Sequence record: MH595538.1
Direction: 5' to 3' (one strand)
Length of the DNA stretch: 64,000 nucleotides
The translations under genes and the position numbers were made by a program. Shown piece by piece: positions 1 to 64,000 of the stretch. How positions within the stretch are numbered: the stretch's first letter is position 1; every line of letters begins with the position of its first letter. The notes under the pieces are model-generated. The model was not told the DNA's origin and did not search any database. It saw only the letters and a program-made list of their open reading frames with translations.

Positions 1-28
1 CTTAATACAATTGTAGTAGGAGCACGCA

Positions 29-457
29 ATGTCCAACCAATCCAAAATTAATTCTGTCGTTATGCCGTTCCCGCATGTAGAAGCTTACATCCTTAACTCA
101 ACGCCCGAAGCAGAAAAGATGGCACTAGAGGCAGTGTCTCTTGCTATCTCGTCAGTGCTGCACGGAGAGAAGCCAGGAGAGTTAGTCATTGACATTGCTG
201 AGGCAATAGAACATCTAGAGCCTTTTGCAAAGGAATGTGGAGTGGAAGATGACATGCTCATAGAAGTCATTACAGAAGTACTCACCTGGGCACTTACAGG
301 AGTGAGTAATATTTCAGCCTTTGCCTCATTAACGGTTCTTCAGGAAGTATTGAAGACATCCGTGCGCATTGGCGAAGAAACTAATCAAATGTTCATTCGT
401 GCCTTGGATATGAAGAACTTAGAAGTGGGGATCCGTGATGAGACATCAAGTTCGTGA
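29..457 (+). CDS. Hypothetical protein, member 1 of a five-gene paralog-like array
   Basis: 142-aa ORF with SD (AGGAG) before the ATG; N-terminal INSVV strand resembles that of 1196..1603. Confidence 0.75.
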   Translation: MSNQSKINSVVMPFPHVEAYILNSTPEAEKMALEAVSLAISSVLHGEKPGELVIDIAEAIEHLEPFAKECGVEDDMLIEVITEVLTWALTGVSNISAFASLTVLQEVLKTSVRIGEETNQMFIRALDMKNLEVGIRDETSSS

Positions 458-833
458 AATAGTAATAACAATACCCGGCATTATGCATTGTCTGGATTTA
501 GTTCCAGATAGTAATAGTGGATGGATCGTTATTAACGGCACCGAACATGAACAGGAGATTATCGGGGAAGCTGTCTTTGAAATGATCTTTGGTCTGACCT
601 TTGATCAAGTCGTCGATAAGTTCAGTCCGCTGTTAGATGAGATATCAATTGCCAGACAGGAAGTACTGGGCGATCATCTTTCAGAGATAGCAGTAGGCCT
701 GGATAATAACCGCCATATGTTCAATGCTTATACACAGGCAATCCAAGTCATCTTTAGTGAACTAGGTCGTGATCTCAAAAATAAATTAAGAGTAATCGAC
801 CCTAATAATTTAGGATTGATGTTTTACAGGTGA
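435..833 (+). CDS. Hypothetical protein, array member 2
   Basis: 132-aa acidic ORF overlapping the upstream gene; C-terminal RVIDPNNLGLMF. Confidence 0.7.
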   Translation: MMRHQVREIVITIPGIMHCLDLVPDSNSGWIVINGTEHEQEIIGEAVFEMIFGLTFDQVVDKFSPLLDEISIARQEVLGDHLSEIAVGLDNNRHMFNAYTQAIQVIFSELGRDLKNKLRVIDPNNLGLMFYR

Positions 834-836
834 GTT

Positions 837-1199
837 ATGAATAAAGATTTACTTTCAACAGTGATTCTCCCTGACGATGGCTTCATGAACCATATACGTA
901 TGGCCCTTAGTATTCATATGGATGGACGTGTCAGTTTTGAGACATTGGCAAGAGATTGTCTTTGTTTCAGCTGGCATATGGAAAGAGGCATTGAGTACAA
1001 TCATTGCACTAATAAATATCCAGCACTTGACTATGTTTACTTTAACCAAGTCTTAACAAGGTACGGAGAGATTCTTTCTGCCCCTTCTCTAAATGCATGT
1101 TATATAGAGTTGCGTTTTCACCGTAGTTTAGAAAACGGACTTGAGTTTATGGTCAATGAATATCTGCCAAGAGACACGGCCGTAGGGAGGTTCGCATGA
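837..1199 (+). CDS. Hypothetical protein, array member 3
   Basis: 120-aa ORF tightly packed in the operon; ATGA overlap with the next gene. Confidence 0.7.
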   Translation: MNKDLLSTVILPDDGFMNHIRMALSIHMDGRVSFETLARDCLCFSWHMERGIEYNHCTNKYPALDYVYFNQVLTRYGEILSAPSLNACYIELRFHRSLENGLEFMVNEYLPRDTAVGRFA

Positions 1200-1603
1200 A
1201 GCCAAGAGGACATATTAATTCTGTCATCGTAAGGGTAAAAGACATCACTAAGCTAAAACAGCGCGAAGGACTGATGTTTGAACCTATGCTAGCCTCTGCC
1301 ATGCGCTATATTCTTCAGGGCGAAGAAGATGCAGAACAGATCGTAAGTGAGATGCGTGAAGACGGATTTGAATCTCTAGTCAAACCATGCTCTTGCCATG
1401 GCTATAATCCAGGGTGTGGATCTTGTGAGCATCTTATGCAGCAAGAAACTATCGTCTATAACTTTATCACAGACCTTCAAGAAAATATGATCTTAGGCCC
1501 AGGCTTCAGGGATGAAATCTCTAAGCTGACCATGCGGAATGGACTTTATGATGTCGACGTTGTCATCTTGGACCCAGGATCAATCGAACTTTTACTAGGG
1601 TGA
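1196..1603 (+). CDS. Hypothetical protein with Cys/His cluster, array member 4
   Basis: 135-aa ORF with ATGA coupling; contains CSCHGYNPGCGSCEH; C-terminal VILDPGSIELLL. Confidence 0.75.
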   Translation: MKPRGHINSVIVRVKDITKLKQREGLMFEPMLASAMRYILQGEEDAEQIVSEMREDGFESLVKPCSCHGYNPGCGSCEHLMQQETIVYNFITDLQENMILGPGFRDEISKLTMRNGLYDVDVVILDPGSIELLLG

Positions 1604-1609
1604 TGTATC

Positions 1610-1981
1610 ATGAACGCAATACTTCAATTGAGGGATCTACGAAGTTTAGTTCGGGAAATGTACGTTGAAGAATGCGGAGGAGAGGAAGCAGCACAGCAAC
1701 TCTCCGATACGCATGTCTATGACGAAGACCAGCTATTCCATAGAATGCTCCATGAGGTCAATCATTATCTAAAGGAAGTCATGGATATGGATCGTGATCT
1801 TAGAGAAGGTAGTTTACTGGAAATGCTACTCAGTGAAGTCGTCGATGACCTACATGAAAAGCTTCCAGTTATTGAAAGGGATTTCTTACGTAAGGAAGGA
1901 GTTCAATATTGTCTTGTGGGAAATATAACGGGAATCACAGTACTGGGTCCAGACGGAACGATCAACGTGGAGTTCTATTGA
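1610..1981 (+). CDS. Hypothetical protein, array member 5
   Basis: 123-aa acidic ORF; C-terminal TVLGPDGTINVEF. Confidence 0.75.
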   Translation: MNAILQLRDLRSLVREMYVEECGGEEAAQQLSDTHVYDEDQLFHRMLHEVNHYLKEVMDMDRDLREGSLLEMLLSEVVDDLHEKLPVIERDFLRKEGVQYCLVGNITGITVLGPDGTINVEFY

Positions 1982-2016
1982 ATCAGGTAGACCTGCATTA
2001 ATTGTGAGGACAAACC

Positions 2017-2424
2017 ATGTCTATGACCCTCTTATCTACAGTAGGTAGTTCGATTCGTTTTAATACCTATGACAATGTCAATGGAAAGAAAACTTTCGAG
2101 GGTGAAGTACTGTCTGTATTCTCAGGCAAGGCTCACCCACTGCCTGCTACTGCGAAATCTCAACATATCAATATTTACCCTTTGCTTCCAGAATCAGTAC
2201 AGGAAGTCACGCCGGATGATTACCAGCAATATAATTTCTTTACGCTGCTTCAAGAAGATGGCACAACGGAAACAATAGGCATACCGTGGGTTACTGAAAC
2301 ATCGATTGAAGAAGTTGTTGAACAATCGGTAAATATTGTCATTAAGAACTTCACGGATCCTAACTTCGATAGACTCAGACTGATCCTAGTTCAGAATGGT
2401 TACGATGTCGATAAGATAACGTAA
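2017..2424 (+). CDS. Conserved phiKZ-like hypothetical beta-rich protein (gp49 position)
   Basis: 135-aa ORF with SD GAGGA; GIPWV motif; lies just before the DNA polymerase as in phiKZ-like phages (recalled synteny). Confidence 0.7.
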   Translation: MSMTLLSTVGSSIRFNTYDNVNGKKTFEGEVLSVFSGKAHPLPATAKSQHINIYPLLPESVQEVTPDDYQQYNFFTLLQEDGTTETIGIPWVTETSIEEVVEQSVNIVIKNFTDPNFDRLRLILVQNGYDVDKIT

Positions 2425-2520
2425 TAAAAATAAACTAACTGTGCCAATAATGTGACCAGAAGCATGAATTGGGTACTCATGCAGTTAGTGATGACATTCT
2501 GGGCTTCCTTTGAAATGATT

Positions 2521-2558
2521 GCCTCTCTTCGGAGAGGCATTATTTTTTTTTTCTTTTT
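2521..2558 (+). terminator. Intrinsic terminator
   Basis: GCCTCTC-TTCG-GAGAGGC hairpin followed by a long T tract. Confidence 0.85.
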
Positions 2559-2575
2559 ACGGACCCTATCAATAA

Positions 2576-2582
2576 GTTAGAT
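2576..2582 (+). promoter_or_regulatory. GTTAGAT motif, candidate middle/late promoter
   Basis: Identical heptamer recurs just upstream of genes at 25250, 28810 and 60419. Confidence 0.45.
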
Positions 2583-2595
2583 AGGAGATTTAATT

Positions 2596-4782
2596 ATGAG
2601 TGCAGCAGAAGAATTTAGCAATCCTTTCTTCTTTGAAGATATAGGTCAATACAAAAGGGATTTTGATATCCTAGGCAACTATCAGAAAACAGTTGCACAG
2701 CACATAAGTCTACATAAAGGTTTTGAATTTGAGCATTCATTGCGTATTGTAAAGCGCATGATGGTCAAGATGTTCCCGGCTAAGTCCCCTGACATGAAAG
2801 TCATGAAAAGACCTGTCAGAGGAGATCGTAAATTAGCTAAGATTGATTTCTTAAGTTATATTGACTTTGTGGCCAAGAATGACCACATTATGACGCCGAA
2901 CCTTATTTGTTATGCTAACCCAAAAGTAGAGCGATCATTCATCGCAGGTTTCATTGATGAAAACTTGGCAGTTCGTAAAGCAGTAAAGAAAGAAGGCCAT
3001 GCGGCTAAGCTAGCAGGTAATGATGTACATGCTACATTCTGTAACCTATTGCAAGCTAACTATAAAATCCGTAACAATTCTATTTCAGGTGCAACGTCAT
3101 CAGCACACAATCCATTGTACTATACTACTGCACATACAGCCCTAACTTCTTTCTGTCGTGCAATGACCACGACAGCGAACTCAATTAATGAAAGAATGTT
3201 GGCGAGTAACCGCCATTACTTTACGCCAGATGTTGCTATTGAAAATGTTAACTACATTATCCGCACGGCTGACCTAGGTATGATTGCAGTAGCGATGCAA
3301 GAACATGGCATCGTTCCTCCTTCAGAAGAATACACTATTGATCTTATTCTGCGCTCAGGTCACAAATATTGGCGCAGTGATTTATGGGATCAGAAGATCC
3401 GTAACTTCATCAAGACACTTAGTCCAGTACAAAGAGCCGCTTTCTGTTTCTGTAATGACATGCATGCACTTCAGGAAACCAATGATAAGTACATGCGAGG
3501 TTTCTTTAATGAACTATTATGGATGCCTGAAATAGAACACCCTGATCCTGACGCCGAGTTTAATTCTACGGAAGAGGATCTCATTGTACTGTTAGGTCCT
3601 TTATGTGCTTCATTCATGGAAGGTCGTTCTTGGGGAGATCTTAAAGAAGACGATCCGTCTCTTTATGCAAGAACAGCAACACGTATTGCACATATCAAAA
3701 GAACCCTCAAAAAACACAGTGATGTGATTAGAGCGTTCTATACCACCGATGTAATGCCTCAGAATTTACATCAGTTCCCTTCAGTAGTTCGAGAAGCAGT
3801 AGTAGCGTCAGATACCGACTCTTCTATCTTTAGTTGTCAAAGACAAGTTAAATGGTACACAGGCAGTTATGATACTAATGAACTATCTATTCCTTTAACG
3901 GGAATTGTGACGTTCATGGTATCGCAAAACATTGCTCATAACCTAGGTATTCTTTGTGCTCAGATTGGCGTGGAAGAGAAACAGCTTATGCGTCCAACTA
4001 TGAAAACAGAGTTCCAGTTTAACGTCTTTGCTGTAACGCCAAAGACAAAGCATTACTTGGCGACGATGGAAGTGCAGGAAGGTAACGTCTATGATAAGAC
4101 TAAGTATGAAATCAAGGGAGTTAACCTTAAGAACTCTAAACTACCGCCTGAAGTAAAGGCAATTCTAGAGGACTATCAAAAAGGCTTGATGAATAAGATC
4201 AAGAACAATGAAGAGTTAACTCCGCAGATGGTCATGGCTGTGCCTGCCTATGTTGAACATAAGATCATGGAAGACCTGCGCAAGAACAGTGCTACCTGGT
4301 TTAAGGCAATGCAGATAAAGACCAAGGCTACTTATGCTAATACGTCGGTATATCGCTTTGTGCCGTTCTGGAATAATGTGTTTGGTCCTAAATACGGAAA
4401 GATTGAATTACTGCCAACTCCATGTATTGAGGTTAAGGTATCTTTAGAGAAACCCGCTCAGATCGATGCTTGGTTAGAGACACTGCCGCCAGACATGGCG
4501 CGTCGTGCACGTGATGCAATTAATGATGAAGAGTATGGTTTCAAGAACGGACTTACTCGAATCATCATTCCTATGGAGCTTATCATTGATAATCAACTGC
4601 CGGTAGAAATTAGTAATATCATCAATGACCGTCGCGTACTAGCCGACATGATGGGGCCATTCTATCTGACAATGATGACGACTCGTCTGCATGTTGTAGA
4701 TAAGAAGCTCAGTATCTTTGCATCAGACTTGATGACTAAAGAAGACGCTAAGAAACATCTTTGGCTGGATATAAAAATATAG
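2596..4782 (+). CDS. Family-B DNA polymerase, C-terminal polymerase part (phiKZ gp50-like)
   Basis: 728 aa; motif B-like KIRNNSISG and motif C SDTDSSIF; no exonuclease motifs in this ORF. Confidence 0.85.
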   Translation: MSAAEEFSNPFFFEDIGQYKRDFDILGNYQKTVAQHISLHKGFEFEHSLRIVKRMMVKMFPAKSPDMKVMKRPVRGDRKLAKIDFLSYIDFVAKNDHIMTPNLICYANPKVERSFIAGFIDENLAVRKAVKKEGHAAKLAGNDVHATFCNLLQANYKIRNNSISGATSSAHNPLYYTTAHTALTSFCRAMTTTANSINERMLASNRHYFTPDVAIENVNYIIRTADLGMIAVAMQEHGIVPPSEEYTIDLILRSGHKYWRSDLWDQKIRNFIKTLSPVQRAAFCFCNDMHALQETNDKYMRGFFNELLWMPEIEHPDPDAEFNSTEEDLIVLLGPLCASFMEGRSWGDLKEDDPSLYARTATRIAHIKRTLKKHSDVIRAFYTTDVMPQNLHQFPSVVREAVVASDTDSSIFSCQRQVKWYTGSYDTNELSIPLTGIVTFMVSQNIAHNLGILCAQIGVEEKQLMRPTMKTEFQFNVFAVTPKTKHYLATMEVQEGNVYDKTKYEIKGVNLKNSKLPPEVKAILEDYQKGLMNKIKNNEELTPQMVMAVPAYVEHKIMEDLRKNSATWFKAMQIKTKATYANTSVYRFVPFWNNVFGPKYGKIELLPTPCIEVKVSLEKPAQIDAWLETLPPDMARRARDAINDEEYGFKNGLTRIIIPMELIIDNQLPVEISNIINDRRVLADMMGPFYLTMMTTRLHVVDKKLSIFASDLMTKEDAKKHLWLDIKI

Positions 4783-4785
4783 AAT

Positions 4786-4811
4786 TATCCTCTCCCGCAA
4801 GGGAGAGGATA
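4786..4811. terminator. Bidirectional hairpin terminator between convergent genes
   Basis: TATCCTCTCCC-GCAA-GGGAGAGGATA, GNRA loop. Confidence 0.75.
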
Positions 4812-4813
4812 CT

Positions 4814-5875
4814 TTATAGCATTTCTAATGAAAGACGACCTAGCTCTTCTTTTAGGACAGACCGTATGTGTTTATCATCGACCTTGCCTGCAATGTTCTG
4901 CATCTTTAACCTCCGCTCTTCTCTGCGATAAAGGTTACGTACCTCGGTAATTCTCGGAGATTCATAGCAGAACTTAGACAAGGCAGTTACCATGGGCAGG
5001 CTAGATAAAGTTAATGCCCAGTCAGTCTGAAGACTATTCTTCATTTCAGGAAAAACGATATCTTGTTTTATGCTGCTATTTGTAAGGCTGGGGATATTTT
5101 CAAGCATTTGCTCATAGGTTGTACCGGGTCCCATTTCCTCAACCAAGGCGTAGAGTTGATTAACTAACTCATAGGCTTTATCTTGAACCAAGGTAGGGCT
5201 GTGGTTATCTTTGAGGTCTGTAAGTCGGTCGTAATCAGCGACTAAAGCATTGAACATCACCTGAGTGAACTGACTCCATAGCATATTAGGGTAGACAAAA
5301 CGAGAAATAAAATCCTCGGGTCTTTCTCTTTCTTCTAGTGCTTTCGCGTTATTGATCTTCACCCATTGACCATACATGTAACCTAGAATGCCCGTATCTA
5401 AATAAAGGATTGCTATTTCATCATCGCCATGTTCGGCTAGATCAGGCCGCACGATAGACTGCTTTAATCCTGGATGCCTTACTACTTTCAACGGCTGTAG
5501 ATCTTGCCAGTTATTTCGAGTGATTTCAGAAATGGTTGACTTAGACTCTGCTAGAATAATAGTTTTAGCTGAACCATAAAATGTCCCTTCGTGAACAATA
5601 CCTTCTGATCCTTCTCCGGTTAAGCCATAGACCGAAGGAATGAGATCTTGCCTAAAGAAGTTATAGTAGTCAATAGCGGTTTTGTCTTCCGGTAATGTCA
5701 TGCTATAAAGTATCTTTATAATAGGACTGGATGACGGACCACGGGTATTAAACTTTCTATAGAAGTCTATGATCTTTTTAATGCTCGCTTCTTGAATTCC
5801 CATGAGACGATTTAAAGAGATGTTGATTGCCTCTCCTCGGTTCAGTGTTTCATGGCGGTTAATAAGACTGTACAT
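4814..5875 (-). CDS. Conserved phiKZ-like protein, probably virion structural (gp52 position)
   Basis: 353-aa ORF with SD AAGGAAG on the minus strand; divergent from chimallin as in phiKZ-like core blocks. Confidence 0.65.
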   Translation of the reverse strand: MYSLINRHETLNRGEAINISLNRLMGIQEASIKKIIDFYRKFNTRGPSSSPIIKILYSMTLPEDKTAIDYYNFFRQDLIPSVYGLTGEGSEGIVHEGTFYGSAKTIILAESKSTISEITRNNWQDLQPLKVVRHPGLKQSIVRPDLAEHGDDEIAILYLDTGILGYMYGQWVKINNAKALEERERPEDFISRFVYPNMLWSQFTQVMFNALVADYDRLTDLKDNHSPTLVQDKAYELVNQLYALVEEMGPGTTYEQMLENIPSLTNSSIKQDIVFPEMKNSLQTDWALTLSSLPMVTALSKFCYESPRITEVRNLYRREERRLKMQNIAGKVDDKHIRSVLKEELGRLSLEML

Positions 5876-6053
5876 AGGTACTTCCTTTTGTATGTTTACT
5901 AATAGATTTAATATTAAAAAACATCCCTTCAGAATGTTCTAGTAGAGAACCCAAATTTTTTTATTATTGTCTTTTTACCCTAATCAGATAGTAAAGAAGG
6001 TTAGCGCCTTCTAAGAACAACTACTGTGTTGTCAATTAATGCAGTTCAAAATA

Positions 6054-6074
6054 ATTTGAGTTCTATATAACCAT
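6054..6074 (+). promoter_or_regulatory. Candidate early (virion RNAP) promoter, copy 1
   Basis: ATTTGAGTTCTATATAACCAT; near-identical 21-mers at 14054 and 59151. Confidence 0.7.
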
Positions 6075-6080
6075 GATGAC

Positions 6081-6117
6081 CTCACTTCTTAAAGTGAGTT
6101 CGGCCGAACTCTTTTTT
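6081..6117 (+). promoter_or_regulatory. Overlapping hairpins or palindrome in the chmA leader
   Basis: CTCACTT/AAGTGAG stem overlaps the perfect palindrome GAGTTCGGCCGAACTC (6096-6111), which is followed by T6. Confidence 0.5.
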
Positions 6118-6147
6118 AATTTAATTAACCCCTAAGGGAGAATAACG

Positions 6148-8115
6148 ATGGGCGACCACGGATTTAATCGTAGCAACGAAGCAAACAACCCAGAAACTAA
6201 TGAGCAAGCCCAAGTAAATGCTCAAGATCAACAAAGCATGCAATCGACTGCATGGAATGCCCAACCAAGTAACCCGGAGAAGAAAATGTCCGATCAAGAT
6301 AACGACCTTACGATTCAAGACCTGTTGGCCCAGACTGGTCATTCGACTGCCCTAGGCAGCAACAGTTCTGCTGAATTGAAAGACTTCAAAGAGAACGTTG
6401 AAGAAGTTCTCAAAAATGATCGTAACGGCAAGATGCTTAAGCTTGACCTGATCACAAACAACCCTAACCTTGCTGCCCCTGGCATCAACCTATGGACCGA
6501 GAACTCTGGTGTTCTGTTCTACTTCTCTATCATTCCTGCGTGTCTGATTGCAGAAGGTCGTCTGAACAACCGCGAAGAATATCTAAACTCTGTTAAGACA
6601 GAAATCGATATGCCGGCTTCTAAAGTCTTCGATAAAGATTACTGTGCGGCAGTAGAGTCTAGCCTGCGCTCTCAAGCAGGTCCGTCTGTGAAGCAAGTAC
6701 GTAACTGTCATTACTACGTATTGCCAGCAAGCATGTCTCTGAAAGATGAGCGTACTGCTAAGATCGTCGTAGACTTGGCGTTCAACTGTATCAGCCAAAA
6801 CATCGCTCCTTCTAAGCCGCTTGCTGCTCAAGCACTGCGCTCTAAGAAGATCGAAGTAACTTTGAACCACCAAGTAAATGACAAGCGTACTTCTCAAACT
6901 ACTGACGGTACTCCGGTAGCGGCAGACGTTGTTGTTAGCATGATGGCGCAAGGCAAGACCGAAAAGAACCAAGGTCCAAACTCTGGCATGGCTCCAATCG
7001 TTCTGTCTCGTTCTTACGTGAAGCTTGATCTAATCAAGATGGATCCTCGTCTAGGCGGCATGGGTATGCATCAAATGCCTTACGGTATGATGCAAGGTCC
7101 AGTTCCAGCGTATCACCCAGTATTGATCTTGACTGATTCTGAAGGTTACGTTGAAGGTTCTTCTACTGTTGTAGAGAACCCAGGTACTTCTGCATGTGCA
7201 TTGGCATCTCTATGTCAGCTAGCCGTTGGCCGTAACTTCATGTCATTGCTTGATACACGCACAAACCACCCACGTAACGTTGGCCTACTAGGTTATGATC
7301 ATGAACCAATGAGCAATGCTCAATGGAATCCTCGTAAACTGGTTGTAGAGCGTACTAACCAAGCATCTAAAGAAGATCACCGTACCATGCAAGAAATGGG
7401 TGAGTTCTTCTTCCATCCAAACAGCATGACTGTAATGATGGATATCGGTGATGGCACACGTTCTTCTTACGCACATGCTGTATGGCTAGCGATTGCTAAT
7501 GGCGATACTGATGCGAACGAGTACATGATCTCTATCTTGGATACGTTCACTGGCGGTCACTTCGCTAAGATGTGGGCTGAGACAACCAACAATGCAATGC
7601 TGACTCTTCCAGGTCACACGCTGATTCACAACGGTACTTTCGAAGGCAGCGATGGTGCTCCTCATGACTTGCGTGAAATCGACTACTTCTACATGCTTGA
7701 AGCGTGTAAAGAGCAGTCTGCAGATCCATCAACTGGTGTTGCTCCATTCATGGCGACATTCGCACCTGGCGCTACTAACGGTGCTGATGGTCTACGTGCT
7801 CTGGATGTACGTCGTAAGGCTTACCATAACTTCGATCCAACGGTAACGATCACTGGGTTCTCTCGTCGTGTAACTATGCATCAACAGCTATCAATGGTAA
7901 TTGCTCGTGCTGTACATGCTGCTAACCTACACTTCAACCCATCTGGTCTTTACGATGAGCAGACTAACCATCAGCTTGCATACCAAGGCTTCGTACCTGG
8001 TACTGCGGTTGACCATGCAATGGTATCTGCGATTCTACAGCCTCAGTTCAACCAGAACGGTCAGAACATCTATGGTCACAACCCATACATGCCTGGCGGT
8101 GGTTGGGGTCGATAA
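6148..8115 (+). CDS. chmA: Chimallin, major phage-nucleus shell protein (phiKZ gp54-like)
   Basis: 655 aa, expected size, disordered N- and C-termini, strongly biased high-expression codons; directly upstream of nvRNAP beta'-N, the known chimallin position. Assignment rests mainly on synteny and size. Confidence 0.8.
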   Translation: MGDHGFNRSNEANNPETNEQAQVNAQDQQSMQSTAWNAQPSNPEKKMSDQDNDLTIQDLLAQTGHSTALGSNSSAELKDFKENVEEVLKNDRNGKMLKLDLITNNPNLAAPGINLWTENSGVLFYFSIIPACLIAEGRLNNREEYLNSVKTEIDMPASKVFDKDYCAAVESSLRSQAGPSVKQVRNCHYYVLPASMSLKDERTAKIVVDLAFNCISQNIAPSKPLAAQALRSKKIEVTLNHQVNDKRTSQTTDGTPVAADVVVSMMAQGKTEKNQGPNSGMAPIVLSRSYVKLDLIKMDPRLGGMGMHQMPYGMMQGPVPAYHPVLILTDSEGYVEGSSTVVENPGTSACALASLCQLAVGRNFMSLLDTRTNHPRNVGLLGYDHEPMSNAQWNPRKLVVERTNQASKEDHRTMQEMGEFFFHPNSMTVMMDIGDGTRSSYAHAVWLAIANGDTDANEYMISILDTFTGGHFAKMWAETTNNAMLTLPGHTLIHNGTFEGSDGAPHDLREIDYFYMLEACKEQSADPSTGVAPFMATFAPGATNGADGLRALDVRRKAYHNFDPTVTITGFSRRVTMHQQLSMVIARAVHAANLHFNPSGLYDEQTNHQLAYQGFVPGTAVDHAMVSAILQPQFNQNGQNIYGHNPYMPGGGWGR

Positions 8116-8136
8116 TTAGAGTCCAATCCTAACTGT

Positions 8137-8178
8137 TACTGCCCGCTGATCAGCGGGCAGTATACTTTTCTTTTCATT
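8137..8178 (+). terminator. Intrinsic terminator after chmA
   Basis: 26-bp perfect palindrome TACTGCCCGCTGATCAGCGGGCAGTA followed by a T-rich tract. Confidence 0.85.
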
Positions 8179-8203
8179 TTTTATCCCCGCCTAAGGAGAA
8201 GAA

Positions 8204-9697
8204 ATGGCAGCTAAGGTATTGGGACATAAAAACATGGATGATGAACTGGCATCCATTAAAGAGCCCATATTCGTAAATGACCTTCCATTGGAGACCGAGG
8301 AAGATCGTCAGTTCTTAAAGCAGTTAGCGATAAATCAATACGACAGTGATGATGTAGTCAGTGCAACACCAGCCTGTCGATGTGGAGAAACTCGTGGCGC
8401 ACACCGCATAAATAAACTTTGCGGTAACTGCATGACCAAGGTTACTAAGCCAAACAGTGGTAAAATTGAGTCTATGCTTTGGGTAGCGGCCCCTAGACCA
8501 ATCGGACTATTGCCGACTAACCTACTTTGGGTATTTTGCGCGGATGCCTTAAAGGCAAACTATTTTGATGGCCTATCATGGATCTGTGATCCATTTGCGA
8601 TTACACCTGATACGAGAGCCCCTAAGAAAGCACTGGATATTGTCAAGCGCTTTACGGCACTAGGTATTCCTCGTGGCATGCGAAGCTTTATTGATAACTT
8701 TGACCTTATCTTAATGAAAGTAATTGCGCCTAAGATTACTGATTTGAATAAGCGAAAAGAACTCGTTAGCTTCTGTGAAATGTATCGTAATCAGATATTT
8801 GCAAGAGCAACGCCTATTCCTAACAAGATGGCTATGGTTATCGAAGAGACGGGTGTTGCAAAGTATTACGATGAAACTATCGATTCGGCAGTAGAAGCCG
8901 CTTATACGGCAGCAGCAACGGCTGGCGATGAAGACCTTAGAAGACTAGAGTCTCGATTCACCAAAGTAGTTGCGTCAATGGCTAAATTCTGTAATGACTC
9001 AGTGAACCTGATTCTGCTTAAGAAGAAAGGTTTCCTTCGTCGAGTATGTTATGGGCTGCGAGTTAAGTTCGCCTTCCGTAATGTTGTGACATCTCAGAAT
9101 GGACGTCATGACTATCGCGGTATTGGTGTTCCTTATCATCAGCTGGTATCTTGCCTGGATCCGTTCATACGTGATCGTCTTGTAAAACAACATGGCATGT
9201 CAATGCGTGAAGCAACTGAATATGTCATGCTGCATCAGAAAGATTGCGACCCTCTGTTATGGGGTATTCTGGAAGACATGATCGATGAGACTCCTCCAGA
9301 GCAATATCCTAATCCGGCAATGGAAGGCGTTCCAACTCCATTGACTACTAAGCCATACTCTACTGGACGTGGCATTGGGGTAATTGGTACTCGCTTTCCA
9401 TCTCTTGACCGTGGTTCTAGTCAGCAACTGTTCATCAAGTACATCACTCGAAGCACTGTAGAAATTTCAGTTCTGGTTCTTAAAGCACCAAACTGTGATT
9501 TCGACGGGGATCAATTAAGCTTCAGTATTGTGATGGACAATGACTTGTTAGACGACGGAGGCTTCGAAAGATTCCAGCCGCACTATAACATCCATGATAC
9601 AGGAAAGCCCTTTAACATTCGCGGTATTATTGGTTTACCAGACGTTACTGTTGGAAACATTGCAGCTCGTCTGGAGTCAGAAGAGCTAGTGATTTAA
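8204..9697 (+). CDS. rpoC: Non-virion RNA polymerase beta' N-terminal subunit (gp55-like)
   Basis: Catalytic APNCDFDGDQ motif; Zn-binding CRCG...CGNC; KKKGFLRR and RFPSL motifs. Confidence 0.92.
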   Translation: MAAKVLGHKNMDDELASIKEPIFVNDLPLETEEDRQFLKQLAINQYDSDDVVSATPACRCGETRGAHRINKLCGNCMTKVTKPNSGKIESMLWVAAPRPIGLLPTNLLWVFCADALKANYFDGLSWICDPFAITPDTRAPKKALDIVKRFTALGIPRGMRSFIDNFDLILMKVIAPKITDLNKRKELVSFCEMYRNQIFARATPIPNKMAMVIEETGVAKYYDETIDSAVEAAYTAAATAGDEDLRRLESRFTKVVASMAKFCNDSVNLILLKKKGFLRRVCYGLRVKFAFRNVVTSQNGRHDYRGIGVPYHQLVSCLDPFIRDRLVKQHGMSMREATEYVMLHQKDCDPLLWGILEDMIDETPPEQYPNPAMEGVPTPLTTKPYSTGRGIGVIGTRFPSLDRGSSQQLFIKYITRSTVEISVLVLKAPNCDFDGDQLSFSIVMDNDLLDDGGFERFQPHYNIHDTGKPFNIRGIIGLPDVTVGNIAARLESEELVI

Positions 9698-9702
9698 CTT
9701 TA

Positions 9703-9726
9703 AGAGACAGGCTCAGGCCTGTCTCT
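9703..9726 (+). terminator. Hairpin terminator
   Basis: AGAGACAGGC-TCAG-GCCTGTCTCT directly after the stop codon; weak T tract. Confidence 0.6.
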
Positions 9727-9794
9727 ATCTAGCTTTACTGTATTTAATATTACGCATACTGTCAATTTATTGAGCAGTTAATAAGGAGAAACTC

Positions 9795-10433
9795 ATGGCC
9801 AGTTTAGATGCCCTATCGCCGCACCAGTTGAATCTGCAAGGTTCATTCGCACCGATGGGTCAACAGGCACTGCAAGCAATGCAACAAGTACAAATGGCTC
9901 AATTGCAGCAGCTACAGCAGCTAGGGATGCATTCCGCTGTAGAAATTGTACAAGGCTCCATGGAGCGTTTCCATGATTTCGCATTCGGTGAGACAGCGCG
10001 TAAGATTGAGGCTATTCGAAATAAAGCCGGTGCTTTATTCATGGCAAATGAAATCATGCCAATTACCGAAGTGGGGGTTATGCAGAATGCGCCTTTGGAT
10101 ATGGTTCAATATATCATGGCCGTACCTGAAATTGCACAGATGCACAGCAATGGAGAATTGAACGGATACTCAGGACGTTGGGACAATCCTCAGCCTAACT
10201 ACTTTGCTGAAGATAATCATACTTATCGTAATATGATGAATGGTATGATTCAAAGAGTAGAAGAGGATGATAGTGTCTACCATAAAGCAACAACTTTTGT
10301 TGAGCCTATCAAGCATCAGCATGAGTTAACATTCCGTAATCGAACTGATATCCATCAGACTATGCTTAACGTTATCAGCATGGTAGAAAATGGAGTGGTA
10401 GACCCTACGTCAGAGAACAACGATCTGATATAG
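9795..10433 (+). CDS. Conserved hypothetical protein with Q-rich N-terminus (phiKZ gp59 position)
   Basis: 212 aa, SD AAGGAG; QQALQAMQQVQMAQLQQLQQ; position by synteny only. Confidence 0.7.
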   Translation: MASLDALSPHQLNLQGSFAPMGQQALQAMQQVQMAQLQQLQQLGMHSAVEIVQGSMERFHDFAFGETARKIEAIRNKAGALFMANEIMPITEVGVMQNAPLDMVQYIMAVPEIAQMHSNGELNGYSGRWDNPQPNYFAEDNHTYRNMMNGMIQRVEEDDSVYHKATTFVEPIKHQHELTFRNRTDIHQTMLNVISMVENGVVDPTSENNDLI

Positions 10434-10441
10434 AGGTATCC

Positions 10442-10843
10442 ATGGCACAACCAGTCATATTTGAACTGGGCAATAACGGGATCATTACTGATCCCGAAGC
10501 CCTGTTAAGAAGAGCTTATGTTCTGGCCCAATTGGCCGACCAGAGCCAATCCGTTCTTTTTTCATCCAGTGTATTCAGCATTCAATATCTAGCTTCGGTA
10601 TATGGCAATGATCCATCTGAGTATGCGCTGCAATTAGAGGCAGCATTCCGCACTTATCTTTCAGAAATGTTTGAAGAAGGCGTAACTGTCAGTGTTAGTG
10701 AAAAGGATCCTGGTGAAAAAATAAAGTATACATTATCAATTAGTATAACCGCTACGATTAACGGAGCTAACTATACGCTATCTGGTGCACTATTTAGAGA
10801 CAATGCTGAAGATTTCACCAGACTGCAAGATGCTATTATTTGA
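10442..10843 (+). CDS. Small conserved protein, possibly a gp25-like baseplate or sheath-initiator fold
   Basis: 133 aa, SD GAGG; helices followed by C-terminal beta strands. Fold assignment is a guess. Confidence 0.55.
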   Translation: MAQPVIFELGNNGIITDPEALLRRAYVLAQLADQSQSVLFSSSVFSIQYLASVYGNDPSEYALQLEAAFRTYLSEMFEEGVTVSVSEKDPGEKIKYTLSISITATINGANYTLSGALFRDNAEDFTRLQDAII

Positions 10844-10853
10844 GGGACTTATA

Positions 10854-11360
10854 ATGGTAGATAAAACGAAAACTCCTGAAGAGCTTTACTCTCGACTATG
10901 GCCTAAAGTCAGAGAGTCGGATTTCTATGACATTTACCTGCCTTTGCTTCTGGACTCATCATCCCCAGAAGGCAGAATGCGATGGATTGATGAAATTGCA
11001 AAGAAGGCAGTAATGCGGGTCAATGTTGTTGATGATAACGATCATGACAATATCTTGTTCTGGGTGCCGCCTGTGATCAATACGTTTGATACAGTCAAGC
11101 ATCGTGGATTCCAAGATGTAGCCCTGGTGTATAATAATGAAGCGAATCGTCTCTCTAGCGACATAGCAGCAATTAAGCTTAGTCGGGAGTTAGATAATCG
11201 CATCATTGCACAGGACACTCCTCAGGAACATCTCGATCAATGGAAGATGATTCTAAATCGCAAAGGCATTGCAATGCCTGGTCAGGAAGAAGAAACCATT
11301 GCGGAAGAAAAGGAAGTGAAATCCGATGTCAGTGACAATGACTTCCAAGCGAACTGGTAA
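10854..11360 (+). CDS. Hypothetical protein
   Basis: Start moved from the track position to ATG 10854 after the SD GAGG; acidic C-terminus. Confidence 0.7.
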   Translation: MVDKTKTPEELYSRLWPKVRESDFYDIYLPLLLDSSSPEGRMRWIDEIAKKAVMRVNVVDDNDHDNILFWVPPVINTFDTVKHRGFQDVALVYNNEANRLSSDIAAIKLSRELDNRIIAQDTPQEHLDQWKMILNRKGIAMPGQEEETIAEEKEVKSDVSDNDFQANW

Positions 11361-12498
11361 ATTAAATCATGCCACAGTAAGTGACGTCCATTTATTCCAT
11401 CCTCGTGTATTTACAGTATGGATACTCAGAAGTTTGAGTCAAGAGCTGATTGATAAACAAGAAGATAAGGACCTGGACTATATTTGGTTTGCTGGAGATG
11501 TCTTTGATCGAATTGCTCAGCTTCCTCAGTCAGAAGTACTTATGGTTCATACTTGGATTGGCATATTTTTAATGCATTGTCAAAAGCATAACATCCGAGT
11601 AAGAATACTAGAAGGGACTCCGTCGCATGATAGAGGCCAGTCTAATCTTTTCGTTAAGATCAATAACCTTTTGGCCGCACCAGCAAATCTGAGATATCAT
11701 GATAAGCTCTGTATAGATTACGAAGAAGAGTTTGACTTTAACGTACTCTATGTGCCAGATGAGTGGCGACATGACCCTGAGATTACCTGGAATGAAGTGG
11801 TCGATGAACTCAGAACTAAAGGCTTGGATAAAGTAGACATCAGCGTCATGCACGGAACGATGGACTTCCAAGTACCTAAGTTCTTGAATATTCCTGGTGT
11901 GCATCAGTCAAAAAGATACAGTGATATCACTAATTGGTTTGTGACCATAGGGCACCAGCATGTCATGTCTGTTAGCAGGAACATTTATGCGCAAGGTAGT
12001 TTAGATAGACTTTCTCAGAATGAAGAGCAGGATAAAGGACATTTCAGATTCATGATTGACATGGATAAGGATGTCGTTGTTCCCGAGTTCAGAGTCAATC
12101 GCAATGCAATGCCTCATCGGGATGTTAATGTATCGGACTTGGAGTTTACAGAAGCCTTTGAGAAGGCCTGTATGGTCGCTGATGACATCTTAACGTTAGA
12201 TACGCCACTGGAGGTCAGATATTATGGCTTCATTCGCCTGAGTATGTCTGAGGCCCATTATGCAAATGGACTCTTGTCATCACTTAAGTCACAATACCCT
12301 CAGCTAAGCTGGGATAGAAAGATCATTGCAGATAAGGAAAAAGAGGCGGAGAATGATTCTATGGACTTTGCCTTGGACGAGGCTATTGCCTTATCTCCTG
12401 TCAATGCAATGGAAGTGATGACTCAGGAATTAAGCCTATTGCCGGCCTCTGATGCAGAGCGTCAATTGGCTCTGTCTTTATTTGAGGAGGTTATATGA
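11326..12498 (+). CDS. sbcD: SbcD/Mre11-like metallophosphoesterase nuclease
   Basis: SDVH, AGDVFD, GTPSHD, MHG and GHQH calcineurin-like metal-binding motifs. Confidence 0.85.
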   Translation: MSVTMTSKRTGKLNHATVSDVHLFHPRVFTVWILRSLSQELIDKQEDKDLDYIWFAGDVFDRIAQLPQSEVLMVHTWIGIFLMHCQKHNIRVRILEGTPSHDRGQSNLFVKINNLLAAPANLRYHDKLCIDYEEEFDFNVLYVPDEWRHDPEITWNEVVDELRTKGLDKVDISVMHGTMDFQVPKFLNIPGVHQSKRYSDITNWFVTIGHQHVMSVSRNIYAQGSLDRLSQNEEQDKGHFRFMIDMDKDVVVPEFRVNRNAMPHRDVNVSDLEFTEAFEKACMVADDILTLDTPLEVRYYGFIRLSMSEAHYANGLLSSLKSQYPQLSWDRKIIADKEKEAENDSMDFALDEAIALSPVNAMEVMTQELSLLPASDAERQLALSLFEEVI

Positions 12499-13289
12499 GA
12501 AGACTAGGGGAGGATATCCCCGTCTCTATTGGAACTGCTGTTCCTTTAGAAAAGCATGTGACTCAAGTAGGTGCCAATAAACAAGTGGATGCAATTGTTC
12601 TCAATCTGCGTACACTATGGCGTAACTTCAGTGGTTCATATGAAGGAGTCCATGTATTGGACCCTGCTAAGCACATTCAAGAATTCATTACTGAAACTAA
12701 GCAAGTAGTGGATCTTATTCAATCAGATGGAATTATAGCCGGCATCTATTATCCTGATTATTCCTCTATCATGCGCATGCGTACAGGAATGATTTACAAG
12801 GATGAGCAAATGCAGACGGATCGCCAGAAGTTAGAGAAGGCATTAGAAGATAAAGCATGTCAGCTTTCCTACAAGGCCGTTAATGCTTTTCAGATGCGTG
12901 TGCAACTGCCGCCTATCGAAAAAAGAGTATGGATGCTAACTCATACAGGAATCGATCTTTTAAATAGAAATCGATTTCTCAATTTGCAGTTATTGGAAAG
13001 CCATTCCGGCGGACTTAAAGGTCCGGCCGATTGGATAACAAAAATAACAAATAATGAAGATTATATGAGAATACCATTTAATCTTCTTAGTCTGAGTGTG
13101 TTCGGAGATGGCAAGTATCTGAAAGGATGGCCGCTTAGGTATCGCAAGATGCTAAAGCGCATCGCAGAAGCTAATAACTGGACGCCGATGACTACAAACC
13201 AAAAAATCGTTGCTAACCTTCGAAGAGATCAGGTTGATCCCAAGATGTCTGAAGAAATGATAGCGATGATACAAGCAACCGTTACTTGA
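12495..13289 (+). CDS. Conserved protein, possible PIN/5'-3' exonuclease-like fold (gp66 position)
   Basis: 264 aa with ATGA coupling to sbcD; NLRTLWRN, YYPDY, THTGIDLL and FGD segments loosely resemble FEN/PIN nucleases. Confidence 0.5.
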   Translation: MRRLGEDIPVSIGTAVPLEKHVTQVGANKQVDAIVLNLRTLWRNFSGSYEGVHVLDPAKHIQEFITETKQVVDLIQSDGIIAGIYYPDYSSIMRMRTGMIYKDEQMQTDRQKLEKALEDKACQLSYKAVNAFQMRVQLPPIEKRVWMLTHTGIDLLNRNRFLNLQLLESHSGGLKGPADWITKITNNEDYMRIPFNLLSLSVFGDGKYLKGWPLRYRKMLKRIAEANNWTPMTTNQKIVANLRRDQVDPKMSEEMIAMIQATVT

Positions 13290-13300
13290 AGGAGAGCCCG

Positions 13301-13972
13301 ATGTCCTACGGTGCAACGCCCTTAAACACCTATAAGCTCAAATTGTCCAGCGCGCCCTGGAATCCCAATGAATGGGGTAAACGTGCAACCTGGGAGTGGG
13401 ACTTGGTAAATAACAATCCGCGACTGGTCGTATGGTGTAATAACCCTAAAGAAGCAGAGAAGCTGAATGCACGAGGTAAACCTTTAGCTTCCAGTCCTAT
13501 TTCTGCCCACATGGGTCCGTTCGATCTATTTAAATTCTTTAACCTGGCTGAAAAAGTCTGTAAGTCAGAAAAGCCATTGGAAGTTAAGTTTCCTTTCTTT
13601 GGCTCTAAGTTCGTCAATGATGAAAAGGTAAAAGGCGAACGTGAATTAAAATGTACAATGTATCTTGGACGTAGTGCCGATGGCAATATCTTTATGCGAA
13701 TGGAAGATAATGTCAATGAACGTGACGTCCCTGAACTGATCTTCAAAGAAAATACCTGGGTTCCAGTTAGTCCGACCAATGGTGAATTCAGCAACGCTAA
13801 GAAGTCGACATTGGAATTTGAAGCATACATTTCAGCATTGAAAGCAATCTTCTCTCATCTCTTAGTTTCTCACTTTGTACCTGATCCTCCGCGTGATACA
13901 GGCAAAGGCGGAAAATCTGCTAAGAAAGAGATTTCTACGGACTTGCCGTCCGGCAGTTTTGATGACTTTTAA
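13301..13972 (+). CDS. Probable ChmC-like nucleic-acid-binding, nucleus-associated protein (gp67 position)
   Basis: 223 aa from ATG 13301 (SD AGGAG); beta-rich and basic with a K/D-rich tail; directly upstream of the sigma-like subunit and PicA-position gene, the reported ChmC location. Confidence 0.5.
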   Translation: MSYGATPLNTYKLKLSSAPWNPNEWGKRATWEWDLVNNNPRLVVWCNNPKEAEKLNARGKPLASSPISAHMGPFDLFKFFNLAEKVCKSEKPLEVKFPFFGSKFVNDEKVKGERELKCTMYLGRSADGNIFMRMEDNVNERDVPELIFKENTWVPVSPTNGEFSNAKKSTLEFEAYISALKAIFSHLLVSHFVPDPPRDTGKGGKSAKKEISTDLPSGSFDDF

Positions 13973-13981
13973 TTATATGAG

Positions 13982-14013
13982 CCCTGGCCCGTAAAGGGCT
14001 GGGGTAAGTTTTA
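13982..14013 (+). terminator. Hairpin terminator
   Basis: CCCTGGCCC-GTAAA-GGGCTGGGG stem needs G-U pairs, so it is plus-strand specific; short T run follows. Confidence 0.6.
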
Positions 14014-14053
14014 ACAGCCGCTGTGAATTATTTGAGGAGAGTAGCCCTACCGT

Positions 14054-14074
14054 ATTTTATATCTATATAACCAT
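14054..14074 (+). promoter_or_regulatory. Candidate early promoter, copy 2
   Basis: ATTTTATATCTATATAACCAT, 31 nt before the start of the sigma-like subunit. Confidence 0.7.
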
Positions 14075-14105
14075 ATTGTCATCCCCTGATAAAAGGAGTT
14101 CTTTA

Positions 14106-15656
14106 ATGGAGATACATGCCCGTAAAGGTGTTTACGCCTTATACGTAAGACACAAGGGCGAGGAACTGGAATGGAAATTTTCAGTCTGGGCAACACTGGC
14201 CCGTAAGACCGGAGATGAAACTTCCGAAGAATTGACCGATGAGCAATTTGGCGCAACGAATGAATTCTTAGCATCCTTACCGGAAGCAGTTCAGGATAAG
14301 ATGTTTGATAACTATCGTATGGCTAGCATGCAGCTAGCAGAGTACAATAGTAAAGAAGAAGCAAAAGACATTTACTTCAAGTTTGCCCCTAAGATTGTAG
14401 AAGATCTTAGCGAAGAGATGTTGCTTGCTTGGGCCAATGACCATGGGCGTATTCATGTAGAGCCGCCGCCGGTATTGCGCTCATCAACTAATCCTCCTGC
14501 AATGACTTATAGCATCGATGAATCTTATCAGTTATCAGTATTCTGTATAGCAGTTAAGATACTGGCTCCAATGATGGGCAGTTATGTCGAGCTAGTGCGT
14601 GAGAAATCAACGCGTCAAAAAGCAGCAACCTTACATAAAGAAAGACAAGCCAACCGTCTATTCTTTGCAACCAACCTAGCTAATTGGAGTATTTATAAAA
14701 GACTGGATCTTTATCTTGATACGTATGCAATGCGCAGACAAGGAGTATTATCCCTGGCTACTCGTTATGGCATGGCAACGGCAAACCTTAACTCGCTGTT
14801 GAAAGGCCTAACGATTATTCGTCGTCTTATGATTGCTACAGTAAGGACAAATAAGAATGGCTCGATTATTGCCTTTGTTTATATGTTCCTGCAAGAAAAG
14901 ATTGACGACCTAGCAAAAGACGTAACCTTTAAATCTAAGTTCGCTAATCGACGTAATGATGATCAGGATGATGAGTCATATTCTGATAATTATCGTAAGC
15001 CCGAAAACGTTGATCAGGGAACCGTTATTGCCATTGACCATGAATTATCTGACTGGCGTAAATATGCTAATTGGCTAGGACTGGATGCTCAAGAGTGCCT
15101 AACAGCTGAATGTATTTTTGAGACCTTGATAGACAATGAGTATTTCCATGTCACGGATATTATTCACTATCCTGTAGTGGCAATGCTGATCAGAGAAAAG
15201 ACTTATCACATGATGATCGATAAGGTTGAAGTGAATACATTGTACGCAATGATCGCTTTAGCTTCGGTCTATTGTCATAAGAAAGGATGGACTGATCTAG
15301 CAGAGTTGTTAATTGCTTATCGATATGAAGTTGATCATACGCACATGCCAATGAGTTCTAGAAACGGTATGTCGTATAAGAGACTGACTGCGGAGCTAGA
15401 CACTGAACTATCAGAGCAATATCCGCACATTGACCAAGCAATGATCAATGCTCCGACCAATCCTGGTAAATTATGGATTGAAGATGTGATTAAAGCGGTG
15501 CTGTCGTTCCAATGGTCTGGACTTACAGAGCCGAGTTACCTGAGACATTCTCTTGCAAGATTCATTATTGATCGACCAAAAGAAGAAGAGATTAAAGCAA
15601 CCGAAGTCGGAACTGGCGAAGTTGCAGCAACACCAGTCTTAGACGTAACTAAATAA
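14106..15656 (+). CDS. nvRNAP sigma-like promoter-specificity subunit (gp68-like)
   Basis: About 516 aa, helical; SD AAGGAG before ATG 14106; position in the nvRNAP cluster matches gp68. Confidence 0.65.
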   Translation: MEIHARKGVYALYVRHKGEELEWKFSVWATLARKTGDETSEELTDEQFGATNEFLASLPEAVQDKMFDNYRMASMQLAEYNSKEEAKDIYFKFAPKIVEDLSEEMLLAWANDHGRIHVEPPPVLRSSTNPPAMTYSIDESYQLSVFCIAVKILAPMMGSYVELVREKSTRQKAATLHKERQANRLFFATNLANWSIYKRLDLYLDTYAMRRQGVLSLATRYGMATANLNSLLKGLTIIRRLMIATVRTNKNGSIIAFVYMFLQEKIDDLAKDVTFKSKFANRRNDDQDDESYSDNYRKPENVDQGTVIAIDHELSDWRKYANWLGLDAQECLTAECIFETLIDNEYFHVTDIIHYPVVAMLIREKTYHMMIDKVEVNTLYAMIALASVYCHKKGWTDLAELLIAYRYEVDHTHMPMSSRNGMSYKRLTAELDTELSEQYPHIDQAMINAPTNPGKLWIEDVIKAVLSFQWSGLTEPSYLRHSLARFIIDRPKEEEIKATEVGTGEVAATPVLDVTK

Positions 15657-15681
15657 AGAAGTTAATTTTATTAAAAAGGAA

Positions 15682-17211
15682 ATGCCCATAATGAACAACG
15701 TACAAATGAACCCAAACATGCCTCCGCAGCCTCAAGTTCGAATCGTCCTACGCGGCGCTAAGTTCGTTGAGATTCCTGCGACGCAGCCGTTGTTTCATCG
15801 TCCTATGCAGTTTAATGCAGATCCTAACACGATCCTCCAGTTACAAAATGTAACGCATGGTGGTTCGCTGATTAACCCTCAAGCACTAAGGGAGATTGCT
15901 AAAGAAGTAGTACGTCCATCGCCAGTGCCGGAAGGTAAGTTGATGATCGCCAACGACTGGAATATTTCGCGCTTCGCAGTGTATCTAAACTTTGAGATTC
16001 ATGCAGCCGGCCGTGTCTATCATGAGATCATTACCGGATATACTGACCATCCTGAAACCTCAATGACTGGACTTATCGATCCGGACAGTCTCATCTTCAT
16101 TAACTCTCACTTGCGTGTTAATGAGTCGATGTCTATCGGTAACGGAGCTCCAAACGGCGTGTCCAACATGGCCGTGATGTCAGATACCAATGTTATCACT
16201 CCGGTGGGAATTGTAGATCCTTCAGGCAATGTGATGACAGGTGCACATACCCAACGTCCGCAAGATGTGTTGACTGGCTTGCAGATGGGTCTTCGTGGTC
16301 CACAGCATGCTGGAACATGGGATCCTCGAGGCAATCTAGATCGTGAAGTAACCGCGGGCCTTGGTCTTCCGTCTAGTCGAAACAACCACTGTTCTACAAA
16401 CTACTTGACTCGAATCATGGTTGGTGTTCGCGATGCACGTAACTCAGTAGGTCAATTTGCATCTGGGGCTTCTGATGTGGCAACACAGCAGATGATTGCT
16501 GGTGCAGCAGCAGTGACAGCCGCTGATTGTGAATCGGATTATATTTCTCTGAGTCTATTCCAGATGCTTAAACAGAATACGTCATATGGTCAGACTGGCG
16601 CATTCATGGTCAAGGAATTATTCGCGGCCTTGGGCAATGACAATATTGACTGGAATAATGTTGCTGCTCCGATGCTGTTGCCAAAAGGTCCTGGTCAAGC
16701 TACGGTGCTTATGGATAACAGTAACGGCTGGGGTGATTACTCAAACGAAACATCAGCGGCACATCAGTTAGCACACGGCATACCTGCCCTATGTGGACGT
16801 TCGCTGCTGTCTTCCTATGCGTTCACAGCCACTGGTTCTTTCAGTCATAATATCCATACGGCGAACTATGAGCACAGTACAACGATCTTCCCGATCAGTC
16901 CTATGTTCCAAGAAAACGCCAACATGACGGTTAAGAATCTATTGGAAACAATTATCTTGCCAGAGATCTTCTATGGCATCTGTGATAACTATGTGGTGTC
17001 TGCTTCTTACACGATGTCTGGTTCCATCAATATGGACGTTCAGTTAGACGGTGGCATTAAGATTCCTTATGCAGCACCTAACTACTGTGACCATATGTCA
17101 GCACCTACGGTCGCTATTGATGATCAGACTGTTAAGAACAACGGCATGATGATCGGCAAAATCGTTGATGAAGTCTTCCAGTCTTCTGGCGCTAATGTCT
17201 TGGTAAACTAA
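15682..17211 (+). CDS. picA: PicA/Imp1-like nuclear import factor (gp69-like)
   Basis: 509 aa directly after the sigma-like gene; FHRPMQF, GYTDH and RPQDV segments; size and synteny fit gp69. Confidence 0.6.
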   Translation: MPIMNNVQMNPNMPPQPQVRIVLRGAKFVEIPATQPLFHRPMQFNADPNTILQLQNVTHGGSLINPQALREIAKEVVRPSPVPEGKLMIANDWNISRFAVYLNFEIHAAGRVYHEIITGYTDHPETSMTGLIDPDSLIFINSHLRVNESMSIGNGAPNGVSNMAVMSDTNVITPVGIVDPSGNVMTGAHTQRPQDVLTGLQMGLRGPQHAGTWDPRGNLDREVTAGLGLPSSRNNHCSTNYLTRIMVGVRDARNSVGQFASGASDVATQQMIAGAAAVTAADCESDYISLSLFQMLKQNTSYGQTGAFMVKELFAALGNDNIDWNNVAAPMLLPKGPGQATVLMDNSNGWGDYSNETSAAHQLAHGIPALCGRSLLSSYAFTATGSFSHNIHTANYEHSTTIFPISPMFQENANMTVKNLLETIILPEIFYGICDNYVVSASYTMSGSINMDVQLDGGIKIPYAAPNYCDHMSAPTVAIDDQTVKNNGMMIGKIVDEVFQSSGANVLVN

Positions 17212-17217
17212 AATAAT

Positions 17218-17239
17218 ATGCAGGCCTTAGGGCCTGCAT
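17218..17239 (+). other. Intergenic hairpin without U tract
   Basis: ATGCAGGCC-TTAG-GGCCTGCAT directly before the SD (GGAG) of the next gene. Confidence 0.6.
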
Positions 17240-17250
17240 TGGAGTTATAT

Positions 17251-19056
17251 ATGAAAATCACTAAAATCTATGAGGCAATCACCAGTGCGTTCGGTATTGT
17301 CATGGACGAGAACCGTCAGCTACACTGGACTTGCGGAATGCCTGTCAAGGACGCAAAGAGCCTTATCAAGGTTACTCTGCGTGAAAAGAAAGCAACTCTG
17401 CCGATTGTCATGCCAGATAAAAACATTCTGCGTCAAGACGAAGACTTCAAGGCCATTAAGTTCAACCCGATGGCTGAGTCATTCATGGCAGTGTCTCCTC
17501 CGGAAGTCGTACAGCGACTAGTTGTAGATGCTGGTACGCGCGTTGCCGTATCTATGTCAGGCATCATGAATGCATTACTTGAGTATTCTTTGAATCAAGA
17601 CCTGCATGCCACCGCAGATCCCGCCATCTTTGAATTGATTAAAGATGTTCCAACGATCAATAAAGATACAACGGCAAAGAACATTCATAAATATGTTACT
17701 GCCGTACTAGGTCTACATAATGGCGCAGTAGGTAAAAATGCACTGGGTCGATTCAAACTAGAAAAGGCAGTTAGTCACGAGGGCAAAACATACGCGTACG
17801 GCTGTCGCTATATTCCAGTATTTGAAAAGCACATTGGTCAGGCAAAGGTACTCGGTGTTAAGCGTCCTAACCAGAATGCTGGCTTAGTACTTGACAATAT
17901 TATCCGTCAGGTAATCAAACCAGTACTTGCCATATCAGATACTAAGACGGCTCCTAGCTTTACCGTGTTGTTGACGGCATTTGATATGATGGCCAAGCAT
18001 TTGAATCGCCTAGCAACCCTGCTTAAACTGGATGCTGATCCTCTAGCATATATTGACTTCAAAATGCCAGATATGGAAGAGATGTACAAACTCTATGTAA
18101 AAGAGATGCGCATCCCATTCCCTGGTAACGTTGGTGTATTGGATCCGGCACTTGCGGTCGCTGAAGATCAGCAGCAAGAAGAAGTTCTGGAAAATGCCGA
18201 ACCTGTAGTTGCTGCTGCGCCAGAGCCTACTGTAACTACCTCTGAACCTGTCGTTGAAACCAAACAACCTGAGAAACCTAAAGTGAACTACGATCCAAAT
18301 CAGCCTTATGCATGGCTAAACAAAAACGATACTGCTCAAGCAACAGCCGCGCCAGTGCAAAGTCCTCAGTCATCGACACCTAATACTGTTGATCTTTCTC
18401 CTAAGAAAAGCGAGACTGCGACAGCAACGCCGTCTACTGGACTGGCAGTTAAGAAGAACCCATTGAATGAGATGGTGCATCTTAAAGATGCGACAGGTCG
18501 CCCATTGGTTAATGTTGACGGGAGTCCTTTCTTGATCGACAAGAAAGACGTACCGTCTAAGCCAGTTATGCAGGAAATGAATGGACACATGCCATTGTTC
18601 AATCAGCAAACTGGTGCGCCTATGTTAATAGAAGCACCTGCTGCTAATGCTCCTGGCATGCTTCCTCCTGGAACTGTGACTAATGGCATTCCTGGTCAGC
18701 CTAATGCGACAGTAAATCCTAACGATCCGTACTCAGCTTATCGCCAGGGTAAAACTGCTCAAATGATGGCCGCGGCTAATCCGTACATGCAGCCTCCGGG
18801 TATTCCTAACGGCATGCCTTATGCTCAGCCAAATGGATATGTGCATCCAATGCCTGGACAGTACAATCCATACGCTCAACCGGCATATAATCAGGCACAG
18901 CCTTCTTACAACCAAGCAGTAAATAACTACAATCCATACGGCCAACCTGCTCAGGGACAATACAATCCATATGGACAGCCAGCCAACGGCCAGTACAATC
19001 CGTACAATCAGCCAGTGAACACAGTAGCGGTAGATCCTAACCGTCCTTATCATTAA
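17251..19056 (+). CDS. Conserved protein with prion-like Q/N/Y/P C-terminus (gp70 position)
   Basis: Start moved to ATG 17251 after GGAG; folded N-terminal half, P/E/T linker, then YNPY repeats. Confidence 0.75.
   Translation: MKITKIYEAITSAFGIVMDENRQLHWTCGMPVKDAKSLIKVTLREKKATLPIVMPDKNILRQDEDFKAIKFNPMAESFMAVSPPEVVQRLVVDAGTRVAVSMSGIMNALLEYSLNQDLHATADPAIFELIKDVPTINKDTTAKNIHKYVTAVLGLHNGAVGKNALGRFKLEKAVSHEGKTYAYGCRYIPVFEKHIGQAKVLGVKRPNQNAGLVLDNIIRQVIKPVLAISDTKTAPSFTVLLTAFDMMAKHLNRLATLLKLDADPLAYIDFKMPDMEEMYKLYVKEMRIPFPGNVGVLDPALAVAEDQQQEEVLENAEPVVAAAPEPTVTTSEPVVETKQPEKPKVNYDPNQPYAWLNKNDTAQATAAPVQSPQSSTPNTVDLSPKKSETATATPSTGLAVKKNPLNEMVHLKDATGRPLVNVDGSPFLIDKKDVPSKPVMQEMNGHMPLFNQQTGAPMLIEAPAANAPGMLPPGTVTNGIPGQPNATVNPNDPYSAYRQGKTAQMMAAANPYMQPPGIPNGMPYAQPNGYVHPMPGQYNPYAQPAYNQAQPSYNQAVNNYNPYGQPAQGQYNPYGQPANGQYNPYNQPVNTVAVDPNRPYH
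18928..19026 (+). repeat. 33-bp (11-aa) tandem coding repeat, three copies
   Basis: TACAATCC(A/G)TA(C/T) at 18928, 18961 and 18994, plus a further copy at 18862; encodes YNPYGQPAQGQ, YNPYGQPANGQ, YNPYNQPVNTV. Confidence 0.85.
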
Positions 19057-19075
19057 TAAAAAAGCATATTAGATT

Positions 19076-19105
19076 TTACACCCAGGGTTAATACCCTGGG
19101 TGTAA
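19076..19105. terminator. Bidirectional terminator between convergent genes
   Basis: TTACACCCAGGGT-TAAT-ACCCTGGGTGTAA, with an A run before and T runs after. Confidence 0.8.
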
Positions 19106-19108
19106 TCT

Positions 19109-19456
19109 TTATGTCTTTATTTTGTATCTCGACATCAAGGAGGTAACATCAGCGAGACTGGGTATTCTCAGAATAGATAACTTATCGTCATTCTCTGTAA
19201 AAGTAGTGAGTCCAGTACAGCGCATCGTCGCGTACCATAATCTAGGATCTAATCCCTGGTTAGCTAGAAGCCCATAGAAATCCCCTTGGTATTTCTTAGC
19301 GATGACTGGACCAATAGTAACTTCACTTGCGTTAGATTGCTGCATAAGCCAGTTAATGTGAGTCTCTATTATTTTTACGAAATCAGCAGAAAAGTATTCT
19401 TTGGTTTGTTCTGAGAATAAATCTCCTACTTTACTGCCCGATAATTTAAAGCCCAT
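19109..19456 (-). CDS. Small probable baseplate protein (LysM/tail-X-like)
   Basis: 115 aa; KYQGDFYGLL...LWYATMRCTGL...ILRIP pattern resembles LysM-like tail X proteins. Confidence 0.55.
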   Translation of the reverse strand: MGFKLSGSKVGDLFSEQTKEYFSADFVKIIETHINWLMQQSNASEVTIGPVIAKKYQGDFYGLLANQGLDPRLWYATMRCTGLTTFTENDDKLSILRIPSLADVTSLMSRYKIKT

Positions 19457-19517
19457 GTTCTATACCTTTTAAAGTCTTTAATACCTAACAGATTCCATAT
19501 GGATAAAGGATCGCCAA

Positions 19518-21584
19518 ATGGTAACTAAGCTTAAGTCGTCATCTGTTGCACAGGGTGCAATCGATGCTTCTTCATCATACGAAAAATTTGATTCTGCTTC
19601 ACGTACAGCAATGCTGGTATCTCAGGAGAGCCAGGTTCCGGATATTGAAAATCCAGAGCTTTCCCATAGTCTTCACGGCTTTGAGAAGCAATTGGCTGAT
19701 TTCACAACGTCAATAAGAATGCCTGCTAACGGCACAGTAGTGTTGTTACTTGACAAGTTCCGTGTTGGTAATGGAGCATTATCAGTAAGGAAAAATACCC
19801 ATCGTGTTTTAATATTCCATAACGAGGAGACAAACCGACTTGATGCCATTGAGCTTAAGGCTTATAGTAAGCTCCATGATATGTTTGCAAACAAACTTAT
19901 CGAAGAACCCATTGTTAGAAACCTAATGCCTGGTACGCCTCTGGAGAAAGGTACATTACTGGCACGCACACACAGCGTTCTGTCTAACGGCCTGTTCAGT
20001 AACTCAACGCAAGCGAACATGCTGTATATGTCACATCCCGCTTGTATCGAAGACGGCATGCTGGTAAACAGTGAGTATCTAGAGCGAGTTAGACCACAAG
20101 CATCTGTGAGATTGTCTGGGGAATACGGTAAAGAATGGTATCCTCTGGATCTATATCCTAACGGCATGATCTATGGGGCATTCCCTTCTAACGGCAGTAA
20201 ACTGCGTGATGATAATCTGGTCTTTGCAATGCGTAAGAAAGATCGTATCTTTGACGTGGTTAATATGCTTCCGGAGATGCTGAGGCGTCCAGACCTAACT
20301 GGCCATGACCGTTTAGTTTATGCCCCACCTGAAGCTGTAGATGCCGAAGTGATCGACATTGATGTCATTAATACGACTAAAGATTCTAAGTCTAATCCTG
20401 GCACACCGGTAGGCATGGAGGCGCTAGCGGATATTTACCATAAGCAAAAGAGTAATTTCTATGAAACTTTGTTAGACGTGGGAGAAAGTTACAAACGAGA
20501 AAACAAAGTAGAATATTCTGATTCTATGCATACGTTAATGTATGAAGCTTATGGTAATGCTCCAAATAGTAATCGCAGTCGATACTTTAAGAACAGCAAG
20601 CCAGCCGCTATCCGCAGAGTTATCCGTGGCGTAGAAACAGATGAATGGCATATCGATATTAAGATTGCCTGGAAGTTCCCTTACGGCATGGGTGCAAAAG
20701 GTTCTGGTCTTCACGGAAACAAAGGTGTTGCCTGTAAGATCTTACCGCCTGAAAGAATGCCGCGAGATGAAAACGGCAACATCGCTGATGTCGTAGTATA
20801 CGGCCCAGGTTGTGTTGCACGTCTAAACCCAGGTCAATTATACGAGCACTTTGCAGGAGGTGTAAAACGAGACTTTAGATTGAGTCTGCTAGAACAAAGA
20901 GCAGCTGGTGTACCAGATGAGAATCTAGCCCAGCAGCTATTGGAATTCTACAAGCTAGTTAGCCCGCCTACTTATGAAGCGACCAAGAACAAAACACCTA
21001 AGCAGCTACAGGCTGCACTAGAAACAATCTTCGCTAATAAGATCATTACCTTCGATCCAGGCGATAATGATTGGATGGGTGTTAAGTGGGCCAGGGCAGT
21101 AGAGAATCGTTATCCGCCAAGGAGAACACGCATCTACATTGAAAACGAAGATGGCGTTATGGAGCCAACGATTGACCGTGCACTCATAGCACCAGTGTCA
21201 TTCATCTGGCTAGATAAGTCTCACTTCAAACCAATGTCTATTGCGGTACCTAAGCTGAATAACTTCAGACTTCCTTCTACGCAGAACAAGACTACTAAAG
21301 TTTCAAGCCCAGTCAACTTACAGGCTCCTCGAGCAGCAGCAGAAGATGAGCTACGTTCATACTTTGCAGCAGCAGGTCCTGTAGCAACGCTTAACCATAT
21401 TGAAATATCAACTAATCCAGATGCAACTGAAATGACAGTGCGCAAAGCAATGCAAGAAGGTAAACCTACTGCAATGCGAGGCGTTATTGATCGCAGTAAG
21501 ATTGCTTACGGCAGTGGTGCAAACGTTGAATTTGTTAAACATATACTTGGTGTTATGTCAATCGAGGTAACTGAGGCAGCATAA
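19518..21584 (+). CDS. rpoB: nvRNAP beta C-terminal subunit (gp71-73-like, uninterrupted)
   Basis: EDG, GAKGSGLHGNKGV and RLNPGQLYE motifs of the beta C-terminal half. Confidence 0.92.
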   Translation: MVTKLKSSSVAQGAIDASSSYEKFDSASRTAMLVSQESQVPDIENPELSHSLHGFEKQLADFTTSIRMPANGTVVLLLDKFRVGNGALSVRKNTHRVLIFHNEETNRLDAIELKAYSKLHDMFANKLIEEPIVRNLMPGTPLEKGTLLARTHSVLSNGLFSNSTQANMLYMSHPACIEDGMLVNSEYLERVRPQASVRLSGEYGKEWYPLDLYPNGMIYGAFPSNGSKLRDDNLVFAMRKKDRIFDVVNMLPEMLRRPDLTGHDRLVYAPPEAVDAEVIDIDVINTTKDSKSNPGTPVGMEALADIYHKQKSNFYETLLDVGESYKRENKVEYSDSMHTLMYEAYGNAPNSNRSRYFKNSKPAAIRRVIRGVETDEWHIDIKIAWKFPYGMGAKGSGLHGNKGVACKILPPERMPRDENGNIADVVVYGPGCVARLNPGQLYEHFAGGVKRDFRLSLLEQRAAGVPDENLAQQLLEFYKLVSPPTYEATKNKTPKQLQAALETIFANKIITFDPGDNDWMGVKWARAVENRYPPRRTRIYIENEDGVMEPTIDRALIAPVSFIWLDKSHFKPMSIAVPKLNNFRLPSTQNKTTKVSSPVNLQAPRAAAEDELRSYFAAAGPVATLNHIEISTNPDATEMTVRKAMQEGKPTAMRGVIDRSKIAYGSGANVEFVKHILGVMSIEVTEAA

Positions 21585-23557
21585 TGAATAGAGACTTTAC
21601 AGCATGGGAGATTGCCAATATGCCGCGCGCCCAAGTAGCGGCATTACCACGAGGAGGACTAAGAGTTACTTTTCGTGATGGCAAGGTTATAAAGTGTAAA
21701 ACCGAAGCAGTTAAAGAGTCATGGTTCTATTGGAGGGTATTTGCAGAGAATGGCCTAGACTTAATTACGTCGATTCACTTTATTGGTAATGAAGGATACA
21801 ATACCGGTACTCATAAGAAGATGTGTAGTCTTCTACACTGGGCCGTGTTCATGGGCAAATATCCTGATCTACAACCGGGACAAGGAATCCAAGACTTTTG
21901 GGATTTGTCTCGAAGAATATACTTTATCGGCAACGAGGTATTCAATTCTTCAACACATGGCGATACTGCCTATATGAAATCACTGGATCTTATGGATCTA
22001 GTTGAAATCACAGAGCATCCGGTTGTTGTTGAAGCCAAGCAGAAGTTCAGAGATGGCGAAATATCGGTAGATGAGTGTAATGACCAGGTATGGTTCTTGC
22101 TGTTATCAGACGATCCTGATATGCAGCATAACCCTGTCGCCCAGTATGCTCGTGCAGGTATATATAATCGGCGCCAGATTGTACAGATGTGTGGTGTACG
22201 TGCTAACATTCCGGATACAAACGGTGAAGCATTTGGTACGCATATCGATGTGTCGTATGTAGAAGGCCTGTCGTCTAACTTTGATAGAACGATTGAGTCA
22301 CGTACGGCGTCTATCGCTTATGCAAACGCCAAAGGTCCGTTGGAGGATTCTCAGTACAATAACCGTCAATGTCAGCTGATGGGTTCTGTGATCACAGGCA
22401 TATACCACGGTGACTGTAAATCTAACAAGCCATTAGCTTTTGCAGTAAACAACAAAGCAGACCTGGACTTCATCACTGGTAAGTACATTATCACTGAGAA
22501 AGGCTACTACCTGGTTCGTGGACATGAGGAGAATTTGATTGGTACCGAAGTTAAGTATCGATCGATAACAACTTGTGACCATAAAGATACTTCATCGCCA
22601 TGTGCGGTATGTATGGGCATTGCCGCATGGACAACGCCTCCTGGGACATCTCCTGGTCATCACCTAATGATCGAAGCCCTGGCTAAAATAGCACAGAACC
22701 TGTTATCTACAAAACACGTTATCTCTTCAACTACTTGTTTGTATGTCAATGAAACCGGCACGAATGCAGGATGGTTGAAGTTAGATCCTGATAATAAACA
22801 GATGGTTTATCTCGATCCTAACCTCCGGCAGAATAAATACACTATGAAGCTGCGTGTTGCGAAAGAAGAAGCTATGTTTATTACGGACGTGGATAATATC
22901 GATAACATTGATGATTTGGATAATACGCGCATCTCATTTGTATCGATTGCACAGATGATACTTTATGATGAACGTGGTCGAGCTAGACAGACTCATGATC
23001 TAGACTTTACAGTGTCCAATGCAGGCTGTCCGTTATCGCATGAGTTCTTGCGTTATGCCAAGAAGAAAGGATGGGATATCTCAGGCAATAGCTATGAGTT
23101 CGATATGTCCGACTGGAACTATGATGAACCAATCATGGTTACTCCTCGTCGCGGCGAAGACATGATGGCTATCCTAGTTAACGTACGTGACTTCCTGGAT
23201 TCGGTAAACAAAGTAGGTACGGTGCGTGCTGCTGACTTTGATAACCCAGGGCCTGCAATTCGTTCACTTTATGAGATCATGCAAAATGGTAAGATCCATG
23301 TAAACATGATCAATGTCGAAGTATTCATTCGTGCTTTGATGTCTAGGCTTGATGAGAATGGAGATCCAACATTCGAACTGCCAAGAGGAAGTGAGCCGTT
23401 TACCTTTATTCGTAAGAAGGATGCAATTAAATTTAGATCAATTGGACCAGCGCTCGGATTTGAAGGACAAGATTCTATCCTAGGTAATCCTAAAACTTAC
23501 CAAAGAAAGAACCTTAAAATCCCTGCAGCAAACATCGACGCCCTATGGGGCATTTAA
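21584..23557 (+). CDS. rpoC: nvRNAP beta' C-terminal subunit (gp74-like)
   Basis: Bridge-helix-like SYVEGLS...ESRTAS...SQYNNR; Zn cluster C...TCDH...CAVC; QNLLSTKH. Confidence 0.9.
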   Translation: MNRDFTAWEIANMPRAQVAALPRGGLRVTFRDGKVIKCKTEAVKESWFYWRVFAENGLDLITSIHFIGNEGYNTGTHKKMCSLLHWAVFMGKYPDLQPGQGIQDFWDLSRRIYFIGNEVFNSSTHGDTAYMKSLDLMDLVEITEHPVVVEAKQKFRDGEISVDECNDQVWFLLLSDDPDMQHNPVAQYARAGIYNRRQIVQMCGVRANIPDTNGEAFGTHIDVSYVEGLSSNFDRTIESRTASIAYANAKGPLEDSQYNNRQCQLMGSVITGIYHGDCKSNKPLAFAVNNKADLDFITGKYIITEKGYYLVRGHEENLIGTEVKYRSITTCDHKDTSSPCAVCMGIAAWTTPPGTSPGHHLMIEALAKIAQNLLSTKHVISSTTCLYVNETGTNAGWLKLDPDNKQMVYLDPNLRQNKYTMKLRVAKEEAMFITDVDNIDNIDDLDNTRISFVSIAQMILYDERGRARQTHDLDFTVSNAGCPLSHEFLRYAKKKGWDISGNSYEFDMSDWNYDEPIMVTPRRGEDMMAILVNVRDFLDSVNKVGTVRAADFDNPGPAIRSLYEIMQNGKIHVNMINVEVFIRALMSRLDENGDPTFELPRGSEPFTFIRKKDAIKFRSIGPALGFEGQDSILGNPKTYQRKNLKIPAANIDALWGI

Positions 23558-23564
23558 CTCAGGG

Positions 23565-23608
23565 CAGATCCCTTCGGGGATCTGTATCTTAATATGTTTT
23601 TCTTTAAT
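23565..23608 (+). terminator. Intrinsic terminator
   Basis: CAGATCCC-TTCG-GGGATCTG followed by T-rich sequence. Confidence 0.7.
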
Positions 23609-23656
23609 CAGATAGTTTAAGGGGGTTTGGTGCCGTAAAGTCATAAAGGAGACGTT

Positions 23657-25198
23657 ATGCGTGTAGTAATTCAATCCCATGGATTTTTCTGTTATCCAGA
23701 GGGAGATCTAGAACGCACCGTCCTTGACAGGTTTGCCGGAAGGTTTATTCAGACTGAAAAGTCTATGGATCCTAGAACCAAGCAGATCGTCGAGAATGTG
23801 AAAGCGTATTATGGTACATTGACTGCCGATAAAAATGAATATGGTTTCTTAAGAAGAGCACTGCCAGAATTTGAAAAATTCATGAGTGAATCAGGTTTTG
23901 GCCATCGGGTAAAGTACGAGCAGAAACAGCGCTATACTCCATCCCGTCATTCGGATATGAATATCGTTCCTCCGTTTGCTCCTCGTGGTCAACAGTCAGA
24001 GGCTTTAGCTTATGCTATAGCAGACGCTCTAGATCGCACGATAGAGGCCGCTACTGGTTTTGGTAAGACTATCACTGCCTTCTTTGTTATGGATCATTTC
24101 AAGGAGCGTACAGCGGTTGTCATGGGCGCTACCCATATTCCCACGTGGACTTCTTGCGGAAGTCAATATATGGGGATGGGTCCTGGTGACGTGATGGTCA
24201 TCAAGGGATCTGCTAGTCTAAAAGGCGCAGTGAAGCTTGCCCGAGATGGAATGCTCTATTCTAAAGTTCTGTTATTTTCAGCAGAAACCATTCGTAACTT
24301 CATTAAGGAATATGAAGATATCGAACCATCGACTTATGACTTTACTCCGCATGAACTATGGGAATTATTAGGCGTAGGTCGGATATTCAGAGACGAGTCT
24401 CATGAAGCCATTGAGTCTTCAGTGAAACAAGTCATTTACAGCAATGTTCCAAACATCACTTATCTATCGGCAACGTTAGTTTCTGATAATTCGTACATCA
24501 ATAAGATCTACGATTATATCTTCGGTAAGAAGAAGGAGCGTTGGAAATCAGACAATAATAAACACATTGCAGTAAGGCCTCTGTTCCACATGATGAACAG
24601 ATACTTGCTGAAGAAGGGATTCCGTTATAAAGGACCTAGGGGCTACAGTCATGTTCTTTATGAGAAGCATATTCTTAAGCGTAAGCGAGTACTTAAGCAA
24701 TATCTGGATTTCATTGAGAAGTCATTGCATGCGTCCTACTTTAAACGGTATGAACCAGGCATGAAAGCGATTGTGCTGTGTTCATCTATTCCAATGTGTG
24801 AAACCATTAAAAAGTTCTTTTCAGAAAAGTATCCTTCTTTTACCTTTGGTGGCTTTTATGACGGAGCAAAGAAAGAGGAACTTTATGAAAGGGATGTTGT
24901 CATCTCTACTCCTAAGGGTGCAGGTACTGGTAAAGATATCCCTGGACTAGGTGCGCTGATTCAAACTATCGCAGTAAACTCAGTGCAGCTTAACTTACAG
25001 ATTATGGGACGCCTAAGACCAGTAGAGCTTCTAGGAGTTAAAAGGCCGGACATCGAACCTTTATACATTTATTTTGTCAATAATGACATCCCTCAGCATC
25101 GTGCATATCACAATAAGCGACTGCAAGATGTTGCGGATAAATGTAAGGACATAAAGATTATTTACTCCAACTTCTACCTAGGTCAGGATGCAGCATAA
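23657..25198 (+). CDS. Superfamily-2 helicase (gp75-like, UvsW/XPB-related)
   Basis: AATGFGKT Walker A, RDESHE motif II, SAT motif III, TGKDIPGL motif V, QIMGRLR motif VI. Confidence 0.9.
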   Translation: MRVVIQSHGFFCYPEGDLERTVLDRFAGRFIQTEKSMDPRTKQIVENVKAYYGTLTADKNEYGFLRRALPEFEKFMSESGFGHRVKYEQKQRYTPSRHSDMNIVPPFAPRGQQSEALAYAIADALDRTIEAATGFGKTITAFFVMDHFKERTAVVMGATHIPTWTSCGSQYMGMGPGDVMVIKGSASLKGAVKLARDGMLYSKVLLFSAETIRNFIKEYEDIEPSTYDFTPHELWELLGVGRIFRDESHEAIESSVKQVIYSNVPNITYLSATLVSDNSYINKIYDYIFGKKKERWKSDNNKHIAVRPLFHMMNRYLLKKGFRYKGPRGYSHVLYEKHILKRKRVLKQYLDFIEKSLHASYFKRYEPGMKAIVLCSSIPMCETIKKFFSEKYPSFTFGGFYDGAKKEELYERDVVISTPKGAGTGKDIPGLGALIQTIAVNSVQLNLQIMGRLRPVELLGVKRPDIEPLYIYFVNNDIPQHRAYHNKRLQDVADKCKDIKIIYSNFYLGQDAA

Positions 25199-25240
25199 GG
25201 AGGGCAACGCCCTCCTTACTTTTCACGTTTTTTATTTTTT
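25196..25240 (+). terminator. Intrinsic terminator
   Basis: TAAGGAGGGC-AAC-GCCCTCCTTA followed by T tracts. Confidence 0.75.
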
Positions 25241-25245
25241 ACTAA

Positions 25246-25256
25246 ATCTGTTAGAT
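25246..25256 (+). promoter_or_regulatory. ATCTGTTAGAT motif upstream of the ClpP-like pair
   Basis: GTTAGAT core inside the inverted repeat TAAATCT-G-TTAGATTTA. Confidence 0.45.
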
Positions 25257-25275
25257 TTACTAAGGAGTAACTTCT

Positions 25276-25848
25276 ATGAAGCATATTGTCTATTCTAGTC
25301 CTGCTGGCCTGGATATGGAAATCATGACCGCCATGGCAGAAGGCGAGAAGGTTTTCCTTATTGACTTTTTTAACATGTGCGGCAATCCACACGACGCACT
25401 AGAAATTCATGATGACCTTGAAGCATACAAGCGTACTGGACAGGCAACATTCCATGTGCGCTTGCGTGGTCTTACAAGTGTCTTTAATCTCGCAGCCGTA
25501 TCCGCTGCAGATAAAATATGGGTTAATAAACATAACAATGCCTTAATGCATCCCGTGGAATCTTTCGGCTATGGTTCAGCATCTGATCTTTTCCGTGCTG
25601 CTACTCACAACGAAGATCTAACTGCTAAGATAGCAGGTATCGTCACTGATCGTTTTGGTTTAGAAGACAAGAAAGTCAGAGAAATGATGAAAGAAGGCGT
25701 GTTCATCACAGGTGAACAATCGTCTATGTTCAACGGCATTGATGTGATCACTGATCTGCTCGAAACTATTCCTCGTGGAACTATCGAACTTCCCGAAGAT
25801 CAAGATAAACTAAAACGTCAGCACTCAGGAATAGAAGGAGAAGGATAA
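25276..25848 (+). CDS. Degenerate ClpP-family protein (nucleophile region altered)
   Basis: GNPHDALEIHDDL, RGLTSVFNLAAVSAADKI and LMHPVESFGYGSASDL align by eye to ClpP GG..G.AI, GLAAS and MIH...G.A.DL. Confidence 0.65.
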   Translation: MKHIVYSSPAGLDMEIMTAMAEGEKVFLIDFFNMCGNPHDALEIHDDLEAYKRTGQATFHVRLRGLTSVFNLAAVSAADKIWVNKHNNALMHPVESFGYGSASDLFRAATHNEDLTAKIAGIVTDRFGLEDKKVREMMKEGVFITGEQSSMFNGIDVITDLLETIPRGTIELPEDQDKLKRQHSGIEGEG

Positions 25849-26339
25849 TGGAAAACAGAACCATCATCATCTCAGGTCCTATTAACTCCGCTGTTGCAAC
25901 AATGGTTTGTCTTAAGATAGAAAAACTAGCGCTAGAATCTAAAGAAGATATCTATGTCAAGATCTCTTCATACGGAGGCTGTATCGCTTCAATGCTAGCC
26001 ATTGTCGATTGTTTTGATACAGTCCCTAATGACATCGTCACTATCGTTAAAGGTAAGGCTATGTCAGCTGGTTCTTTTATCTCAGTACATGGCACTCCGG
26101 GTAAACGCTATGCGCACTCTAATGCTTCTTACATGTTCCATGAGCCAAATGGCTTTGCAGAACTAACTGAAAAGGGCATTGAACATATGATGTATGTTAA
26201 AGAGCTGACCACTAAGCTTCTTGCTGAACGTACGGGTCTTTCTATTGCAGAGATGGAAAAGATTGCAGATCGCGATTTCTATACTTTTGCCAGTGATCTT
26301 ATTGATCATCCAGGTAGTTTTGTAGATCATCTTGTTTGA
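25848..26339 (+). CDS. clpP: ClpP-family serine protease
   Basis: IIISGPI, ISSYGG, GKAMSAG (Ser), YMFHEP (His), DRDFY (Asp). Confidence 0.88.
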   Translation: MENRTIIISGPINSAVATMVCLKIEKLALESKEDIYVKISSYGGCIASMLAIVDCFDTVPNDIVTIVKGKAMSAGSFISVHGTPGKRYAHSNASYMFHEPNGFAELTEKGIEHMMYVKELTTKLLAERTGLSIAEMEKIADRDFYTFASDLIDHPGSFVDHLV

Positions 26340-26346
26340 TATAATA

Positions 26347-26374
26347 CTTACTCTCCCCATGCGGGGAGAGTAAG
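26347..26374. terminator. Bidirectional terminator
   Basis: CTTACTCTCCCC-ATGC-GGGGAGAGTAAG between convergent genes. Confidence 0.8.
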
Positions 26375-26380
26375 GTATAT

Positions 26381-26803
26381 TTATTTTTTTCTTTTACCAG
26401 CTTCTTCAAACTGTTCTTCTAGTTCCTCGATCATTTGGTTATGTTGAGGAGCATCTTTTTGCATGTCTTCAATGATGTCCATGTACAAACCATTGGGCAG
26501 TTTAGTGAAGATATCCATAGCAGACATATTAAGTATCTTAGGCAGACCTAGCTTAATTATCCTGCGTATCTGATATCTTCTTTCCCAGTCATGATCAAAG
26601 GTGCGACGATGAGTAACTAGTGACAATACCGGACTGTCTTTGCCAAAGTGATTAACAAAACCCATGTAATGTTCGATGATTTCTCGCATAGCAAGTTGTC
26701 TTCGAGGAGAAGGGATTACCTTCCTGGGCTGACCAGGCTCCTCATAGTAGTATGGGAGTGCAGCTAGGCGCTCTAAGATAGCCCCTCTTTGTTCATCGTT
26801 CAT
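26381..26803 (-). CDS. Hypothetical protein
   Basis: 140-aa ORF downstream of the 26833 gene in the same minus-strand operon. Confidence 0.7.
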   Translation of the reverse strand: MNDEQRGAILERLAALPYYYEEPGQPRKVIPSPRRQLAMREIIEHYMGFVNHFGKDSPVLSLVTHRRTFDHDWERRYQIRRIIKLGLPKILNMSAMDIFTKLPNGLYMDIIEDMQKDAPQHNQMIEELEEQFEEAGKRKK

Positions 26804-26832
26804 AACATAGTCAACAGCAGCCGGCGTATTGA

Positions 26833-28389
26833 CTAGTTCTTCAGGTACTGACTCACCCCCGAGATAACGAAAAAATACGACGCCGTATTAATCGGAATCA
26901 TTGGGAAGTGCTCATCAAGAACAGCTTCTTGAGAAGAATGACACGCAGGACATTCATAGTTTGTTAAGCCAGCAAACGTGTATTGAACCTGACTGCGGTA
27001 TTTATCGATCATGTCAATAACCGCTTCGCGTAAATCAGAACGAGCAGATAGTTTCTCTAGAGAACGTAATATCTCATTTCGATCAGACTCTTCTTTAGTA
27101 TAGTCGGTGCCTTCCAGTTTAAGCTTTTCAATCCATGAACTTAAACGCTGAGTCTTTAGGACGTCGATATTGGCCTGTAAGCTTTCCATGCGCTTTTCAG
27201 CCAGTTCGTTGTTACTTAAGCCTAGGTCTTCTTCCATGATTGCATCAGTGCGCATAATGATAGATTGAACCCATGCCATGCCTTCTTCACAGTAGCGATC
27301 GAACATAGGCGGTTTAAGAACGAGATAAGTACGAGCTTTACCATTATCGTTAATCGGACCTACTTTGTTAGACTCGCGGTTATATTCAGACAGTCGATCA
27401 CGATAAGTCGGCAATACTGATTCATCTAGGCTATCCCAATCAGCAGCAAGTTGATTGCGCATTTCAGGACTGAACTTAGAGGCGTCATGTACATGAGCAC
27501 GATTAAAGTGCAGGCGCATTAAATGACGCATGCGATCTTCAAGATCCCATGTATTGTAATCACACTTCTTATCTTCGTTAAGGCTATTCGCACAAGTACG
27601 CAGGATAGGGAAGCCTTTCGGATACGATGAAGCCAGTGCGCCGATGTGAAGCGCTGGTATATCGCGAACATCCAGCCAGGACTTAATCTTAGCCTGATTC
27701 CATCCTTTAACAGAGCAACGCTTAGTATGCTCTATGATAAGGTTACCTATCTCGCGTTGAATGTGAACATCATCGTTTGAGAACAATAGACCTTTAGTAT
27801 CAATGCCGACGCGATCACGCAATTGACTGATCTTACCGATTAAGTACACTAGTGTAGAGGGGGAGAAGTCGTCTACTTCAATGCGAAATCCACTATGCCA
27901 GAAGACAATCTCAACCGGTACACCAAGGCCAAGTTCTGATGACATCGCTGAAGCAAAGTCAAACTTATCTGCTCGTTGTTCGTCGATGATAGGTTCTTTA
28001 GGAACAATACCTAGTAAACGATCGCCATGTGGCGTAATGTTAGAAGGCTCTTTAAAGTCATTGAGCATTTCAATTAGCTCTTCTTTAGGCACATAACCTT
28101 CTAAGCTATCCATCAGTGCACGATACATTCTCTTTTGTGCATCAGTTGGCTTCGATTTAGTTTCCTGAAGAATCTTGTTGAAGTGCTGCTTAATCTCAGT
28201 TTCGGTCATATGGCGACCAGGCGTTTGAAGATAGATATCTTCTTTAGGGCCTTTAAACTGAGTATTAGGCAGGCGCATATTCTGGCCCTTCGTGCTTTTA
28301 TTTTCAACAGATTGTTCTTCAGGAACAGCAGGATCTGGAATGCCAGCGTCTGTTGGACCGATTGGTTCATTATAATCTTGATCGGACAT
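26833..28389 (-). CDS. Probable baseplate hub assembly or virion protein (T4 gp26-like region)
   Basis: Start at MSDQDY after SD GGAG; HSGFRIEV, DIPALHIG, GFPILRTC and C-terminal YECPAC motifs. Confidence 0.6.
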   Translation of the reverse strand: MSDQDYNEPIGPTDAGIPDPAVPEEQSVENKSTKGQNMRLPNTQFKGPKEDIYLQTPGRHMTETEIKQHFNKILQETKSKPTDAQKRMYRALMDSLEGYVPKEELIEMLNDFKEPSNITPHGDRLLGIVPKEPIIDEQRADKFDFASAMSSELGLGVPVEIVFWHSGFRIEVDDFSPSTLVYLIGKISQLRDRVGIDTKGLLFSNDDVHIQREIGNLIIEHTKRCSVKGWNQAKIKSWLDVRDIPALHIGALASSYPKGFPILRTCANSLNEDKKCDYNTWDLEDRMRHLMRLHFNRAHVHDASKFSPEMRNQLAADWDSLDESVLPTYRDRLSEYNRESNKVGPINDNGKARTYLVLKPPMFDRYCEEGMAWVQSIIMRTDAIMEEDLGLSNNELAEKRMESLQANIDVLKTQRLSSWIEKLKLEGTDYTKEESDRNEILRSLEKLSARSDLREAVIDMIDKYRSQVQYTFAGLTNYECPACHSSQEAVLDEHFPMIPINTASYFFVISGVSQYLKN

Positions 28390-28390
28390 T

Positions 28391-28747
28391 TTATTCTCCA
28401 TTAACATATGTTTCAATTTGTGAAATGATGCCGTTGATCTTCAGGATATAGGCTTTTAATTCGGCATGGCAATTTAAGAAAGCTTGGATTTCATCCAGCA
28501 TTACTTCTTGCATTGCGTTATGTGATTGAATGAATGGCTTAACCGAGCGGCTGTATTCTTCATCGATGATGATCAGTTCATGTAACATACGCTGACCTGC
28601 TGTTGCCAGTGTAGTTTGGTTTTCAGGTGTAGCCGAATAGACCATTGCTTTAACAGCCTCTTGTGTTTGGAACCTGGCATTGACGTAAAGGCCATCGAGT
28701 TCGATGACATCTTTCCAATAGTAAGGAATTCTTTGTTCTGTAGACAT
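28391..28747 (-). CDS. Hypothetical helical protein
   Basis: 118-aa ORF abutting the next gene; its 3' end carries the SD of that gene. Confidence 0.65.
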   Translation of the reverse strand: MSTEQRIPYYWKDVIELDGLYVNARFQTQEAVKAMVYSATPENQTTLATAGQRMLHELIIIDEEYSRSVKPFIQSHNAMQEVMLDEIQAFLNCHAELKAYILKINGIISQIETYVNGE

Positions 28748-28809
28748 AATAAACTCTCGTGAATAACTTTCATGCTATTAACCGCAACTGTTACAAATAG
28801 AGGCAATCA

Positions 28810-28816
28810 GTTAGAT
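28810..28816 (+). promoter_or_regulatory. GTTAGAT motif upstream of the gp79/gp80-like operon
   Basis: AATCAGTTAGATATTAAAGA, nearly identical to the minus-strand site at 19475-19494. Confidence 0.5.
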
Positions 28817-28835
28817 ATTAAAGAAGGTGCAAGCC

Positions 28836-29663
28836 ATGTATGATACTATAGGCTTATACGATGGCCTTATCAAGCCCGCTGATTTAGAAGCGATCGTAAA
28901 AGCAGAAACCCTATTTCAAAACACAGGATATCATCATCATGAATATCCTCTTCTAGAAGTCCTGGCTATAAAAGATTTCGAAAACGATGAAAAGGCCAGT
29001 CAGACCTATAACATCTATTACGAACATGTCGATACAGCTATCATGCTTTTTGGCGTTAAACTGCATCGCAATCAAGACGTAGAGAATACGCTTGTTGAGA
29101 TGGTAGAGATACTCGATGCGTTGCTGTCCCTAGATGATCCCGATCAAGCAGAAGTCATTAATGAATCCATTTCCAATGAAGTGTCTGACCCAATCATGAT
29201 CTTAGCATTGATATTGTCTGAATTCACTGAACTTCAAACCATGAAGCTAGTGACAATGATGGAGTCAGTGGATGATAGTTTGATTAATGCGCTTAAGAAG
29301 ATCGTCGTTAACCCTGACTTGCACGAAGACATCCTCATGGAGACAGCAAGAATAAGAAAGGATTATCTTACCTTCATCGGCGATGTTAAGGAAGGTCCAG
29401 TTTACGACTATGTTAAAAACGTACAAGAGCTGCCAGTTCCTTTCGACATTGCAATGATGGGAATCGGAGAGCAGATTCAGCAGGTATACGACCCTGCTAC
29501 CGTTGCCTATGAGCTCTATTCTCTTTCTATCCTTTCGGGATTAGAGAAAGATGCAATTGTAGAGAAGGCAATGGCCGTGGCATGGGAGTTGGATTCAGAT
29601 CGATATGCTGAAATCGAAATGCATCTGCGTAAACGACACGAGGAGTTTATGGCTCATGAATAA
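28836..29663 (+). CDS. Conserved acidic protein, probably virion (gp79 position)
   Basis: ATG 28836 after GAAGG; directly upstream of the vRNAP beta' piece. Confidence 0.65.
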   Translation: MYDTIGLYDGLIKPADLEAIVKAETLFQNTGYHHHEYPLLEVLAIKDFENDEKASQTYNIYYEHVDTAIMLFGVKLHRNQDVENTLVEMVEILDALLSLDDPDQAEVINESISNEVSDPIMILALILSEFTELQTMKLVTMMESVDDSLINALKKIVVNPDLHEDILMETARIRKDYLTFIGDVKEGPVYDYVKNVQELPVPFDIAMMGIGEQIQQVYDPATVAYELYSLSILSGLEKDAIVEKAMAVAWELDSDRYAEIEMHLRKRHEEFMAHE

Positions 29664-30915
29664 AAAAGATTATTTTATCAAGGCCATGGAGCTGGAGCTC
29701 TTTACTGACCGTAAATGGCTATTGCGTGCTTTAGGTAATCCAGTCAAGCCTTATAAGGACTCAAGGCCATGGCATCTAAACTATGATGGCGAGGGATTCT
29801 TCTTCAATACTCCCGAAGGAGAACAAGAAGGAATAACGGGTTGGCTCGATAAGTCTATGCCGCTTTATCCTCGTGACGAAAGTGTTGTTTTTGAAAAGGG
29901 AGAGATTGCCAATATATCGCGATCTACAAGAACATCCTATGTCACTGCTGTTGTCAATGTCATTATTTTTGTCTGGCCTTTTGAAAAGCCACTGCCTTAC
30001 ATCAAAGAACGATTCAACGGTAAACGTTTGGACGGGGTGATCCTAGAGGCACTGACCAATAAGGAAATTGCGCTTCAGGAATACGTCACGAATTTCCATC
30101 AGGCAATGGGTCGCTTAACCGCATTCAGCCAGCTGTCCGTTATTGCCGCTACGCCTAAATCCATCCGTCCTTCTAAACGCGCTATCGCTATGCGGGACAA
30201 ACTACTCAAAGAAGCATCTCCGGAAGAACTTAAAGACCCGGCCTATCTTGCACTTATTGATGAAACAGTAACCAAGATCGATAAGGAAGATATGGCTGAC
30301 GATGAAGCTGCAAAATTCTTCTTGAAAGGCAAAGCGTATGCTACAGTACGTAAGAAAATGTTTACGATCCAGGGCGGTATTGCAAAACTAGAAGATCCTA
30401 ACCAAATGGATCTATTACCTACCTCGCTTGAAGAAGGCTTGCGTCCAGAGGACATGCCGGCTGCTATCAACAACTTACGTAGTGGTTCATATGGCCGAGC
30501 TAAGGATACGGCACTCGGTGGTGAAGCGGCTAAGTTTGCTAACCGGGTATTCCAAAACCTTAAGATAGGTTCTCCTGACTGTGGCACTGTTGTTGGACTG
30601 CCTGTCAAAATAGATGAAAACAACTGGGATAAATTCATTGGAAGATATCTTGTTAAGACGGATACTCCTCTTGATGCTGGTAAATTAAGATCTTTCATCG
30701 GTAAAGAGATCATCATCCGAGACCCTAACGGCTGTAATGAGCCGGAACGTAATCTATGTGCTAAGTGTCTGGGAGACCGTGTCGCTAAATCAGGCGTTGG
30801 TCTTGGGGCACAGTACGGTGCAGTAGGTAACGTATTTATGTCAGTAGCCCTAGCCGCCTTCCATGGCGGGTCTCTATCTACAAAACAAGCTATTCTTACT
30901 AACTATTTAAGTTAA
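29656..30915 (+). CDS. rpoC: Virion RNA polymerase beta' middle subunit (gp80-like)
   Basis: RSGSYGRAKDTALGG bridge-helix region; DCGT...C...LCAKC Zn site; LAAFH (TFH-like) trigger-loop end. Confidence 0.88.
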   Translation: MNKKDYFIKAMELELFTDRKWLLRALGNPVKPYKDSRPWHLNYDGEGFFFNTPEGEQEGITGWLDKSMPLYPRDESVVFEKGEIANISRSTRTSYVTAVVNVIIFVWPFEKPLPYIKERFNGKRLDGVILEALTNKEIALQEYVTNFHQAMGRLTAFSQLSVIAATPKSIRPSKRAIAMRDKLLKEASPEELKDPAYLALIDETVTKIDKEDMADDEAAKFFLKGKAYATVRKKMFTIQGGIAKLEDPNQMDLLPTSLEEGLRPEDMPAAINNLRSGSYGRAKDTALGGEAAKFANRVFQNLKIGSPDCGTVVGLPVKIDENNWDKFIGRYLVKTDTPLDAGKLRSFIGKEIIIRDPNGCNEPERNLCAKCLGDRVAKSGVGLGAQYGAVGNVFMSVALAAFHGGSLSTKQAILTNYLS

Positions 30916-30930
30916 CACGGAGAAAGACAC

Positions 30931-32058
30931 ATGTCTAAACGCCAAAACAAAGGCCGTAACAATCAAGGTCAGAACAATGGAACTAATAAGAATCAAGCGT
31001 CAGCGACGAAACAAGCTGATGCTGGTGCAACAACTGAGATCGAAAAGACTCTTGAAGCGAAAACGCAGTCTATTGTCGAGACAGAGACGACGCTGAAAAC
31101 AGACGAGCTATCTGGCGAGTCATCAAGTGCCGAACTGGAAGGCACTAGTGAAATGACTGTCGATACAGGTAATGTTGACTTACAGGAAAACACAGATCCT
31201 CGTCTAGATTTGCCTGTTGATCAAAAAGAATATACGGTGATGACAGTTACCACTGAAACGCATAAAGTAGATGAATCAGGCACTTACTGCTTTATCAATG
31301 GTTCATTTGTTAAAGTTGCCGATATCGACGATCCTCGCAATGGCTTGCATGTAGTCAAGGTAGAAGAAGACCCTGCTGTGAATGCAATGTTTGACTTTAC
31401 TGACGGCAAGGTAAGTTATATTGGCGACTTTGAATTTACCGATGGTCTTACCCAAGGTACATTGATCACGAAAGACAAAACTGTCGAGTATATCAAGCTA
31501 GGCGGTGTGTGGGCAACGCTAAGTCGCGAAGAAGAGCTGGAAGAGGAGCAAGAAGTAGCTCCGTCTACTAACGACGGCAACTATGAGCTTATCGATCTGG
31601 CCAAAGAGATGGAAGAACCAGTGTTCTCTCCTGAGGTAGAGAAACGTCTATCTCGCTTACGTAACTACATTGACGTAATGTACCATCGTCGTCCAATGCC
31701 GTCTGATAAAGTTGTTGCGCAGCAGCATGGCACTATGCATCTTTTCTTGATGTTTGAATTGTCTAAGCCTAATGAAGACGATATTGATGCTAAGGTCAAG
31801 AGTGCAATATTCAAACTCTTTGAGTATCATGGTTTCCATGGTCGCACACTGAGTCCTATGATGATGAATCGCGGTATTCTATCTTACTCGCGCATGAAAC
31901 CTAAATCTCGCGAAGAACTAATGGTAATTCAGGATGTAGTTCACCAGGCTGCAACACTGGGTAGCCGTGCCAATATAAACTGGGATACCTTTACATTGAA
32001 AGTTTCTCCTCGTCATGCAGAAGCGATCTCAGCGACTATTCGCAAACACATTGAATAA
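30931..32058 (+). CDS. Hypothetical protein with a disordered acidic N-terminal half
   Basis: 375 aa, SD GGAG; N/Q/T/E-rich start and a helical C-terminal domain. Confidence 0.7.
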   Translation: MSKRQNKGRNNQGQNNGTNKNQASATKQADAGATTEIEKTLEAKTQSIVETETTLKTDELSGESSSAELEGTSEMTVDTGNVDLQENTDPRLDLPVDQKEYTVMTVTTETHKVDESGTYCFINGSFVKVADIDDPRNGLHVVKVEEDPAVNAMFDFTDGKVSYIGDFEFTDGLTQGTLITKDKTVEYIKLGGVWATLSREEELEEEQEVAPSTNDGNYELIDLAKEMEEPVFSPEVEKRLSRLRNYIDVMYHRRPMPSDKVVAQQHGTMHLFLMFELSKPNEDDIDAKVKSAIFKLFEYHGFHGRTLSPMMMNRGILSYSRMKPKSREELMVIQDVVHQAATLGSRANINWDTFTLKVSPRHAEAISATIRKHIE

Positions 32059-32066
32059 ACTACCTG

Positions 32067-32097
32067 GTCTATCCCTTCGGGGATAGACTATGTTTTA
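32067..32097 (+). terminator. Intrinsic terminator
   Basis: GTCTATCCC-TTCG-GGGATAGAC then TATGTTTT. Confidence 0.75.
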
Positions 32098-32107
32098 AGG
32101 AGTTTTT

Positions 32108-32494
32108 ATGTTAACAGCGTTAAAGACCTTTATTTCTGGCAATAGCTCTAGAATATGGTTCATTATTATCTTCGCGCTCATTGCTACAATTTTTGTACAA
32201 GGAACAATTAATTCTTCCTTGATGAAAAAGAAGGCAGAAGCAGAAGTTAAGGCCGGTAAGTATGAGGCGCAAATAACCGATCTAAAATTAAGGATCGATA
32301 AAGAAAGACGCGCATCAAGAGATGCGGAAATAGCCAGGGAAAACATTCAAAGACAATACAACCGTCTTATTGAAGATTTAGAGAGGTTACCTAATGAAAG
32401 TAATGGTGATATTAGCGATGGTGCTGTTCTTATCGTCTTGTGCAAAGCGGGACTCATACAGCGTGGACAGTGCCCTAACGAACCAGATTCCTGA
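32108..32494 (+). CDS. i-spanin (Rz-like)
   Basis: N-terminal transmembrane segment WFIIIFALIATIFV, long coiled coil, C-terminal cysteines. Confidence 0.7.
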   Translation: MLTALKTFISGNSSRIWFIIIFALIATIFVQGTINSSLMKKKAEAEVKAGKYEAQITDLKLRIDKERRASRDAEIARENIQRQYNRLIEDLERLPNESNGDISDGAVLIVLCKAGLIQRGQCPNEPDS

Positions 32495-32687
32495 TCGTTA
32501 CTTAGTCTATCCTGAGAAGGTTCTGGTTGAAGGAACATCCAAAAGAGATTTGACTAAGGCACTGTTGACAAATGAGAAGAATCGACAGCGAACCGTTTGT
32601 AATCTGTATATTGCACGAACATTAAACGACCCTGATCTTAAACTAGAAAAGCCGGTGTTCTGTAAGCCGGAAGAATCCAGTGAATAA
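32394..32687 (+). CDS. o-spanin lipoprotein (Rz1-like)
   Basis: Signal peptide with lipobox LSSC, own SD (GAGAGG), overlaps the 3' end of the i-spanin in another frame. Confidence 0.75.
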   Translation: MKVMVILAMVLFLSSCAKRDSYSVDSALTNQIPDRYLVYPEKVLVEGTSKRDLTKALLTNEKNRQRTVCNLYIARTLNDPDLKLEKPVFCKPEESSE

Positions 32688-32723
32688 AATAGACTCAGTT
32701 AAACTAACTCCCAGGAGCCATCT

Positions 32724-34049
32724 ATGAACCTCAGTGTTAACTACGACGCTATGGAAGAAGCAATGAGCGCTGCCGAGCGTGAATATACCGTCGCATGTAA
32801 ACTACTAGATCGACTTGATTCTGTCATGTCGCTAAGTCAAATCGAAAGCCGCACTGCCCTTGAGCATTCATTCTTAACGGACGCTATTGATGACGTCAAT
32901 GAACTATCAGGCTGTGAAGTATTATCACTGGAAGCATTCAATCTAGATAAAGCGAAGAAAATGGCACGTAAAGTCCATCGTGCTATTGCTGACTTTATTG
33001 CTAAGATCATTAATGTGATCAAAGGTTTCTTTGCGTCTTCTCGTGACAAGACAGAAGAGCAAACGCAGCGACTAAAAAGTCTGTATGAAGAATTCCAAGA
33101 AGCGATGGTTAAGTCAGATCAGGTCATTAAAGATCTGAGCCTGACGCCTGGTCAAAAGCCAAGCAAAGAAGATTTGGAAAACATCAATCAGATGGAAGCA
33201 GAAGTCTTCTTTACTCACGACGGTAAGATTGCTGATTCAACAATGATCAAAGCAGACTTAACGATCTTGATCGCGAAGAAGCGCCGTAATGATCCGCGCT
33301 TTGCTTATCTTTCTGATGAAAAAGGTAATGTCAGTAACTTAGCATTGACGATTGATCAAGCCATTCAGTCGATGGAAACCCTATTGTCAGTAGGGCACAA
33401 CGTTGCCTTCTATGAATTCGGTAATCGCCTGTATAACATCCGCAATAAAGACGACGTAGAATGGCTGCGTACAGAGGGCATCGCTCAGTGTCATGATTTC
33501 GTTATTGATACGATTCAGCGTGCCAAACTACGCGTAGTCAAAGGTACTCGCATCTATCAGGCTCGTCCTTTTATGAATCGCTGGTACCCGAGCTTTAGTA
33601 AGAAGTCTATGGAGGGTGCGGAGTACATGTCATTCACTCTGTCTGCTTCAGCAGGACGTCTTGATAAGTCTCCTCAGGGAATCAGTCGCTTTAAACATGA
33701 TAAGGTCACTATGAGCGATCTGGAGCGTTTATTAGAACTGCGTTCTGCGTTAGATGCTTTCATCATCAGTACTCATTCAGCAGCCGAGAAAGGCATGGAG
33801 CAATATTCCCAGTTTGCTGAGAAGGACGGTAAGATCATTCTGGAAGCACAAGAGAAGATGGCTAGTGTGATTAATCCTGAGGATCAACACATCATTAAGA
33901 AGCTAGATTATCAGATCCGTAACTATCCGAAAGCGGCAAATGAATGCAATAGCTTGTTTGTCAATATCGGACGTGCAGCCACTGAACTAACAAACCATCT
34001 GGGTTACTATATCGATGCAATGCTATCGATTAAAGAAATGCCTGAATAA
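32724..34049 (+). CDS. Internal head protein (phiKZ inner-body/ejection family)
   Basis: Acidic propeptide ending at LSLE/AF, then an amphipathic K-rich helix. Confidence 0.7.
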   Translation: MNLSVNYDAMEEAMSAAEREYTVACKLLDRLDSVMSLSQIESRTALEHSFLTDAIDDVNELSGCEVLSLEAFNLDKAKKMARKVHRAIADFIAKIINVIKGFFASSRDKTEEQTQRLKSLYEEFQEAMVKSDQVIKDLSLTPGQKPSKEDLENINQMEAEVFFTHDGKIADSTMIKADLTILIAKKRRNDPRFAYLSDEKGNVSNLALTIDQAIQSMETLLSVGHNVAFYEFGNRLYNIRNKDDVEWLRTEGIAQCHDFVIDTIQRAKLRVVKGTRIYQARPFMNRWYPSFSKKSMEGAEYMSFTLSASAGRLDKSPQGISRFKHDKVTMSDLERLLELRSALDAFIISTHSAAEKGMEQYSQFAEKDGKIILEAQEKMASVINPEDQHIIKKLDYQIRNYPKAANECNSLFVNIGRAATELTNHLGYYIDAMLSIKEMPE

Positions 34050-34056
34050 AGATATA

Positions 34057-34086
34057 CTTACCCTAGCCCTTGAGGGCTAGGGTAAG
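34057..34086. terminator. Bidirectional terminator
   Basis: CTTACCCTAGCCC-TTGA-GGGCTAGGGTAAG between convergent genes. Confidence 0.8.
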
Positions 34087-34089
34087 GTA

Positions 34090-35820
34090 TTATGCTGCTT
34101 CTAGTTCATCTAGCATAGCATTTACTTTTTCTACAGTATCTAGTCCGTTTAATGCTTTCTCCCATTCTTCTAGTCGTGGAAGACCAAGAACTTTATTACC
34201 TATCTCTACTGAGTTTGCAGGCACTGCCATCATGTTAACAGCAAGTTCTTTAACAAGATGTCGAGTCAGTCCTTTAATCGCACAGACTTCTACGAGAGTA
34301 GTAGATCTTGATACATTGCCGGCAGAGTGAGCAGTTGGATATCCTGAGGTGATGTCAATGTCACTTACGAACTTAGCGATCCTTAGAATAAGATCATGTA
34401 GTTCTTGGAAAATAGGAATACCCGCTTCTTCAGCCAGTTCGTTAGCCAGTGTAACAATCCATCCAGTCTTATCTAGAGGGTGTCTATCTTCTTTCTCTGT
34501 CATGTTATCAGAAGTAGAACATAGAACTTTACCTTCTTTAAGTAAGAATGTGTGAATCGCATTAGCAAGTCGTTTAGGGTTGGAAGCTAATGTACCAAAG
34601 TCTGAACCATCGGCATATAGGCCGATCTTTTTAGATAGATCGTTTGTCTCTTCATCGAGTATCTCAACAGAGATACAGTCAAACAAGTTATATGCACAGT
34701 ATTCTGGTTTATAGTACTGTTGAGCGTTACGATGCCAAAGGATGTTGTGATTTCCATCCAGTCCAGGGATCTCAAGTTTTCTAATATCTACAGTTGATTG
34801 TAGAATAGCATCAAGACTGTAACTATGTCGCTTACCTTCAACAACACGCAGCATACGGAATACGCACATTGCATCAATGACATAGAAGCTAGCAGGACAG
34901 TGTACAACAGACCAGGTTTCAGACGGGTCTTTGTTTGTCTTTTTACCAGAGGCACTAACTTTGTTAGGTCTATCTTCTTGCCAACGGAAGTAACGGTATT
35001 TAGCAGGAATAGCTGGATCACTAAAGAGGTTAGCAGGATCTACATTGTGACGCTCGCAAGACTCGATCATTTTGTTAACGTCAAAGAGCATGTTCCAAAA
35101 GACCAGGAAGTCTGGCTTAAGAATATGGGCAAAACGAAGTATCTCTTTAACAACCGCTAAGTCATCTTTAACAATGCGGTATTTAATCGTCATGTTTCGT
35201 TTGACGATTTCCTTCTCAAGGTATCGCTCTGTCACTTCTTGCATTTTAGCTTCAGGATTAACGATACCGGACATGAAGGATTCGCTAGCAACAATGATTG
35301 CCTTATTGCCCATTGAAATTGCACCGGTGATGATTTCTTCTTCATCTGAGTGCATGTTGGTTTCATAGTCGGCTACAGCAATGCTATAGTCCGGGTTCCA
35401 ATCTCCGTTACGCTCTTTGTTGATTGCGTCCATTTCAGACTTGTAAAGAACGGTAGAGCGAATGTCAGTTCCATAGACATACGGAGAGCGACATAAATGA
35501 GATAGCCTAGGGAAGTTACCGCCTGAGTTACCTAGGACTTTATTTAGTCGATAAGGAAGCGCTGCATCAGTTGCTTCATATTCATCAAGGTTTTCAAGAA
35601 ACTCGTATTCTCGTTTTTGTTCGTGATTTCGACAACCTTTCTTAGTTACCCAAAACTTTCTTTTATAGTTTTCAACAATACGGATATGTGGTTTTTCTCG
35701 GCCGGTTTTAACGCATCGTAATCTTTCCTTGACGATCAATGCGTCTTCCGTTTTTGCTTCTTGGTTTCGTGCATAAGTAACATGCATTACTTGTCGCAAG
35801 ACCTTTAGTTCTTCCGTCAT
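34090..35820 (-). CDS. Family-B DNA polymerase N-terminal part: 3'-5' exonuclease plus motif A (gp82-like)
   Basis: ExoI ADYET, ExoII FWNMLFD, ExoIII YNLFD; palm motif A DITSGYP near the C-terminus. Confidence 0.85.
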   Translation of the reverse strand: MTEELKVLRQVMHVTYARNQEAKTEDALIVKERLRCVKTGREKPHIRIVENYKRKFWVTKKGCRNHEQKREYEFLENLDEYEATDAALPYRLNKVLGNSGGNFPRLSHLCRSPYVYGTDIRSTVLYKSEMDAINKERNGDWNPDYSIAVADYETNMHSDEEEIITGAISMGNKAIIVASESFMSGIVNPEAKMQEVTERYLEKEIVKRNMTIKYRIVKDDLAVVKEILRFAHILKPDFLVFWNMLFDVNKMIESCERHNVDPANLFSDPAIPAKYRYFRWQEDRPNKVSASGKKTNKDPSETWSVVHCPASFYVIDAMCVFRMLRVVEGKRHSYSLDAILQSTVDIRKLEIPGLDGNHNILWHRNAQQYYKPEYCAYNLFDCISVEILDEETNDLSKKIGLYADGSDFGTLASNPKRLANAIHTFLLKEGKVLCSTSDNMTEKEDRHPLDKTGWIVTLANELAEEAGIPIFQELHDLILRIAKFVSDIDITSGYPTAHSAGNVSRSTTLVEVCAIKGLTRHLVKELAVNMMAVPANSVEIGNKVLGLPRLEEWEKALNGLDTVEKVNAMLDELEAA

Positions 35821-35894
35821 TTTAATGGCCCTAGCAAATCTTTTGAATTGTAACTATTAAATATATGCTACCTGTATTCTTAAACGAGGCAACT

Positions 35895-37190
35895 ATGAAT
35901 TTTGAATATATTCATCGCTGGATGAACGAAGACGATTTTGTCTTCGAAGCGATTGACTTTCAGCCTGATACTAAATTCGGTCAGGCACTGGAAGATGAAA
36001 TCAATGCGATAAGAAATGGCCGTATCGGCGTTAAAGAAATAGAACGTAGTCGCATCGGTGATTTGATCGGTCAGTTCACCGGAATGAAGGCCAAAGTAAT
36101 ATCAACAACAGGGCCTCATCTGAGCATGGACTTTGGAAACATGATCCAAAAGAATCATCCTTTCGTGACATGGGAACGTGAGTTCGTTGATAACGATGGC
36201 ACCTTGGCAACCATCAAGAAGATGGGCGGTGTAAACATCCATGTTGATATGAAACGCGGTTATGTTCATGGTCTTCCTGATGAAATTATTCATAAATATA
36301 CTATCGGCGCTGCCTTACTTAAAAACAGGGCTTTGAAAACACGTCAGATCGTGGCCGGTATTCTTCATGAAGTAGGTCACTGGCTGGGAGCTTATGTCTG
36401 GATGGGTAGAACTCTGGCGACAAACTATCTTTTAACGGACTTTACGCTTCGTGTTCTCGAGGTGAACGATGAAGATAAAAAGTACCGTATTATCAATGAA
36501 GCCAAAAAGAAGGTAGGTCGCTCTAATGACATTTTCCAGCATGCTGCAGACCTGAATTCTTTTGACCAAGCGCAAACTATCATTATCGGCAGTGAGATAA
36601 AAGAGTCTCGTCGTGAATTGGGTCTAGACATCTATAGCGTTCGTGGATGGGAGCAGATTGCTGACCAGTACGCTTCTCGCTGGGGTTATGGAAAAGAAGT
36701 CATTGATCTACTGGATAACATGTATGCTAGTGAAGGAATGACTCCATCTTTTATTCGTTACGAACGGGTCGCTTCTGAAATATGGGCAATTCTGTTCTCG
36801 GCCTCATTGCTGACCACAGGGGTCGCCACGGGAGGTATTCTTAGTATCTTATCAGGCAGCCTGATTTTTGCAGGTATGATATGTCCAACCCACCAGGAAG
36901 AAGAGTACGATGATGTTAAGAAGCGCTTCCAAGTAATCCGAAAGGATATGGTCGGTCGTCTTAAGGAAACTGACGATAAGGAAGGTCAGCGCATTATCCT
37001 TAAAAAGTTAGATGCAATGCAAGAAACCGTTGATAAGTACTCAGACGAATTATCTCTGTTTAAGTTCATGCAGAAGCATTTTGGCTTTATCAATGGTCGT
37101 CGTATTCACCGCAATATTACTACCCAGAAGCTTTTAGAAGAATTGGCAAACAGCGAGCTTAATGTTCTTGCCGCACGATTAGAGGTTTAA
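35895..37190 (+). CDS. Probable virion protein with Zn-metallopeptidase motif and hydrophobic helices
   Basis: ILHEVGH, downstream WEQIADQYA (M48-like), hydrophobic stretch IWAILFSASLL...LIFAGMIC; start placed at ATG 35895 after GAGG. Confidence 0.7.
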   Translation: MNFEYIHRWMNEDDFVFEAIDFQPDTKFGQALEDEINAIRNGRIGVKEIERSRIGDLIGQFTGMKAKVISTTGPHLSMDFGNMIQKNHPFVTWEREFVDNDGTLATIKKMGGVNIHVDMKRGYVHGLPDEIIHKYTIGAALLKNRALKTRQIVAGILHEVGHWLGAYVWMGRTLATNYLLTDFTLRVLEVNDEDKKYRIINEAKKKVGRSNDIFQHAADLNSFDQAQTIIIGSEIKESRRELGLDIYSVRGWEQIADQYASRWGYGKEVIDLLDNMYASEGMTPSFIRYERVASEIWAILFSASLLTTGVATGGILSILSGSLIFAGMICPTHQEEEYDDVKKRFQVIRKDMVGRLKETDDKEGQRIILKKLDAMQETVDKYSDELSLFKFMQKHFGFINGRRIHRNITTQKLLEELANSELNVLAARLEV

Positions 37191-37191
37191 A

Positions 37192-39108
37192 ATGAATATC
37201 GATAAACTATTAGAAATGCAAACTAAGACTGCCGCGCTGTCTGTGCCTTTTGCATCGCCTATGACTACATATGTGGCCCTCCTGATGCAAAAGAACAAGG
37301 TGTGTGTATCAGGATGGGGACCCCAGCTTTTAAATCACTGGGATCAAACATTCCATAAAAAGGCAAAAGAAGAAGTCAAGGAATATTCAAAGTGGCTAGC
37401 AATTAGTGAGCCACTTGCTGTTGAAATGGCAAGACAGATTTATATCTTACGCTGCCAAACTGTGACTGATCCTGGTAATGTAGTATTCAATGTACTAGAG
37501 CCCTCTAAGTACTTCAAGATGACAGAAACTACTTTGCCTGAAATGACAGCAATGAATGTCTTCTTCCATACCTTGGATAGTCTGGTTGGATTCCGTACCC
37601 AGATGGCATCAGCAGTAAGTCCAGGAGTAGGTACGGCCGCAGTTCCATTGAATAAGCTTTATAATGAGATGATCGAAACGGCTTACGAAAGATACATCGA
37701 GCAAGAAGGCCCGGGTCTCAATAATGGTCTTTATGACGCAGTAATGGAACTCATTGAAAACATCGTTCGTGATTCAGTTGAAACAATAGCAGGTCATGCA
37801 CGAGTGGATGATATTATCCAAAAAGAATCGGTAACGGCAGCACGTACTGTACGCACTATCCTTACGGGCCTGTATCAGGATCGTCATGTTGCTGAAACCC
37901 TAACTGCGCATTTCTTTAAAGAGGATTACTTTGAGTTCTTCAAGCCTTCTTGTGATGACGAAGAGCGCGCTCCAGAAACAGCGACTGAAGAAGATTCCCT
38001 AGAAAACTTTGGCGAGAATGGATCAGACCCTCAGTTTAACTTAGAGACGACTAACCTTGTCACTATGCTTAAAGATGAAGGCTTCACTACGCTTTCCCCT
38101 GAGATGCTGAGTTACCTGAAATCTCGTCATGAAGAGTTGTTCGATGACTACCAGATCGCTACTGATAAAGAAATCACAGTTGAAGGATTCTTTGCTACAG
38201 TGGGAAAGGGAATCAGGACGGCAGTAAAGAAACTCCTTCGTCTAATGGCTGATATTGTCAATCGTGCACTAAAGCTCATTGGCAAGCCATTCGGTGTCGT
38301 TCCTGTACTTAAGATAAATGACGATAAGGATATGTTAGAAGAGTGGCGTAAGAAGTTCAACAGCGCTCTGCATGATAAACTAGAAGAAGTGCCTCGCTGG
38401 GTAACTGATCTAGAGTTTAATTATCTCCCTATTCTTTCTTGTAAAGAAATGATCTTGGATATCGAAGCAAACATGATCTCTGTTCATGGTCCAGCTAAGC
38501 AAGCATTAGAGGCGATGAATCAGGTTGAACTAAGTCAGATCAACCGTGGTTATAGTGACATGTTAACTGCATCATACAAGAAGCTTATTTCTATTCCTGG
38601 TCAGGCTCGTTACTTTGACGACATCAATTACGATATAGAAGTACATGAGTTTAAACCAGGCGTATTAGATAATAAACATCTCGGCGATGATGCAGTACTG
38701 ATTGTTAAATCGATCAAAGATCGCATTCAAGAAATGCGTAAAGCGAAAGTGAAAGAACGCTTTAGTAGCGATGAAGCATTACGTCGCTGTTATGGCATTC
38801 CGTTGCCTGAGAAGTATGATGAGGCCGTAGAGCGCATCGAGAAAGAACTTAAGTACTTGACCGATACTACTCGTCGCATTGAAGATAAGATCATTCCGTT
38901 AGAGTCTGGCAAAGGTTCTTCTGAGACAGATCCTATTAAACGTGAGTTATCAAAACAGACTAAGGCTTATAACGCTAACCTTAACTTCTATTTGCTTATG
39001 ATGGCTAATGCTATTCGTATTGCAAGTGGCTATGCAGCAATCTTTAGATTGTATGCTTATGATGCAAACAACATGGGTGTTTCAGCAAGAGCAATCTTAG
39101 ACAATTAA
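37192..39108 (+). CDS. Internal head protein
   Basis: 638 aa; DSLE/NF and TVE/GF putative processing sites followed by an amphipathic helix. Confidence 0.65.
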   Translation: MNIDKLLEMQTKTAALSVPFASPMTTYVALLMQKNKVCVSGWGPQLLNHWDQTFHKKAKEEVKEYSKWLAISEPLAVEMARQIYILRCQTVTDPGNVVFNVLEPSKYFKMTETTLPEMTAMNVFFHTLDSLVGFRTQMASAVSPGVGTAAVPLNKLYNEMIETAYERYIEQEGPGLNNGLYDAVMELIENIVRDSVETIAGHARVDDIIQKESVTAARTVRTILTGLYQDRHVAETLTAHFFKEDYFEFFKPSCDDEERAPETATEEDSLENFGENGSDPQFNLETTNLVTMLKDEGFTTLSPEMLSYLKSRHEELFDDYQIATDKEITVEGFFATVGKGIRTAVKKLLRLMADIVNRALKLIGKPFGVVPVLKINDDKDMLEEWRKKFNSALHDKLEEVPRWVTDLEFNYLPILSCKEMILDIEANMISVHGPAKQALEAMNQVELSQINRGYSDMLTASYKKLISIPGQARYFDDINYDIEVHEFKPGVLDNKHLGDDAVLIVKSIKDRIQEMRKAKVKERFSSDEALRRCYGIPLPEKYDEAVERIEKELKYLTDTTRRIEDKIIPLESGKGSSETDPIKRELSKQTKAYNANLNFYLLMMANAIRIASGYAAIFRLYAYDANNMGVSARAILDN

Positions 39109-39114
39109 ATAGCT

Positions 39115-39143
39115 TATACTCTGCCCCATCGGGGCAGAGTATA
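39115..39143. terminator. Bidirectional terminator
   Basis: TATACTCTGCCCC-ATC-GGGGCAGAGTATA between convergent genes. Confidence 0.8.
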
Positions 39144-39146
39144 GTT

Positions 39147-42005
39147 TTAGTTTATCCAGGTGATGTCAATGTCATCTTGAATATCCAACTGTCCAGTAGA
39201 CAGAGGAACAGCCACAGATGCGATAGACCACTTAGAATTATCTTCTGTCAGTGTAGCAATGTTATTAGTTCCAAATGGAGACTCAACCTTAATGCTTCGG
39301 ATATCTTGAGTCGATAGATCTTCAAGTTCATCATAAACTTGTGATACACTAATCTCTCGATTCTCCGATAGCTTGGCTAGAACTGCACGGATAGAAGTCT
39401 TGATGTTTTCACGAATACCGTCGTTATTGAAAGAACCCTCATAGAGCTGTACAGTAATAGCCCATTTAAGCGCAGCATTGATAATACGTTCTCTTCCTTG
39501 CTCTACAATAACCCGAGAAGCGATTCTTGTCGCAATTGGTTCATAGAACAATTCCGTTTCTTCCAATAGGCGATTATTGTATTCCACAATTTCATTTCCG
39601 TTAGTATCAATAATGAAATCAGGAATAGTATCGCGATAAGCAACGATCTCATCAGTGTCACTATAAAGAAGTGCCGCATCTAGCAATAGGAAACGAATTT
39701 CTCGTTTAATGCTTTCTGGTTCGATTTCTTTAGGCAACTGACTGATCGGGTCTAATACGACGTCACCGGCACGATGATAGTACTTAGGAGTAACACCATC
39801 GTCTTCATACATAATATCGCCGGCGTTATACAAGATAACAGGTTCTAGATCTCCATCATCATTAGGTGCGAGCACATAACCGCTATCGTCAGTTTGGAAA
39901 ATATCCTTTTCATAAGTGACAATACTGTCCGTTGCATAGCGTTCGTAGACAGGAGGCTCAGAAAGAGGCCTAGTCTTAACGTAGAGCTTATCTAAGTACT
40001 TACCCCATGTCATCGTAAGCTGCTCGTATGAAATCGCCGTCACGGTCTCCGTGAGAGCCTTACGGGCCAGTTTACTATCGAAGCTACTGGTTTCGTTTCC
40101 GTCGATAACATAAACAACATCGATTACTGTACTATCCAGGCTGATTCGTGGTCTAACCTCAGCATCGTCTCCGGTAAAGCCTTCAATGGTAAAGAACCCA
40201 TCAGAGTCGATATCTAGCCAGGATTGAATATTAAAAGTAAACGTATAGGTGCGTGCATCTACAGTACTGCCTTGAGCAACCATATCCCATCGATCGCCAG
40301 TAACCGCATCAGTCAGGTTAAGTACGGCTTTAATGTCGCCGCCATTCCCTGGTGCTTCACTAGTAAGGACTAGTTTATACGTATCCGTGTCAATATCAAA
40401 GGATGCTTCGACACTGCTCGTACTTACAAGGAAACCTAAAGAAGGGTTGTTAGCAACAAAGCTTCGAGCATATTCTCTTGGAGATTGCAGCCAGTAGGCT
40501 CTGACGTCGAAGATAGGTTCAGAGCTATCCATCACATAATGGAACGGCGTATAATAAAGCTCTTGAGAGTTCAATGCTTCTGCTCTTTCACTAACCGTAT
40601 AGTTCTCGATGGTTGACTTCGTCCCGTCATCAACAATGGAATAAACGCCGCCAGATGACTGGAACAACGCCTTGGGTCTAATGACTGTAAAGTTCTCTAG
40701 CTTCTTAAGCACGCTAGTCAGATCGGTCCTAGCGTCGTCGATGATAACATCGCCATTGGTCATTCCGATAGGAGACGTCAAGTCTGACTTTCTTGTCGGT
40801 GCCGGTAGTGAAGATGAAGCAACGAAGGTACGCTGAGTAATAGTATCCTTTTGCTTAGAAACACGGAAGCCATCAGCATCGAGCTCTGCTCTTAGTTCAT
40901 CGTCAGTAAATGGAGCTGGCTTGTCGAGCGTATTGTAAACAACAATGTTCTTAAGCTCTTCAAAGGTACGTTCTCCTTTGCCGCCCTTAAAGGTATCGCG
41001 TCCAAAGATGACATAGTCATTAATCTTACCTAGGTTACTAGACCAAGTCTGAGTCAGATCATTGAAGTCATTAAAGCGAGCTCGCCAAACACTGGAATCG
41101 AAAGTTGACAGTGCTAGCTCGGTATAGCCCTTGGTTGTCATTGTAATGACTTTAATCGTTCCAGATACCAGTCCATTAGTGAGATAGATCTCAGGAATAC
41201 GAACATCTAGGACGCCTGATCTTACCGTCAATACTGCTGTCGGAACGGCAGGGTCAAAGGTTTGATCGGTATGTGTTGTTTTCAATTCTGTCCATGTCGC
41301 TCCATTGGTCGAGGAGAAAACGCGAGCATAGTAGAACTGATCAACATAGTTAACACTAATTAAGCCGCCTGTAGCAACCGATACTGGACTCGTATCTTCC
41401 TTAGGCAGTAACTGGTCACATTCAATGGCAACAAAGAAATAAGGTACTGAGTTTAATGTAGCAGTGTAGTACTCAATAACGTTAGATGTTTTGGTCTTAA
41501 CCGGAGTGCTGAAGTCCAAGTTGTAACGAGCAGTAACACGTTGGTCAGATGAAACAATCAAGTCAACAGGCCAATGCTGGAACATGGTCGTGTTATCAAC
41601 CACATATGTAGTATCAGCAGGAATGGTTAACTTCTGTAAGCCGATGGCTGGGTCTAGTACTGCTTGTTCAATGATAGCAGAAACGGGAGCGGCAAACCAA
41701 ACAACGACGTTGCTGTTAGGCGTTGAGAAACGGCCTAAGAAGTCATCATCAGACATATGTAGATAGAGGTCTTCAAATGTCTCAGCTAGCTTGGGATACT
41801 GTTTACGTAACAAAACATTGCTTTGGTTATGAGAAGCCGCTGCATGAGTTGCACTGCATTCCAGCAGTTTAATCCATGGAGAGTTAGCATTGGTGATGTC
41901 ATATTCTCCGCCATAGATCTCGTCGACGAGTTGCATCGTAGGGTCAATGACTGAAGCAGGGGATAATAAAAGATGTCCGGATAGGCTTTCTAATAGGTCT
42001 GACAT
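39147..42005 (-). CDS. Large baseplate wedge-like virion protein (gp87-like)
   Basis: 952 aa, beta-rich; AETFEDLYLHMSD motif and D..G repeats near the C-terminus; synteny. Confidence 0.7.
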   Translation of the reverse strand: MSDLLESLSGHLLLSPASVIDPTMQLVDEIYGGEYDITNANSPWIKLLECSATHAAASHNQSNVLLRKQYPKLAETFEDLYLHMSDDDFLGRFSTPNSNVVVWFAAPVSAIIEQAVLDPAIGLQKLTIPADTTYVVDNTTMFQHWPVDLIVSSDQRVTARYNLDFSTPVKTKTSNVIEYYTATLNSVPYFFVAIECDQLLPKEDTSPVSVATGGLISVNYVDQFYYARVFSSTNGATWTELKTTHTDQTFDPAVPTAVLTVRSGVLDVRIPEIYLTNGLVSGTIKVITMTTKGYTELALSTFDSSVWRARFNDFNDLTQTWSSNLGKINDYVIFGRDTFKGGKGERTFEELKNIVVYNTLDKPAPFTDDELRAELDADGFRVSKQKDTITQRTFVASSSLPAPTRKSDLTSPIGMTNGDVIIDDARTDLTSVLKKLENFTVIRPKALFQSSGGVYSIVDDGTKSTIENYTVSERAEALNSQELYYTPFHYVMDSSEPIFDVRAYWLQSPREYARSFVANNPSLGFLVSTSSVEASFDIDTDTYKLVLTSEAPGNGGDIKAVLNLTDAVTGDRWDMVAQGSTVDARTYTFTFNIQSWLDIDSDGFFTIEGFTGDDAEVRPRISLDSTVIDVVYVIDGNETSSFDSKLARKALTETVTAISYEQLTMTWGKYLDKLYVKTRPLSEPPVYERYATDSIVTYEKDIFQTDDSGYVLAPNDDGDLEPVILYNAGDIMYEDDGVTPKYYHRAGDVVLDPISQLPKEIEPESIKREIRFLLLDAALLYSDTDEIVAYRDTIPDFIIDTNGNEIVEYNNRLLEETELFYEPIATRIASRVIVEQGRERIINAALKWAITVQLYEGSFNNDGIRENIKTSIRAVLAKLSENREISVSQVYDELEDLSTQDIRSIKVESPFGTNNIATLTEDNSKWSIASVAVPLSTGQLDIQDDIDITWIN

Positions 42006-42006
42006 C

Positions 42007-43122
42007 TTAACCTCCTATGGTTTGGATGTAAGCATCGAATACAGATCTTTCGATCCACCATTCGATCTCTGATGTACGTGGATTAATATAAGGATATCCT
42101 CGCCACTGGAACCATTCTTTGATATTGAATGGAATCTGAACCATCTCTCCTATTTTAAGAGTGGTCTGGTCAGTGACTTCTACTGGATAGTTCTCTATCG
42201 CTGGGTTTAATGAATCCCTGAAGACGACATTGCGCATTGATGGATTAAACCACCAAACAAGATCATTGAAGTTATCGATGATGATCGGGTCATTGTATCG
42301 AACACCAAAGCATTCGAAAGGAACGACATAACGACTATTCTCTTGACTAAAGATAGATTCAGCAGAGAAGTTAAATGAGGCGCCAGTAGGCAGTCCTCCT
42401 AAGGCACCGCCTCCGCCAAGACAAGCAATCTTACGTAAGTAACGTTTTGTCGGATCCGTCTTAAGCGTATAGATGTTCATCATGTAATCGATTTCAAATT
42501 CCGCTTCGGATTCAGGCCATGGATTGATTTGGCCTATTGCGGCATTAAGCATGTATTCTCTTAAAGCAGTGAATAAAGCAAAATGAGGATCTCCATCTTT
42601 AGCGATGAAGGTGGCCGTAAGAGGAAATGAAGAATAGTTATTAGGGTAGGAATCTGCCCAGCCATAAACTTGCTTAGCAACACCTTCAGCGGATTTAAAC
42701 CATTCGACTACTTCATCAGGCCATCCGGATAAAGATTCCAAAGTGGTGGACAGCATTGGAATAAATGGGTAACGGTCATTCACAGCAGGTGAACGAGTTT
42801 CAGGATAGGATGCCCCTCCATGGCGACCTAAATGAAATCCCATTCTTTTGGGCATTAAACTGTTGCGAACAGCACTGGCCATTGAGTTTGGGTTAGTATC
42901 CAGCAAATAATGTAGTTTACGGACACTAAGAATATTTGCTGCTGTTAAGTTACAATTTGGTTTTGTAAAGAACGTATAACCTTGATGATCTCTAAGTCCA
43001 TCAATAACGTCTCCGGTACCATTATGATTGGGACCATGCCATAAATTGAACAGCGATGAGTCAGGCGTCCCTATCCCGAAACTTCGACTGATGTCTTTTA
43101 TATTTGGATCATAGATTGACAT
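42007..43122 (-). CDS. Tail/baseplate tube-like virion protein (gp88-like)
   Basis: 371 aa; GYTFFTKPNCNL, LSGWPD and YNDPII motifs; synteny. Confidence 0.65.
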   Translation of the reverse strand: MSIYDPNIKDISRSFGIGTPDSSLFNLWHGPNHNGTGDVIDGLRDHQGYTFFTKPNCNLTAANILSVRKLHYLLDTNPNSMASAVRNSLMPKRMGFHLGRHGGASYPETRSPAVNDRYPFIPMLSTTLESLSGWPDEVVEWFKSAEGVAKQVYGWADSYPNNYSSFPLTATFIAKDGDPHFALFTALREYMLNAAIGQINPWPESEAEFEIDYMMNIYTLKTDPTKRYLRKIACLGGGGALGGLPTGASFNFSAESIFSQENSRYVVPFECFGVRYNDPIIIDNFNDLVWWFNPSMRNVVFRDSLNPAIENYPVEVTDQTTLKIGEMVQIPFNIKEWFQWRGYPYINPRTSEIEWWIERSVFDAYIQTIGG

Positions 43123-43165
43123 GAATCTTCCTTAAGTCTTAACCGGTTAAAAAGGACTTACAACA

Positions 43166-44242
43166 ATGAGTAAAAACGTACAATCGCCTACGCCTCTACA
43201 GGCCTATGCGCGTATTCTTAAAACGGCTACTGATAGTCGCGAGTCTTTGAGTGAATTTGCGGCTCAAGCGAGATTAACTCCAGTCGCCATGATTGACGAT
43301 GCGGTTGCTCGCTTGGACCGAGAATTTGTCCATTCGATTAACCAGATGCATTTATCAATGTATTCGGCCCTTTATCTGTCAGTGCTTGGTCTGCAGAATC
43401 AAAATAAATTCGGCATCACGGCCACTGACATCTTGGATCCCGTTTCTGATCGTCGTAAAGTGGATAGCTGGGATGTTATTGATCGTCTAGCCGGTGTTGC
43501 AACAGAGTCGGCAGATCGTCCATTCTTGCGTACCACTGGTTCGTTCATGGCAGACGTTGCTGCTAGTCGCGTTGCTCTAGAAGCGAAAGGCAATGATGTT
43601 GATAAGCCTTCTTCATTAGCAGTGGGTAAAGTACTGAACGTTCCTCTAGGTCAAGGCCTTCCAGATATGAGCGTTACAGTCATGCTTAACCCTCGTGTTC
43701 TAGACAGTGCATTCATGGGTAAAGTATTGGATGCTTACGTAGGTAAGCCTACCGACCTTATTAGCCGTTGGACACAGTGGCGCACCGGTGAAATCTCAAG
43801 CTTCCTTGACTATGCACTATGTCTGGATATGATCCGCCAGGACAAGCAGTTGCGTCTAGAAGACAAAGACGGATTCTATACCGCTGCACGCAATAGCCGC
43901 AGCTCTGGCCTATTGTCTACGCTGTGGTCTGGTAAGAAGTCAATGAACATTGCTTCAAACTTCGTTCTGCTGCATGAGAACACGGCACGTAACCTAGAAG
44001 GTAATATGCGTGGTAAGTTCAGTAACTTTAAGAAACGTGAAGACTTCTTTAAGTCTACTGGTAGTATGATCTGTACGGTAGTCAACCCAACCCATGAGCG
44101 TATCACTGTTTATACTCGCGGCATTCGCGAATTTGGCATTTATGATTTCGATGAAATCAAAGCGGCGGCAACCAACCCTGGCCATGCTGATGTGAATGCA
44201 ATCATGAAAGCTTACAAAGAAGGTGCGGCATTTAGCCTGTAG
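43166..44242 (+). CDS. Inner-body head protein (gp89-like)
   Basis: 358 aa; ATE/ and ALE/ sites; LAVGKVLNV, WRTGEIS and GITVYTRG-like motifs; synteny. Confidence 0.7.
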   Translation: MSKNVQSPTPLQAYARILKTATDSRESLSEFAAQARLTPVAMIDDAVARLDREFVHSINQMHLSMYSALYLSVLGLQNQNKFGITATDILDPVSDRRKVDSWDVIDRLAGVATESADRPFLRTTGSFMADVAASRVALEAKGNDVDKPSSLAVGKVLNVPLGQGLPDMSVTVMLNPRVLDSAFMGKVLDAYVGKPTDLISRWTQWRTGEISSFLDYALCLDMIRQDKQLRLEDKDGFYTAARNSRSSGLLSTLWSGKKSMNIASNFVLLHENTARNLEGNMRGKFSNFKKREDFFKSTGSMICTVVNPTHERITVYTRGIREFGIYDFDEIKAAATNPGHADVNAIMKAYKEGAAFSL

Positions 44243-44256
44243 GAGTAAAATTAAAA

Positions 44257-45141
44257 ATGAGTATTTTAGGATTCTTTTCTGGTCTTGCAGCACCGTCTAT
44301 TGAACGCAATCGTTTAGTCCATGTCTTTGAAGAGACTATGCGTAAAATGGAAAAGCTTACGCTTAAAACCCTGCAGATTAATGATGCTCCTTATAAGGAC
44401 ATTAAACTGCATGCCACTCTCGACAGTAACCTACGCAGACCATATGGTCCGAATGGCTATCGCGGTGACCCGCATCGCTTTATGCGCGATACGCTTACTC
44501 AGTTACTGTCACAGCAGCGTGATATTGTTCGTCTTATTGAAAACACGTTCAATAAGAATATCGATATCGATCAGATCTCTTATGAGAAAGCGCATCTTAT
44601 CCAGTATGTCTCAGCGGCGATCTTCGTTAACGAATACATTCTGCGCTACACTTATGCAGTGACAGGGATGGCGGTTAAAGATCTGTATCGTAAACAAGGC
44701 ACGATCAATGACTACGCGGCTTTCTGTGGCGATTTAGACAATCTAAAGACATTCTCAATCTGCCTAGGTGCAATGTCTTACAAAGCGAAAGATCTATCGC
44801 AGGCACTTAAGCCACTGCGCGATATTTCATTCGACCCAGAAACACACCAGTCACTAGCAGTAATTCGCAATAAAGAGATTGATCCTTTGTCAATGAACCT
44901 GATTCCTATTGTGGGTCATGCTTCGTTATTGGTTGGCGAGCTATTGAATAGCTATGCTGAATGGAGCTATAAGCTGGCTGAATCTCAAATGGAAACTGCA
45001 GAGCTTAACATCATGTATCTTGAGCGTGATAAGGCCGGTGCTTCTCCTGAAGAACTAGCGGCGATTGAAGATCGCATTCTAAAGCATCGCGGTGTTGTCT
45101 CCAAAGCAGAAGCTCGAATGGAAGCACTTAAGGAGCAATAA
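44257..45141 (+). CDS. Inner-body head protein (gp90-like)
   Basis: 294 aa with a C-terminal coiled coil; follows the gp89-like gene. Confidence 0.65.
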   Translation: MSILGFFSGLAAPSIERNRLVHVFEETMRKMEKLTLKTLQINDAPYKDIKLHATLDSNLRRPYGPNGYRGDPHRFMRDTLTQLLSQQRDIVRLIENTFNKNIDIDQISYEKAHLIQYVSAAIFVNEYILRYTYAVTGMAVKDLYRKQGTINDYAAFCGDLDNLKTFSICLGAMSYKAKDLSQALKPLRDISFDPETHQSLAVIRNKEIDPLSMNLIPIVGHASLLVGELLNSYAEWSYKLAESQMETAELNIMYLERDKAGASPEELAAIEDRILKHRGVVSKAEARMEALKEQ

Positions 45142-45143
45142 TT

Positions 45144-45647
45144 ATGTTGAATGTCTCCGAAATGGATGCTCTGCGTATTAAAGACTTGTATATGCGAGTC
45201 GAAGCCGTAGAGCCTTCTGGTTTAAAAGTCAAAGACTTTCTGGACTTTGTCTCGCTTAGAAAACTAATCTTTAATGTCAGTTTTGATCGCCGTTCTGAGT
45301 TTGAAATTATTAAACTACTCGCTTGTAAAATGGCAAAACAGCCTGTCCCATATCGACCTAGGCTGTTAGTGGAATTCGACTATGATAAGCTTAATCCATT
45401 AGAGAAACGCGATCTGCAAAATTCTCTGCGGGACTGCTTTGACGATCTCAGTGGAAATTATGACATCAGCTTTAATTCCCTTGGAAATAAAATTGATGAC
45501 CTAATGCCTGCTAATTCCCAAGAAGACATCAGCTTTGGAATCGAAGCACTATACTGCCTATTGTCAGTAAGCGAAGGTACCAACCGCATGAAAGTCTTCA
45601 AAGGTCCTAACCAATCAGGTGAGATCGACGAAGACAACGTCGAGTAA
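45144..45647 (+). CDS. Hypothetical protein
   Basis: 167-aa ORF packed in the structural operon. Confidence 0.65.
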   Translation: MLNVSEMDALRIKDLYMRVEAVEPSGLKVKDFLDFVSLRKLIFNVSFDRRSEFEIIKLLACKMAKQPVPYRPRLLVEFDYDKLNPLEKRDLQNSLRDCFDDLSGNYDISFNSLGNKIDDLMPANSQEDISFGIEALYCLLSVSEGTNRMKVFKGPNQSGEIDEDNVE

Positions 45648-45712
45648 TCAAAAGTTCATTTAAAACATCCCCCTTAAGGATAACTTCTTTTGCAAAAGAA
45701 AAGGAAAATAAA

Positions 45713-47107
45713 ATGTATGTATCTCTAGAGAGCTTTATCGCTGATAACGAAACACCAGCGAACACTCAAACTCCACCTGAGCAGCTAGTAGACGGCTGTG
45801 AACTATCACTAGAGCACATCGACGTCGAATCTGACGTACGTGTTCCAGCTGATGCGGACTTCAACCAGCTTGAATTCCAACTTCAAATGGCTAACGCTAC
45901 CGATGCGTCTCTAGCACGTCTAGAACAGCGTCTAACTGCATCGCTAGAAAACGGCGGCATTGCTACTCAGCACGAAGCACAAGCTTTCGCTGATCAGTAC
46001 GCTGCGGCTACTGAATCTTTCGGCGTACACGTTGTAGAAGTACCAGCTGTTGAATCTTTCGCTGAAGAAGGCATGGCTGAAGCACAAACTCGTGTTGCAG
46101 TTGAAGGCGTTAAAGAGATGGCTGCGACTGCTGGCAAAGCAATCAAGTCTCTGCTTGATGCAATCATCGCTCAAGTTAAGAAGCTAGCGACTCAGTACTT
46201 CACTCGAGCTGGACGTGCTCGTAAAGCACTACAAGCACTTAAGACTGCAGCCGGCCAAGTGAAAGGTAACCCGGTAGAGAAAGAAGTATCTATCTCTAAC
46301 GCACGCTATATCAAAGTTGAAGGTAAGATCAGTCTACAAGACTACGCTAGCCGTGTAGTTGCTGGTTCTTCTGGCCTTGACAAAGCGTTCAAAGAGATGA
46401 CTGGCCAGCTAGGCCGTATCGATTCTGGCAATCCTTCTGGTTCTCTACAGAGTTTAGAGAATACTGAGCAAGCGATGTACACCGCTGTTGAGAAAATGTT
46501 CGACGCAACTGAAACAGCGTCTGAAGCAGTAGCTAAGAAAGCCGGCTTCAAAGCAGACTCTTACCAGAAACTGCTTGTATCTAAAGTCATGCCTGGCGGT
46601 GCAGTAGTAGTTGTTGCAATTCCTAAAGCTGACTCTGGTCGTCCTGTTGCAGTGAAGCACGTCTTTGCTGAAGAAGCAGGTGATAAAGATTCTAAAGTTG
46701 CAGCTCTTGCATCAAACCAACTTGGCGGCGTTATCGATGAAGGTCTAAAACTACTAGACTCTCACGATGCAATCGTTACTGAAATGCAGAAACTGTCTGG
46801 TCTTGCTAAAGATGCTTCTGCTGCTGGTCAAAAAGCAGCGAAAGAAATCGGTAAGATCAAAGACAATGAGTCTGATGGTTCAAAACTGGTTGGCTTCCTA
46901 AAAGACATGAAACCTCGTCTAGAAGTCACTTACGTTGTTCATAAAGCTCTGTCTACTCAGTGTGCGCTTAAAGCAGCTGCTCATGCAGACTACGCTAAGG
47001 CGTCTATCAAAAACCTTAAGTCTGAAAAAGCAAATCCTGCTCCAAAAGACAACAAGGACGCTGATGACAAAGACAACAAAGATGACAACTCTGATAACCA
47101 AGAGTAA
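45713..47107 (+). CDS. Abundant internal head protein (gp93-like, phiKZ_IP family)
   Basis: Several S/A-x-E sites (VSLE, LSLE, ASLE, AVE) in an acidic propeptide; A/K-rich mature part; high-expression codons. Confidence 0.78.
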   Translation: MYVSLESFIADNETPANTQTPPEQLVDGCELSLEHIDVESDVRVPADADFNQLEFQLQMANATDASLARLEQRLTASLENGGIATQHEAQAFADQYAAATESFGVHVVEVPAVESFAEEGMAEAQTRVAVEGVKEMAATAGKAIKSLLDAIIAQVKKLATQYFTRAGRARKALQALKTAAGQVKGNPVEKEVSISNARYIKVEGKISLQDYASRVVAGSSGLDKAFKEMTGQLGRIDSGNPSGSLQSLENTEQAMYTAVEKMFDATETASEAVAKKAGFKADSYQKLLVSKVMPGGAVVVVAIPKADSGRPVAVKHVFAEEAGDKDSKVAALASNQLGGVIDEGLKLLDSHDAIVTEMQKLSGLAKDASAAGQKAAKEIGKIKDNESDGSKLVGFLKDMKPRLEVTYVVHKALSTQCALKAAAHADYAKASIKNLKSEKANPAPKDNKDADDKDNKDDNSDNQE

Positions 47108-47127
47108 TCTGTAATCTTCATAAAATA

Positions 47128-47160
47128 AACTACTGGGCTTTTGCCCAGTAGTTTTGCTTT
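47128..47160 (+). terminator. Intrinsic terminator
   Basis: AACTACTGGGC-TTTT-GCCCAGTAGTT then TTGCTTT. Confidence 0.8.
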
Positions 47161-47189
47161 AATTCTATAGTGAAGAAAGGAGTAAACTT

Positions 47190-48344
47190 ATGGCGTTTGC
47201 AGACCCAGTAGACTTGATCTGCTATGAAACAGAAATGGAGCTAGAGCAAAATGTGCTTGGCTTAGAGAGGCTATGTAGCCTCTACCAGTACTTAGTTAAT
47301 TTTCAAGAACAATATCCTGAAAATACAGAATTAACCGCAGTGGCTGTTGAGTCCATTGGCGATACGCTAGATATTATCACCCTAGAAGACATTGGTCTTT
47401 TAGATGAATTAGTTGCTGTTGAAGCATTAGGTGACGGGTTGAGTGTTGCCAAGAACATTGGCAATGTGCTAGCCAAGGTTATCAAAGCCGTATTATCAGC
47501 CCTTAAAAAGATCTATGATCTATTAGGCAAAGTATGGGATCGATTCTTGGGCGCAGCTGCTTCTCGCCTTAAAGAAGCACAAACGATCGCTAGTGAGATC
47601 AATCTAACTAAGCGTGAAATGGTGATTGATCCTCGTGACGATAAGATCAAGTTCAAGGACTCTTTCCAAACCGTACTTGACTACGGCCGCGGTGACTCAG
47701 CTAAACCTTCTGAGATCATCAATAATATTGAAATGTTGATCAAGTCAACTAATCCAGAAAAAGCACAACGTATGGCTTATGACGCTATCTTGCAAATCCT
47801 GGATTATCAGAACACTAACATCAATAACCCGCTGGTCATTAAAGACATCAGCAATGCATTGTGGACGAATTACAACAGCAAGTATGATGTCACCAGGGTC
47901 ATCGACGATAAAGATAAAACGAAAGTAATGATCAAGATTGGTCACATGCCTCAGGCAATCGTGGTGACTGGAGACAAGCCGGTCAGTAAGCCACCTAAGG
48001 CAGAACTAAAGATCATTAAGCGTAAGAAGTTACCTAAGGAATGTACAGCCCTAAGTCCTGAAGACGCCCATGATATTATCAATGTCGCTGTTCAACTGTT
48101 ATCCATTACTCGTGATGAAACGGACACCTATAATCTTAAGAAAGAATTGGATGCCGTTACTCAAAGAGTAAAAGATCTAGAGAAAGGTAAAGATAAACCA
48201 GATCCAAAGCTTATTGGCTACCTTCCTCAATTCGTTAATTTCAGTAAAGATTTCACTAAGGCTTGTGCAGGAGCTAAATTAGCGGTCGGTAAAGATATCA
48301 TTTCTTACGTCCGTGCTTCCTCATATGCTTGGAAACGTAAATAA
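47190..48344 (+). CDS. Internal head protein paralog
   Basis: AVE/S and AVE/AL sites then an amphipathic helix, like the 45713 gene. Confidence 0.7.
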   Translation: MAFADPVDLICYETEMELEQNVLGLERLCSLYQYLVNFQEQYPENTELTAVAVESIGDTLDIITLEDIGLLDELVAVEALGDGLSVAKNIGNVLAKVIKAVLSALKKIYDLLGKVWDRFLGAAASRLKEAQTIASEINLTKREMVIDPRDDKIKFKDSFQTVLDYGRGDSAKPSEIINNIEMLIKSTNPEKAQRMAYDAILQILDYQNTNINNPLVIKDISNALWTNYNSKYDVTRVIDDKDKTKVMIKIGHMPQAIVVTGDKPVSKPPKAELKIIKRKKLPKECTALSPEDAHDIINVAVQLLSITRDETDTYNLKKELDAVTQRVKDLEKGKDKPDPKLIGYLPQFVNFSKDFTKACAGAKLAVGKDIISYVRASSYAWKRK

Positions 48345-48360
48345 ACCATAGGACAAAATA

Positions 48361-49578
48361 ATGCCACAATTTACAATTGCAGATTTCTTGGGTCTCGAGT
48401 CACACAAAGAACCAGAAACACAACTACTGAATGTAGAAATGCCAACACTAGAAGAGCTAGAAGACACATCGGTATTTGACGAGTGTGCCGAAGCTGAACT
48501 AATGCTAGATGTTGCACTCACTGCTCTAGATAAACTAGAGTCTATGGAAGCTCGTTTCGAAGGCCAACAAATCTCTGAGTTTACACTAGAGTGTTTCATG
48601 GATGAGTTGTCTGTATCAACTGCAGGTGCAATGACATTTAGTCGTGAAGCGATCTTTACCAAAGACGGCAGTGTGTATGAAATCAACAACGCTAAAGTCG
48701 GCGAAGTTATCAAGAAGACTATCGAGCAAGTGCGCCTAATCATCAAGAAAATGCTTAATGCACTAGCTAAGTTCTTTGGTGATATCTTTGCAGTAAATGA
48801 CCGTCGTATGTTGCAAGCAGAAACTTTACTGAAGAAACTGAAGAGTGGTAAAATGCGATTCATGGGGGTGCGCCAGCCTATTAATTCAGTAACAATGCCT
48901 TTGGTAATTTCAATAAAAGGCAATCAGGTTGAATATTACGGACTTGAAGGAATTTCTAAAATAACCAGCTTAGCTTCAGGCTATGATCTAGATAAGAATC
49001 TAAAGCAAGCCGCTGAGGCTGTTGAGACATTGATCAAAAATGACAGCAGTAATGATAAGCTGGCCGCTGCACTGGACAATATGGCACTTGCCTACGGTAA
49101 GGGCTTGGCTAAAAACTACGCCATAGGTAGAGAAGAAGACCGTGGTGGAGTTAAGTCATTTTACATCAGCAATAACCCCAAGGCAGTGTTTCCAAACGGA
49201 TTCCGTATCCTGCTCAAGGGAGCAAGCTCTACAGCACAGCTTGATATACAGTCTACAATGACCAAGGCATCCGTATTAGACATGACCTCGGTTGATAAAA
49301 AGTGGGTGATATCTGGTCTCGAAGCTGCAATCGCAATCCTTAAACCAGTGACTGGCAAAAATAAAGATGCCATTTCGGTGTTCGATAAAGGACTTAAACA
49401 AACGATTGACGCCGCTGAAGATAACGACGGAATTCCAGCAGAACGTGTTAAAGGCGCTGCCCAAGCAGGTAAATTCTTTAGCTCGCTATTCCGTGCAGAA
49501 CAGATGTACGTGCAAAGACTTGCCGCTGCTTTGATTGCGACAGCAGTCTCACAGGCTAAGCCCAGTAACGTAGGTTAA
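48361..49578 (+). CDS. Internal head protein paralog
   Basis: Acidic propeptide (GLE, SME, SRE sites) then a K-rich amphipathic helix. Confidence 0.7.
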   Translation: MPQFTIADFLGLESHKEPETQLLNVEMPTLEELEDTSVFDECAEAELMLDVALTALDKLESMEARFEGQQISEFTLECFMDELSVSTAGAMTFSREAIFTKDGSVYEINNAKVGEVIKKTIEQVRLIIKKMLNALAKFFGDIFAVNDRRMLQAETLLKKLKSGKMRFMGVRQPINSVTMPLVISIKGNQVEYYGLEGISKITSLASGYDLDKNLKQAAEAVETLIKNDSSNDKLAAALDNMALAYGKGLAKNYAIGREEDRGGVKSFYISNNPKAVFPNGFRILLKGASSTAQLDIQSTMTKASVLDMTSVDKKWVISGLEAAIAILKPVTGKNKDAISVFDKGLKQTIDAAEDNDGIPAERVKGAAQAGKFFSSLFRAEQMYVQRLAAALIATAVSQAKPSNVG

Positions 49579-49582
49579 AACT

Positions 49583-49611
49583 ATTCCCTCCTCCCTTAGG
49601 GGAGGGGGAAT
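49583..49611 (+). terminator. Hairpin terminator
   Basis: ATTCCCTCCTCCC-TTAG-GGGAGGGGGAAT, T-rich downstream. Confidence 0.6.
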
Positions 49612-49643
49612 CATTTAGTATTTTAAAAACCAGGAGACCTGTA

Positions 49644-51257
49644 ATGGGATTGGTAACCAAGGCAGTTGCTCAAACAGACATTACTGTTCTACAGTCTATT
49701 GCAAGGGAAACCGTAAATACGATTATCGATCGTACGGGATTTCCTGCCGATTCAGAAATCATCTTTACTGATGACTTTGTTGACAGTAAAAGAAATCGAT
49801 TAAACTTATTTAGCCAGTGCTATGATGAAAAAGGCATTGTAACTAAATATGGAAACTTTGTCTTTGTCGAAGTAGAAGATCAGTTTACCGAAGAAGGCCT
49901 ATTGCGTAATCGACACGGGATACGTCCACATAGCGCATTCTTTAATGATCCTAAGTTAGGCATTCGCATGTTTCCAATTTACTGCGAATCTGAAATGAAA
50001 CTCAATATTCGTTTTAGATCAAACAGTAAGACATTTCTGACTAACTGGATTAATGCCCTCAGAATCCGTGAGAGTGCCATAGACATCCTTATTCGTTCAC
50101 ATATACGTTATGATTACGCTATCCCTCATCGCTTTATAGAGTTCCTATATAAAGCATGGGAGATGCGTGAAGCTAATCATGGCTATGGACAGGACTTTGC
50201 CGATTACTGTAATGAGCACTTTGGTGAAGGATACATGATCCGATCTAACAGTGCCATGCAAGATCATGAACTAATCATGAACGAGCGTCAAATGCATACT
50301 CGCGGATGGGTCGATGAAAAGATGTTCTATAATGCGAGAACTATCGAAGATGGTATTTATGAAGTAGTAATGCCATATAGCTTCCGCTATCAAAAGATCA
50401 CCGGGGTAACATTAGACTATCCTGCTCTTGTGCACAATAACTTTATCCCGAATGAATACGCGCAAGAATTCCTGCATCCCCTTATAAAAGAACTAAGAGA
50501 AAAATACACAAGGCCGCTTACTTATGCCGGCGAACATCTCTTAGGTCCTGATGAAACATTCATCTACTTGGGTGATGGCGGAGCCAGAATGATTGATTGG
50601 GACCCATGGTTTCCAGAAAACCATATTAAGGAATATCAGACTGTACTGATATTTCCGTTTGCAGTTGATGAAGCAGATGATACGCTAGTGTGTAATCTGA
50701 ACGAACTGCCAGAAGAATATTTGCCCGCTGGTATTAAAGAATACATTGTCAAGTACAAAGACAATTGGTATGTGCCAAACAGCATGCTTTGCCGTATTGA
50801 AGTTCATGGCGTTTCCGATGAGGAAGTTCCTCATCGAGTCTATATCGACGAAGACTATAACATCCGTACCCGTGATTCACTTAATCCTCGAGATCGCAAC
50901 TACGTGAGAATAGGCATCCAGCGTGACTTCGCTAGATTGAATCCTGTTCATACTCGTGCGTTACTTAAGGACCCAGAGATATTTGTGCCTTTATTGCGTC
51001 TGTATAACCCTGAGACGATCTTTACAGATAACGTCGATGAGTTTAGAGACTATATGCCTAAAGAGCCTGTACTGGACGATCTGCAAGGATTAAAGCCTAT
51101 GATCGTAAGTTTGCCTGATAATCGAGGTATAACGGATCGCAGTTATCTCTACTGGTTACGCATGCAGGCAGACACTAATGAAGCATTTAAGAACATTCGT
51201 CTTACTAGCTCGTTGGGTGTGGCAACAAACAATATTACTGTTAAAAGGAGAGCCTAA
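49644..51257 (+). CDS. Virion structural protein (gp98 position)
   Basis: 537 aa, SD CAGGAG; first gene of a coupled four-gene unit. Confidence 0.65.
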   Translation: MGLVTKAVAQTDITVLQSIARETVNTIIDRTGFPADSEIIFTDDFVDSKRNRLNLFSQCYDEKGIVTKYGNFVFVEVEDQFTEEGLLRNRHGIRPHSAFFNDPKLGIRMFPIYCESEMKLNIRFRSNSKTFLTNWINALRIRESAIDILIRSHIRYDYAIPHRFIEFLYKAWEMREANHGYGQDFADYCNEHFGEGYMIRSNSAMQDHELIMNERQMHTRGWVDEKMFYNARTIEDGIYEVVMPYSFRYQKITGVTLDYPALVHNNFIPNEYAQEFLHPLIKELREKYTRPLTYAGEHLLGPDETFIYLGDGGARMIDWDPWFPENHIKEYQTVLIFPFAVDEADDTLVCNLNELPEEYLPAGIKEYIVKYKDNWYVPNSMLCRIEVHGVSDEEVPHRVYIDEDYNIRTRDSLNPRDRNYVRIGIQRDFARLNPVHTRALLKDPEIFVPLLRLYNPETIFTDNVDEFRDYMPKEPVLDDLQGLKPMIVSLPDNRGITDRSYLYWLRMQADTNEAFKNIRLTSSLGVATNNITVKRRA

Positions 51258-52459
51258 TGCCTCTGTTCGATAAGAATGACTATTCTCAAATAGAGAAGGA
51301 TCCTGTCGTAGAGCACCGTCAAGATACGGCATCGGTCTATAGTGCTCCGGATAAAGAGAACTTCCATGCGGCCAGTATGGAAGGTACTCCTCGTACTGTC
51401 ACCTACTACTATCAAGTACTGGGTGACGATGACTATCCCAAGCGACTTGACTTTGGATTGCATTCTTCACTACAGGAATACATCAAAGTTGAAAACATGA
51501 TCATCTTGGACACGGGCGATAACGATCAGTCTAAAGATGAAAACCATATCTGGGAGATGCGAGGAGAAGCAAACGTTTATCCTGGTATTCCCGTTAACCA
51601 ATGGGATATGTTTACCGCCCAGCTAGTTGACGGCAGGATAGGTGTTTTCACCGTTTATGAAGTTCCTCAGGAAACGAGCATCTATGCTTATTCTGGATAT
51701 CGTATAAGCTATGAGTTAGTCTCAACCCTGACTGACCCCTATCGCATTGAACTGGCAAGAAAGGCAGTCAACACGCTTTATTTTGATCCTGACAATCCTA
51801 CTTGTCCTGGCGTTAACGTCGATGAGTTAGAAGAAGATATCTTGGCAAAAGAAGTCCTTCCGTTGGTTACTACGATGATCTATGATGAGTACTATGACAA
51901 AGATACTCGTACGATGCTTGTAGAGAAAGACGGTAAGTCCTGGTATGATGCTTGTGCAACAGAGTTCTTCTTTAATCTGATTCCAAGAAAGGTGAGAGGA
52001 CCTAGGCCACTGCCTCAGTTATATAGCGTACCCTCGCTAGAGTACATCGAAAAGATCCGTACTATCTGGGATGTGTTAATTGCTGACAAGAAAGAGTACA
52101 TGACCGTGATTGTTTCTGAAGCAGCTGATATTCCAATTGCGGCTTATCACTCTTCGCATATCATGACGGGTATCTCTCTTATTGACATTAGTGGTGTCAT
52201 TCATCCTAGCGACAGTACGTCTCTATGGGGAGATGTCAGTGAAGACTCTACTTATCCTTATGTATTTTCAGAAGGTTTCTACACAGAAGATGCGAATACA
52301 ATGACGCCATGGGATAAGAAGATCATGGACGTATTAAACGGAGAGCAATACTTAGTCTCTCAAATTCAAGATGAACTGGATAACCTCGCTGCGCTTTCTA
52401 GCGTAGAACGATTCCATCGATTGCTCACTATGATGTGGTTACTGGTTAAAAAATTATAA
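51257..52459 (+). CDS. Virion structural protein (gp99 position)
   Basis: 400 aa with TAATG overlap; EGTPRTVTYYYQ and GEANVYPG motifs. Confidence 0.65.
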   Translation: MPLFDKNDYSQIEKDPVVEHRQDTASVYSAPDKENFHAASMEGTPRTVTYYYQVLGDDDYPKRLDFGLHSSLQEYIKVENMIILDTGDNDQSKDENHIWEMRGEANVYPGIPVNQWDMFTAQLVDGRIGVFTVYEVPQETSIYAYSGYRISYELVSTLTDPYRIELARKAVNTLYFDPDNPTCPGVNVDELEEDILAKEVLPLVTTMIYDEYYDKDTRTMLVEKDGKSWYDACATEFFFNLIPRKVRGPRPLPQLYSVPSLEYIEKIRTIWDVLIADKKEYMTVIVSEAADIPIAAYHSSHIMTGISLIDISGVIHPSDSTSLWGDVSEDSTYPYVFSEGFYTEDANTMTPWDKKIMDVLNGEQYLVSQIQDELDNLAALSSVERFHRLLTMMWLLVKKL

Positions 52460-52471
52460 AAGGATAAGACC

Positions 52472-53146
52472 ATGCAAGAAGAAAGAAGTTTTTGTGATAT
52501 GCTCTTTGATGACAAAGTTCCTGTCTGGATCAATGCCAAGATTAAATTGGCTATAATGCCTAAAGCGAACATCAAGCATATTAAAAAGGTAGAGCCTACT
52601 GCTTGTGGCGTACGCGGTATGACAGTTGAAGTGGAAAGCACGGATGAGGAATATATCATCAACCGTATGCGCGGCATGCCTGTACAAACAAGTGATGAAG
52701 AAGCGGATTTAGAATCGGCATCATTTCTGTTTGTACAAGATCTCCCAATTGAAAAGATCATTGAGATCTGGGATTTGACAGGAGAAGTCCGTTTCGCTAC
52801 AGGTAAAGCATTGGCTCATTCTTACGAGGTTGCTCGCAACTACCTGGCTGAAGTCGAAGAGAGAATGAAGTACTCAGTTAACTTCTCAGGTGTTCCTCAG
52901 GAAGACATCGAAAAGATCCGCAGCTTCGTTGAAGGAATTCGTTATATCTATGATACGATGAACGGCGATATTGCCTTCGATCTTGCATTGGCTGAAATCC
53001 TACAATCTGCTATCTTCTCTAACTTGTTCGATAACAAGAAAGATGATAATCAAGGTTTACTAGTCACTCGTGAATCCAGCTTAAATCACGATACGATGAT
53101 GCAGCCTACTCATCAGCATGCTGCCTTTGGTTTTAACAGGGAATAG
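52472..53146 (+). CDS. Conserved hypothetical protein (gp100 position)
   Basis: 224-aa ORF with SD AAGGA. Confidence 0.65.
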   Translation: MQEERSFCDMLFDDKVPVWINAKIKLAIMPKANIKHIKKVEPTACGVRGMTVEVESTDEEYIINRMRGMPVQTSDEEADLESASFLFVQDLPIEKIIEIWDLTGEVRFATGKALAHSYEVARNYLAEVEERMKYSVNFSGVPQEDIEKIRSFVEGIRYIYDTMNGDIAFDLALAEILQSAIFSNLFDNKKDDNQGLLVTRESSLNHDTMMQPTHQHAAFGFNRE

Positions 53147-53148
53147 CT

Positions 53149-54531
53149 ATGTTAGAAATTTCAGAAATGAAGAAGTTGTTTGAAGAAATAACTTCAGGAA
53201 TCTATTCCAATGACTGGAAGATCACAGCAGAAGTACTTTCTGAAGGCAAGGTAAGACAAGAGATCCCCAAAGTTGAATATCTGATCACCAACAGCGACTA
53301 TACTGCTCAGGTAGCCAGTTATTTAACACTAGGTGTGCTAGTAGGTCCAGTGTTCTATAAGACGCACATAACGCCATATAAGGACAATTTACAAATACAG
53401 TTAACGATCTCTCCTCGAACTTCCCAGGCAGGTGATATAGAAACACTGCCTAAGGTTGTAAAGGTCTATGACGCTTATCCAAACAACAATGTCGACGTTG
53501 ATTTAGATGCAGGCTTTTCTACTTCGGATTTAACGACAGCAGAATCGGGACAATTACTGAACGTCTCTTTTCAGTTAATCGAACCGATCTTAAACGAAAT
53601 GCGAATGGCGAGTGTCAACGGCGTGTATAAGTACACGACTGTGAGTAACTTATTGCGCGGTCTACTGTCTTATGGGCTGGAAGGGAACACGGATACGGAA
53701 TCTTTAAAAGAATTCAACTATCCCGGCGTTAGAGGCGTTGATATCATTCCAGCGACTAACCAGAAGTCTTACGACACTATTCTTATTCCCGCTGTGTCAG
53801 AACAGGGTGAAATGAAGTTAACTAAGTTAACCAAGTTCATTCAACAGGAATATGGCGTCTACGGCACAGGCTGTGGTAGTTACTTCGATCGAGGATGGTG
53901 GTTTATCTATCCGCTCTTTGAACTACATCGTTTTAATCAAGTCAGTCAGAAACTCACTATCATTATTCTTGATGAAGATGAAGCTACTGGACTAGAGCAA
54001 ACCTATAAGAGAGATGGTGATCACATCACGATCTTGGCGACGGGTAAAACTTCTAATCTGGATAACTCTGAGCGAGTAGCAGCTAACATGGGCGATGCAG
54101 TGCGTTTAAATCGCGCATCAGATCTTAATGAAGGCGGAATAGAAATATCCAATAACAAGGCAACTGGTATTGGTACGCAGACTACCCGTCAAGCAACGAT
54201 TGAATCCAGGAAGTCTGGCTTGCAGAATGTATCTTATGCTAAGGACGTCTTTACGGACAATCCTTATAAAGAACTGTCTCGCATAGCAGCTCTGAAAGGC
54301 ATGAGACTGGTTGTAAATTGGCAAAGAGGTAATCCTGCATTCCTTAAGCCATCTATACCAGTTAGAGTCCTTTACGGCAAGAATAACCAGTTAGCGACTA
54401 AGTATGGTGTGTTGCATGGTTTTGAAGATAAGTTCATGACTGCATCGGGTAATTATGCCGATGATAACTTTGCACATTATCTCAAGCTGGTCTTGTTTGT
54501 TGATAAGTCTACAGAAGAAGCAGAAGAATAA
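53149..54531 (+). CDS. Baseplate hub-like virion protein (gp101 position)
   Basis: 460 aa, beta-rich; QQEYGVYGTG and WFIYPLF motifs; C-terminal LKPSIPVRV resembles hub proteins. Confidence 0.6.
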   Translation: MLEISEMKKLFEEITSGIYSNDWKITAEVLSEGKVRQEIPKVEYLITNSDYTAQVASYLTLGVLVGPVFYKTHITPYKDNLQIQLTISPRTSQAGDIETLPKVVKVYDAYPNNNVDVDLDAGFSTSDLTTAESGQLLNVSFQLIEPILNEMRMASVNGVYKYTTVSNLLRGLLSYGLEGNTDTESLKEFNYPGVRGVDIIPATNQKSYDTILIPAVSEQGEMKLTKLTKFIQQEYGVYGTGCGSYFDRGWWFIYPLFELHRFNQVSQKLTIIILDEDEATGLEQTYKRDGDHITILATGKTSNLDNSERVAANMGDAVRLNRASDLNEGGIEISNNKATGIGTQTTRQATIESRKSGLQNVSYAKDVFTDNPYKELSRIAALKGMRLVVNWQRGNPAFLKPSIPVRVLYGKNNQLATKYGVLHGFEDKFMTASGNYADDNFAHYLKLVLFVDKSTEEAEE

Positions 54532-54557
54532 TAGATAGGGGCAATTGCCCCTATCTA
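54532..54557. terminator. Bidirectional terminator
   Basis: TAGATAGGGGC-AATT-GCCCCTATCTA between convergent genes. Confidence 0.8.
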
Positions 54558-54570
54558 TAGCTTTTATCAT

Positions 54571-56181
54571 TTATGCTGCGTCAAAGAATTCATCATCGCT
54601 TCCAAAATCATCATCGTTAGAGCCGGAAGCATTAGCGACATTCATGTCTTCCAGTACACCAGCAGCTCCTCCTAGCTGAGACCATTCGTAAATAGCCTGA
54701 GATCTTTCTTCATTAATATCATCGTTGATACCGCCGTATGGTAAGAACTCATAAGCGTAGCTCTTACGACGCTCTGGAATATGTCCTGAGTCAGTACGGT
54801 CTTTACCTTTAGCAAAGGTTAGGAATTTGCGCTCACCTACTTTGTGAATGTGCATTAGACACTCACCGTCAAGTTTAGTATGTAGAGAACGACAGTCCAT
54901 GTACCAGCCGCCTGTTGATACTTTAACAGCAAAGTTAGAAGTACCTTCACGAGCCAGTTGTTGTGCTTCCGTAGAAAGCTGGTGAGCATTAATCTGAGTA
55001 ATGCCTTTAGGGAAACAGTGATTACGCAGTACTTCAAAGGCATGTACAATGCGTTCGTCAGTACGGCTGTTAGAATTACCGTTCTTAGTGATAAGGTGTA
55101 GGTAGTCGACGACAATGGCATGGATTTCATAACCTTCGTCGATGTAGCCGTCAATGATGTTAAGTAGATCCCAAACTGTCATGTTGTTTGGATCATAACA
55201 AACCATTTCAAAATGGTAGCCATTAACACTGAGTTTTTCTTTAATGTATTTAGCAGCTTCTAATACGTCAACAGTATTAAGGTCTAGTTTTTGTTTATGT
55301 TCAGCTTCCCATAGTGAACGGTAAATGATCGGTACGTCTTGCTCAGGCTTGTTCTCAAATGAGACACGCAAGATCATTGGTTTCTTGTTTTCATCTTCCA
55401 TCATAGAAGAAGGATCATTGTACATAGGTAGCCAGCGACAATGATCAAGTAGAATACCTGTCTTATAGTTGTGCGTTAATGCACCGAAGTTATATGAACC
55501 TCCGCGCATGTAGCCGCCAATGCCCCACATGTCGTTTAGGCCTTGTAGACCTGTCTTCAATACTGATTCGCCTGTATGCTGCTTCTTAGCAGCTTCTAGG
55601 GTGTTAGCGATGGATTCAGGATCATCGAAGTTAACATGGCCAGCAAACCCATTCTTTTCAGCCTGAGATTTATTCTTAGCAACTTCAAGTTCACCAATGG
55701 CTTCTTCAACAACATCAGCGATATCTACAAATTCTTGACTGAAGTTTACCGTGCGATGCAATTTAGCAATAGCCTTACCAATCTGCATCTTGCTATGAAT
55801 GTTCTTAAGTTCACCGACGATAGATTCAACTCGTTTAGCGTTTGCATGTGCTTCTTCTTCATCCACGCCTTGCAATAGGACATTAATGGTTTCGACATAA
55901 GTTTCATTATAAGCACAGTTGATCTTTAAGTGTTCAATAAGATCCTTAAGACCAATGTGTGTTTCAGAAGGCACGCCTTTAAGATAATCTAAACTAAATC
56001 TAAGAGCAGTAGCAATCTCTGCATCCGAGCCATCGCCGTGAGCATAAGAAGGCATTTTTAAATCAGCAAGGATATTGTCAACGAGCGGTTCAATGTTACC
56101 GTTCTTTGTATTTAGACTACGGTTAATATATAGCCCAACTATTGCTTTAACAAGTATTAAACAGGGGTTATTCTGTGACAT
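54571..56181 (-). CDS. dnaB: DnaB-like replicative helicase (gp118-like)
   Basis: Divergent Walker A GALTHNYKT, SFEN, Walker B IVVDYL, NAHQLS, GKDR. Confidence 0.85.
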   Translation of the reverse strand: MSQNNPCLILVKAIVGLYINRSLNTKNGNIEPLVDNILADLKMPSYAHGDGSDAEIATALRFSLDYLKGVPSETHIGLKDLIEHLKINCAYNETYVETINVLLQGVDEEEAHANAKRVESIVGELKNIHSKMQIGKAIAKLHRTVNFSQEFVDIADVVEEAIGELEVAKNKSQAEKNGFAGHVNFDDPESIANTLEAAKKQHTGESVLKTGLQGLNDMWGIGGYMRGGSYNFGALTHNYKTGILLDHCRWLPMYNDPSSMMEDENKKPMILRVSFENKPEQDVPIIYRSLWEAEHKQKLDLNTVDVLEAAKYIKEKLSVNGYHFEMVCYDPNNMTVWDLLNIIDGYIDEGYEIHAIVVDYLHLITKNGNSNSRTDERIVHAFEVLRNHCFPKGITQINAHQLSTEAQQLAREGTSNFAVKVSTGGWYMDCRSLHTKLDGECLMHIHKVGERKFLTFAKGKDRTDSGHIPERRKSYAYEFLPYGGINDDINEERSQAIYEWSQLGGAAGVLEDMNVANASGSNDDDFGSDDEFFDAA

Positions 56182-56316
56182 CTTTGTGCCTCGGTATCTT
56201 TGAATTTTATTCTAATAAGCTACAAGATGTTCCTCTGCTTGTTATTACCTAATGTGAGAATAAAAAATTAATCCCTTCCCCTACGGTAATCCTGTAGATT
56301 AAACAAACAGGGGCGT

Positions 56317-56796
56317 ATGATGTACTCTCTTTTTATACCGAATAGCCTTAAAGATGCTTTGGCTGCACATGGATGCAAAATAGAATCGGCACTAGAGTTC
56401 AAGAAGCTGAAAGAATATCTTGACATGTCAGAATTCTATCGCTGTCAAGATCAGACTCGTGCAGTCCTAGCAAAGCTAAAACAAAACTGGCCAGATCTTC
56501 CTATTTACGTTCCTGGTGAGAACGAGAATGCTGATATTGTTCAGCTTAATGAACTATCGGTAAACAGCGAAGGGTTCGATGAACTATATGCTTCGACTGC
56601 TTTATCGACAAATACAGTAGAGGCGTCACAGATGCTAGAATGTGTCGTCACTGTCGATGGTTATCTTTTATTGACGGAGTCTTCTGTTCAGCTAGAAGAC
56701 ACTTTTCTTGAGCGCGTAATTAAGGCCTTAGAAGATACCAAATCAATTGACGACATACTCAAACATGAAGTGAGTGTGTACTTCTGTAAAATTTAA
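56317..56796 (+). CDS. Head-associated protein (gp119 position)
   Basis: 159-aa ORF directly upstream of the major capsid gene. Confidence 0.65.
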   Translation: MMYSLFIPNSLKDALAAHGCKIESALEFKKLKEYLDMSEFYRCQDQTRAVLAKLKQNWPDLPIYVPGENENADIVQLNELSVNSEGFDELYASTALSTNTVEASQMLECVVTVDGYLLLTESSVQLEDTFLERVIKALEDTKSIDDILKHEVSVYFCKI

Positions 56797-56842
56797 ACTT
56801 AAAATTTCCTTTAAAACATAATACCGATCGGAGAATATTATT

Positions 56843-59035
56843 ATGGGTTACTACAATAAGGGCGAAGAAACTCCTTATGCTAAAGCACATACGGCACTGT
56901 CATTAGCTCTTTCTGAAAACAAGCTGGGCGATGAAGAAAGTGCTAAAGATATCGCTAGCATGGTTTCTGTTGAATCTCTAGACGAAGCAGTCATGGGTCG
57001 CATGGAAAACGTCGCAGATGGCATTGAAATGGTGTTTCAGTCTGGCGCAGTAGAAGACATGCTTTACACCTATGCTGGCTGTCAGCCGGGCGAAGATCGT
57101 ACTCCTTACAAACACGTTGTTGATCAAGCGAAACGCGCAATGATGGATGCTTGTCTAGCATCTGGTGACGCACTTACGTACCACAACTCTTACGTGAGTC
57201 CTCAGTCTGCAGACAACAAAACTACTGTCTTCGGTTCTGAAGATCACTCAGAGCAGGTTCTAGCGATCGAAAACTTCGATAACTTCAAGTTCGACGGTTT
57301 CCGCGTAGAATCAATTCTTTCTGCAGGTCTAACAGTTGCAACAACTCCATTTGCAGCAGCGTTTAAACCAGTTGTTGTTCCAGCATCTCAGTCTGGTCTA
57401 GACATGCAGATCACTATTCCTCAAGTTTACGGTCGTACTCAGCACCCTGATAGCGGCGCTCCTTGGGAACTAGAAAAACACTCAATCGTTAAAGCGGCAC
57501 TAGACCACACTATCCTAGAAGCGAACCACACTCGCATCTACCCTGTGGCAGCACACAAAAACGATGGCGGTACATTCGATGCACACACTGCAAACGACCC
57601 GTACCTAGTAGCAGCTGGTGATGTTTCTAACCAAACAATCACTGTTGGCACAACTGAATACCAAACTCGTCCTATTAAGTACGGTACAAAAGTAAACCTA
57701 ATCGGTGTGTCTAATCACGCTGGCATCAAAGCCACTGGTATGCAAACTGAAATGGATACTCTAGATCCAATGGTTTCTATCGGTGTTCAGTACATCAAAG
57801 CAAACAACGGTTCTGGTGGCGAAGCAGCACTCAAAGCAGACATCACTACTCTGCAAGGCGCGCTTCTAAACATCATGGCGGAAGGTAAGCACCCAGACAC
57901 TAGCACTTCTTTCGAAGGCTCAGTATGGATTAGTCACGACTCTCTAACAGCGGCTGGTGCGACTGTTGAAGCAACATTCGGTATTGGCGCGCTTCTAAAC
58001 CTTGCAGCTAATACTCCGTACAAGTTCAAGCTGACTATGCGTATCCACGCAACTGTTGACCAGCGTAATAAGAACATGGAAGTTGACTTGACTCGCGTTG
58101 AGTTCGGTCAGGTTCTTGCAGGCGCAGATTTCGGCACTACTATCGATGTAGGTAGCACTGAACACAATGCTCTTAAAGCAGGCGTATCGCTAGAAGGTCT
58201 AGGCTTTATGCCAGATGCACGTCGCTCAAACAGCAACATGCGCGACCTTGCGACTATCGTTGACCGTGGTACAACTACTAAGTTCCGCCTAGCGTGTCCA
58301 ATGGAAGCACCAATCTCATCTGTGAAACCAATCACAATGATGGGCTCTGGTGTAACACTAGATACTCTAACTGCTGTTAAGCGTATGCGTAACCTAGGCA
58401 CTGCTGCAACTGCACTGCTTGACTTCGAGAAGCGTCTAATCGCAACTCAAGGTATCGAAGACAGCCTATTGGCAATCGGTGATACCCTAGTTGACTCTAC
58501 GTACTTGCCTCGTGAAATCGACGTAACTGCTGCTGTTCGTACTATTCACTCTAAGAATGGTCTAGAAGACTTGCAGAACCAAATCGTTAACGCGATCGTA
58601 ATGCAAGCAAACGAAATGCTAGTTGACTCTGGTTACCGTAATGCACTTAAAGTGTACACTGGTAACGCAAACAACTTCGAAGTTAGCCTGTTCGCAGACC
58701 CAATCGTTTCTAACTTGATCATGTCTGCTGGTGATGGACGTACTCTTGGTAACAAGCGTCGCTTCAGCATCAACGAACTTGACGATCGTCGTTTCCGTAA
58801 CATCGTATACATCTCGTTCTCTCGTACAGATGTTAACGGCGCGGATCCATTGAACTTCGGTTGTCACCTATCTTCTCCTGCGATGATTTACCAAGCGACA
58901 ACTACTAAAGGTGGTGCAGTCTCTGGTGAAACACAAATGATCCCTCGTGAAGCGTTCTACGTAACTCTTCCGATCCTAGGTCGTTTGGATATCAAGGGAC
59001 TAGAAGGCTACTTCCACAACATGACAAACAACTAA
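56843..59035 (+). CDS. Major capsid protein (gp120-like)
   Basis: 730 aa; acidic propeptide with SVE/S and AIE/NFD sites; R.RSNSNMR and LPILGRLDI motifs; extreme high-expression codon bias; strong terminator after. Confidence 0.88.
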   Translation: MGYYNKGEETPYAKAHTALSLALSENKLGDEESAKDIASMVSVESLDEAVMGRMENVADGIEMVFQSGAVEDMLYTYAGCQPGEDRTPYKHVVDQAKRAMMDACLASGDALTYHNSYVSPQSADNKTTVFGSEDHSEQVLAIENFDNFKFDGFRVESILSAGLTVATTPFAAAFKPVVVPASQSGLDMQITIPQVYGRTQHPDSGAPWELEKHSIVKAALDHTILEANHTRIYPVAAHKNDGGTFDAHTANDPYLVAAGDVSNQTITVGTTEYQTRPIKYGTKVNLIGVSNHAGIKATGMQTEMDTLDPMVSIGVQYIKANNGSGGEAALKADITTLQGALLNIMAEGKHPDTSTSFEGSVWISHDSLTAAGATVEATFGIGALLNLAANTPYKFKLTMRIHATVDQRNKNMEVDLTRVEFGQVLAGADFGTTIDVGSTEHNALKAGVSLEGLGFMPDARRSNSNMRDLATIVDRGTTTKFRLACPMEAPISSVKPITMMGSGVTLDTLTAVKRMRNLGTAATALLDFEKRLIATQGIEDSLLAIGDTLVDSTYLPREIDVTAAVRTIHSKNGLEDLQNQIVNAIVMQANEMLVDSGYRNALKVYTGNANNFEVSLFADPIVSNLIMSAGDGRTLGNKRRFSINELDDRRFRNIVYISFSRTDVNGADPLNFGCHLSSPAMIYQATTTKGGAVSGETQMIPREAFYVTLPILGRLDIKGLEGYFHNMTNN

Positions 59036-59076
59036 TTGAGTGTCATGTCTGGATAGTCAACTATCTGTCACTGATT

Positions 59077-59117
59077 CAGGATGCCCTTCGGGGCATCCTG
59101 TAATCCTTTTATTTTTT
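59077..59117 (+). terminator. Intrinsic terminator after the capsid gene
   Basis: CAGGATGCCC-TTCG-GGGCATCCTG followed by T tracts. Confidence 0.85.
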
Positions 59118-59118
59118 A

Positions 59119-59144
59119 GGACAGGGCCCTTACGGGTCCTGTTC
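59119..59144 (+). other. Second hairpin
   Basis: GGACAGGGCCC-TTAC-GGGTCCTGTTC with G-U pairs. Confidence 0.55.
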
Positions 59145-59150
59145 AACAAT

Positions 59151-59171
59151 ATTTTACTTCTATATCACCAT
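59151..59171 (+). promoter_or_regulatory. Candidate early promoter, copy 3
   Basis: ATTTTACTTCTATATCACCAT upstream of the unit leading to nvRNAP beta-N. Confidence 0.7.
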
Positions 59172-59244
59172 AGTGTCCTGTCGCAATTATATTTTAAAAT
59201 AAATTGCGCAGATTAATGAAGCTAATTTTTATTTTCCCTCGTCC

Positions 59245-60396
59245 ATGTCCGGACAACAATCACGAGACTGTAATATGAGTTCACGTAAAACAGAGAGTGA
59301 GCTTGATAATCAATATGAGTTTCTGGGTACGATTCTGCCGTTGTTCATTAATGGCCAGTATCACTGTAATGAGATCTTTGGAGATCGACATAGCAGTATT
59401 TACGCACCTTCAGAAACCGTTACGATCATCAATCTTACTCACGGTAAAACTATCTTCTATGTACGGCCCGATGGCGCAGTAGGCATTGCTGAAAGATCGC
59501 ATCATATTCATATACGGAACGATCACCATATGTGCAATAGTGAAAAGCAAGCAATCCATGACGCTATCGGGGATTTCAATCACTTGGGTGGTGTACTGAT
59601 CCAGATACGTGCTTCTGGTACTCGCTATGAGTTCCCAGAACAAACTAGACCAGACTTTAAAATATTCGAAGTTGAAAGAGTGCCGTCTCCAGGCCGCGGT
59701 CCATCGCACGTATTTGATTATTATATCCACATACCTGAACATGTTCTTAGTAACAAACCAGAGGGCTTCTTTGTTCCTCATGTTGGCTTTACGGTAAGTC
59801 TTTATCGCGGCAGGATAAAGAACCAGTTCCTAGAGAATCGAGGATTATGTACAGCAAACGGCATGCGCGCTACTGGCTGGTACATTGTACTTGACTCTGA
59901 TGAATCTTCTTATGCAAGTCTGTGGTATAAACTGACTAACAATTTTGAAGAAGTAAGATCAATAGGAACTCGAAACGGCAAGGCCAGTGAGACAATAAAG
60001 ATTTATAGGTTTGATAACAGCGTTTCCCCTGTACTAGTGAAAACAGCCTTGATCGATGATGCTATAGATAATGGAGTTTCATTTGAAAACAATGGCGTAG
60101 CTTATCACATCCCATTCTTTCTCGATAAACGTGCCTGTAGGGACTGGATTAAAGCGAAGAAAGAAAAAGAGAGTGAAGAGTACATTGAAGAGATAAACAA
60201 GCTTAGAGACCATCTCAGGAAGTCTGAAGAGCGAGCTAAAAAGGCAGAAGAAAATGCCGATAAAGAAGCACATCGCGCACGCAAAGCTGAACAGAAACAA
60301 ACGGAGACGAAAGACAGCATTGTGACGAGAGCTCTTATCTTCTTTGCTGGCTTGGCACCAACAATCGTCAAGTTAGTGACCTGGCTGCTTAAGTAA
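59245..60396 (+). CDS. Hypothetical protein with coiled coil and C-terminal membrane anchor (gp122 position)
   Basis: 383 aa; charged coiled coil then ALIFFAGLAPTIVKLVTWLL; start may instead be 59275. Confidence 0.7.
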   Translation: MSGQQSRDCNMSSRKTESELDNQYEFLGTILPLFINGQYHCNEIFGDRHSSIYAPSETVTIINLTHGKTIFYVRPDGAVGIAERSHHIHIRNDHHMCNSEKQAIHDAIGDFNHLGGVLIQIRASGTRYEFPEQTRPDFKIFEVERVPSPGRGPSHVFDYYIHIPEHVLSNKPEGFFVPHVGFTVSLYRGRIKNQFLENRGLCTANGMRATGWYIVLDSDESSYASLWYKLTNNFEEVRSIGTRNGKASETIKIYRFDNSVSPVLVKTALIDDAIDNGVSFENNGVAYHIPFFLDKRACRDWIKAKKEKESEEYIEEINKLRDHLRKSEERAKKAEENADKEAHRARKAEQKQTETKDSIVTRALIFFAGLAPTIVKLVTWLLK

Positions 60397-60418
60397 TAAC
60401 AGCGAGAATAAATTGTTT

Positions 60419-60425
60419 GTTAGAT
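60419..60425 (+). promoter_or_regulatory. GTTAGAT motif upstream of nvRNAP beta-N
   Basis: Same heptamer, 34 nt before the ATG. Confidence 0.45.
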
Positions 60426-60459
60426 ACCATGCAACCAATGATAAAAGGACTGTGCCATT

Positions 60460-62031
60460 ATGGTTGACCCCGATATTATCTCCTATATGGAGAAGGACCG
60501 CCCTGTATGGAACCGAAAGGTTTGTGAGGGCCTGGCAATATCAGAAATGCCTAAGGTAGCACCAGAGTTAGATCGTGTCATACGCTGCGGTTTAGATGAA
60601 TGTGTCGAAGGACTCAAGTATGTTGATTGTCAACGTACCGATCCTCGTGAGCATTTAGCTGAATCAGTGCGAGCCAGGAACGGCAAGCATCAGCTAGAAC
60701 AGACCAGATCGAACCTGGTAATGCATAAATTCAGATTCACTTTTAGAGGAAAGCCATTACATAAATATTTAGCCATTCCGTATGTCGATAGCCAGGGCTT
60801 CCTGGTGATGCGTGATACGAACTATGTTATCTCGCCCACAATGGATAACAAGTTTCATGGCGTTGATAAGGGACTTATCTTTGTTCCGTTTACAAGACTG
60901 CGTGTTAAGTTCTTCCGTGAGCCACATCACTTCTTGTCTGATCGCCGTATGGTTACTGCCGATACTTATTGGTCACGTATCCATACAGTGGGTAAGAATG
61001 ATGCTGCGACCAATCGTAATCCACAGCTATTGAATTATCTCATGTGCTGGATGGGTGCGACTCAAGCATTTAAGTTCATGGATGTCAATGCAGTCTTTGG
61101 TGATGAAGATAGCTTAAACGAAGTTGATTTCCCTCGTGACGAATGGGTCATTTGTCGTAGCAGCGGACTTAAACCTCGTGCTAGAATGTCTAACTACATT
61201 CCGCCTAAGACCATGGTTGCAATTAAGAGAAGCGAGTATTCAAGACATACAGAAAACATCCTGGCGTCTTTCTTCTATATTCTCGATAACTGCAGCGATT
61301 GGGATTTCTTAACTCCAGAAAATATGGATCAGGTTCAAGTATGGCGCCGTGCCCTATGTCGCTTTATCTGGAAGAACCCTGACCCTAGACTTTCATTAGA
61401 AGAGTTAGATACTCACATGGCTGGCTTAGAAGAATACATCGACGAGATTATTCAGAATAAGCTAAGGGCAGAACGTATCAATGTCAGTAACATTCAAGAG
61501 TTCTTCAAGTATCTTATTGATAACTTTTCGAATATCGTACTTGACAATGATCCAGCAGGTGTATTAGGTAAGCAACTAAGCATCGTCCCACAGGTTACAT
61601 TCTCTGTGGTCAAGATGATCAATAATGTTATGTTCATTCTCAAGCGTGTTCCAAAAGAACGCCTTACGGAGAAAAAGATTATTGATGTCTTTAATCGAAA
61701 CTTCAGTGCGGCTAAGTTCATGCTGTTAACAACTCCTGAACATCCAGAAGTACAAATGGCTGAATCCGCTACCTCGTGTCTTCCTAAGAAGATCACAAGT
61801 GTAATGGTGAGACCGAGTCGTACTTCAGGTAGTCAAACAGGTCAATCTCAGGACCCGCAGAACATTCTACATCATGACTTTATTCGTATACACAGCGTAC
61901 GAATGGTAACCAAGGCATCGTTCTCGGCAACCGGTCGTATCAATCCGAATGTAATGCTGAGTCCAACCAATGAGATTATTGAAGATCCAAGACTTACGCC
62001 ATATGCTGAAGAATTTAAACGACTCAGGTAG
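60460..62031 (+). CDS. rpoB: nvRNAP beta N-terminal subunit (gp123-like)
   Basis: YLAIPYV...FLVMRDTNYVISP matches the beta N-terminal region; C-terminal HHDF...GRINP; follows the capsid unit as gp123 does. Confidence 0.75.
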   Translation: MVDPDIISYMEKDRPVWNRKVCEGLAISEMPKVAPELDRVIRCGLDECVEGLKYVDCQRTDPREHLAESVRARNGKHQLEQTRSNLVMHKFRFTFRGKPLHKYLAIPYVDSQGFLVMRDTNYVISPTMDNKFHGVDKGLIFVPFTRLRVKFFREPHHFLSDRRMVTADTYWSRIHTVGKNDAATNRNPQLLNYLMCWMGATQAFKFMDVNAVFGDEDSLNEVDFPRDEWVICRSSGLKPRARMSNYIPPKTMVAIKRSEYSRHTENILASFFYILDNCSDWDFLTPENMDQVQVWRRALCRFIWKNPDPRLSLEELDTHMAGLEEYIDEIIQNKLRAERINVSNIQEFFKYLIDNFSNIVLDNDPAGVLGKQLSIVPQVTFSVVKMINNVMFILKRVPKERLTEKKIIDVFNRNFSAAKFMLLTTPEHPEVQMAESATSCLPKKITSVMVRPSRTSGSQTGQSQDPQNILHHDFIRIHSVRMVTKASFSATGRINPNVMLSPTNEIIEDPRLTPYAEEFKRLR

Positions 62032-62037
62032 GTATCA

Positions 62038-64000
62038 ATGAAACCTTATGACTTAGGTCTATTCCAGGCTACGGGTTCAACCCGCTGGTTATCCCCAAGG
62101 TATGTAAGAGATGCTATCACTGACAATGGAATCACTAAGGTTTATGAAGGCCCTAAGATAACTGGAGGATTAGAAACTGATGAGTTTCTGATGACTGCAG
62201 CAAGAAGGGGTATTGAGAAATCATTAGATAGTATTCCGTATGATTCTCTTTTGCGAAAGTATGTAGATGAGATTGAGAACCCAGCTGACACTAAGGCATT
62301 TATGTCTCCGGTGGCACTGGACTTACTCGTCTATGTATATCGATCAGTTGTCTATGAGAATGCAAGAGCGATGAGAGGACAGCCAGGACTAGCCCCTGGC
62401 TATGCCAATCGTATTGCTGATCATGCCAGTGATTTGACTTTCAGTGCTCTATGCTTTGCCTATATGCAAGACCATAACCGTCTTTCATTCGGCCCTAACA
62501 TAAAGACCGCAGAAGAGATTGCCAACAACATACCTAGCTTTCAGGAGCAGGTAGTCAGTCGTGCCGAAGTGACACGTCAACATTCCTTGTTTCTTAACAA
62601 CAGGTTCAATAGCCAAGGACTTGTGGATGGACTAGATGCCGAAATGGCATTTGCCATGCAAGAGAAGCAAAGATTGACGGGTCCCGAAAACAGCCTCAGT
62701 GGACTTATCGCCCAAGGTGAGTCCCGGATGGTACAGATACCGGAGGTAGTGGGAATGGAAGATGACTTTACTATGGATCTCGATAGACTAGAACGTCTTG
62801 AGAAATGGTCCGATGAAACAGTTATCGAAGCCAGAGAAGCGTATTATCGAGAAAAGGAAACAGAGCTTGCCAAACAAGCACAAGGAAAACAGCTGAGTAA
62901 ACGAATAGCGAGTTCTCTGAGTGCCGACGGTAAGACTATGGACCCTAATGCCATGATGCCTTCTTCTATGAATGCGTCGCCGCAACAGCAGCAAGTAGGC
63001 TTTGAAGAAAGCCAATCCGTTCAGAATCATGAAGACATAAAAGTCATTGATAACGAAGCTGAACGTTTCCCAGAATTTGAATTTAAATCAGGAGAAGTTA
63101 TGTACACGCAACCTAATCAGTACACCATGAATCAATATGCTCAGCAGCCTCAAGGCGACCCTTACAATCAAATGGGTCAGGTAAGATTGCCAAGCGGACA
63201 GGCAATCTCATTACAGCAAGGTACTAAGCTACTAGTGGATAAATACGCTAATCCTATCCTGCGTGCTGACGGCCAAATCATTGCAGTGGCAGCAAATTCA
63301 TGCGATTGTCGCACACTAGAAGTATCAATGGGTAACAATGGACAGCCTATCTTTTCTAATGACGGTAATCCATATGTTACGACAGATACTCCTTCTGGAA
63401 AAATGCCATTCCCTATTGGCCAGTCCCAGCAAGCTGAATACAATCAATGCATGCAGAATGGCGGTCAGACACAAGCTCAGTCAATGCCGCCGCAACAACA
63501 GCAGTATAATCATCAAGCGAGTGATCCATGGGCCCACTTGAAGCAGTCTGTACAGCAGCAAGAAAGCAATGCTCCGGCTACGTCCAGTACACCTCAGCAG
63601 TATGACGAAGACCTTACTCTTCCTGCATGGAAACGTAAACATAAGCCTGCTGTATCACCTGCTTCTGAGGCAGCAATGGGTAAAGAGGAGACTCCTTCAT
63701 GGAACGGCATCCCTATGCCCACTGAAAATACCACTGCGAAATCTGAAGTAGCATCACCTGCTGTATCGATTGGCGCAAATCCATTTAACATTGTTCTGGA
63801 CGATGTGGAAATTACTGCCTGTCTTGCTAAAGATGCAAACTTCCGTGCACTACCTGCTTATTCCTTTGAAGGAAAGGTATGCATTGATGAACGTAAACAC
63901 CTCATTGCTCTAGCCATGTTAAAGAACGGCAAAGCAGTTGAGATCGCTTTATCTAAGAGAGAATTTATGGACCGTAAAGATCACGACCCTTATTACTTGT
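62038..64000 (+). CDS. Long ORF truncated by the window end (gp124 position), absent from the ORF track
   Basis: Read manually: ATG 62038 (MKPYDLGLFQATG...) stays open for more than 650 codons to the window edge; contains Q/P/N-rich segments. Confidence 0.85.
   Translation, partial: MKPYDLGLFQATGSTRWLSPRYVRDAITDNGITKVYEGPKITGGLETDEFLMTAARRGIEKSLDSIPYDSLLRKYVDEIENPADTKAFMSPVALDLLVYVYRSVVYENARAMRGQPGLAPGYANRIADHASDLTFSALCFAYMQDHNRLSFGPNIKTAEEIANNIPSFQEQVVSRAEVTRQHSLFLNNRFNSQGLVDGLDAEMAFAMQEKQRLTGPENSLSGLIAQGESRMVQIPEVVGMEDDFTMDLDRLERLEKWSDETVIEAREAYYREKETELAKQAQGKQLSKRIASSLSADGKTMDPNAMMPSSMNASPQQQQVGFEESQSVQNHEDIKVIDNEAERFPEFEFKSGEVMYTQPNQYTMNQYAQQPQGDPYNQMGQVRLPSGQAISLQQGTKLLVDKYANPILRADGQIIAVAANSCDCRTLEVSMGNNGQPIFSNDGNPYVTTDTPSGKMPFPIGQSQQAEYNQCMQNGGQTQAQSMPPQQQQYNHQASDPWAHLKQSVQQQESNAPATSSTPQQYDEDLTLPAWKRKHKPAVSPASEAAMGKEETPSWNGIPMPTENTTAKSEVASPAVSIGANPFNIVLDDVEITACLAKDANFRALPAYSFEGKVCIDERKHLIALAMLKNGKAVEIALSKREFMDRKDHDPYYL

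Follow-up and report, generated by a model that had tools for sequence, protein, structure and literature searches.

The three copies of a 21-base motif in the window, i.e. the whole analysed stretch of 64,000 nucleotides (bases 62001-126000 of MH595538.1, Vibrio phage BONAISHI), were confirmed and form part of a set of 24 early-gene sites in this genome. Very probably they are BONAISHI early promoters read by a multisubunit vRNAP packed in the virion, as was proposed in a sequence-only reading of this DNA; this proposal is well supported by homology to the promoters of phiKZ, 201phi2-1, and AR9, from which we infer the reading polymerase, the start sites and the early timing.

Motif copies in the window and in the genome

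The exact 21-mers lie on the + strand at 6054-6074, 14054-14074, and 59151-59171, in annotated intergenic DNA 5' of + strand genes, which agrees in sequence and position with the sequence-only reading. When up to three mismatches were allowed, the window gave these three copies and no others (0.08 expected from shuffles), and their leave-one-out PWM scores were 40.9, 28.2, and 35.6 bits, respectively. The continuation NN-TG(A/T)C, noted earlier as well, is present after all three; genome-wide, TG alone is conserved.

The whole-genome scan proposed as a check revealed 24 family sites, all of them on the + strand and in annotated intergenic DNA before + strand genes. At the threshold of 15 bits or more, the PWM found 24 sites on the + strand, none on the - strand and none in shuffled genomes; for the strict pattern CTATATHAY-N5-TG the + strand has 24 matches and the - strand a single one (1.9 expected). 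In an unbiased 7-mer screen TCTATAT was the top upstream-enriched word once terminator loops and T-runs were set aside. The same screen yielded no second (middle/late) promoter motif; apart from the early motif, its words came from terminator loops, T-runs and ribosome-binding sites. A recurrent element of several intergenic regions, a T-run followed by AATCAGATAG or TTAGAT, was rejected, being poorly separated from coding-region matches.

The consensus of the 24 sites consists of tTCAa (-33..-29), aaTTTtA (-24..-18), and TCTATAT.ACC (-16..-6), followed by TG, the G of which is the predicted start. CTATAT and A-8 are invariant, and the octamer reads TATAT[A/C/T]A[C/T] with A, C, and T at its sixth position in 10, 7, and 7 sites. 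In all 24 sites a G stands exactly 6 nt past the octamer, the spacing known for AR9, phiKZ, and phiR1-37 (PMC5312081); genome-wide, the information content is 1.8 bits for the T at -1 and 2.0 bits for the G at +1. The distance from the motif to the ATG is 39-49 nt at 13 sites, which gives predicted leaders of 23-33 nt. The first genes downstream are ORF71, ORF79, ORF114, and 21 others, none of them annotated as a virion protein (this enrichment alone is not significant), and none of the 24 sites lies 5' of vRNAP, capsid or tail genes.

Two co-varying subclasses can be distinguished, ..[A/C]ACCATnnTG (16 sites) and ..TATCT[A/G]nGTG (5 sites), with three sites fitting neither. Three copies of the latter subclass have terminator-like hairpins about 60-90 nt downstream and could therefore drive short early RNAs. 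The three TCTATATTATCTAGGTGAG promoters outside the window are the candidate sources of such RNAs. Three copies outside the window have about 20 nt of further downstream sequence in common.

Gene context of the three sites

The motif had been described as preceding chmA, a unit of a sigma-like subunit and PicA, and a unit leading to an N-terminal nvRNAP beta piece, and the corresponding genes were indeed identified: chimallin, homologues of PHIKZ068 and PHIKZ069 (the latter, ORF80, we take to be the protein called PicA), and a unit containing a PHIKZ123 homologue (Table 1).

Table 1. Predicted promoters, terminators and genes at the loci discussed (window coordinates)
Feature	Position	Strand	Details
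Early promoter P(chmA), predicted	6045..6078	+	TTCAA 6045-6049, ATTTGAG 6054-6060, TCTATATAAC 6062-6071, predicted start G 6078
chmA (ORF71), chimallin nuclear shell protein	6148..8115	+	PF25677 2.5e-13; phrog_4795 'nuclear shell protein' 1.6e-36
Strong terminator-like hairpin	8137..8162	+	11 pairs and T-rich tail, between chmA and ORF72
ORF72, nvRNAP beta-prime-like piece	8204..9697	+	phrog_2987 3.5e-95; annotation
Early promoter P(ORF79), predicted	14045..14078	+	TCTATATAAC 14062-14071, predicted start G 14078, leader 28 nt
ORF79, homologue of PHIKZ068 (sigma-like fifth nvRNAP subunit)	14106..15656	+	PDB 7ogp_B E 9.7e-07; phrog_3209
ORF80, homologue of PHIKZ069	15691..17211	+	tblastn match under PHIKZ069 in AF399011.1, 3e-12
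Possible degenerate early-type promoter, weak	19458..19491	+	TCTTTAATACC..AG, ends 27 nt 5' of ORF83 (nvRNAP beta-like)
Terminator of major capsid gene ORF113	59077..59100	+	directly upstream of P(ORF114)
Early promoter P(ORF114), predicted	59142..59175	+	TTCAA 59142-59146, TCTATATCAC 59159-59168, predicted start G 59175
ORF114, first gene past P(ORF114)	59275..60396	+	alternative in-frame ATG 59245
ORF115, PHIKZ123 homologue, nvRNAP beta-like subunit	60460..62031	+	PDB 7ogp_E E 1.9e-33; phrog_2943

The predicted chmA leader comprises 70 nt. P(chmA) aligns without gaps with the chmA promoters of pir03, C-ZP2022, the phiKZ-like phage PA02, Goslar, and OBP, although the closest relative of BONAISHI ChmA shares no more than 29% identity with it. 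ORF72 has no separate early motif in the chmA-ORF72 intergenic sequence. P(ORF79), whose -30 element is poor (CCCTA), has counterparts 5' of the gp68 homologues in pir03, C-ZP2022, and phiKZ, where the leaders measure 30 and 27 nt. Directly upstream of the nvRNAP subunit genes ORF72 and ORF83-84 there is no strong motif copy; the possible promoter before ORF83 scores 11.4 bits, hits of at least 10 bits being expected about 0.9 times per strand genome-wide, and at the matching gene position pir03 and C-ZP2022 have the full TCTATATAAC-N6-G. As to the third locus, the order of capsid gene, terminator, motif, small gene(s) and PHIKZ123 homologue is also found in pir03, Yong XC31, and phiKZ.

For each of the three window sites, a site in pir03 and one in phiKZ or a phiKZ-like phage occupies the matching gene position and can be aligned without gaps; the alignments involve phiKZ itself for gp68 and the post-capsid gp121, and phiKZ-like PA02 for gp54. 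One or more of the three are also present in each of C-ZP2022, Yong XC31, Goslar, and OBP. Across the three positions the invariant columns are TTT.A..T.TATAT.AC.....TG. A search for closer relatives in IMG/VR was fruitless: the chimallin-based search was empty, and the exact-pattern scan gave, among the matches listed, one chance-level match per contig, so that the footprinting rests on distant relatives. The papers on BONAISHI and pir03 contain no promoter analysis.

A further, looser variant at 9743-9763 had been reported before the operon starting at 9795. The sequence is present there on the + strand, but it falls outside the family, since it scores -22.0 and -16.0 bits in the two possible registers and mismatches three invariant positions; the best PWM score within 9698-9794 is -14.2. 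In pir03 a proper motif stands 5' of the operon syntenic to the one behind 9743.

Proposed mechanism and alternative explanations

The proposed course of events is as follows. The vRNAP, to the putative set of which BONAISHI ORF24-26 and ORF92 have been assigned (PMC6207643), would be packed in the virion and injected together with the DNA. It would recognise the extended AT-rich -10-like element TCTATAT[A/C/T]A[C/T] at -16..-7, assisted by the T-rich element (-24..-18) and TTCAA (-33..-29), and begin transcription at the invariant G six bases past the octamer (6078, 14078, and 59175). The transcripts would supply what is needed before the nucleus exists, namely chimallin and subunits of the non-virion polymerase, which would take over afterwards. 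Each unit would be insulated by a terminator just upstream, and the strong terminator behind chmA probably reduces the expression of the polymerase gene downstream. Reading by the vRNAP is favored because the first transcription of the nvRNAP genes cannot come from the nvRNAP itself. A predicted early promoter of AR9 can lose its activity through one deviation, hence some of the BONAISHI sites may be inactive. The leader RNAs of the three units do have 5'-proximal hairpins, yet these fold no better than those of shuffles (z -0.96, -1.83, and -0.34).

Service of the early genes by host sigma-70 promoters is very improbable. The core does contain a -10-like hexamer (TATAAC at -11..-6, or TATTAT in six sites), centred near -10 as the AT-rich TATA-type element of extended -10 promoters is, and in several sites TTCAAA stands some 16 nt upstream of it. 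However, TTGACA at 16-18 nt is lacking, the final hexamer position, where the key T is needed, is C in 17 of the 24 sites, and sigma-70 does not read the invariant C-15, T-14, C-6, T-1, and G+1. In a sigma-70 scan none of the three sites (6054, 14054, and 59151) was called as a + strand promoter, and the sigma-70-like matches in the regions of the window sites were fewer than in shuffles (20 vs. 30.8; 13 vs. 15.7). Moreover, the homologous promoters of phiKZ and AR9 function without host RNAP (PMC7598289, PMC5312081), early transcription in both phages being independent of protein synthesis as well (PMC7598289). Minus-strand sigma-70-like matches at 14082-14054, 59179-59151, and 9765-9737 were rejected: they have no minus-strand gene behind them and are created by TGTC, which most family members lack, and sigma-70-like matches are in any case fewer than in shuffles.

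We consider it just as improbable that the sites are of a middle class, read by the non-virion polymerase or by both polymerases, even though some nvRNAP genes of 201phi2-1 are under middle/late promoters and PHIKZ054 is transcribed from an early as well as from a middle start (PMC8244752). The known nvRNAP promoters differ from the motif (TATG at the start in phiKZ, AACA-N6-TA/G in AR9; PMC7598289, PMC5312081), the motif is a sequence homologue of an experimentally early class, and it fronts nvRNAP subunit genes, which require a pre-existing polymerase. That the motif is a regulator binding site, or a repeated mobile or recombination element, as the downstream sequence shared by three copies outside the window might suggest, is hardly credible, given that its orientation is always that of the downstream gene, that its distance to the start codon is set at 13 of the 24 sites, that sites lie behind terminators and that it is kept before orthologous genes between phages that share 25-38% protein identity. 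An early promoter read by the vRNAP remains the preferred explanation.

Specificity

The suggestion of a new vRNAP specificity found no support. The core, TATATAAC/TATATCAC, is one base off the phiKZ consensus TATATTAC, the phiKZ T occurs at this place in seven of the 24 sites, one of which is exactly TATATTAC, and the alignment with the corresponding promoters of phiKZ or a phiKZ-like phage is gapless at all three gene positions. Judged by its sequence, the motif is a local version of the early promoter known from phiKZ-like phages, and no new type of signal. It is rather unlikely, in our opinion, that the BONAISHI/pir03 lineage has shifted the specificity of its vRNAP or that the two BONAISHI subclasses are used differently. 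Such a shift could be read from three features: octamer position 6 is free, a CCAT discriminator has been added and TTCAA is fixed at -33..-29.

Significance

The analysis provides the first promoter map, with 24 predicted early units, for BONAISHI, a candidate biocontrol phage against a coral pathogen; the three predicted start sites in the window belong to this map. In the BONAISHI paper no homologue of the phiKZ nvRNAP beta subunit was reported (PMC6207643); the annotation is corrected here, as ORF115 matches PHIKZ123 and ORF79 matches PHIKZ068. The current picture is left as it is by the BONAISHI result, which should be useful to whoever first purifies a vRNAP and asks for its target sequence.

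Comparison with known early promoters

From Pseudomonas phiKZ to marine Vibrio phages, the promoter sequence, the spacing to the start (predicted in BONAISHI) and the place before chmA, gp68, and the post-capsid unit are unchanged, with protein identity in this comparison down to 22-38%. The early promoters have been given as TATATTAC for phiKZ, TATATTACDWHDGTG for 201phi2-1, and ATATTATYWWADTG for OBP (PMC7058600), the phiKZ consensus having in addition a T-rich upstream part (Ceyssens 2014, as quoted in PMC7598289, PMC8244752, PMC7058600). PhiKZ resembles BONAISHI in the octamer, which is the same bar one position, in the N6 spacer to a G, in BONAISHI the predicted start, and in a TTTGAG/T-rich element at about -20. 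The motif likewise stands 5' of chmA (as seen in phiKZ-like PA02), of the gp68 homologue and of the unit behind the capsid gene that leads up to gp123; for the early promoter of PHIKZ054 a primary start has been mapped (PMC8244752), and chmA is followed by ORF72 as PHIKZ054 is by PHIKZ055. The leaders differ little in length between phiKZ and BONAISHI, where they are predicted (gp68, 27 vs. 28 nt; chmA, 66 vs. 70 nt), and the numbers of sites are close as well (28-32 vs. 24). In contrast to phiKZ, BONAISHI allows A, C or T at octamer position 6, conserves CC(A)T past the octamer and has TTCAA instead of an A-tract at -33..-29.

The early promoters of 201phi2-1 and phiKZ were described as conserved at -10, -20, and -30, and the latter two parts may be compared with the BONAISHI elements aaTTTtA and tTCAa. 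201phi2-1 has TATATTAC-N4-GTG and OBP TCTATATTAT-N4-GTG, both resembling BONAISHI; the Goslar chmA promoter, TTATATTACCTAGGTG, is nearly identical to the BONAISHI subclass TCTATATTATCTAGGTG. The early promoter at gp124 of 201phi2-1 lies 5.2 and 7.4 kb 5' of the beta and beta-prime genes, the same spacing as from ORF79 to ORF83/84. Unlike those of BONAISHI, the predicted or mapped early promoters of 201phi2-1, OBP, N1M2, and Goslar carry TTTCARR directly upstream and mostly a T at octamer position 6. AR9, with the early promoter AAATATATATTAT-(6N)-G+1 (PMC5312081), differs in its uracil DNA, the absence of a nucleus, its Bacillus host and another upstream part, yet it has in common with BONAISHI TATATTAT and, behind a 6-nt spacer, a G that is the start in AR9 and the predicted start in BONAISHI.

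The motif family in the BONAISHI genome

The window is 100% identical to record MH595538.1 of Vibrio phage BONAISHI (record coordinate = window coordinate + 62000), and the genome-wide scans were made on the full genome (288,967 bp, joined from pieces) with its annotation. The paper describing this phage (PMC6207643) contains no promoter or motif analysis. The three 21-nt copies noticed in the sequence-only reading were recovered at their exact positions on the plus strand, in annotated intergenic DNA ahead of plus-strand genes; a search allowing up to 3 mismatches returned exactly these three matches versus 0.08 expected. A shorter core with 2 mismatches was found 8 times versus 8.1 expected, without enrichment beyond the three copies, and the signal therefore resides in the perfect copies.

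Allowing one mismatch at most, the genome holds 18 copies of the core TCTATATNACCAT: 15 on the plus strand before genes, and three, each with one mismatch, within genes on the minus strand. In the whole-genome scan suggested by the sequence-only reading, a weight matrix trained on the 15 plus-strand sites yielded 24 sites at 17.8-48.4 bits, the next matches not exceeding 11.6; at scores of at least 15 the final matrix found 24 sites on the plus strand, none on the minus strand and none in shuffled genomes. Compared with the annotation tables, all 24 lie between genes and point toward a plus-strand gene. Relative to the invariant G, the consensus reads tTCAa (-33..-29), aaTTTtA (-24..-18), TCTATAT.ACC (-16..-6), T (-1) and G (+1), with the full 2 bits in columns -15..-10, -8 and +1; the sixth position of the octamer TATAT[A/C/T]A[C/T] is A in ten sites, C in seven and T in seven. 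Predicted leaders measure 23-33 nt at 14 of the 24 sites. An unbiased screen of upstream 7-mers ranks TCTATAT just below terminator loops and T-runs (20 regions versus 2.6 expected). The motif and its placement are direct observations, and the family is useful for annotation.

Features discussed in the text (window coordinates unless another sequence is named)
Feature	Coordinates	Remark
Motif copy ahead of chmA (ORF71)	6054	predicted start G 6078
Motif copy ahead of ORF79	14054	predicted start G 14078
Motif copy ahead of ORF114	59151	predicted start G 59175
Family site with TATATTAC	record 181350	
Hairpins in the predicted chmA leader	6081-6117	
Terminator-like hairpin, chmA to ORF72	8137-8162	11 pairs, T-rich tail
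ORF79	14106-15656	
ORF83	19518	
ORF84	21584	
ORF115	60460-62031	
Sub-threshold match before ORF83	19458-19491	11.4 bits
T-run then AATCAGATAG or TTAGAT	5982-5991, 23606-23615, 28805-28814, 2573-2582, 25247-25256	intergenic
TCTATATTATCTAGGTGAGTGTACTTGA promoters	record 136280, 210205, 274689	loci L005, L006, L007 outside the window
Tandem motifs before chmA, pir03	L009 19580, 19789	
Tandem motifs before chmA, C-ZP2022	L010 19767, 19975	
ORF94-ORF95 gap	32495-32723	229 nt
Unannotated ORF	32394-32687	97 codons
Stretch beside ORF49c	record 54226-54989 (L004 4226-4989)	765 nt, no annotated gene

Genes behind the three sites

ORF71 is chimallin (PF25677; phrog_4795, 'nuclear shell protein') and ORF72 a piece resembling RNAP beta-prime. 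ORF79 matches PHIKZ068 (E 9.7e-07), the fifth subunit in the solved structure of the phiKZ non-virion polymerase (nvRNAP), ORF80 matches phiKZ gene PHIKZ069, and ORF115 matches PHIKZ123 of the same structure (E 1.9e-33). The earlier description of the downstream units as chmA, a sigma-like subunit/PicA unit and a unit leading to nvRNAP beta-N therefore holds. Both ORF79 and ORF115 are annotated 'hypothetical protein' in the record. A homologue of the early-expressed phiKZ nvRNAP beta subunit was reported absent from BONAISHI (PMC6207643); judged from its match, ORF115 is the predicted protein that fills this gap.

ORF72 carries no early motif itself; read-through, or else a promoter that escaped recognition, would have to account for its expression. 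A strong terminator-like hairpin separates it from chmA. The predicted chmA leader opens with a hairpin, CTCACTT..AAAGTGAG, and so does that of pir03. In BONAISHI a second, short hairpin of terminator-like form comes next, GAGTTCGGCCGAACTC with six T behind it, at a distance of 30 nt from the ATG. The chmA-leader folds do not outperform those of shuffled sequences (z -0.96 and -0.41). In ORF114 an in-frame ATG at 59245 lies 30 nt 5' of the annotated start 59275, leaving the true start ambiguous, and a 20-codon ORF starts in the leader near 59216. Elsewhere, the ORF94-ORF95 gap is covered by an unannotated ORF overlapping the ORF94 end in another frame. An early-type promoter stands at the right end of the stretch without annotated genes beside ORF49c, which is annotated as an RNA-binding protein (its pir03 counterpart as a TROVE-domain protein).

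Weak and additional candidate sites

The looser variant proposed at 9743, before the 9795 operon, is present as a sequence but does not belong to the family: it scores -22.0 or -16.0 bits in either register, with mismatches C-15 and T-13, the G one base too far and no TTCAA. In pir03 the operon syntenic to the one behind 9743 has TCTATATAAC-N6-G, in front of an extra gene, which makes a promoter near 9743 plausible. The best sub-threshold intergenic match (TCTTTAATACC..AG) ends 27 nt before ORF83, the gene position at which pir03 and C-ZP2022 have the full motif, and may be a weakened early promoter of the beta/beta-prime operon. In AR9, single deviations can abolish early promoter activity (PMC5312081).

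Copies of the T-run/AATCAGATAG element precede the start codons of several genes (ORF69, ORF85 helicase, ORF86 Clp, ORF91) by 25-45 nt, and one stands about 95 nt before the early motif of chmA. The element may represent a second promoter class, poorly separated from matches inside genes. The three near-identical early-type promoters TCTATATTATCTAGGTGAGTGTACTTGA have about 20 nt of their transcribed sequence in common; a GC hairpin and T-run follow within about 60-90 nt, and the next start codon comes after 106-166 nt. Short early RNAs or attenuated leaders are what they might produce.

Conservation and interpretation

Sequenced phages include no close relative of BONAISHI; its chimallin is 29% identical to the nearest ones. 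Upstream of chmA, pir03 and C-ZP2022 have TTCAA-N14-TCTATATAAC..TG, the phiKZ-like phage PA02 TTTGAGATTTATATTAC-N5-TG, Goslar TTATATTACCTAGGTG and OBP TCTATATTATTATGGTG. The gp68 homologue of pir03 and C-ZP2022 is preceded by TTCAA-N14-TCTATATTAC with a leader of 30 nt versus 28 nt in BONAISHI, and PHIKZ068 by TTTGAGATCTATATTAC-N6-G at 27 nt. The motif also lies between the capsid-gene terminator and the PHIKZ123-homologue unit in pir03 and Yong XC31, as does TCTATATTAC-N6-G in phiKZ, after the terminator of capsid gene PHIKZ120 and before PHIKZ121-123. Before chmA, pir03 and C-ZP2022 carry tandem early-type motifs about 209 nt apart, each with TTTCAAGAAA upstream.

That the three sites are promoters is well supported by sequence comparison, and homology with phiKZ, 201phi2-1 and AR9 suggests which enzyme would read them, from which base and when. 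On the favoured reading, the injected virion polymerase (vRNAP) would bind the extended -10-like element and start at the G, and the resulting mRNAs would encode chimallin and subunits of the second polymerase. Host sigma-70 promoters are a very improbable explanation: TATAAC or TATTAT with TTCAAA 16 nt upstream resembles a weak promoter of this type, but the scan calls no plus-strand sigma-70 promoter at the three sites, sigma-70 matches are rarer than in shuffles, and in 17 of 24 sites the -10 box ends in C instead of the key T. It is just as improbable that the non-virion polymerase reads the sites, as its known promoters differ in sequence and it could not supply its first subunits itself. 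Least credible seems a repeat without promoter function, which would leave fixed orientation, spacing to start codons and conservation at orthologous positions unexplained.

Comparison with known early promoters

The promoter interpretation of the sequence-only reading agrees well with phiKZ-type early promoters. Published ones are phiKZ TATATTAC, 201phi2-1 ..TATATTACDWHDGTG, OBP ..ATATTATYWWADTG and EL ..CCTACATTATY (PMC7058600), and AR9 AAATATATATTAT-(6N)-G+1, the start 6 nt 3' of the element being conserved in phiKZ and phiR1-37 (PMC5312081). AR9 early transcription persists under chloramphenicol (PMC5312081). According to the 2020 review, bioinformatics can detect a motif of this kind in all jumbo phages encoding these polymerases, it proved to be an early promoter wherever tested, and early transcription is independent of host RNAP and of new protein; no vRNAP had then been purified (PMC7598289), and we found in the literature no later vRNAP structure with promoter DNA. 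In phiKZ, dRNA-seq placed the early motif at 32 starts, with leaders mostly of 31-40 nt, and PHIKZ054 has one early and one middle start (PMC8244752).

The motif thus belongs to a well-known kind of element and will not surprise a specialist. The proposed new vRNAP specificity is unsupported, since the phiKZ sequence recurs exactly at one BONAISHI site (Table) and the three BONAISHI sites align without gaps with three phiKZ or phiKZ-like counterparts (invariant columns TTT.A..T.TATAT.AC.....TG). The geometry also has a precedent: in 201phi2-1 neither the beta nor the beta-prime gene carries its own early promoter, and one at gp124 stands 5.2 and 7.4 kb before them. BONAISHI matches this arrangement with the motif ahead of ORF79 followed by ORF83 and ORF84.

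Follow-up and report, generated by a model that had tools for sequence, protein, structure and literature searches.

A charge-poor, disordered tail in a nucleus-module protein of the jumbo phage BONAISHI co-varies in composition with the tail of the shell protein chimallin

The protein ORF81 of the Vibrio jumbo phage BONAISHI ends in a long, almost uncharged and repetitive tail, which is the local flavour of a sticker-and-spacer tail found throughout its family, with stickers embedded in uncharged Q/N/P/G spacers. Across phages, the composition of this tail follows that of the C-terminal tail of chimallin, the nuclear shell protein. We therefore favour, at a probability of roughly 45%, a reading in which the tail is a cohesive, multivalent disordered segment that engages the chimallin tails or the chimallin lattice.

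The window analysed here comprises 64,000 nucleotides and is identical (100%) to the BONAISHI record MH595538.1; positions 18,721 to 19,056 lie in frame with the CDS of ORF81 on the plus strand and encode its residues 491–601 (Table 1). An alternative start of ORF81 at 17218 was rejected, as both the GenBank entry and the homologues begin at 17251 and positions 17218–17239 form a hairpin, and so was a minus-strand ORF at 18733–19053, which has no support and merely mirrors, without stops, the low-complexity codons of the other strand. ORF81 belongs to PHROG 3520 and is orthologous to PhiPA3 gp64, phiKZ gp70, 201phi2-1 gp126 and Goslar gp173. Its residues 12–495 match phrog_3520 (E=7e-26), BLASTP connects it to phiKZ gp70 (2e-11) and Phabio gp106 (3e-14), and the profile of its N-terminal domain recovers P0001 at E=2e-111, the homology being N-terminal and covering about 290 residues. 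A word-based protein search with ORF81, by comparison, found two relatives only, and a Pfam search of ORF81 and its neighbours returned RNAP domains as the only families, with none for ORF81 itself. For viral contigs, a first pattern scan yielded only three loci, while scanning with the conserved SbcD-like gene as an anchor was successful.

The locus is a chimallivirus nucleus module, in which chimallin, Imp3, ChmC/Imp6 and an nvRNAP gp68-like gene are followed by PicA, ORF81 and the nvRNAP beta and beta' genes. The first-pass annotation, made from the sequence by itself, had placed the gene next to picA within a shell and import operon, and both parts of this description are borne out: the upstream neighbour ORF80 is a PicA/Imp1 homologue, the tblastn search with which also matches 111 other chimallivirus records, and homologues of chimallin, Imp3, ChmC/Imp6 and PicA are all present at the locus. 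The gene order is shared with phiKZ, Phabio, Goslar (where PicA is gp174), 201phi2-1 and one metagenome relative, and in every chimallivirus examined the gene lies between picA and the nvRNAP genes. ChmC is encoded three genes upstream of the ORF81 homologues. In BONAISHI the figure is two, and it is the nvRNAP gp68-like gene and picA that separate ChmC from ORF81.

Table 1. Features of ORF81 and of its surroundings, in positions of the window
Feature	Position	Strand	Basis or remark
Chimallin (ChmA, ORF71)	6148-8115	+	phrog_4795 'nuclear shell protein', E=1.6e-36
ChmC/Imp6 homologue (ORF78)	13301-13972	+	BLASTP 1e-7 to phiKZ gp67; phrog_3284
ORF80, PicA/Imp1 homologue	15691-17211	+	directly upstream of ORF81; tblastn to PHIKZ069; phrog_3141, E=2e-48
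ORF81	17251-19056	+	GenBank CDS, AXH70822.1, 601 aa
Folded N-terminal domain, residues 1-315 (last helix 299-314)	17251-18195	+	AlphaFold2
Acidic A/P/T/V-rich disordered linker, residues 316-400	18196-18450	+	pLDDT <50
Small conserved module, residues ~401-438, motif LKDAxGRP...DGSPF	18451-18564	+	pLDDT 62-75; short helix and strands
Low-complexity tail, residues 463-601 (139 residues)	18637-19053	+	composition; pLDDT 32-44
Charge-free run, residues 502-594 (93 residues), no D/E/K/R	18754-19032	+	composition scan
NPYM, residues 510-513	18778-18789	+	also in the C-terminal tail of the same phage's chimallin
First YNPY unit, YNPYAQPAYNQ, residues 538-548	18862-18894	+	sequence
Three tandem 33-bp units, YNPYGQPAQGQ, YNPYGQPANGQ and YNPYNQPVNTV, residues 560-592	18928-19026	+	sequence
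C-terminal end, ...AVDPNRPYH	19027-19053	+	TVxVxP...YH-COOH unchanged in both of the closest relatives
Strong terminator-like hairpin, 13-bp stem	19076-19105	+	3' of ORF81; common to convergent ORF82c

AlphaFold2 models the N-terminal domain with high confidence, both by itself (mean pLDDT 92.2, pTM 0.90) and within full-length ORF81, where pLDDT exceeds 90 across residues 1–300. The linker that follows is acidic, with a net charge of -9 over residues 296–400, and leads into a small module whose motif is invariant in BONAISHI's two closest relatives; from residue 439 to the C-terminus at 601, the protein is predicted to be disordered (pLDDT 32–44). A Foldseek search against the PDB gave no match at E<=0.001, PDB sequence searches with the whole protein and with the N-domain profile returned nothing meaningful, and the ESM Atlas gave no usable match, its own model being poor (pLDDT 0.34). 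In fold comparisons the N-domain scores best against the ribosome hibernation factors RaiA/HPF (Z 6.7, rmsd 4.5 Å over 93 residues). At least 14 HPF-type entries score Z 5–6.7 and are followed by dsRNA-binding domains at Z ~4; all of these lie below Z 8 and so within the background that the tool ascribes to common arrangements.

Given these matches, it seemed conceivable that ORF81 is linked to RNA or ribosomes, with an N-domain that binds either of them at the shell and a tail that drives RNA–protein condensates, as it does in ChmC, which forms RNA condensates via its disordered tail (PMC11077065). A minority of the family has RD/RG-rich tails, which are typical of RNA-binding low-complexity regions and would suit such a role. 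However, besides the background level of the fold matches, the Pfam and PDB searches gave no sequence match to any RNA-binding family, and the BONAISHI tail lacks the positive charge for RNA binding; we regard this reading as quite improbable.

The low-complexity tail starts at about residue 463, ahead of position 18721, where the first-pass annotation had let it begin. Residues 463–601 consist of 19% P, 14% N, 12% each of A, Q and Y, and 9% G, with five charged residues; within the last 111 of these (residues 491–601; P 18%, N, Y and Q 14% each, A 12%, G 8%), the only charges are D492, R498, K501, D595 and R598 (4.5%), F and W are absent, aliphatic residues nearly so, and Ser accounts for 1%. 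The proposal that the C-terminal 110 or so residues are almost free of charge thus holds, most visibly in the charge-free run of 93 residues, which is the longest in the window among stop-to-stop frames of at least 100 aa, the runner-up having 44. Likewise, all four YNPY units were found, starting at residues 538, 560, 571 and 582 (positions 18862, 18928, 18961 and 18994), and the last three follow the exact 33-bp period and read as they had been given. Tandem Repeats Finder places this array at 18928–19005, with a period of 33, 2.4 copies and 75% matches, and when the tail was shuffled 20,000 times with its composition preserved, four YNPY units were never reached. Between the units starting at residues 560 and 571, 9 of 33 bases differ, compared to 1 of 11 residues; the differences fall into eight codons, seven of them synonymous and one non-synonymous, indicating selection on the repeat peptide, which has been kept, and not on the DNA.

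The earlier comparison of this tail with the Sup35 repeats and with FET-family domains fails in its specifics. While the tail is rich in Q and N, poor in charge and built of short repeats, it contains no [G/S]Y[G/S] motif, and 19% of its residues are proline. The suggestion of phase separation or amyloid-like assembly is supported in part. A multivalent role of the phase-separation type at the shell is reasonable in view of the nucleus-module locus, the disordered, charge-poor tail and the presence of homologues at the shell or in the nucleus. A prion-like amyloid, in which the Y/N/Q-rich repeats would, as in Sup35, template their own assembly into a cross-beta structure, could draw on the Q+N content of 26–28%, the Y content of 12–14%, the very low charge and the oligopeptide repeats, but is very unlikely because of the proline content. 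High proline disfavours cross-beta cores on prion-propensity scales, and here proline is spread through every repeat. Moreover, relatives keep the composition and not the YNPY unit, and the tails of many are of the Met or the RD/RG type, neither of which is prone to form amyloid.

In the family as a whole, which comprises 1,836 clusters as judged by the N-domain profile, the tail of BONAISHI is anything but exceptional. The last 100 residues hold at most 10 charged ones in 130 of 151 sampled members, with a median of 5, compared to 24.9% charged residues in the N-domain. Although the composition had been described as rare in phage proteins, charge-poor tails are therefore the rule within the ORF81 family, and the comparison of repeats among relatives, which had been proposed as a check, shows a conserved composition but no conserved repeat unit. 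The dominant sticker is Y, M, F or W and its type is labile, with 68 changes on a tree of 149 members. At the C-terminal end, 110 of the 151 members carry I, L or V, often following G or S. BONAISHI and two metagenome relatives form a long-branched clade, and in the three closest sequences short invariant motifs lie on either side of a middle part that aligns poorly.

Some relatives have true nucleoporin-type repeats, namely xLFG in Phabio gp106 and four copies of SLFGQ in P0008, the latter matching Pfam Nucleoporin_FG (PF13634) at E=9.8e-4 and 20.4 bits, below the cut-off of 32.2 bits. Together with the uncharged Q/N/G/P-rich tails and their regularly spaced hydrophobic stickers, and with the constant position of the gene between picA and the nvRNAP genes, these repeats would fit a nucleoporin-like gate, in which the tails would condense into a cohesive and selective phase at the transport sites of the shell, for example PicA puncta, and act as a barrier for protein import or mRNA export. 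No paper in the literature searched ties these proteins to FG repeats. Set against it are the rarity of the repeats, with three or more FG dipeptides in only 8 of 151 members, the BONAISHI tail itself, which has neither F nor FG nor a Pfam match, and the failure of phiKZ gp70 to pull down Imp1 (PicA) in E. coli (bioRxiv 10.1101/2024.03.27.586873); in addition, a transport receptor is not known in these phages. The BONAISHI tail is thus not an FG nucleoporin by membership, and while an FG-like mode of action is possible, we consider the gate unlikely.

The tail has a compositional counterpart within the same phage. The last ~30 residues of BONAISHI chimallin are uncharged, consist of Q, N, G, Y and P, and end in NPYMPGGGWGR. 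The shared NPYM is by itself within chance, since a shared 4-mer arises in 20% of shuffles, and for BONAISHI alone the six 3-mers common to both tails are reached with P=0.08 against shuffles, so the match is mainly compositional. Gene conversion between the two tails was considered and rejected, as synonymous differences separate the NPYM codons of the two genes and extended identity of the DNA is lacking. Across 44 dereplicated same-phage pairs, however, which are related by descent, the centred-cosine similarity in composition is 0.281, compared to 0.006 +/- 0.048 for permuted pairs (0/5000) and to 0.06–0.11 for folded-part controls, a moderate co-variation. In 25 sister-pair contrasts, drawn from trees that FastTree built on divergent sequences, the cosine averages 0.131 and is positive in 18 of 25; the null reaches this mean 63 times in 10,000 (p ~0.006), while the controls are not significant. 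Short words follow the same trend, as same-phage tails have on average 3.0 3-mers in common, compared to 2.03 +/- 0.23 in permuted pairs (0/300) and 2.50 +/- 0.22 when the tail of the ORF81-family protein itself is shuffled (4/300), and RD/RG-rich tails go with R-rich chimallin tails (6.2 vs 2.1 R in the last 40 residues). The co-variation could also arise from a third partner common to both tails, or from constraints that disordered regions close to the shell have in common.

These results also bear on another possible use of the disordered tail, that of a flexible tether, which would serve mainly as an entropic spacer of drifting composition and would confine its function to a few short docking motifs. 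The invariant motifs around the poorly aligning middle, the aliphatic end of 110 of the 151 members and the freely changing sticker all speak in its favour. Candidate motifs in the BONAISHI clade are the helix ahead of the tail, VNPNDPxxAYR and ...YH at the C-terminus; elsewhere in the family they are LPW, NP[YF] and the C-terminal aliphatic residue. Drift alone, however, would not leave some 100 residues free of charge in as many as 130 of 151 lineages, nor would it preserve a repeat peptide across seven synonymous changes or make the composition follow that of the chimallin tail. We thus regard a mere tether as rather unlikely.

For the cohesive, multivalent tail that we prefer, the following mode of action can be envisaged. 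ORF81 would be held at the shell of the phage nucleus, where its tail would make many weak cohesive contacts with itself and with the C-terminal tail of chimallin, which is of similar composition, or with the docking sites of the latter. The chimallin tail is the segment that joins chimallin tetramers into the lattice; self-assembly requires the C-terminal segments of chimallin, which dock onto adjacent protomers (PMC9365700). The outcome would probably be a condensate-like or brush-like layer at the shell, or a modulator of the lattice, rather than an amyloid. A more far-reaching version, in which ORF81 would be a conserved, nucleoporin-like and probably essential shell protein whose tail co-evolves with that of chimallin, the two forming a joint cohesive phase that gates traffic or tunes shell growth in convergence with the FG barrier, seems unlikely to us, to the same degree as the gate.

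Published data on the homologues place the family at the phage nucleus, although the sources disagree on whether it resides at the shell or inside. PhiPA3 gp64 is an early-expressed protein that localises to the nuclear shell and is purified together with ChmB (PMC10643120; PMC11077065), phiKZ gp70 is among the listed nuclear proteins (bioRxiv 10.1101/2024.03.27.586873), and Goslar gp173 still reaches the nucleus when residues 1–120 are removed (bioRxiv 10.64898/2026.10.01.755736). In phiKZ, PHIKZ070 received 1 transposon insertion with 3 reads in 1,302 bp, similar to its essential neighbours (supplement, PMC12676376); a polar effect on the RNA polymerase genes that lie downstream may account for this low count. 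The literature searched reports no function for any family member and contains no description of the family tail. In a single preprint the Goslar homologue is nicknamed 'Taileboi', which hints that others may have noticed the tail.

Two unsolved problems of phage-nucleus biology are the passage of proteins and mRNA through the closed chimallin shell and the growth of its lattice. As a conserved part of the core nucleus gene block, expressed early, reported at the shell and almost free of transposon insertions in phiKZ, the ORF81 family is a strong candidate for a role in these processes, and a tail whose chemistry follows the shell protein's own tail offers a concrete, testable handle on them. 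If this tail does form a cohesive layer with the chimallin tails, a low-complexity barrier or scaffold would have been invented independently a second time at the border of a compartment that encloses a genome.

Among known systems, the closest to ORF81 are its orthologues in PhiPA3, phiKZ, 201phi2-1 and Goslar, with which it shares the N-domain homology, the slot between picA and a small reverse-strand gene that is followed by nvRNAP beta, and the layout of folded domain, acidic linker and uncharged low-complexity tail. BONAISHI and its two metagenome relatives differ from the rest of the family in being about 150 residues longer and having the extra module at 401–438, in the Tyr/Asn/Pro flavour and YNPY repeats of their tails, and in the ...YH end, which replaces the usual aliphatic one. 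The cohesive FG domains of the GLFG type (PF13634) resemble the ORF81 tail in their uncharged Q/N/G-rich spacers with spaced hydrophobic stickers and, as in FG nucleoporins, the tail belongs to a protein of a compartment boundary with real xLFG repeats in some members of its family; the sticker in ORF81, however, is Tyr, Phe is missing, proline is high and there is no Pfam match. Sup35 N and FUS share with it Tyr combined with Q/N/G, near-zero charge, short degenerate repeats and predicted disorder, but not the absence of [G/S]Y[G/S], the near-absence of Ser or the 19% proline. The disordered linker of bacterial SSB is a further example of a disordered, uncharged, G/N/Q-rich tail. Closer to hand, in the same gene block, the N/G-rich C-terminal tail of the nucleus-associated ChmC/Imp6 is disordered, uncharged and G/N/Q-rich as well and is required for condensate formation in vitro (PMC11077065); it is shorter, has an acidic tip and acts together with an RNA-binding Whirly domain, whereas no nucleic-acid-binding domain was detected in ORF81. 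Finally, the chimallin segments CTS1 and CTS2 (PMC9365700) form an uncharged, G/N/Q-rich, aromatic-bearing disordered tail on the shell protein itself. This tail is only about 40 residues long and has defined docking segments, compared to about 140 repetitive residues in ORF81; across phages, its composition and short words follow those of the gp70-family tail in the same phage.

The window matches Vibrio phage BONAISHI (MH595538.1; genome 289 kb, host Vibrio coralliilyticus) with 100% identity, and the gene block around ORF81, the protein next to picA, is the chimallivirus nucleus module. It holds chimallin, which forms the phage-nucleus shell, together with Imp3 and ChmC/Imp6 homologues, followed by a gp68-like nvRNAP subunit, PicA, ORF81, a small reverse-strand gene and nvRNAP beta and beta', in an order common to phiKZ, Phabio, Goslar, 201phi2-1 and one metagenome relative. 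The upstream neighbour ORF80 is the PicA/Imp1 homologue, with tblastn matches to PHIKZ069 and 111 other chimallivirus records. A longer ORF81 start at 17218 was set aside, since homologues begin with MK(I/L)T..IY and the additional bases form a perfect palindromic hairpin with a 9-bp stem, which falls within the 39 bp separating the picA and ORF81 coding sequences and might serve for RNA processing or attenuation. The reverse-strand gene has counterparts at the same position in Goslar (gp172), Phabio (gp107), 201phi2-1 (gp127) and one metagenome relative, in each case behind the gp70-family gene; the phiKZ counterpart, PHIKZ070.01, received 0 transposon insertions.

Positions of ORF81 and surrounding features in the window (MH595538.1 record coordinate minus 62,000)
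Feature	Position	Strand	Description
ORF71, chimallin, C-terminus	8014-8112		Protein matches phrog_4795 'nuclear shell protein'
ORF73, Imp3 homologue, N-terminus	9810-9941		Protein matches 201phi2-1 gp114 (BLASTP 1e-12)
ORF78, ChmC/Imp6 homologue	13301-13972
ORF80, PicA homologue, start	15682-15740		MNNVQMNPNMPPQPQ
Hairpin	17218-17239		ATGCAGGCC-CTAA-GGCCTGCAT
ORF81 (AXH70822.1)	17251-19056	+	601 aa; feature under study at its 3' end
ORF81 residues 491-601	18721-19053
ORF82c	19109-19456	-	115 aa, phrog_3455
Q/N-rich run near window end	63439 onward	+	28 charge-free residues in a 656-aa frame

ORF81 matches PHROG 3520 (E=7e-26), the gp70 family, and its first ~295 residues align with phiKZ gp70 (2e-11) and Phabio gp106 (3e-14). 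This family and its shell association are already published. PhiPA3 gp64, whose homologues were given as Phabio YP_010348075.1, phiKZ NP_803636.1 and Goslar YP_009820858.1 (Enustun et al., PMC10643120), is an early-expressed protein of unassigned function, one of six that localise to the nuclear shell, and is brought down with ChmB (PMC10643120; PMC11077065). Kokontis et al. counted phiKZ gp70 among nuclear proteins and, in E. coli pull-downs, did not see it bind Imp1 (bioRxiv 10.1101/2024.03.27.586873). In Goslar, where PicA is gp174, gp173 ('Taileboi') lacking residues 1-120 serves as a nucleus-targeting tag (2026 preprint, bioRxiv 10.64898/2026.10.01.755736); the nickname suggests unpublished work on this homologue. 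PHIKZ070 resembles its essential neighbours in transposon data, with a single insertion and 3 reads over 1,302 bp, while dispensable phiKZ genes have thousands of reads (PMC12676376), polarity on the downstream polymerase genes being a caveat to essentiality. In the full texts and reviews within reach, which left out most subscription papers, neither the low-complexity tail of the gp70 family, nor FG-like repeats in it, nor a link to chimallin tails is described.

An AlphaFold2 model of full-length ORF81, built from 99 sequences, predicts a folded domain at residues 1-300 (pLDDT >90; modelled alone, mean 92.2 and pTM 0.90), an acidic A/P/T-rich linker at about 320-400 (<50), a small module at 404-435 (62-75) and a low-complexity tail at 439-601 (32-44). 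Sequence searches of Pfam and the PDB gave no match for the N-domain. In structure it comes closest to the ribosome hibernation factors RaiA/HPF (Z up to 6.7, rmsd 4.5 Å over 93 residues), followed by dsRNA-binding domains at Z of about 4. An RNA- or ribosome-linked role is a rival explanation. As Z values below 8 may, by the calibration of the search tool, reflect a common arrangement, the modelled resemblance to RaiA/HPF is only a lead.

The first-pass annotation had described a nearly charge-free Y/N/Q/P/G tail with four YNPY units, three of them in an exact 33-bp period, and this description holds. Residues 491-601 contain 5 charged residues (P 18%, N, Y and Q 14% each, A 12%, G 8%), and the 93 residues from 502 to 594 contain none; among all frames of 100 aa or more in the window this is the longest such run, ahead of one of 44 residues. 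YNPY starts at residues 538, 560, 571 and 582, the last three at 33-bp spacing, and four copies were reached in 0 of 20,000 composition-preserving shuffles. Of the 33 bases, 9 differ between the units at 560 and 571, and yet 10 of 11 residues agree (7 synonymous codon changes, 1 non-synonymous); judged from these codons, the duplication is old and the repeat peptide is under selection.

The repeat itself is not general to the family. The two closest relatives (37-39% identity) have a P/Y/G/Q/A tail and keep the motifs VNPNDPxxAYR and TVxVxP...YH, but not YNPY. An N-domain profile search found 1,836 clusters at E<=1e-3 (950 at E<=1e-30), nearly all of them 405-600 aa long, starting with the domain and continuing into a C-terminal extension. 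Among 151 members, the last 100 residues contain a median of 5 charged residues (IQR 3-8; 10 or fewer in 130), compared to 24.9% charged in the N-domain. The dominant sticker, an aromatic or Met residue set in uncharged Q/N/P/G spacers, is Y in 52 members, M in 44, F in 19 and W in 5; 31 have none at 6 or more per 100. Six of the 151 have strongly charged RD/RG/DRY tails. Mapped on the N-domain tree (149 tips), sticker flavour requires 68 changes, versus a shuffled mean of 82.7 and a possible minimum of 5. What the family keeps is a charge-poor, sticker-bearing, disordered tail rather than a particular sequence. The first-pass proposal of a prion- or amyloid-like assembly is the weakest of the rivals, because of the 19% proline in the ORF81 tail and the diverse tail chemistries in the family.

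The phiKZ gp70 tail is M/Q/P/N/G-rich and other members have GW repeats, while Phabio gp106 and another member, P0008, carry xLFG repeats (SLFGQ four times in P0008, which remains below threshold against Pfam Nucleoporin_FG with E=9.8e-4 and 20.4 bits versus a 32.2-bit cut-off). We keep a strict nucleoporin-like gate only as a rival, since the defining FG features are absent from the BONAISHI tail and ORF81 has no known link to PicA puncta. A further rival is a neutral tether with end motifs. The C-terminal residue is I, L or V in 110 of 151 members (among P0007-P0154), usually after a G/S-rich stretch (...GLGLI, ...GGI, ...SLL), and this ending may be a docking motif; the BONAISHI clade, unlike these, ends in ...YH. 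In one uncultured chimallivirus clade (loci L012, L019, L020, L023-L028, L036-L038, L042, L044, L053 and L074), the uncharged tail is replaced by an RD/RG/DRY-rich one ending in FGxG...RF or GF, and the chimallin tails are R-rich, ending in GFGxGxSF.

The BONAISHI chimallin C-terminus is likewise of uncharged Q/N/G/Y/P low complexity and ends in NPYMPGGGWGR; NPYM recurs at ORF81 residues 510-513, and NPY occurs five times in ORF81. Phabio chimallin and gp106 share TFGQQG. Chimallin tails of other phages are also uncharged, with an aromatic residue or R as their last. From 80 viral contigs, located through the conserved SbcD-like gene that lies between the chimallin and gp70-family genes, we took 66 complete pairs of the two proteins and added five reference phages. 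Dereplication left 44 pairs, in which we compared the last 40 residues of chimallin with the last 100 of the gp70-family protein. Tails of the same phage resemble each other in composition (centred cosine 0.281 versus 0.006 ± 0.048 permuted, 0/5000; folded-part controls 0.06-0.11). Across 25 sister-pair contrasts, the cosine of the differences averaged 0.131 and was positive in 18; the null reached that mean in 63 of 10,000 trials, and three controls were not significant. Matched tails share 3.0 3-mers, versus 2.03 ± 0.23 in permuted pairs (0/300) and 2.50 ± 0.22 with the gp70-family tail itself shuffled (4/300), and chimallin has 6.2 R in its last 40 residues in phages with RD/RG-rich tails versus 2.1. 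Taken by itself, the BONAISHI pair is alike mostly in composition: it shares six 3-mers (P=0.08 versus shuffles), a number reached by 0 of 43 other chimallin tails, and a 4-mer that arises in 20% of shuffles. At the DNA level, no sign of gene conversion between the two tails was seen.

The C-terminal segments of chimallin, CTS1 and CTS2, bind to adjacent protomers by docking, supply the lattice with its flexible inter-tetramer links and are needed for self-assembly (PMC9365700). The best-supported reading, we infer, is that ORF81 associates with the shell and carries a long, disordered and multivalent tail. This tail would cohere both with itself and with chimallin tails or the sites where these dock, and might thereby thicken or plug the lattice, tune its growth or form a local phase.

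The Imp3 homologue begins with 44 charge-free, Q/L/M-rich residues, the second-longest such run in the window. An acidic tip resembling that of bacterial SSB closes the ChmC/Imp6 homologue (...SGSFDDF; compare phiKZ gp67 ...FDEDMPSF and Phabio ...FDDFDSVPDFG), which is without the long N/G-rich stretch of its Pseudomonas-phage counterparts. BONAISHI PicA starts with an uncharged M/N/P/Q-rich stretch, whereas Pseudomonas-phage PicA instead has an uncharged Q/P-rich tail of 40-50 residues at its C-terminus, whose ending resembles that of the gp70-family tail in the same phage (in Phabio, ...DLGLL and ...GLGLI).

Follow-up and report, generated by a model that had tools for sequence, protein, structure and literature searches.

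In textbooks, ClpP is a protease with a gated pore that depends on an ATPase. It also serves as a drug target, and forcing the pore open kills bacteria. Subunits of this fold can enter mixed complexes, as in ClpP1P2 and ClpP/R. In the ClpP/ClpR systems of cyanobacteria and plastids (e.g., the clpP3-clpR operon of Synechococcus), an active ClpP stands beside a paralogue that lacks the catalytic triad, and the inactive subunit has been kept over long evolutionary time. ClpP3 and ClpR form 3:4 mixed heptameric rings, retain the N-terminal region and work with the unfoldase ClpC. The ClpP1P2 proteases of Mycobacterium, Listeria and Streptomyces are also made by adjacent paralogues that join in one hetero-complex, which depends on an ATPase and in which both subunits are full length and catalytically competent. 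A member of the same clan, E. coli SppA (family S49), is membrane-anchored, uses a Ser-Lys dyad and carries tandem ClpP-like domains, only one of which holds the nucleophile and which lie side by side in a ring.

Phages encode ClpP-fold proteins as well. Head-maturation proteases (NCBIfam NF045542; PHROG 94, 2976 and 1684) have no N-terminal axial region, and their genes belong to the head module, where they are often fused to a scaffold or capsid protein. RaK2-like and other jumbo phages carry stand-alone ClpP genes outside the head module. These are single, without an adjoining pseudo-ClpP, and their products are longer than the phage ClpP described below (RaK2, 249 aa; Vibrio phage 2.275.O, 233 aa; XaC1, 214 aa). 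Homologues of ClpX, ClpA and ClpS accompany the phage ClpP in RaK2-like phages (PMC6102473). Phage ClpP was noted earlier in 'group 1' jumbo phages. Iyer et al. 2021 (PMC7824862) took its patchy distribution to suggest use against the host and remarked on the ClpS adaptors of other jumbo phages.

How does the locus studied here compare with these systems? We analysed a window of 64,000 nucleotides, approximately positions 62001–126000 of the 289-kb genome of Vibrio phage BONAISHI (MH595538); all coordinates below are those of the window, and the cassette region corresponds to 87200–88400 of the genome. This phage, which infects Vibrio coralliilyticus, is a phiKZ-like jumbo phage and has been assigned to the nucleus-forming family Chimalliviridae, with ORF71 as its chimallin (PMC10587174). 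Two neighbouring genes, here called ORF1 and ORF2 (BONAISHI ORF86 and ORF87), are already annotated as Clp, labels that rest on BLAST matches of 5e-5 and 1e-27. An earlier note, drawn from the letters of this DNA, had read them as a cassette of two complementary ClpP-like genes resembling ClpP/ClpR or ClpP1/P2. We consider it probable, at roughly 60%, that ORF1 and ORF2 encode a hetero-oligomeric, ATPase-independent ClpP-type peptidase with ORF1 as its non-catalytic partner. Neither the pairing of a dead with an active ClpP, nor the truncations common to the family, nor the fusions were described in any paper that our literature search turned up, and no experiment on the pair came to light. 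The conserved pairing, together with its fusions, appears to be new to the literature.

The two genes of the cassette

ORF1 (25276–25848, 190 aa) and ORF2 (25848–26339, 163 aa) lie on the + strand. They share one base: the stop codon TAA of ORF1 (25846–25848) gives its last A to the ATG of ORF2, and the TAATG overlap reported in the earlier note is thereby located at 25846–25850. An AAGGAG Shine-Dalgarno sequence, read from the sequence, precedes ORF1 at 25262–25267 (+ strand), 8 nt 5' of the ATG; that of ORF2, likewise AAGGAG, lies on the same strand at 25835–25840 within the 3' end of ORF1, 7 nt 5' of its start. The layout, with its overlap and a Shine-Dalgarno sequence inside the upstream gene, fits translational coupling. 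The junction between the two genes measures −4 to +10 nt in six of seven relatives in which they are split. A programmed frameshift joining ORF1 and ORF2 of BONAISHI was considered and rejected as unsupported: 5' of its start, the reading frame of ORF2 extends just 13 codons before it closes, and no slippery heptamer was seen in 25809–25848.

ORF2 matches the Pfam family CLP_protease (PF00574) at 1.6e-30, scoring 106.8 bits against a cut-off of 20.2, and its best match among ClpPs of the PDB is 5.9e-25. The NCBIfam ClpP equivalog gives 98 bits, below the cut-off of 228. By sequence, then, ORF2 is a member of the ClpP family (MEROPS S14), and a divergent one because its scores remain below the NCBIfam equivalog cut-offs. 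It is nearer to ClpPs of Firmicutes and of CPR type (91 bits) than to gammaproteobacterial ClpP (67 bits for that of E. coli). Alignment places the catalytic residues at Ser73 (GKAMS), His98 (FHEP) and Asp143 (DRD), in agreement with what had been read from the motifs, and predicts a serine peptidase with an intact triad. All 16 rows of the family alignment, comprising 13 phage relatives (three fused C-domains included) and 3 cellular ClpPs, carry this Ser-His-Asp triad without exception.

The departures of ORF2 from cellular ClpP are equally regular. Its start corresponds to about residue 26 of full-length ClpP, with no in-frame start codon 5' of it, and the first ~24 residues, which comprise the axial loops and helix A, are missing. 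The handle helix, described as shortened in the earlier note, is 4 residues short through a deletion at the helix start. Truncation and deletion are both common to 13 of 13 phage ClpP relatives. A handle shorter by 4 residues could change the contacts between rings. In the hydrophobic pocket that receives the IGF/LGF loops of ClpX, ClpA and ClpC, we mapped a single position, that of S. aureus Tyr63 (E. coli Tyr62), a residue central to the ATPase/acyldepsipeptide pocket of ClpP. Here ORF2 has Lys, and the family as a whole has K, F, I, V, P, L or A.

Is ORF1 a ClpP at all? Taken alone it has no match in Pfam and reaches ClpP structures at E~0.07. A word-indexed search returned only 4 relatives, and none were found in IMG/VR scanned with the ORF1 family profile. 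An exhaustive profile search yielded a family of ~35 clusters at 50% identity, mostly 155–235 aa in length. The profile of this family (37 members) aligns to PDB ClpP over nearly its full length with E=1.3e-18, and hhalign relates it to the ORF2 family with a probability of 96.8%. The AlphaFold2 (AF2) model of ORF1 (pLDDT 91.5, pTM 0.80) is confident for residues 1–160 and disordered for residues 161–190. Compared with the PDB by Foldseek, its top 50 matches are all ClpP (TM ~0.67, ~13% identity). Profile and predicted structure thus both indicate that ORF1 is ClpP-fold, as the earlier note had claimed for both ORFs in a reading that it made to depend on the fold of ORF1.

The first element of the ORF1 core (residues 1–160) is strand beta1. 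Axial loop and helix A are both absent, and the proposed loss of the N-terminal axial region from both proteins is thus confirmed. Its handle helix (residues 102–127) has the full length of 26 residues, again as proposed. Residues 161–190 form a disordered, net acidic C-terminal tail. Among relatives the acidic tail of the pseudo-subunit is variable, and in one lineage it is a separate acidic mini-gene of 48 aa.

Whether the serine of ORF1 is out of register, as the earlier note held, depends on the alignment. Pairwise phmmer comparison with ClpP places Leu66 at the Ser position and bears the claim out, but profile–profile alignment, with a one-residue gap, brings Ser68 into register and His92 onto the catalytic His. 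The RD motif said to be missing is missing: in the profile–profile alignment Glu140 replaces its Arg and Gly141 the catalytic Asp. Among the 37 family members the Ser column contains Ser in 16, Thr in 12 and other residues in 9, His is found at its position in 6 and Asp in 2, and none (0/37) has the full Ser-His-Asp triad. We argue for inactivity because these catalytic columns are unconserved across the family, which on this evidence is a ClpR-like pseudoprotease; residual activity of the BONAISHI copy, in which Ser68 and His92 are kept, is possible. The motifs that the family does conserve (ALG.yD in helix B, AAAv..kR, G.y.DL in the handle and a terminal Gly) indicate that its conservation is structural.

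Pairing and fusion across phages

The cassette belongs to a shared gene order: RNAP beta, RNAP beta', SF2 helicase, zero to two small genes, pseudo-ClpP, short ClpP. It occurs in eight isolated Vibrio jumbo phages, namely BONAISHI, pir03, C-ZP2022, sm033 and Yong XC31 with three near-identical relatives, the last three counted by an ORF2 homologue at the same coordinates as in Yong XC31. Five unrelated metagenomic phage contigs also carry the adjacent pair in the same order, and the adjacency of pseudo-ClpP and ClpP is strict in every locus examined. As for the spread across jumbo phages, to which the earlier note had drawn attention, the pair thus sits at a fixed site in the Vibrio isolates and in metagenomic chimallivirus contigs. 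Erwinia phage RAY, Pseudomonas phage PA7 and the Vibrio phages Aphrodite1 and pVp-JHP1101 have no cassette after the helicase; different small genes fill the slot there, and in the related locus L018 it holds a Macro-domain gene. Judged by these gene orders, the cassette is an accessory module of one clade, set in a slot of changing content and outside the chimallivirus core genes. PADLOC gave no match.

Among relatives, the pseudo-subunit has a mean identity of 27% versus 36% for its ClpP partner, which is the more conserved of the two in 41 of 45 comparisons. Faster divergence of the pseudo-subunit is what a partner without a catalytic role, constrained by structure alone, would be expected to show. 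The same figures bear on the origin of the cassette, which the earlier note had described as inserted after the SF2 helicase. Its position is as stated, but the word 'inserted' does not fit a site that is fixed through a deep clade: because the divergence is deep (to ~27% and ~36% identity), the cassette is no recent insertion.

In three lineages, pseudo-ClpP and ClpP form a single polypeptide (P0017, 348 aa; P0025, 340 aa; P0036, 330 aa). All three fusions have the order pseudo-ClpP then ClpP and occupy the same locus, on phage contigs of 117–204 kb. No further fusions were found in a search whose output was swamped by ordinary ClpPs. A tree of ClpP domains, drawn up with regard to the number of fusion origins, places the fusions on long branches and has deep nodes without resolution. 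That adjacent partner genes become fused is a classical sign of physical association, and these same-order fusions strongly suggest a complex of pseudo-ClpP and ClpP in a 1:1 ratio. Taken with the strict adjacency of the split genes, they strongly suggest a hetero-complex for ORF1 and ORF2 also. The fusions imply 1:1 stoichiometry in the phages that carry the fused gene.

Fusion P0017 was modelled from an alignment that was deep in its N-half alone; a MAFFT paired alignment was rejected because partners landed on the wrong halves. The AF2 model (pLDDT 90.8, pTM 0.90) contains two ClpP-fold domains, joined by a confidently placed linker of ~22 residues. The handle helix has 26 residues in the N-domain versus 22 in the C-domain. 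Foldseek comparison of the model with the PDB and BFVD gave single-domain matches only, with no two-domain match in the top 50. Considering where the termini of ClpP lie, so short and ordered a linker would probably be easier to reconcile with domains that lie next to each other than with domains at the two far ends of a double-ring barrel. A seven-membered ring cannot be closed by subunits that alternate 1:1.

Which of the known systems does the pair resemble? The likeness to ClpP/ClpR holds: ORF2 appears catalytically intact, the ORF1 family has lost the triad, and the genes are always adjacent. As in ClpP/ClpR, the inactive subunit has been kept over long evolutionary time, and co-assembly, established there, is probable for the phage pair. 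Unlike ClpP3/R, however, both phage proteins are truncated at the N-terminus, the active subunit has a short handle, and the fusions are 1:1; the similarity of ORF1 to ClpR would be one of functional analogy only. The likeness to ClpP1/P2 goes no further than adjacent paralogues and a proposed hetero-complex: both subunits are active there, whereas one phage subunit is probably dead and neither has the docking and gating region. The fused variants resemble SppA in their two-domain, one-nucleophile make-up, but by sequence the phage proteins are S14 ClpPs with a Ser-His-Asp triad. Like the stand-alone ClpPs of jumbo phages, ORF2 is encoded outside the head module.

A probable phage-specific ClpP-type peptidase and its alternatives

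In the reading that we prefer, ORF1 and ORF2 would be co-transcribed and translationally coupled, and would assemble into a phage-specific ClpP-type peptidase. ORF2 would supply the Ser-His-Asp active sites, and ORF1 would serve as a non-catalytic structural or regulatory subunit, as ClpR does for ClpP3 in cyanobacteria. The entrance of such a complex would be open, or controlled in some other way, and AAA+ unfoldases would not be needed. Independence of AAA+ partners is most likely because both proteins are without the N-terminal loops and helix A, which take part in pore gating and in the docking of ClpX/ClpA, and because the docking-pocket Tyr is not conserved. A search at the level of annotation for a phage unfoldase found no ATPase, AAA or ClpX term in the text and annotation table of the BONAISHI paper. 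In the infected cell, the peptidase might act on peptides and unfolded or disordered proteins, and not in head maturation; its possible substrates include host or defence proteins, unfolded proteins and peptides. What the analysis shows for the pair is the folds, the catalytic status of each protein, the truncations, the conserved adjacency, the gene fusions and the separate prohead protease; physical co-assembly, ATPase independence, site of action and substrates are what we infer.

Could ORF1 and ORF2 instead act on, or through, the Clp system of the host? They might poison host ClpP as added subunits or offer an alternative core to ClpX/ClpA, for example against defence proteins, and ClpP1P2 and ClpP/R are precedents for mixed complexes of ClpP-fold subunits. 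Deployment of patchily distributed phage ClpP against the host has been suggested (Iyer et al. 2021, PMC7824862), and in other chimalliviruses the place behind the helicase is taken by accessory genes that vary, among them the Macro-domain gene of L018. We nevertheless consider this explanation unlikely. Loops, helix A and the docking-pocket Tyr, all absent or not conserved as described above, tell against it, and a pure poison would have no need of a triad that is invariant over deep divergence; an invariant triad together with a poorly conserved docking pocket fits a protease that works on its own better than an agent that poisons host ClpXP. Moreover, the affinity of ORF2 to Firmicutes and CPR-type ClpPs leaves its ring interfaces not obviously matched to Vibrio ClpP, and the fusions point to the phage pseudo-subunit as the partner. 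Host ClpX or ClpA might possibly dock through another surface of ORF1 or ORF2. Quite unlikely, in our view, is a role as a second morphogenetic protease for head, inner-body or other virion proteins, even though phage head-maturation proteases of ClpP type also lack the N-terminal gating region. ORF1 and ORF2 match the PHROG 'head maturation protease' families phrog_94, 2976 and 1684 as well as NCBIfam Clp_rel_HeadMat (NF045542; 3.6e-7 and 1.5e-12, respectively), and for ORF1 these are the best PHROG and NCBIfam matches; the paper on the Aeromonas chimallivirus Z90 lists a Clp protease under assembly, by annotation only. The NF045542 scores, however, are 30.3 bits for ORF1 and 47.8 bits for ORF2 against a cut-off of 120, and with cellular ClpP models ORF2 reaches double that score (98 bits). 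The cassette stands between the RNAP and helicase genes and the conserved block that comes next, bounded by its own terminators and outside the head genes, and is missing from most chimalliviruses. The earlier note had assumed that heads are matured by a different protease, and BONAISHI does encode one at another place in its genome, ORF30, with matches to Pfam Peptidase_S80 (1.5e-82) and phrog_3014 (1.3e-60). Because this separate prohead protease of phiKZ type is present, ORF1/ORF2 are probably not the head-maturation protease.

Nor do we give much credence to ORF1 as a functionless, decaying duplicate beside an ORF2 that works alone as a conventional homo-oligomeric ClpP, the least probable of the explanations considered. 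The lost catalytic Asp, the strong divergence and the lack of a Pfam match are what decay would produce. Yet the ORF is intact and keeps its length across ~35 clusters (50% identity), the AF2 model of its fold reaches a pLDDT of 91.5, the structural motifs described above (ALG.yD in a helix, AAAv..kR, G.y.DL in the handle, the terminal Gly) are conserved, and the gene is apparently coupled in translation to ORF2 and fused to it in three lineages.

A bolder combination of these elements, which we also think improbable, is a non-heptameric, ungated, ATPase-free protease whose pseudo-subunit uses its acidic tail to recruit basic, DNA-binding host proteins. An even-numbered or otherwise new ring enters into consideration because the fusions force a 1:1 ratio, which is unfit for a seven-membered ring; it might be an alternating, SppA-like ring or some other new assembly, with the domains probably side by side. 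Its targets might be nucleoid or defence proteins, destroyed in the cytoplasm while the phage genome stays in the nucleus.

What would a phage-specific ClpP-type peptidase mean? Nucleus-forming phages of a whole marine clade have retained a ClpP that lost its gate and docking region, always tied and in some cases fused to a seemingly dead partner. Should the complex prove autonomous, it would show how an ungated ClpP is kept useful and not self-destructive in nature. It would also show what a pseudoprotease subunit contributes, and reveal a proteolytic activity that chimalliviruses use in the host cell. Phage therapy of corals and in aquaculture has been suggested as a use of BONAISHI and pir03, and there the role of an accessory protease is relevant, although this practical side is modest.

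Boundaries of the cassette

These phages transcribe with their own RNA polymerases. The earlier note had credited the cassette with its own promoter-like motif and terminator, and only the latter is upheld. A scan for sigma-70-like promoters found none on the + strand at the cassette, and the 17-mer 5' of ORF1 occurs once in the 64-kb window, which is at chance level. K-mer enrichment upstream of 53 genes brought out A+T richness only. A loose resemblance to AATCT..TTAG 5' of several cassettes was given no weight.

On the 5' side, a perfect, GC-rich 9-bp hairpin at 25197–25217 (+ strand; AAGGAGGGC-AAC-GCCCTCCTT) overlaps the stop codon of the helicase and is followed by a T-rich tract at 25220–25243. 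It was read from the sequence; the terminator scan passed it over, the T run being too distant from the stem. Together, hairpin and tract form a terminator-like 5' boundary of the cassette, and five related loci (L003, L020, L022, L023 and L025) have a comparable hairpin and T tract 5' of theirs. On the 3' side, a 12-bp hairpin at 26347–26374, with 7 GC pairs and T runs on both sides, scores on both strands in the terminator scan and would be a terminator-like element for both directions, placed between ORF2 and ORF88c, which runs towards it. An equivalent GC-rich hairpin lies immediately 3' of the ClpP gene in L002, L003, L004, L022, L023 and L025.

A variable slot behind the helicase gene

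What occupies the place after the RNA polymerase beta and beta' and SF2 helicase genes, where BONAISHI carries its cassette of pseudo-ClpP (the ClpP-fold protein without a full triad) and ClpP, in related phages? In RAY (L027), PA7 (L028), Aphrodite1 (L029) and pVp-JHP1101 (L030), the stretch from the helicase to the conserved block that comes after it is filled by small hypothetical genes that differ by lineage. The post-helicase slot of chimalliviruses is a variable region of fixed position. A 204-kb contig (L018), in which pseudo-ClpP and ClpP form a single fused polypeptide, encodes a Macro-domain protein (L018:5504-5953; Pfam PF01661, 1.1e-4, narrowly clearing the cut-off) between the helicase and the fusion. 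The location of this gene beside the fusion suggests that the slot gathers accessory, possibly anti-host, genes.

ClpP-fold genes of chimalliviruses are found in other settings as well. In the chimallivirus Z90 of Aeromonas, a Clp protease gene (ORF191) is reported to adjoin a GroEL chaperonin gene, ORF192 (PMC12837969), and the Klebsiella chimallivirus N1M2 encodes one Clp-like protein of 215 aa, identified by a BFVD match. Chimalliviruses seem to have acquired ClpP-fold genes more than once, in differing contexts.

Tails and acidic segments of pseudo-ClpP

In one metagenomic lineage (L023, L024), an extremely acidic mini-ORF with runs of D and E is located between the pseudo-ClpP and ClpP genes, encoding 48 aa in one locus (L023:6516-6662) and 45 aa in the other (L024:2197-2334). 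P0009, the 165-aa pseudo-ClpP of this lineage, has no C-terminal tail. Among pseudo-ClpPs of other lineages, 14 of 34 possess a tail of at least 12 residues, and 10 of these 14 tailed proteins are net acidic by at least 3. By its appearance, the acidic segment is a putative module, able to occur attached to pseudo-ClpP or apart from it.

Many pseudo-ClpP C-termini have a similar short ending, in which Glu or Asp comes directly after Gly (IEGEG, QLGE, PEGE, NEGD, KEGE, KEGDS). It is present in the tail of BONAISHI ORF1 (residues 161-190, window 25756-25845) and in those of P0003, P0006, P0016, P0020 and P0023. This ending might be a candidate docking or recognition signal.

Gene start in pir03 and other BONAISHI genes

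The true start of the pseudo-ClpP of Vibrio phage pir03 (QNI21073, L002:3465-3989) is probably 13 codons downstream of the annotated one; the C-ZP2022 protein (P0002, 161 aa), which is 97.5% identical, and all relatives begin at the later Met (MYKTSTL).

Two further BONAISHI genes in the window deserve comment. ORF71 (6148-8115, plus strand), labeled hypothetical in GenBank, has been named as the gene for chimallin (ChmA), which forms the phage-nucleus shell (PMC10587174). ORF89c (26833-28416, minus strand; 527 aa) matches phrog_4585, a family of unknown function, at 1.2e-49. Its homologue in Pseudomonas phage PA7 is listed in the BONAISHI paper, and in the examined relatives reverse-strand genes of similar size come after the cassette. 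The gene seems to be conserved in chimalliviruses.
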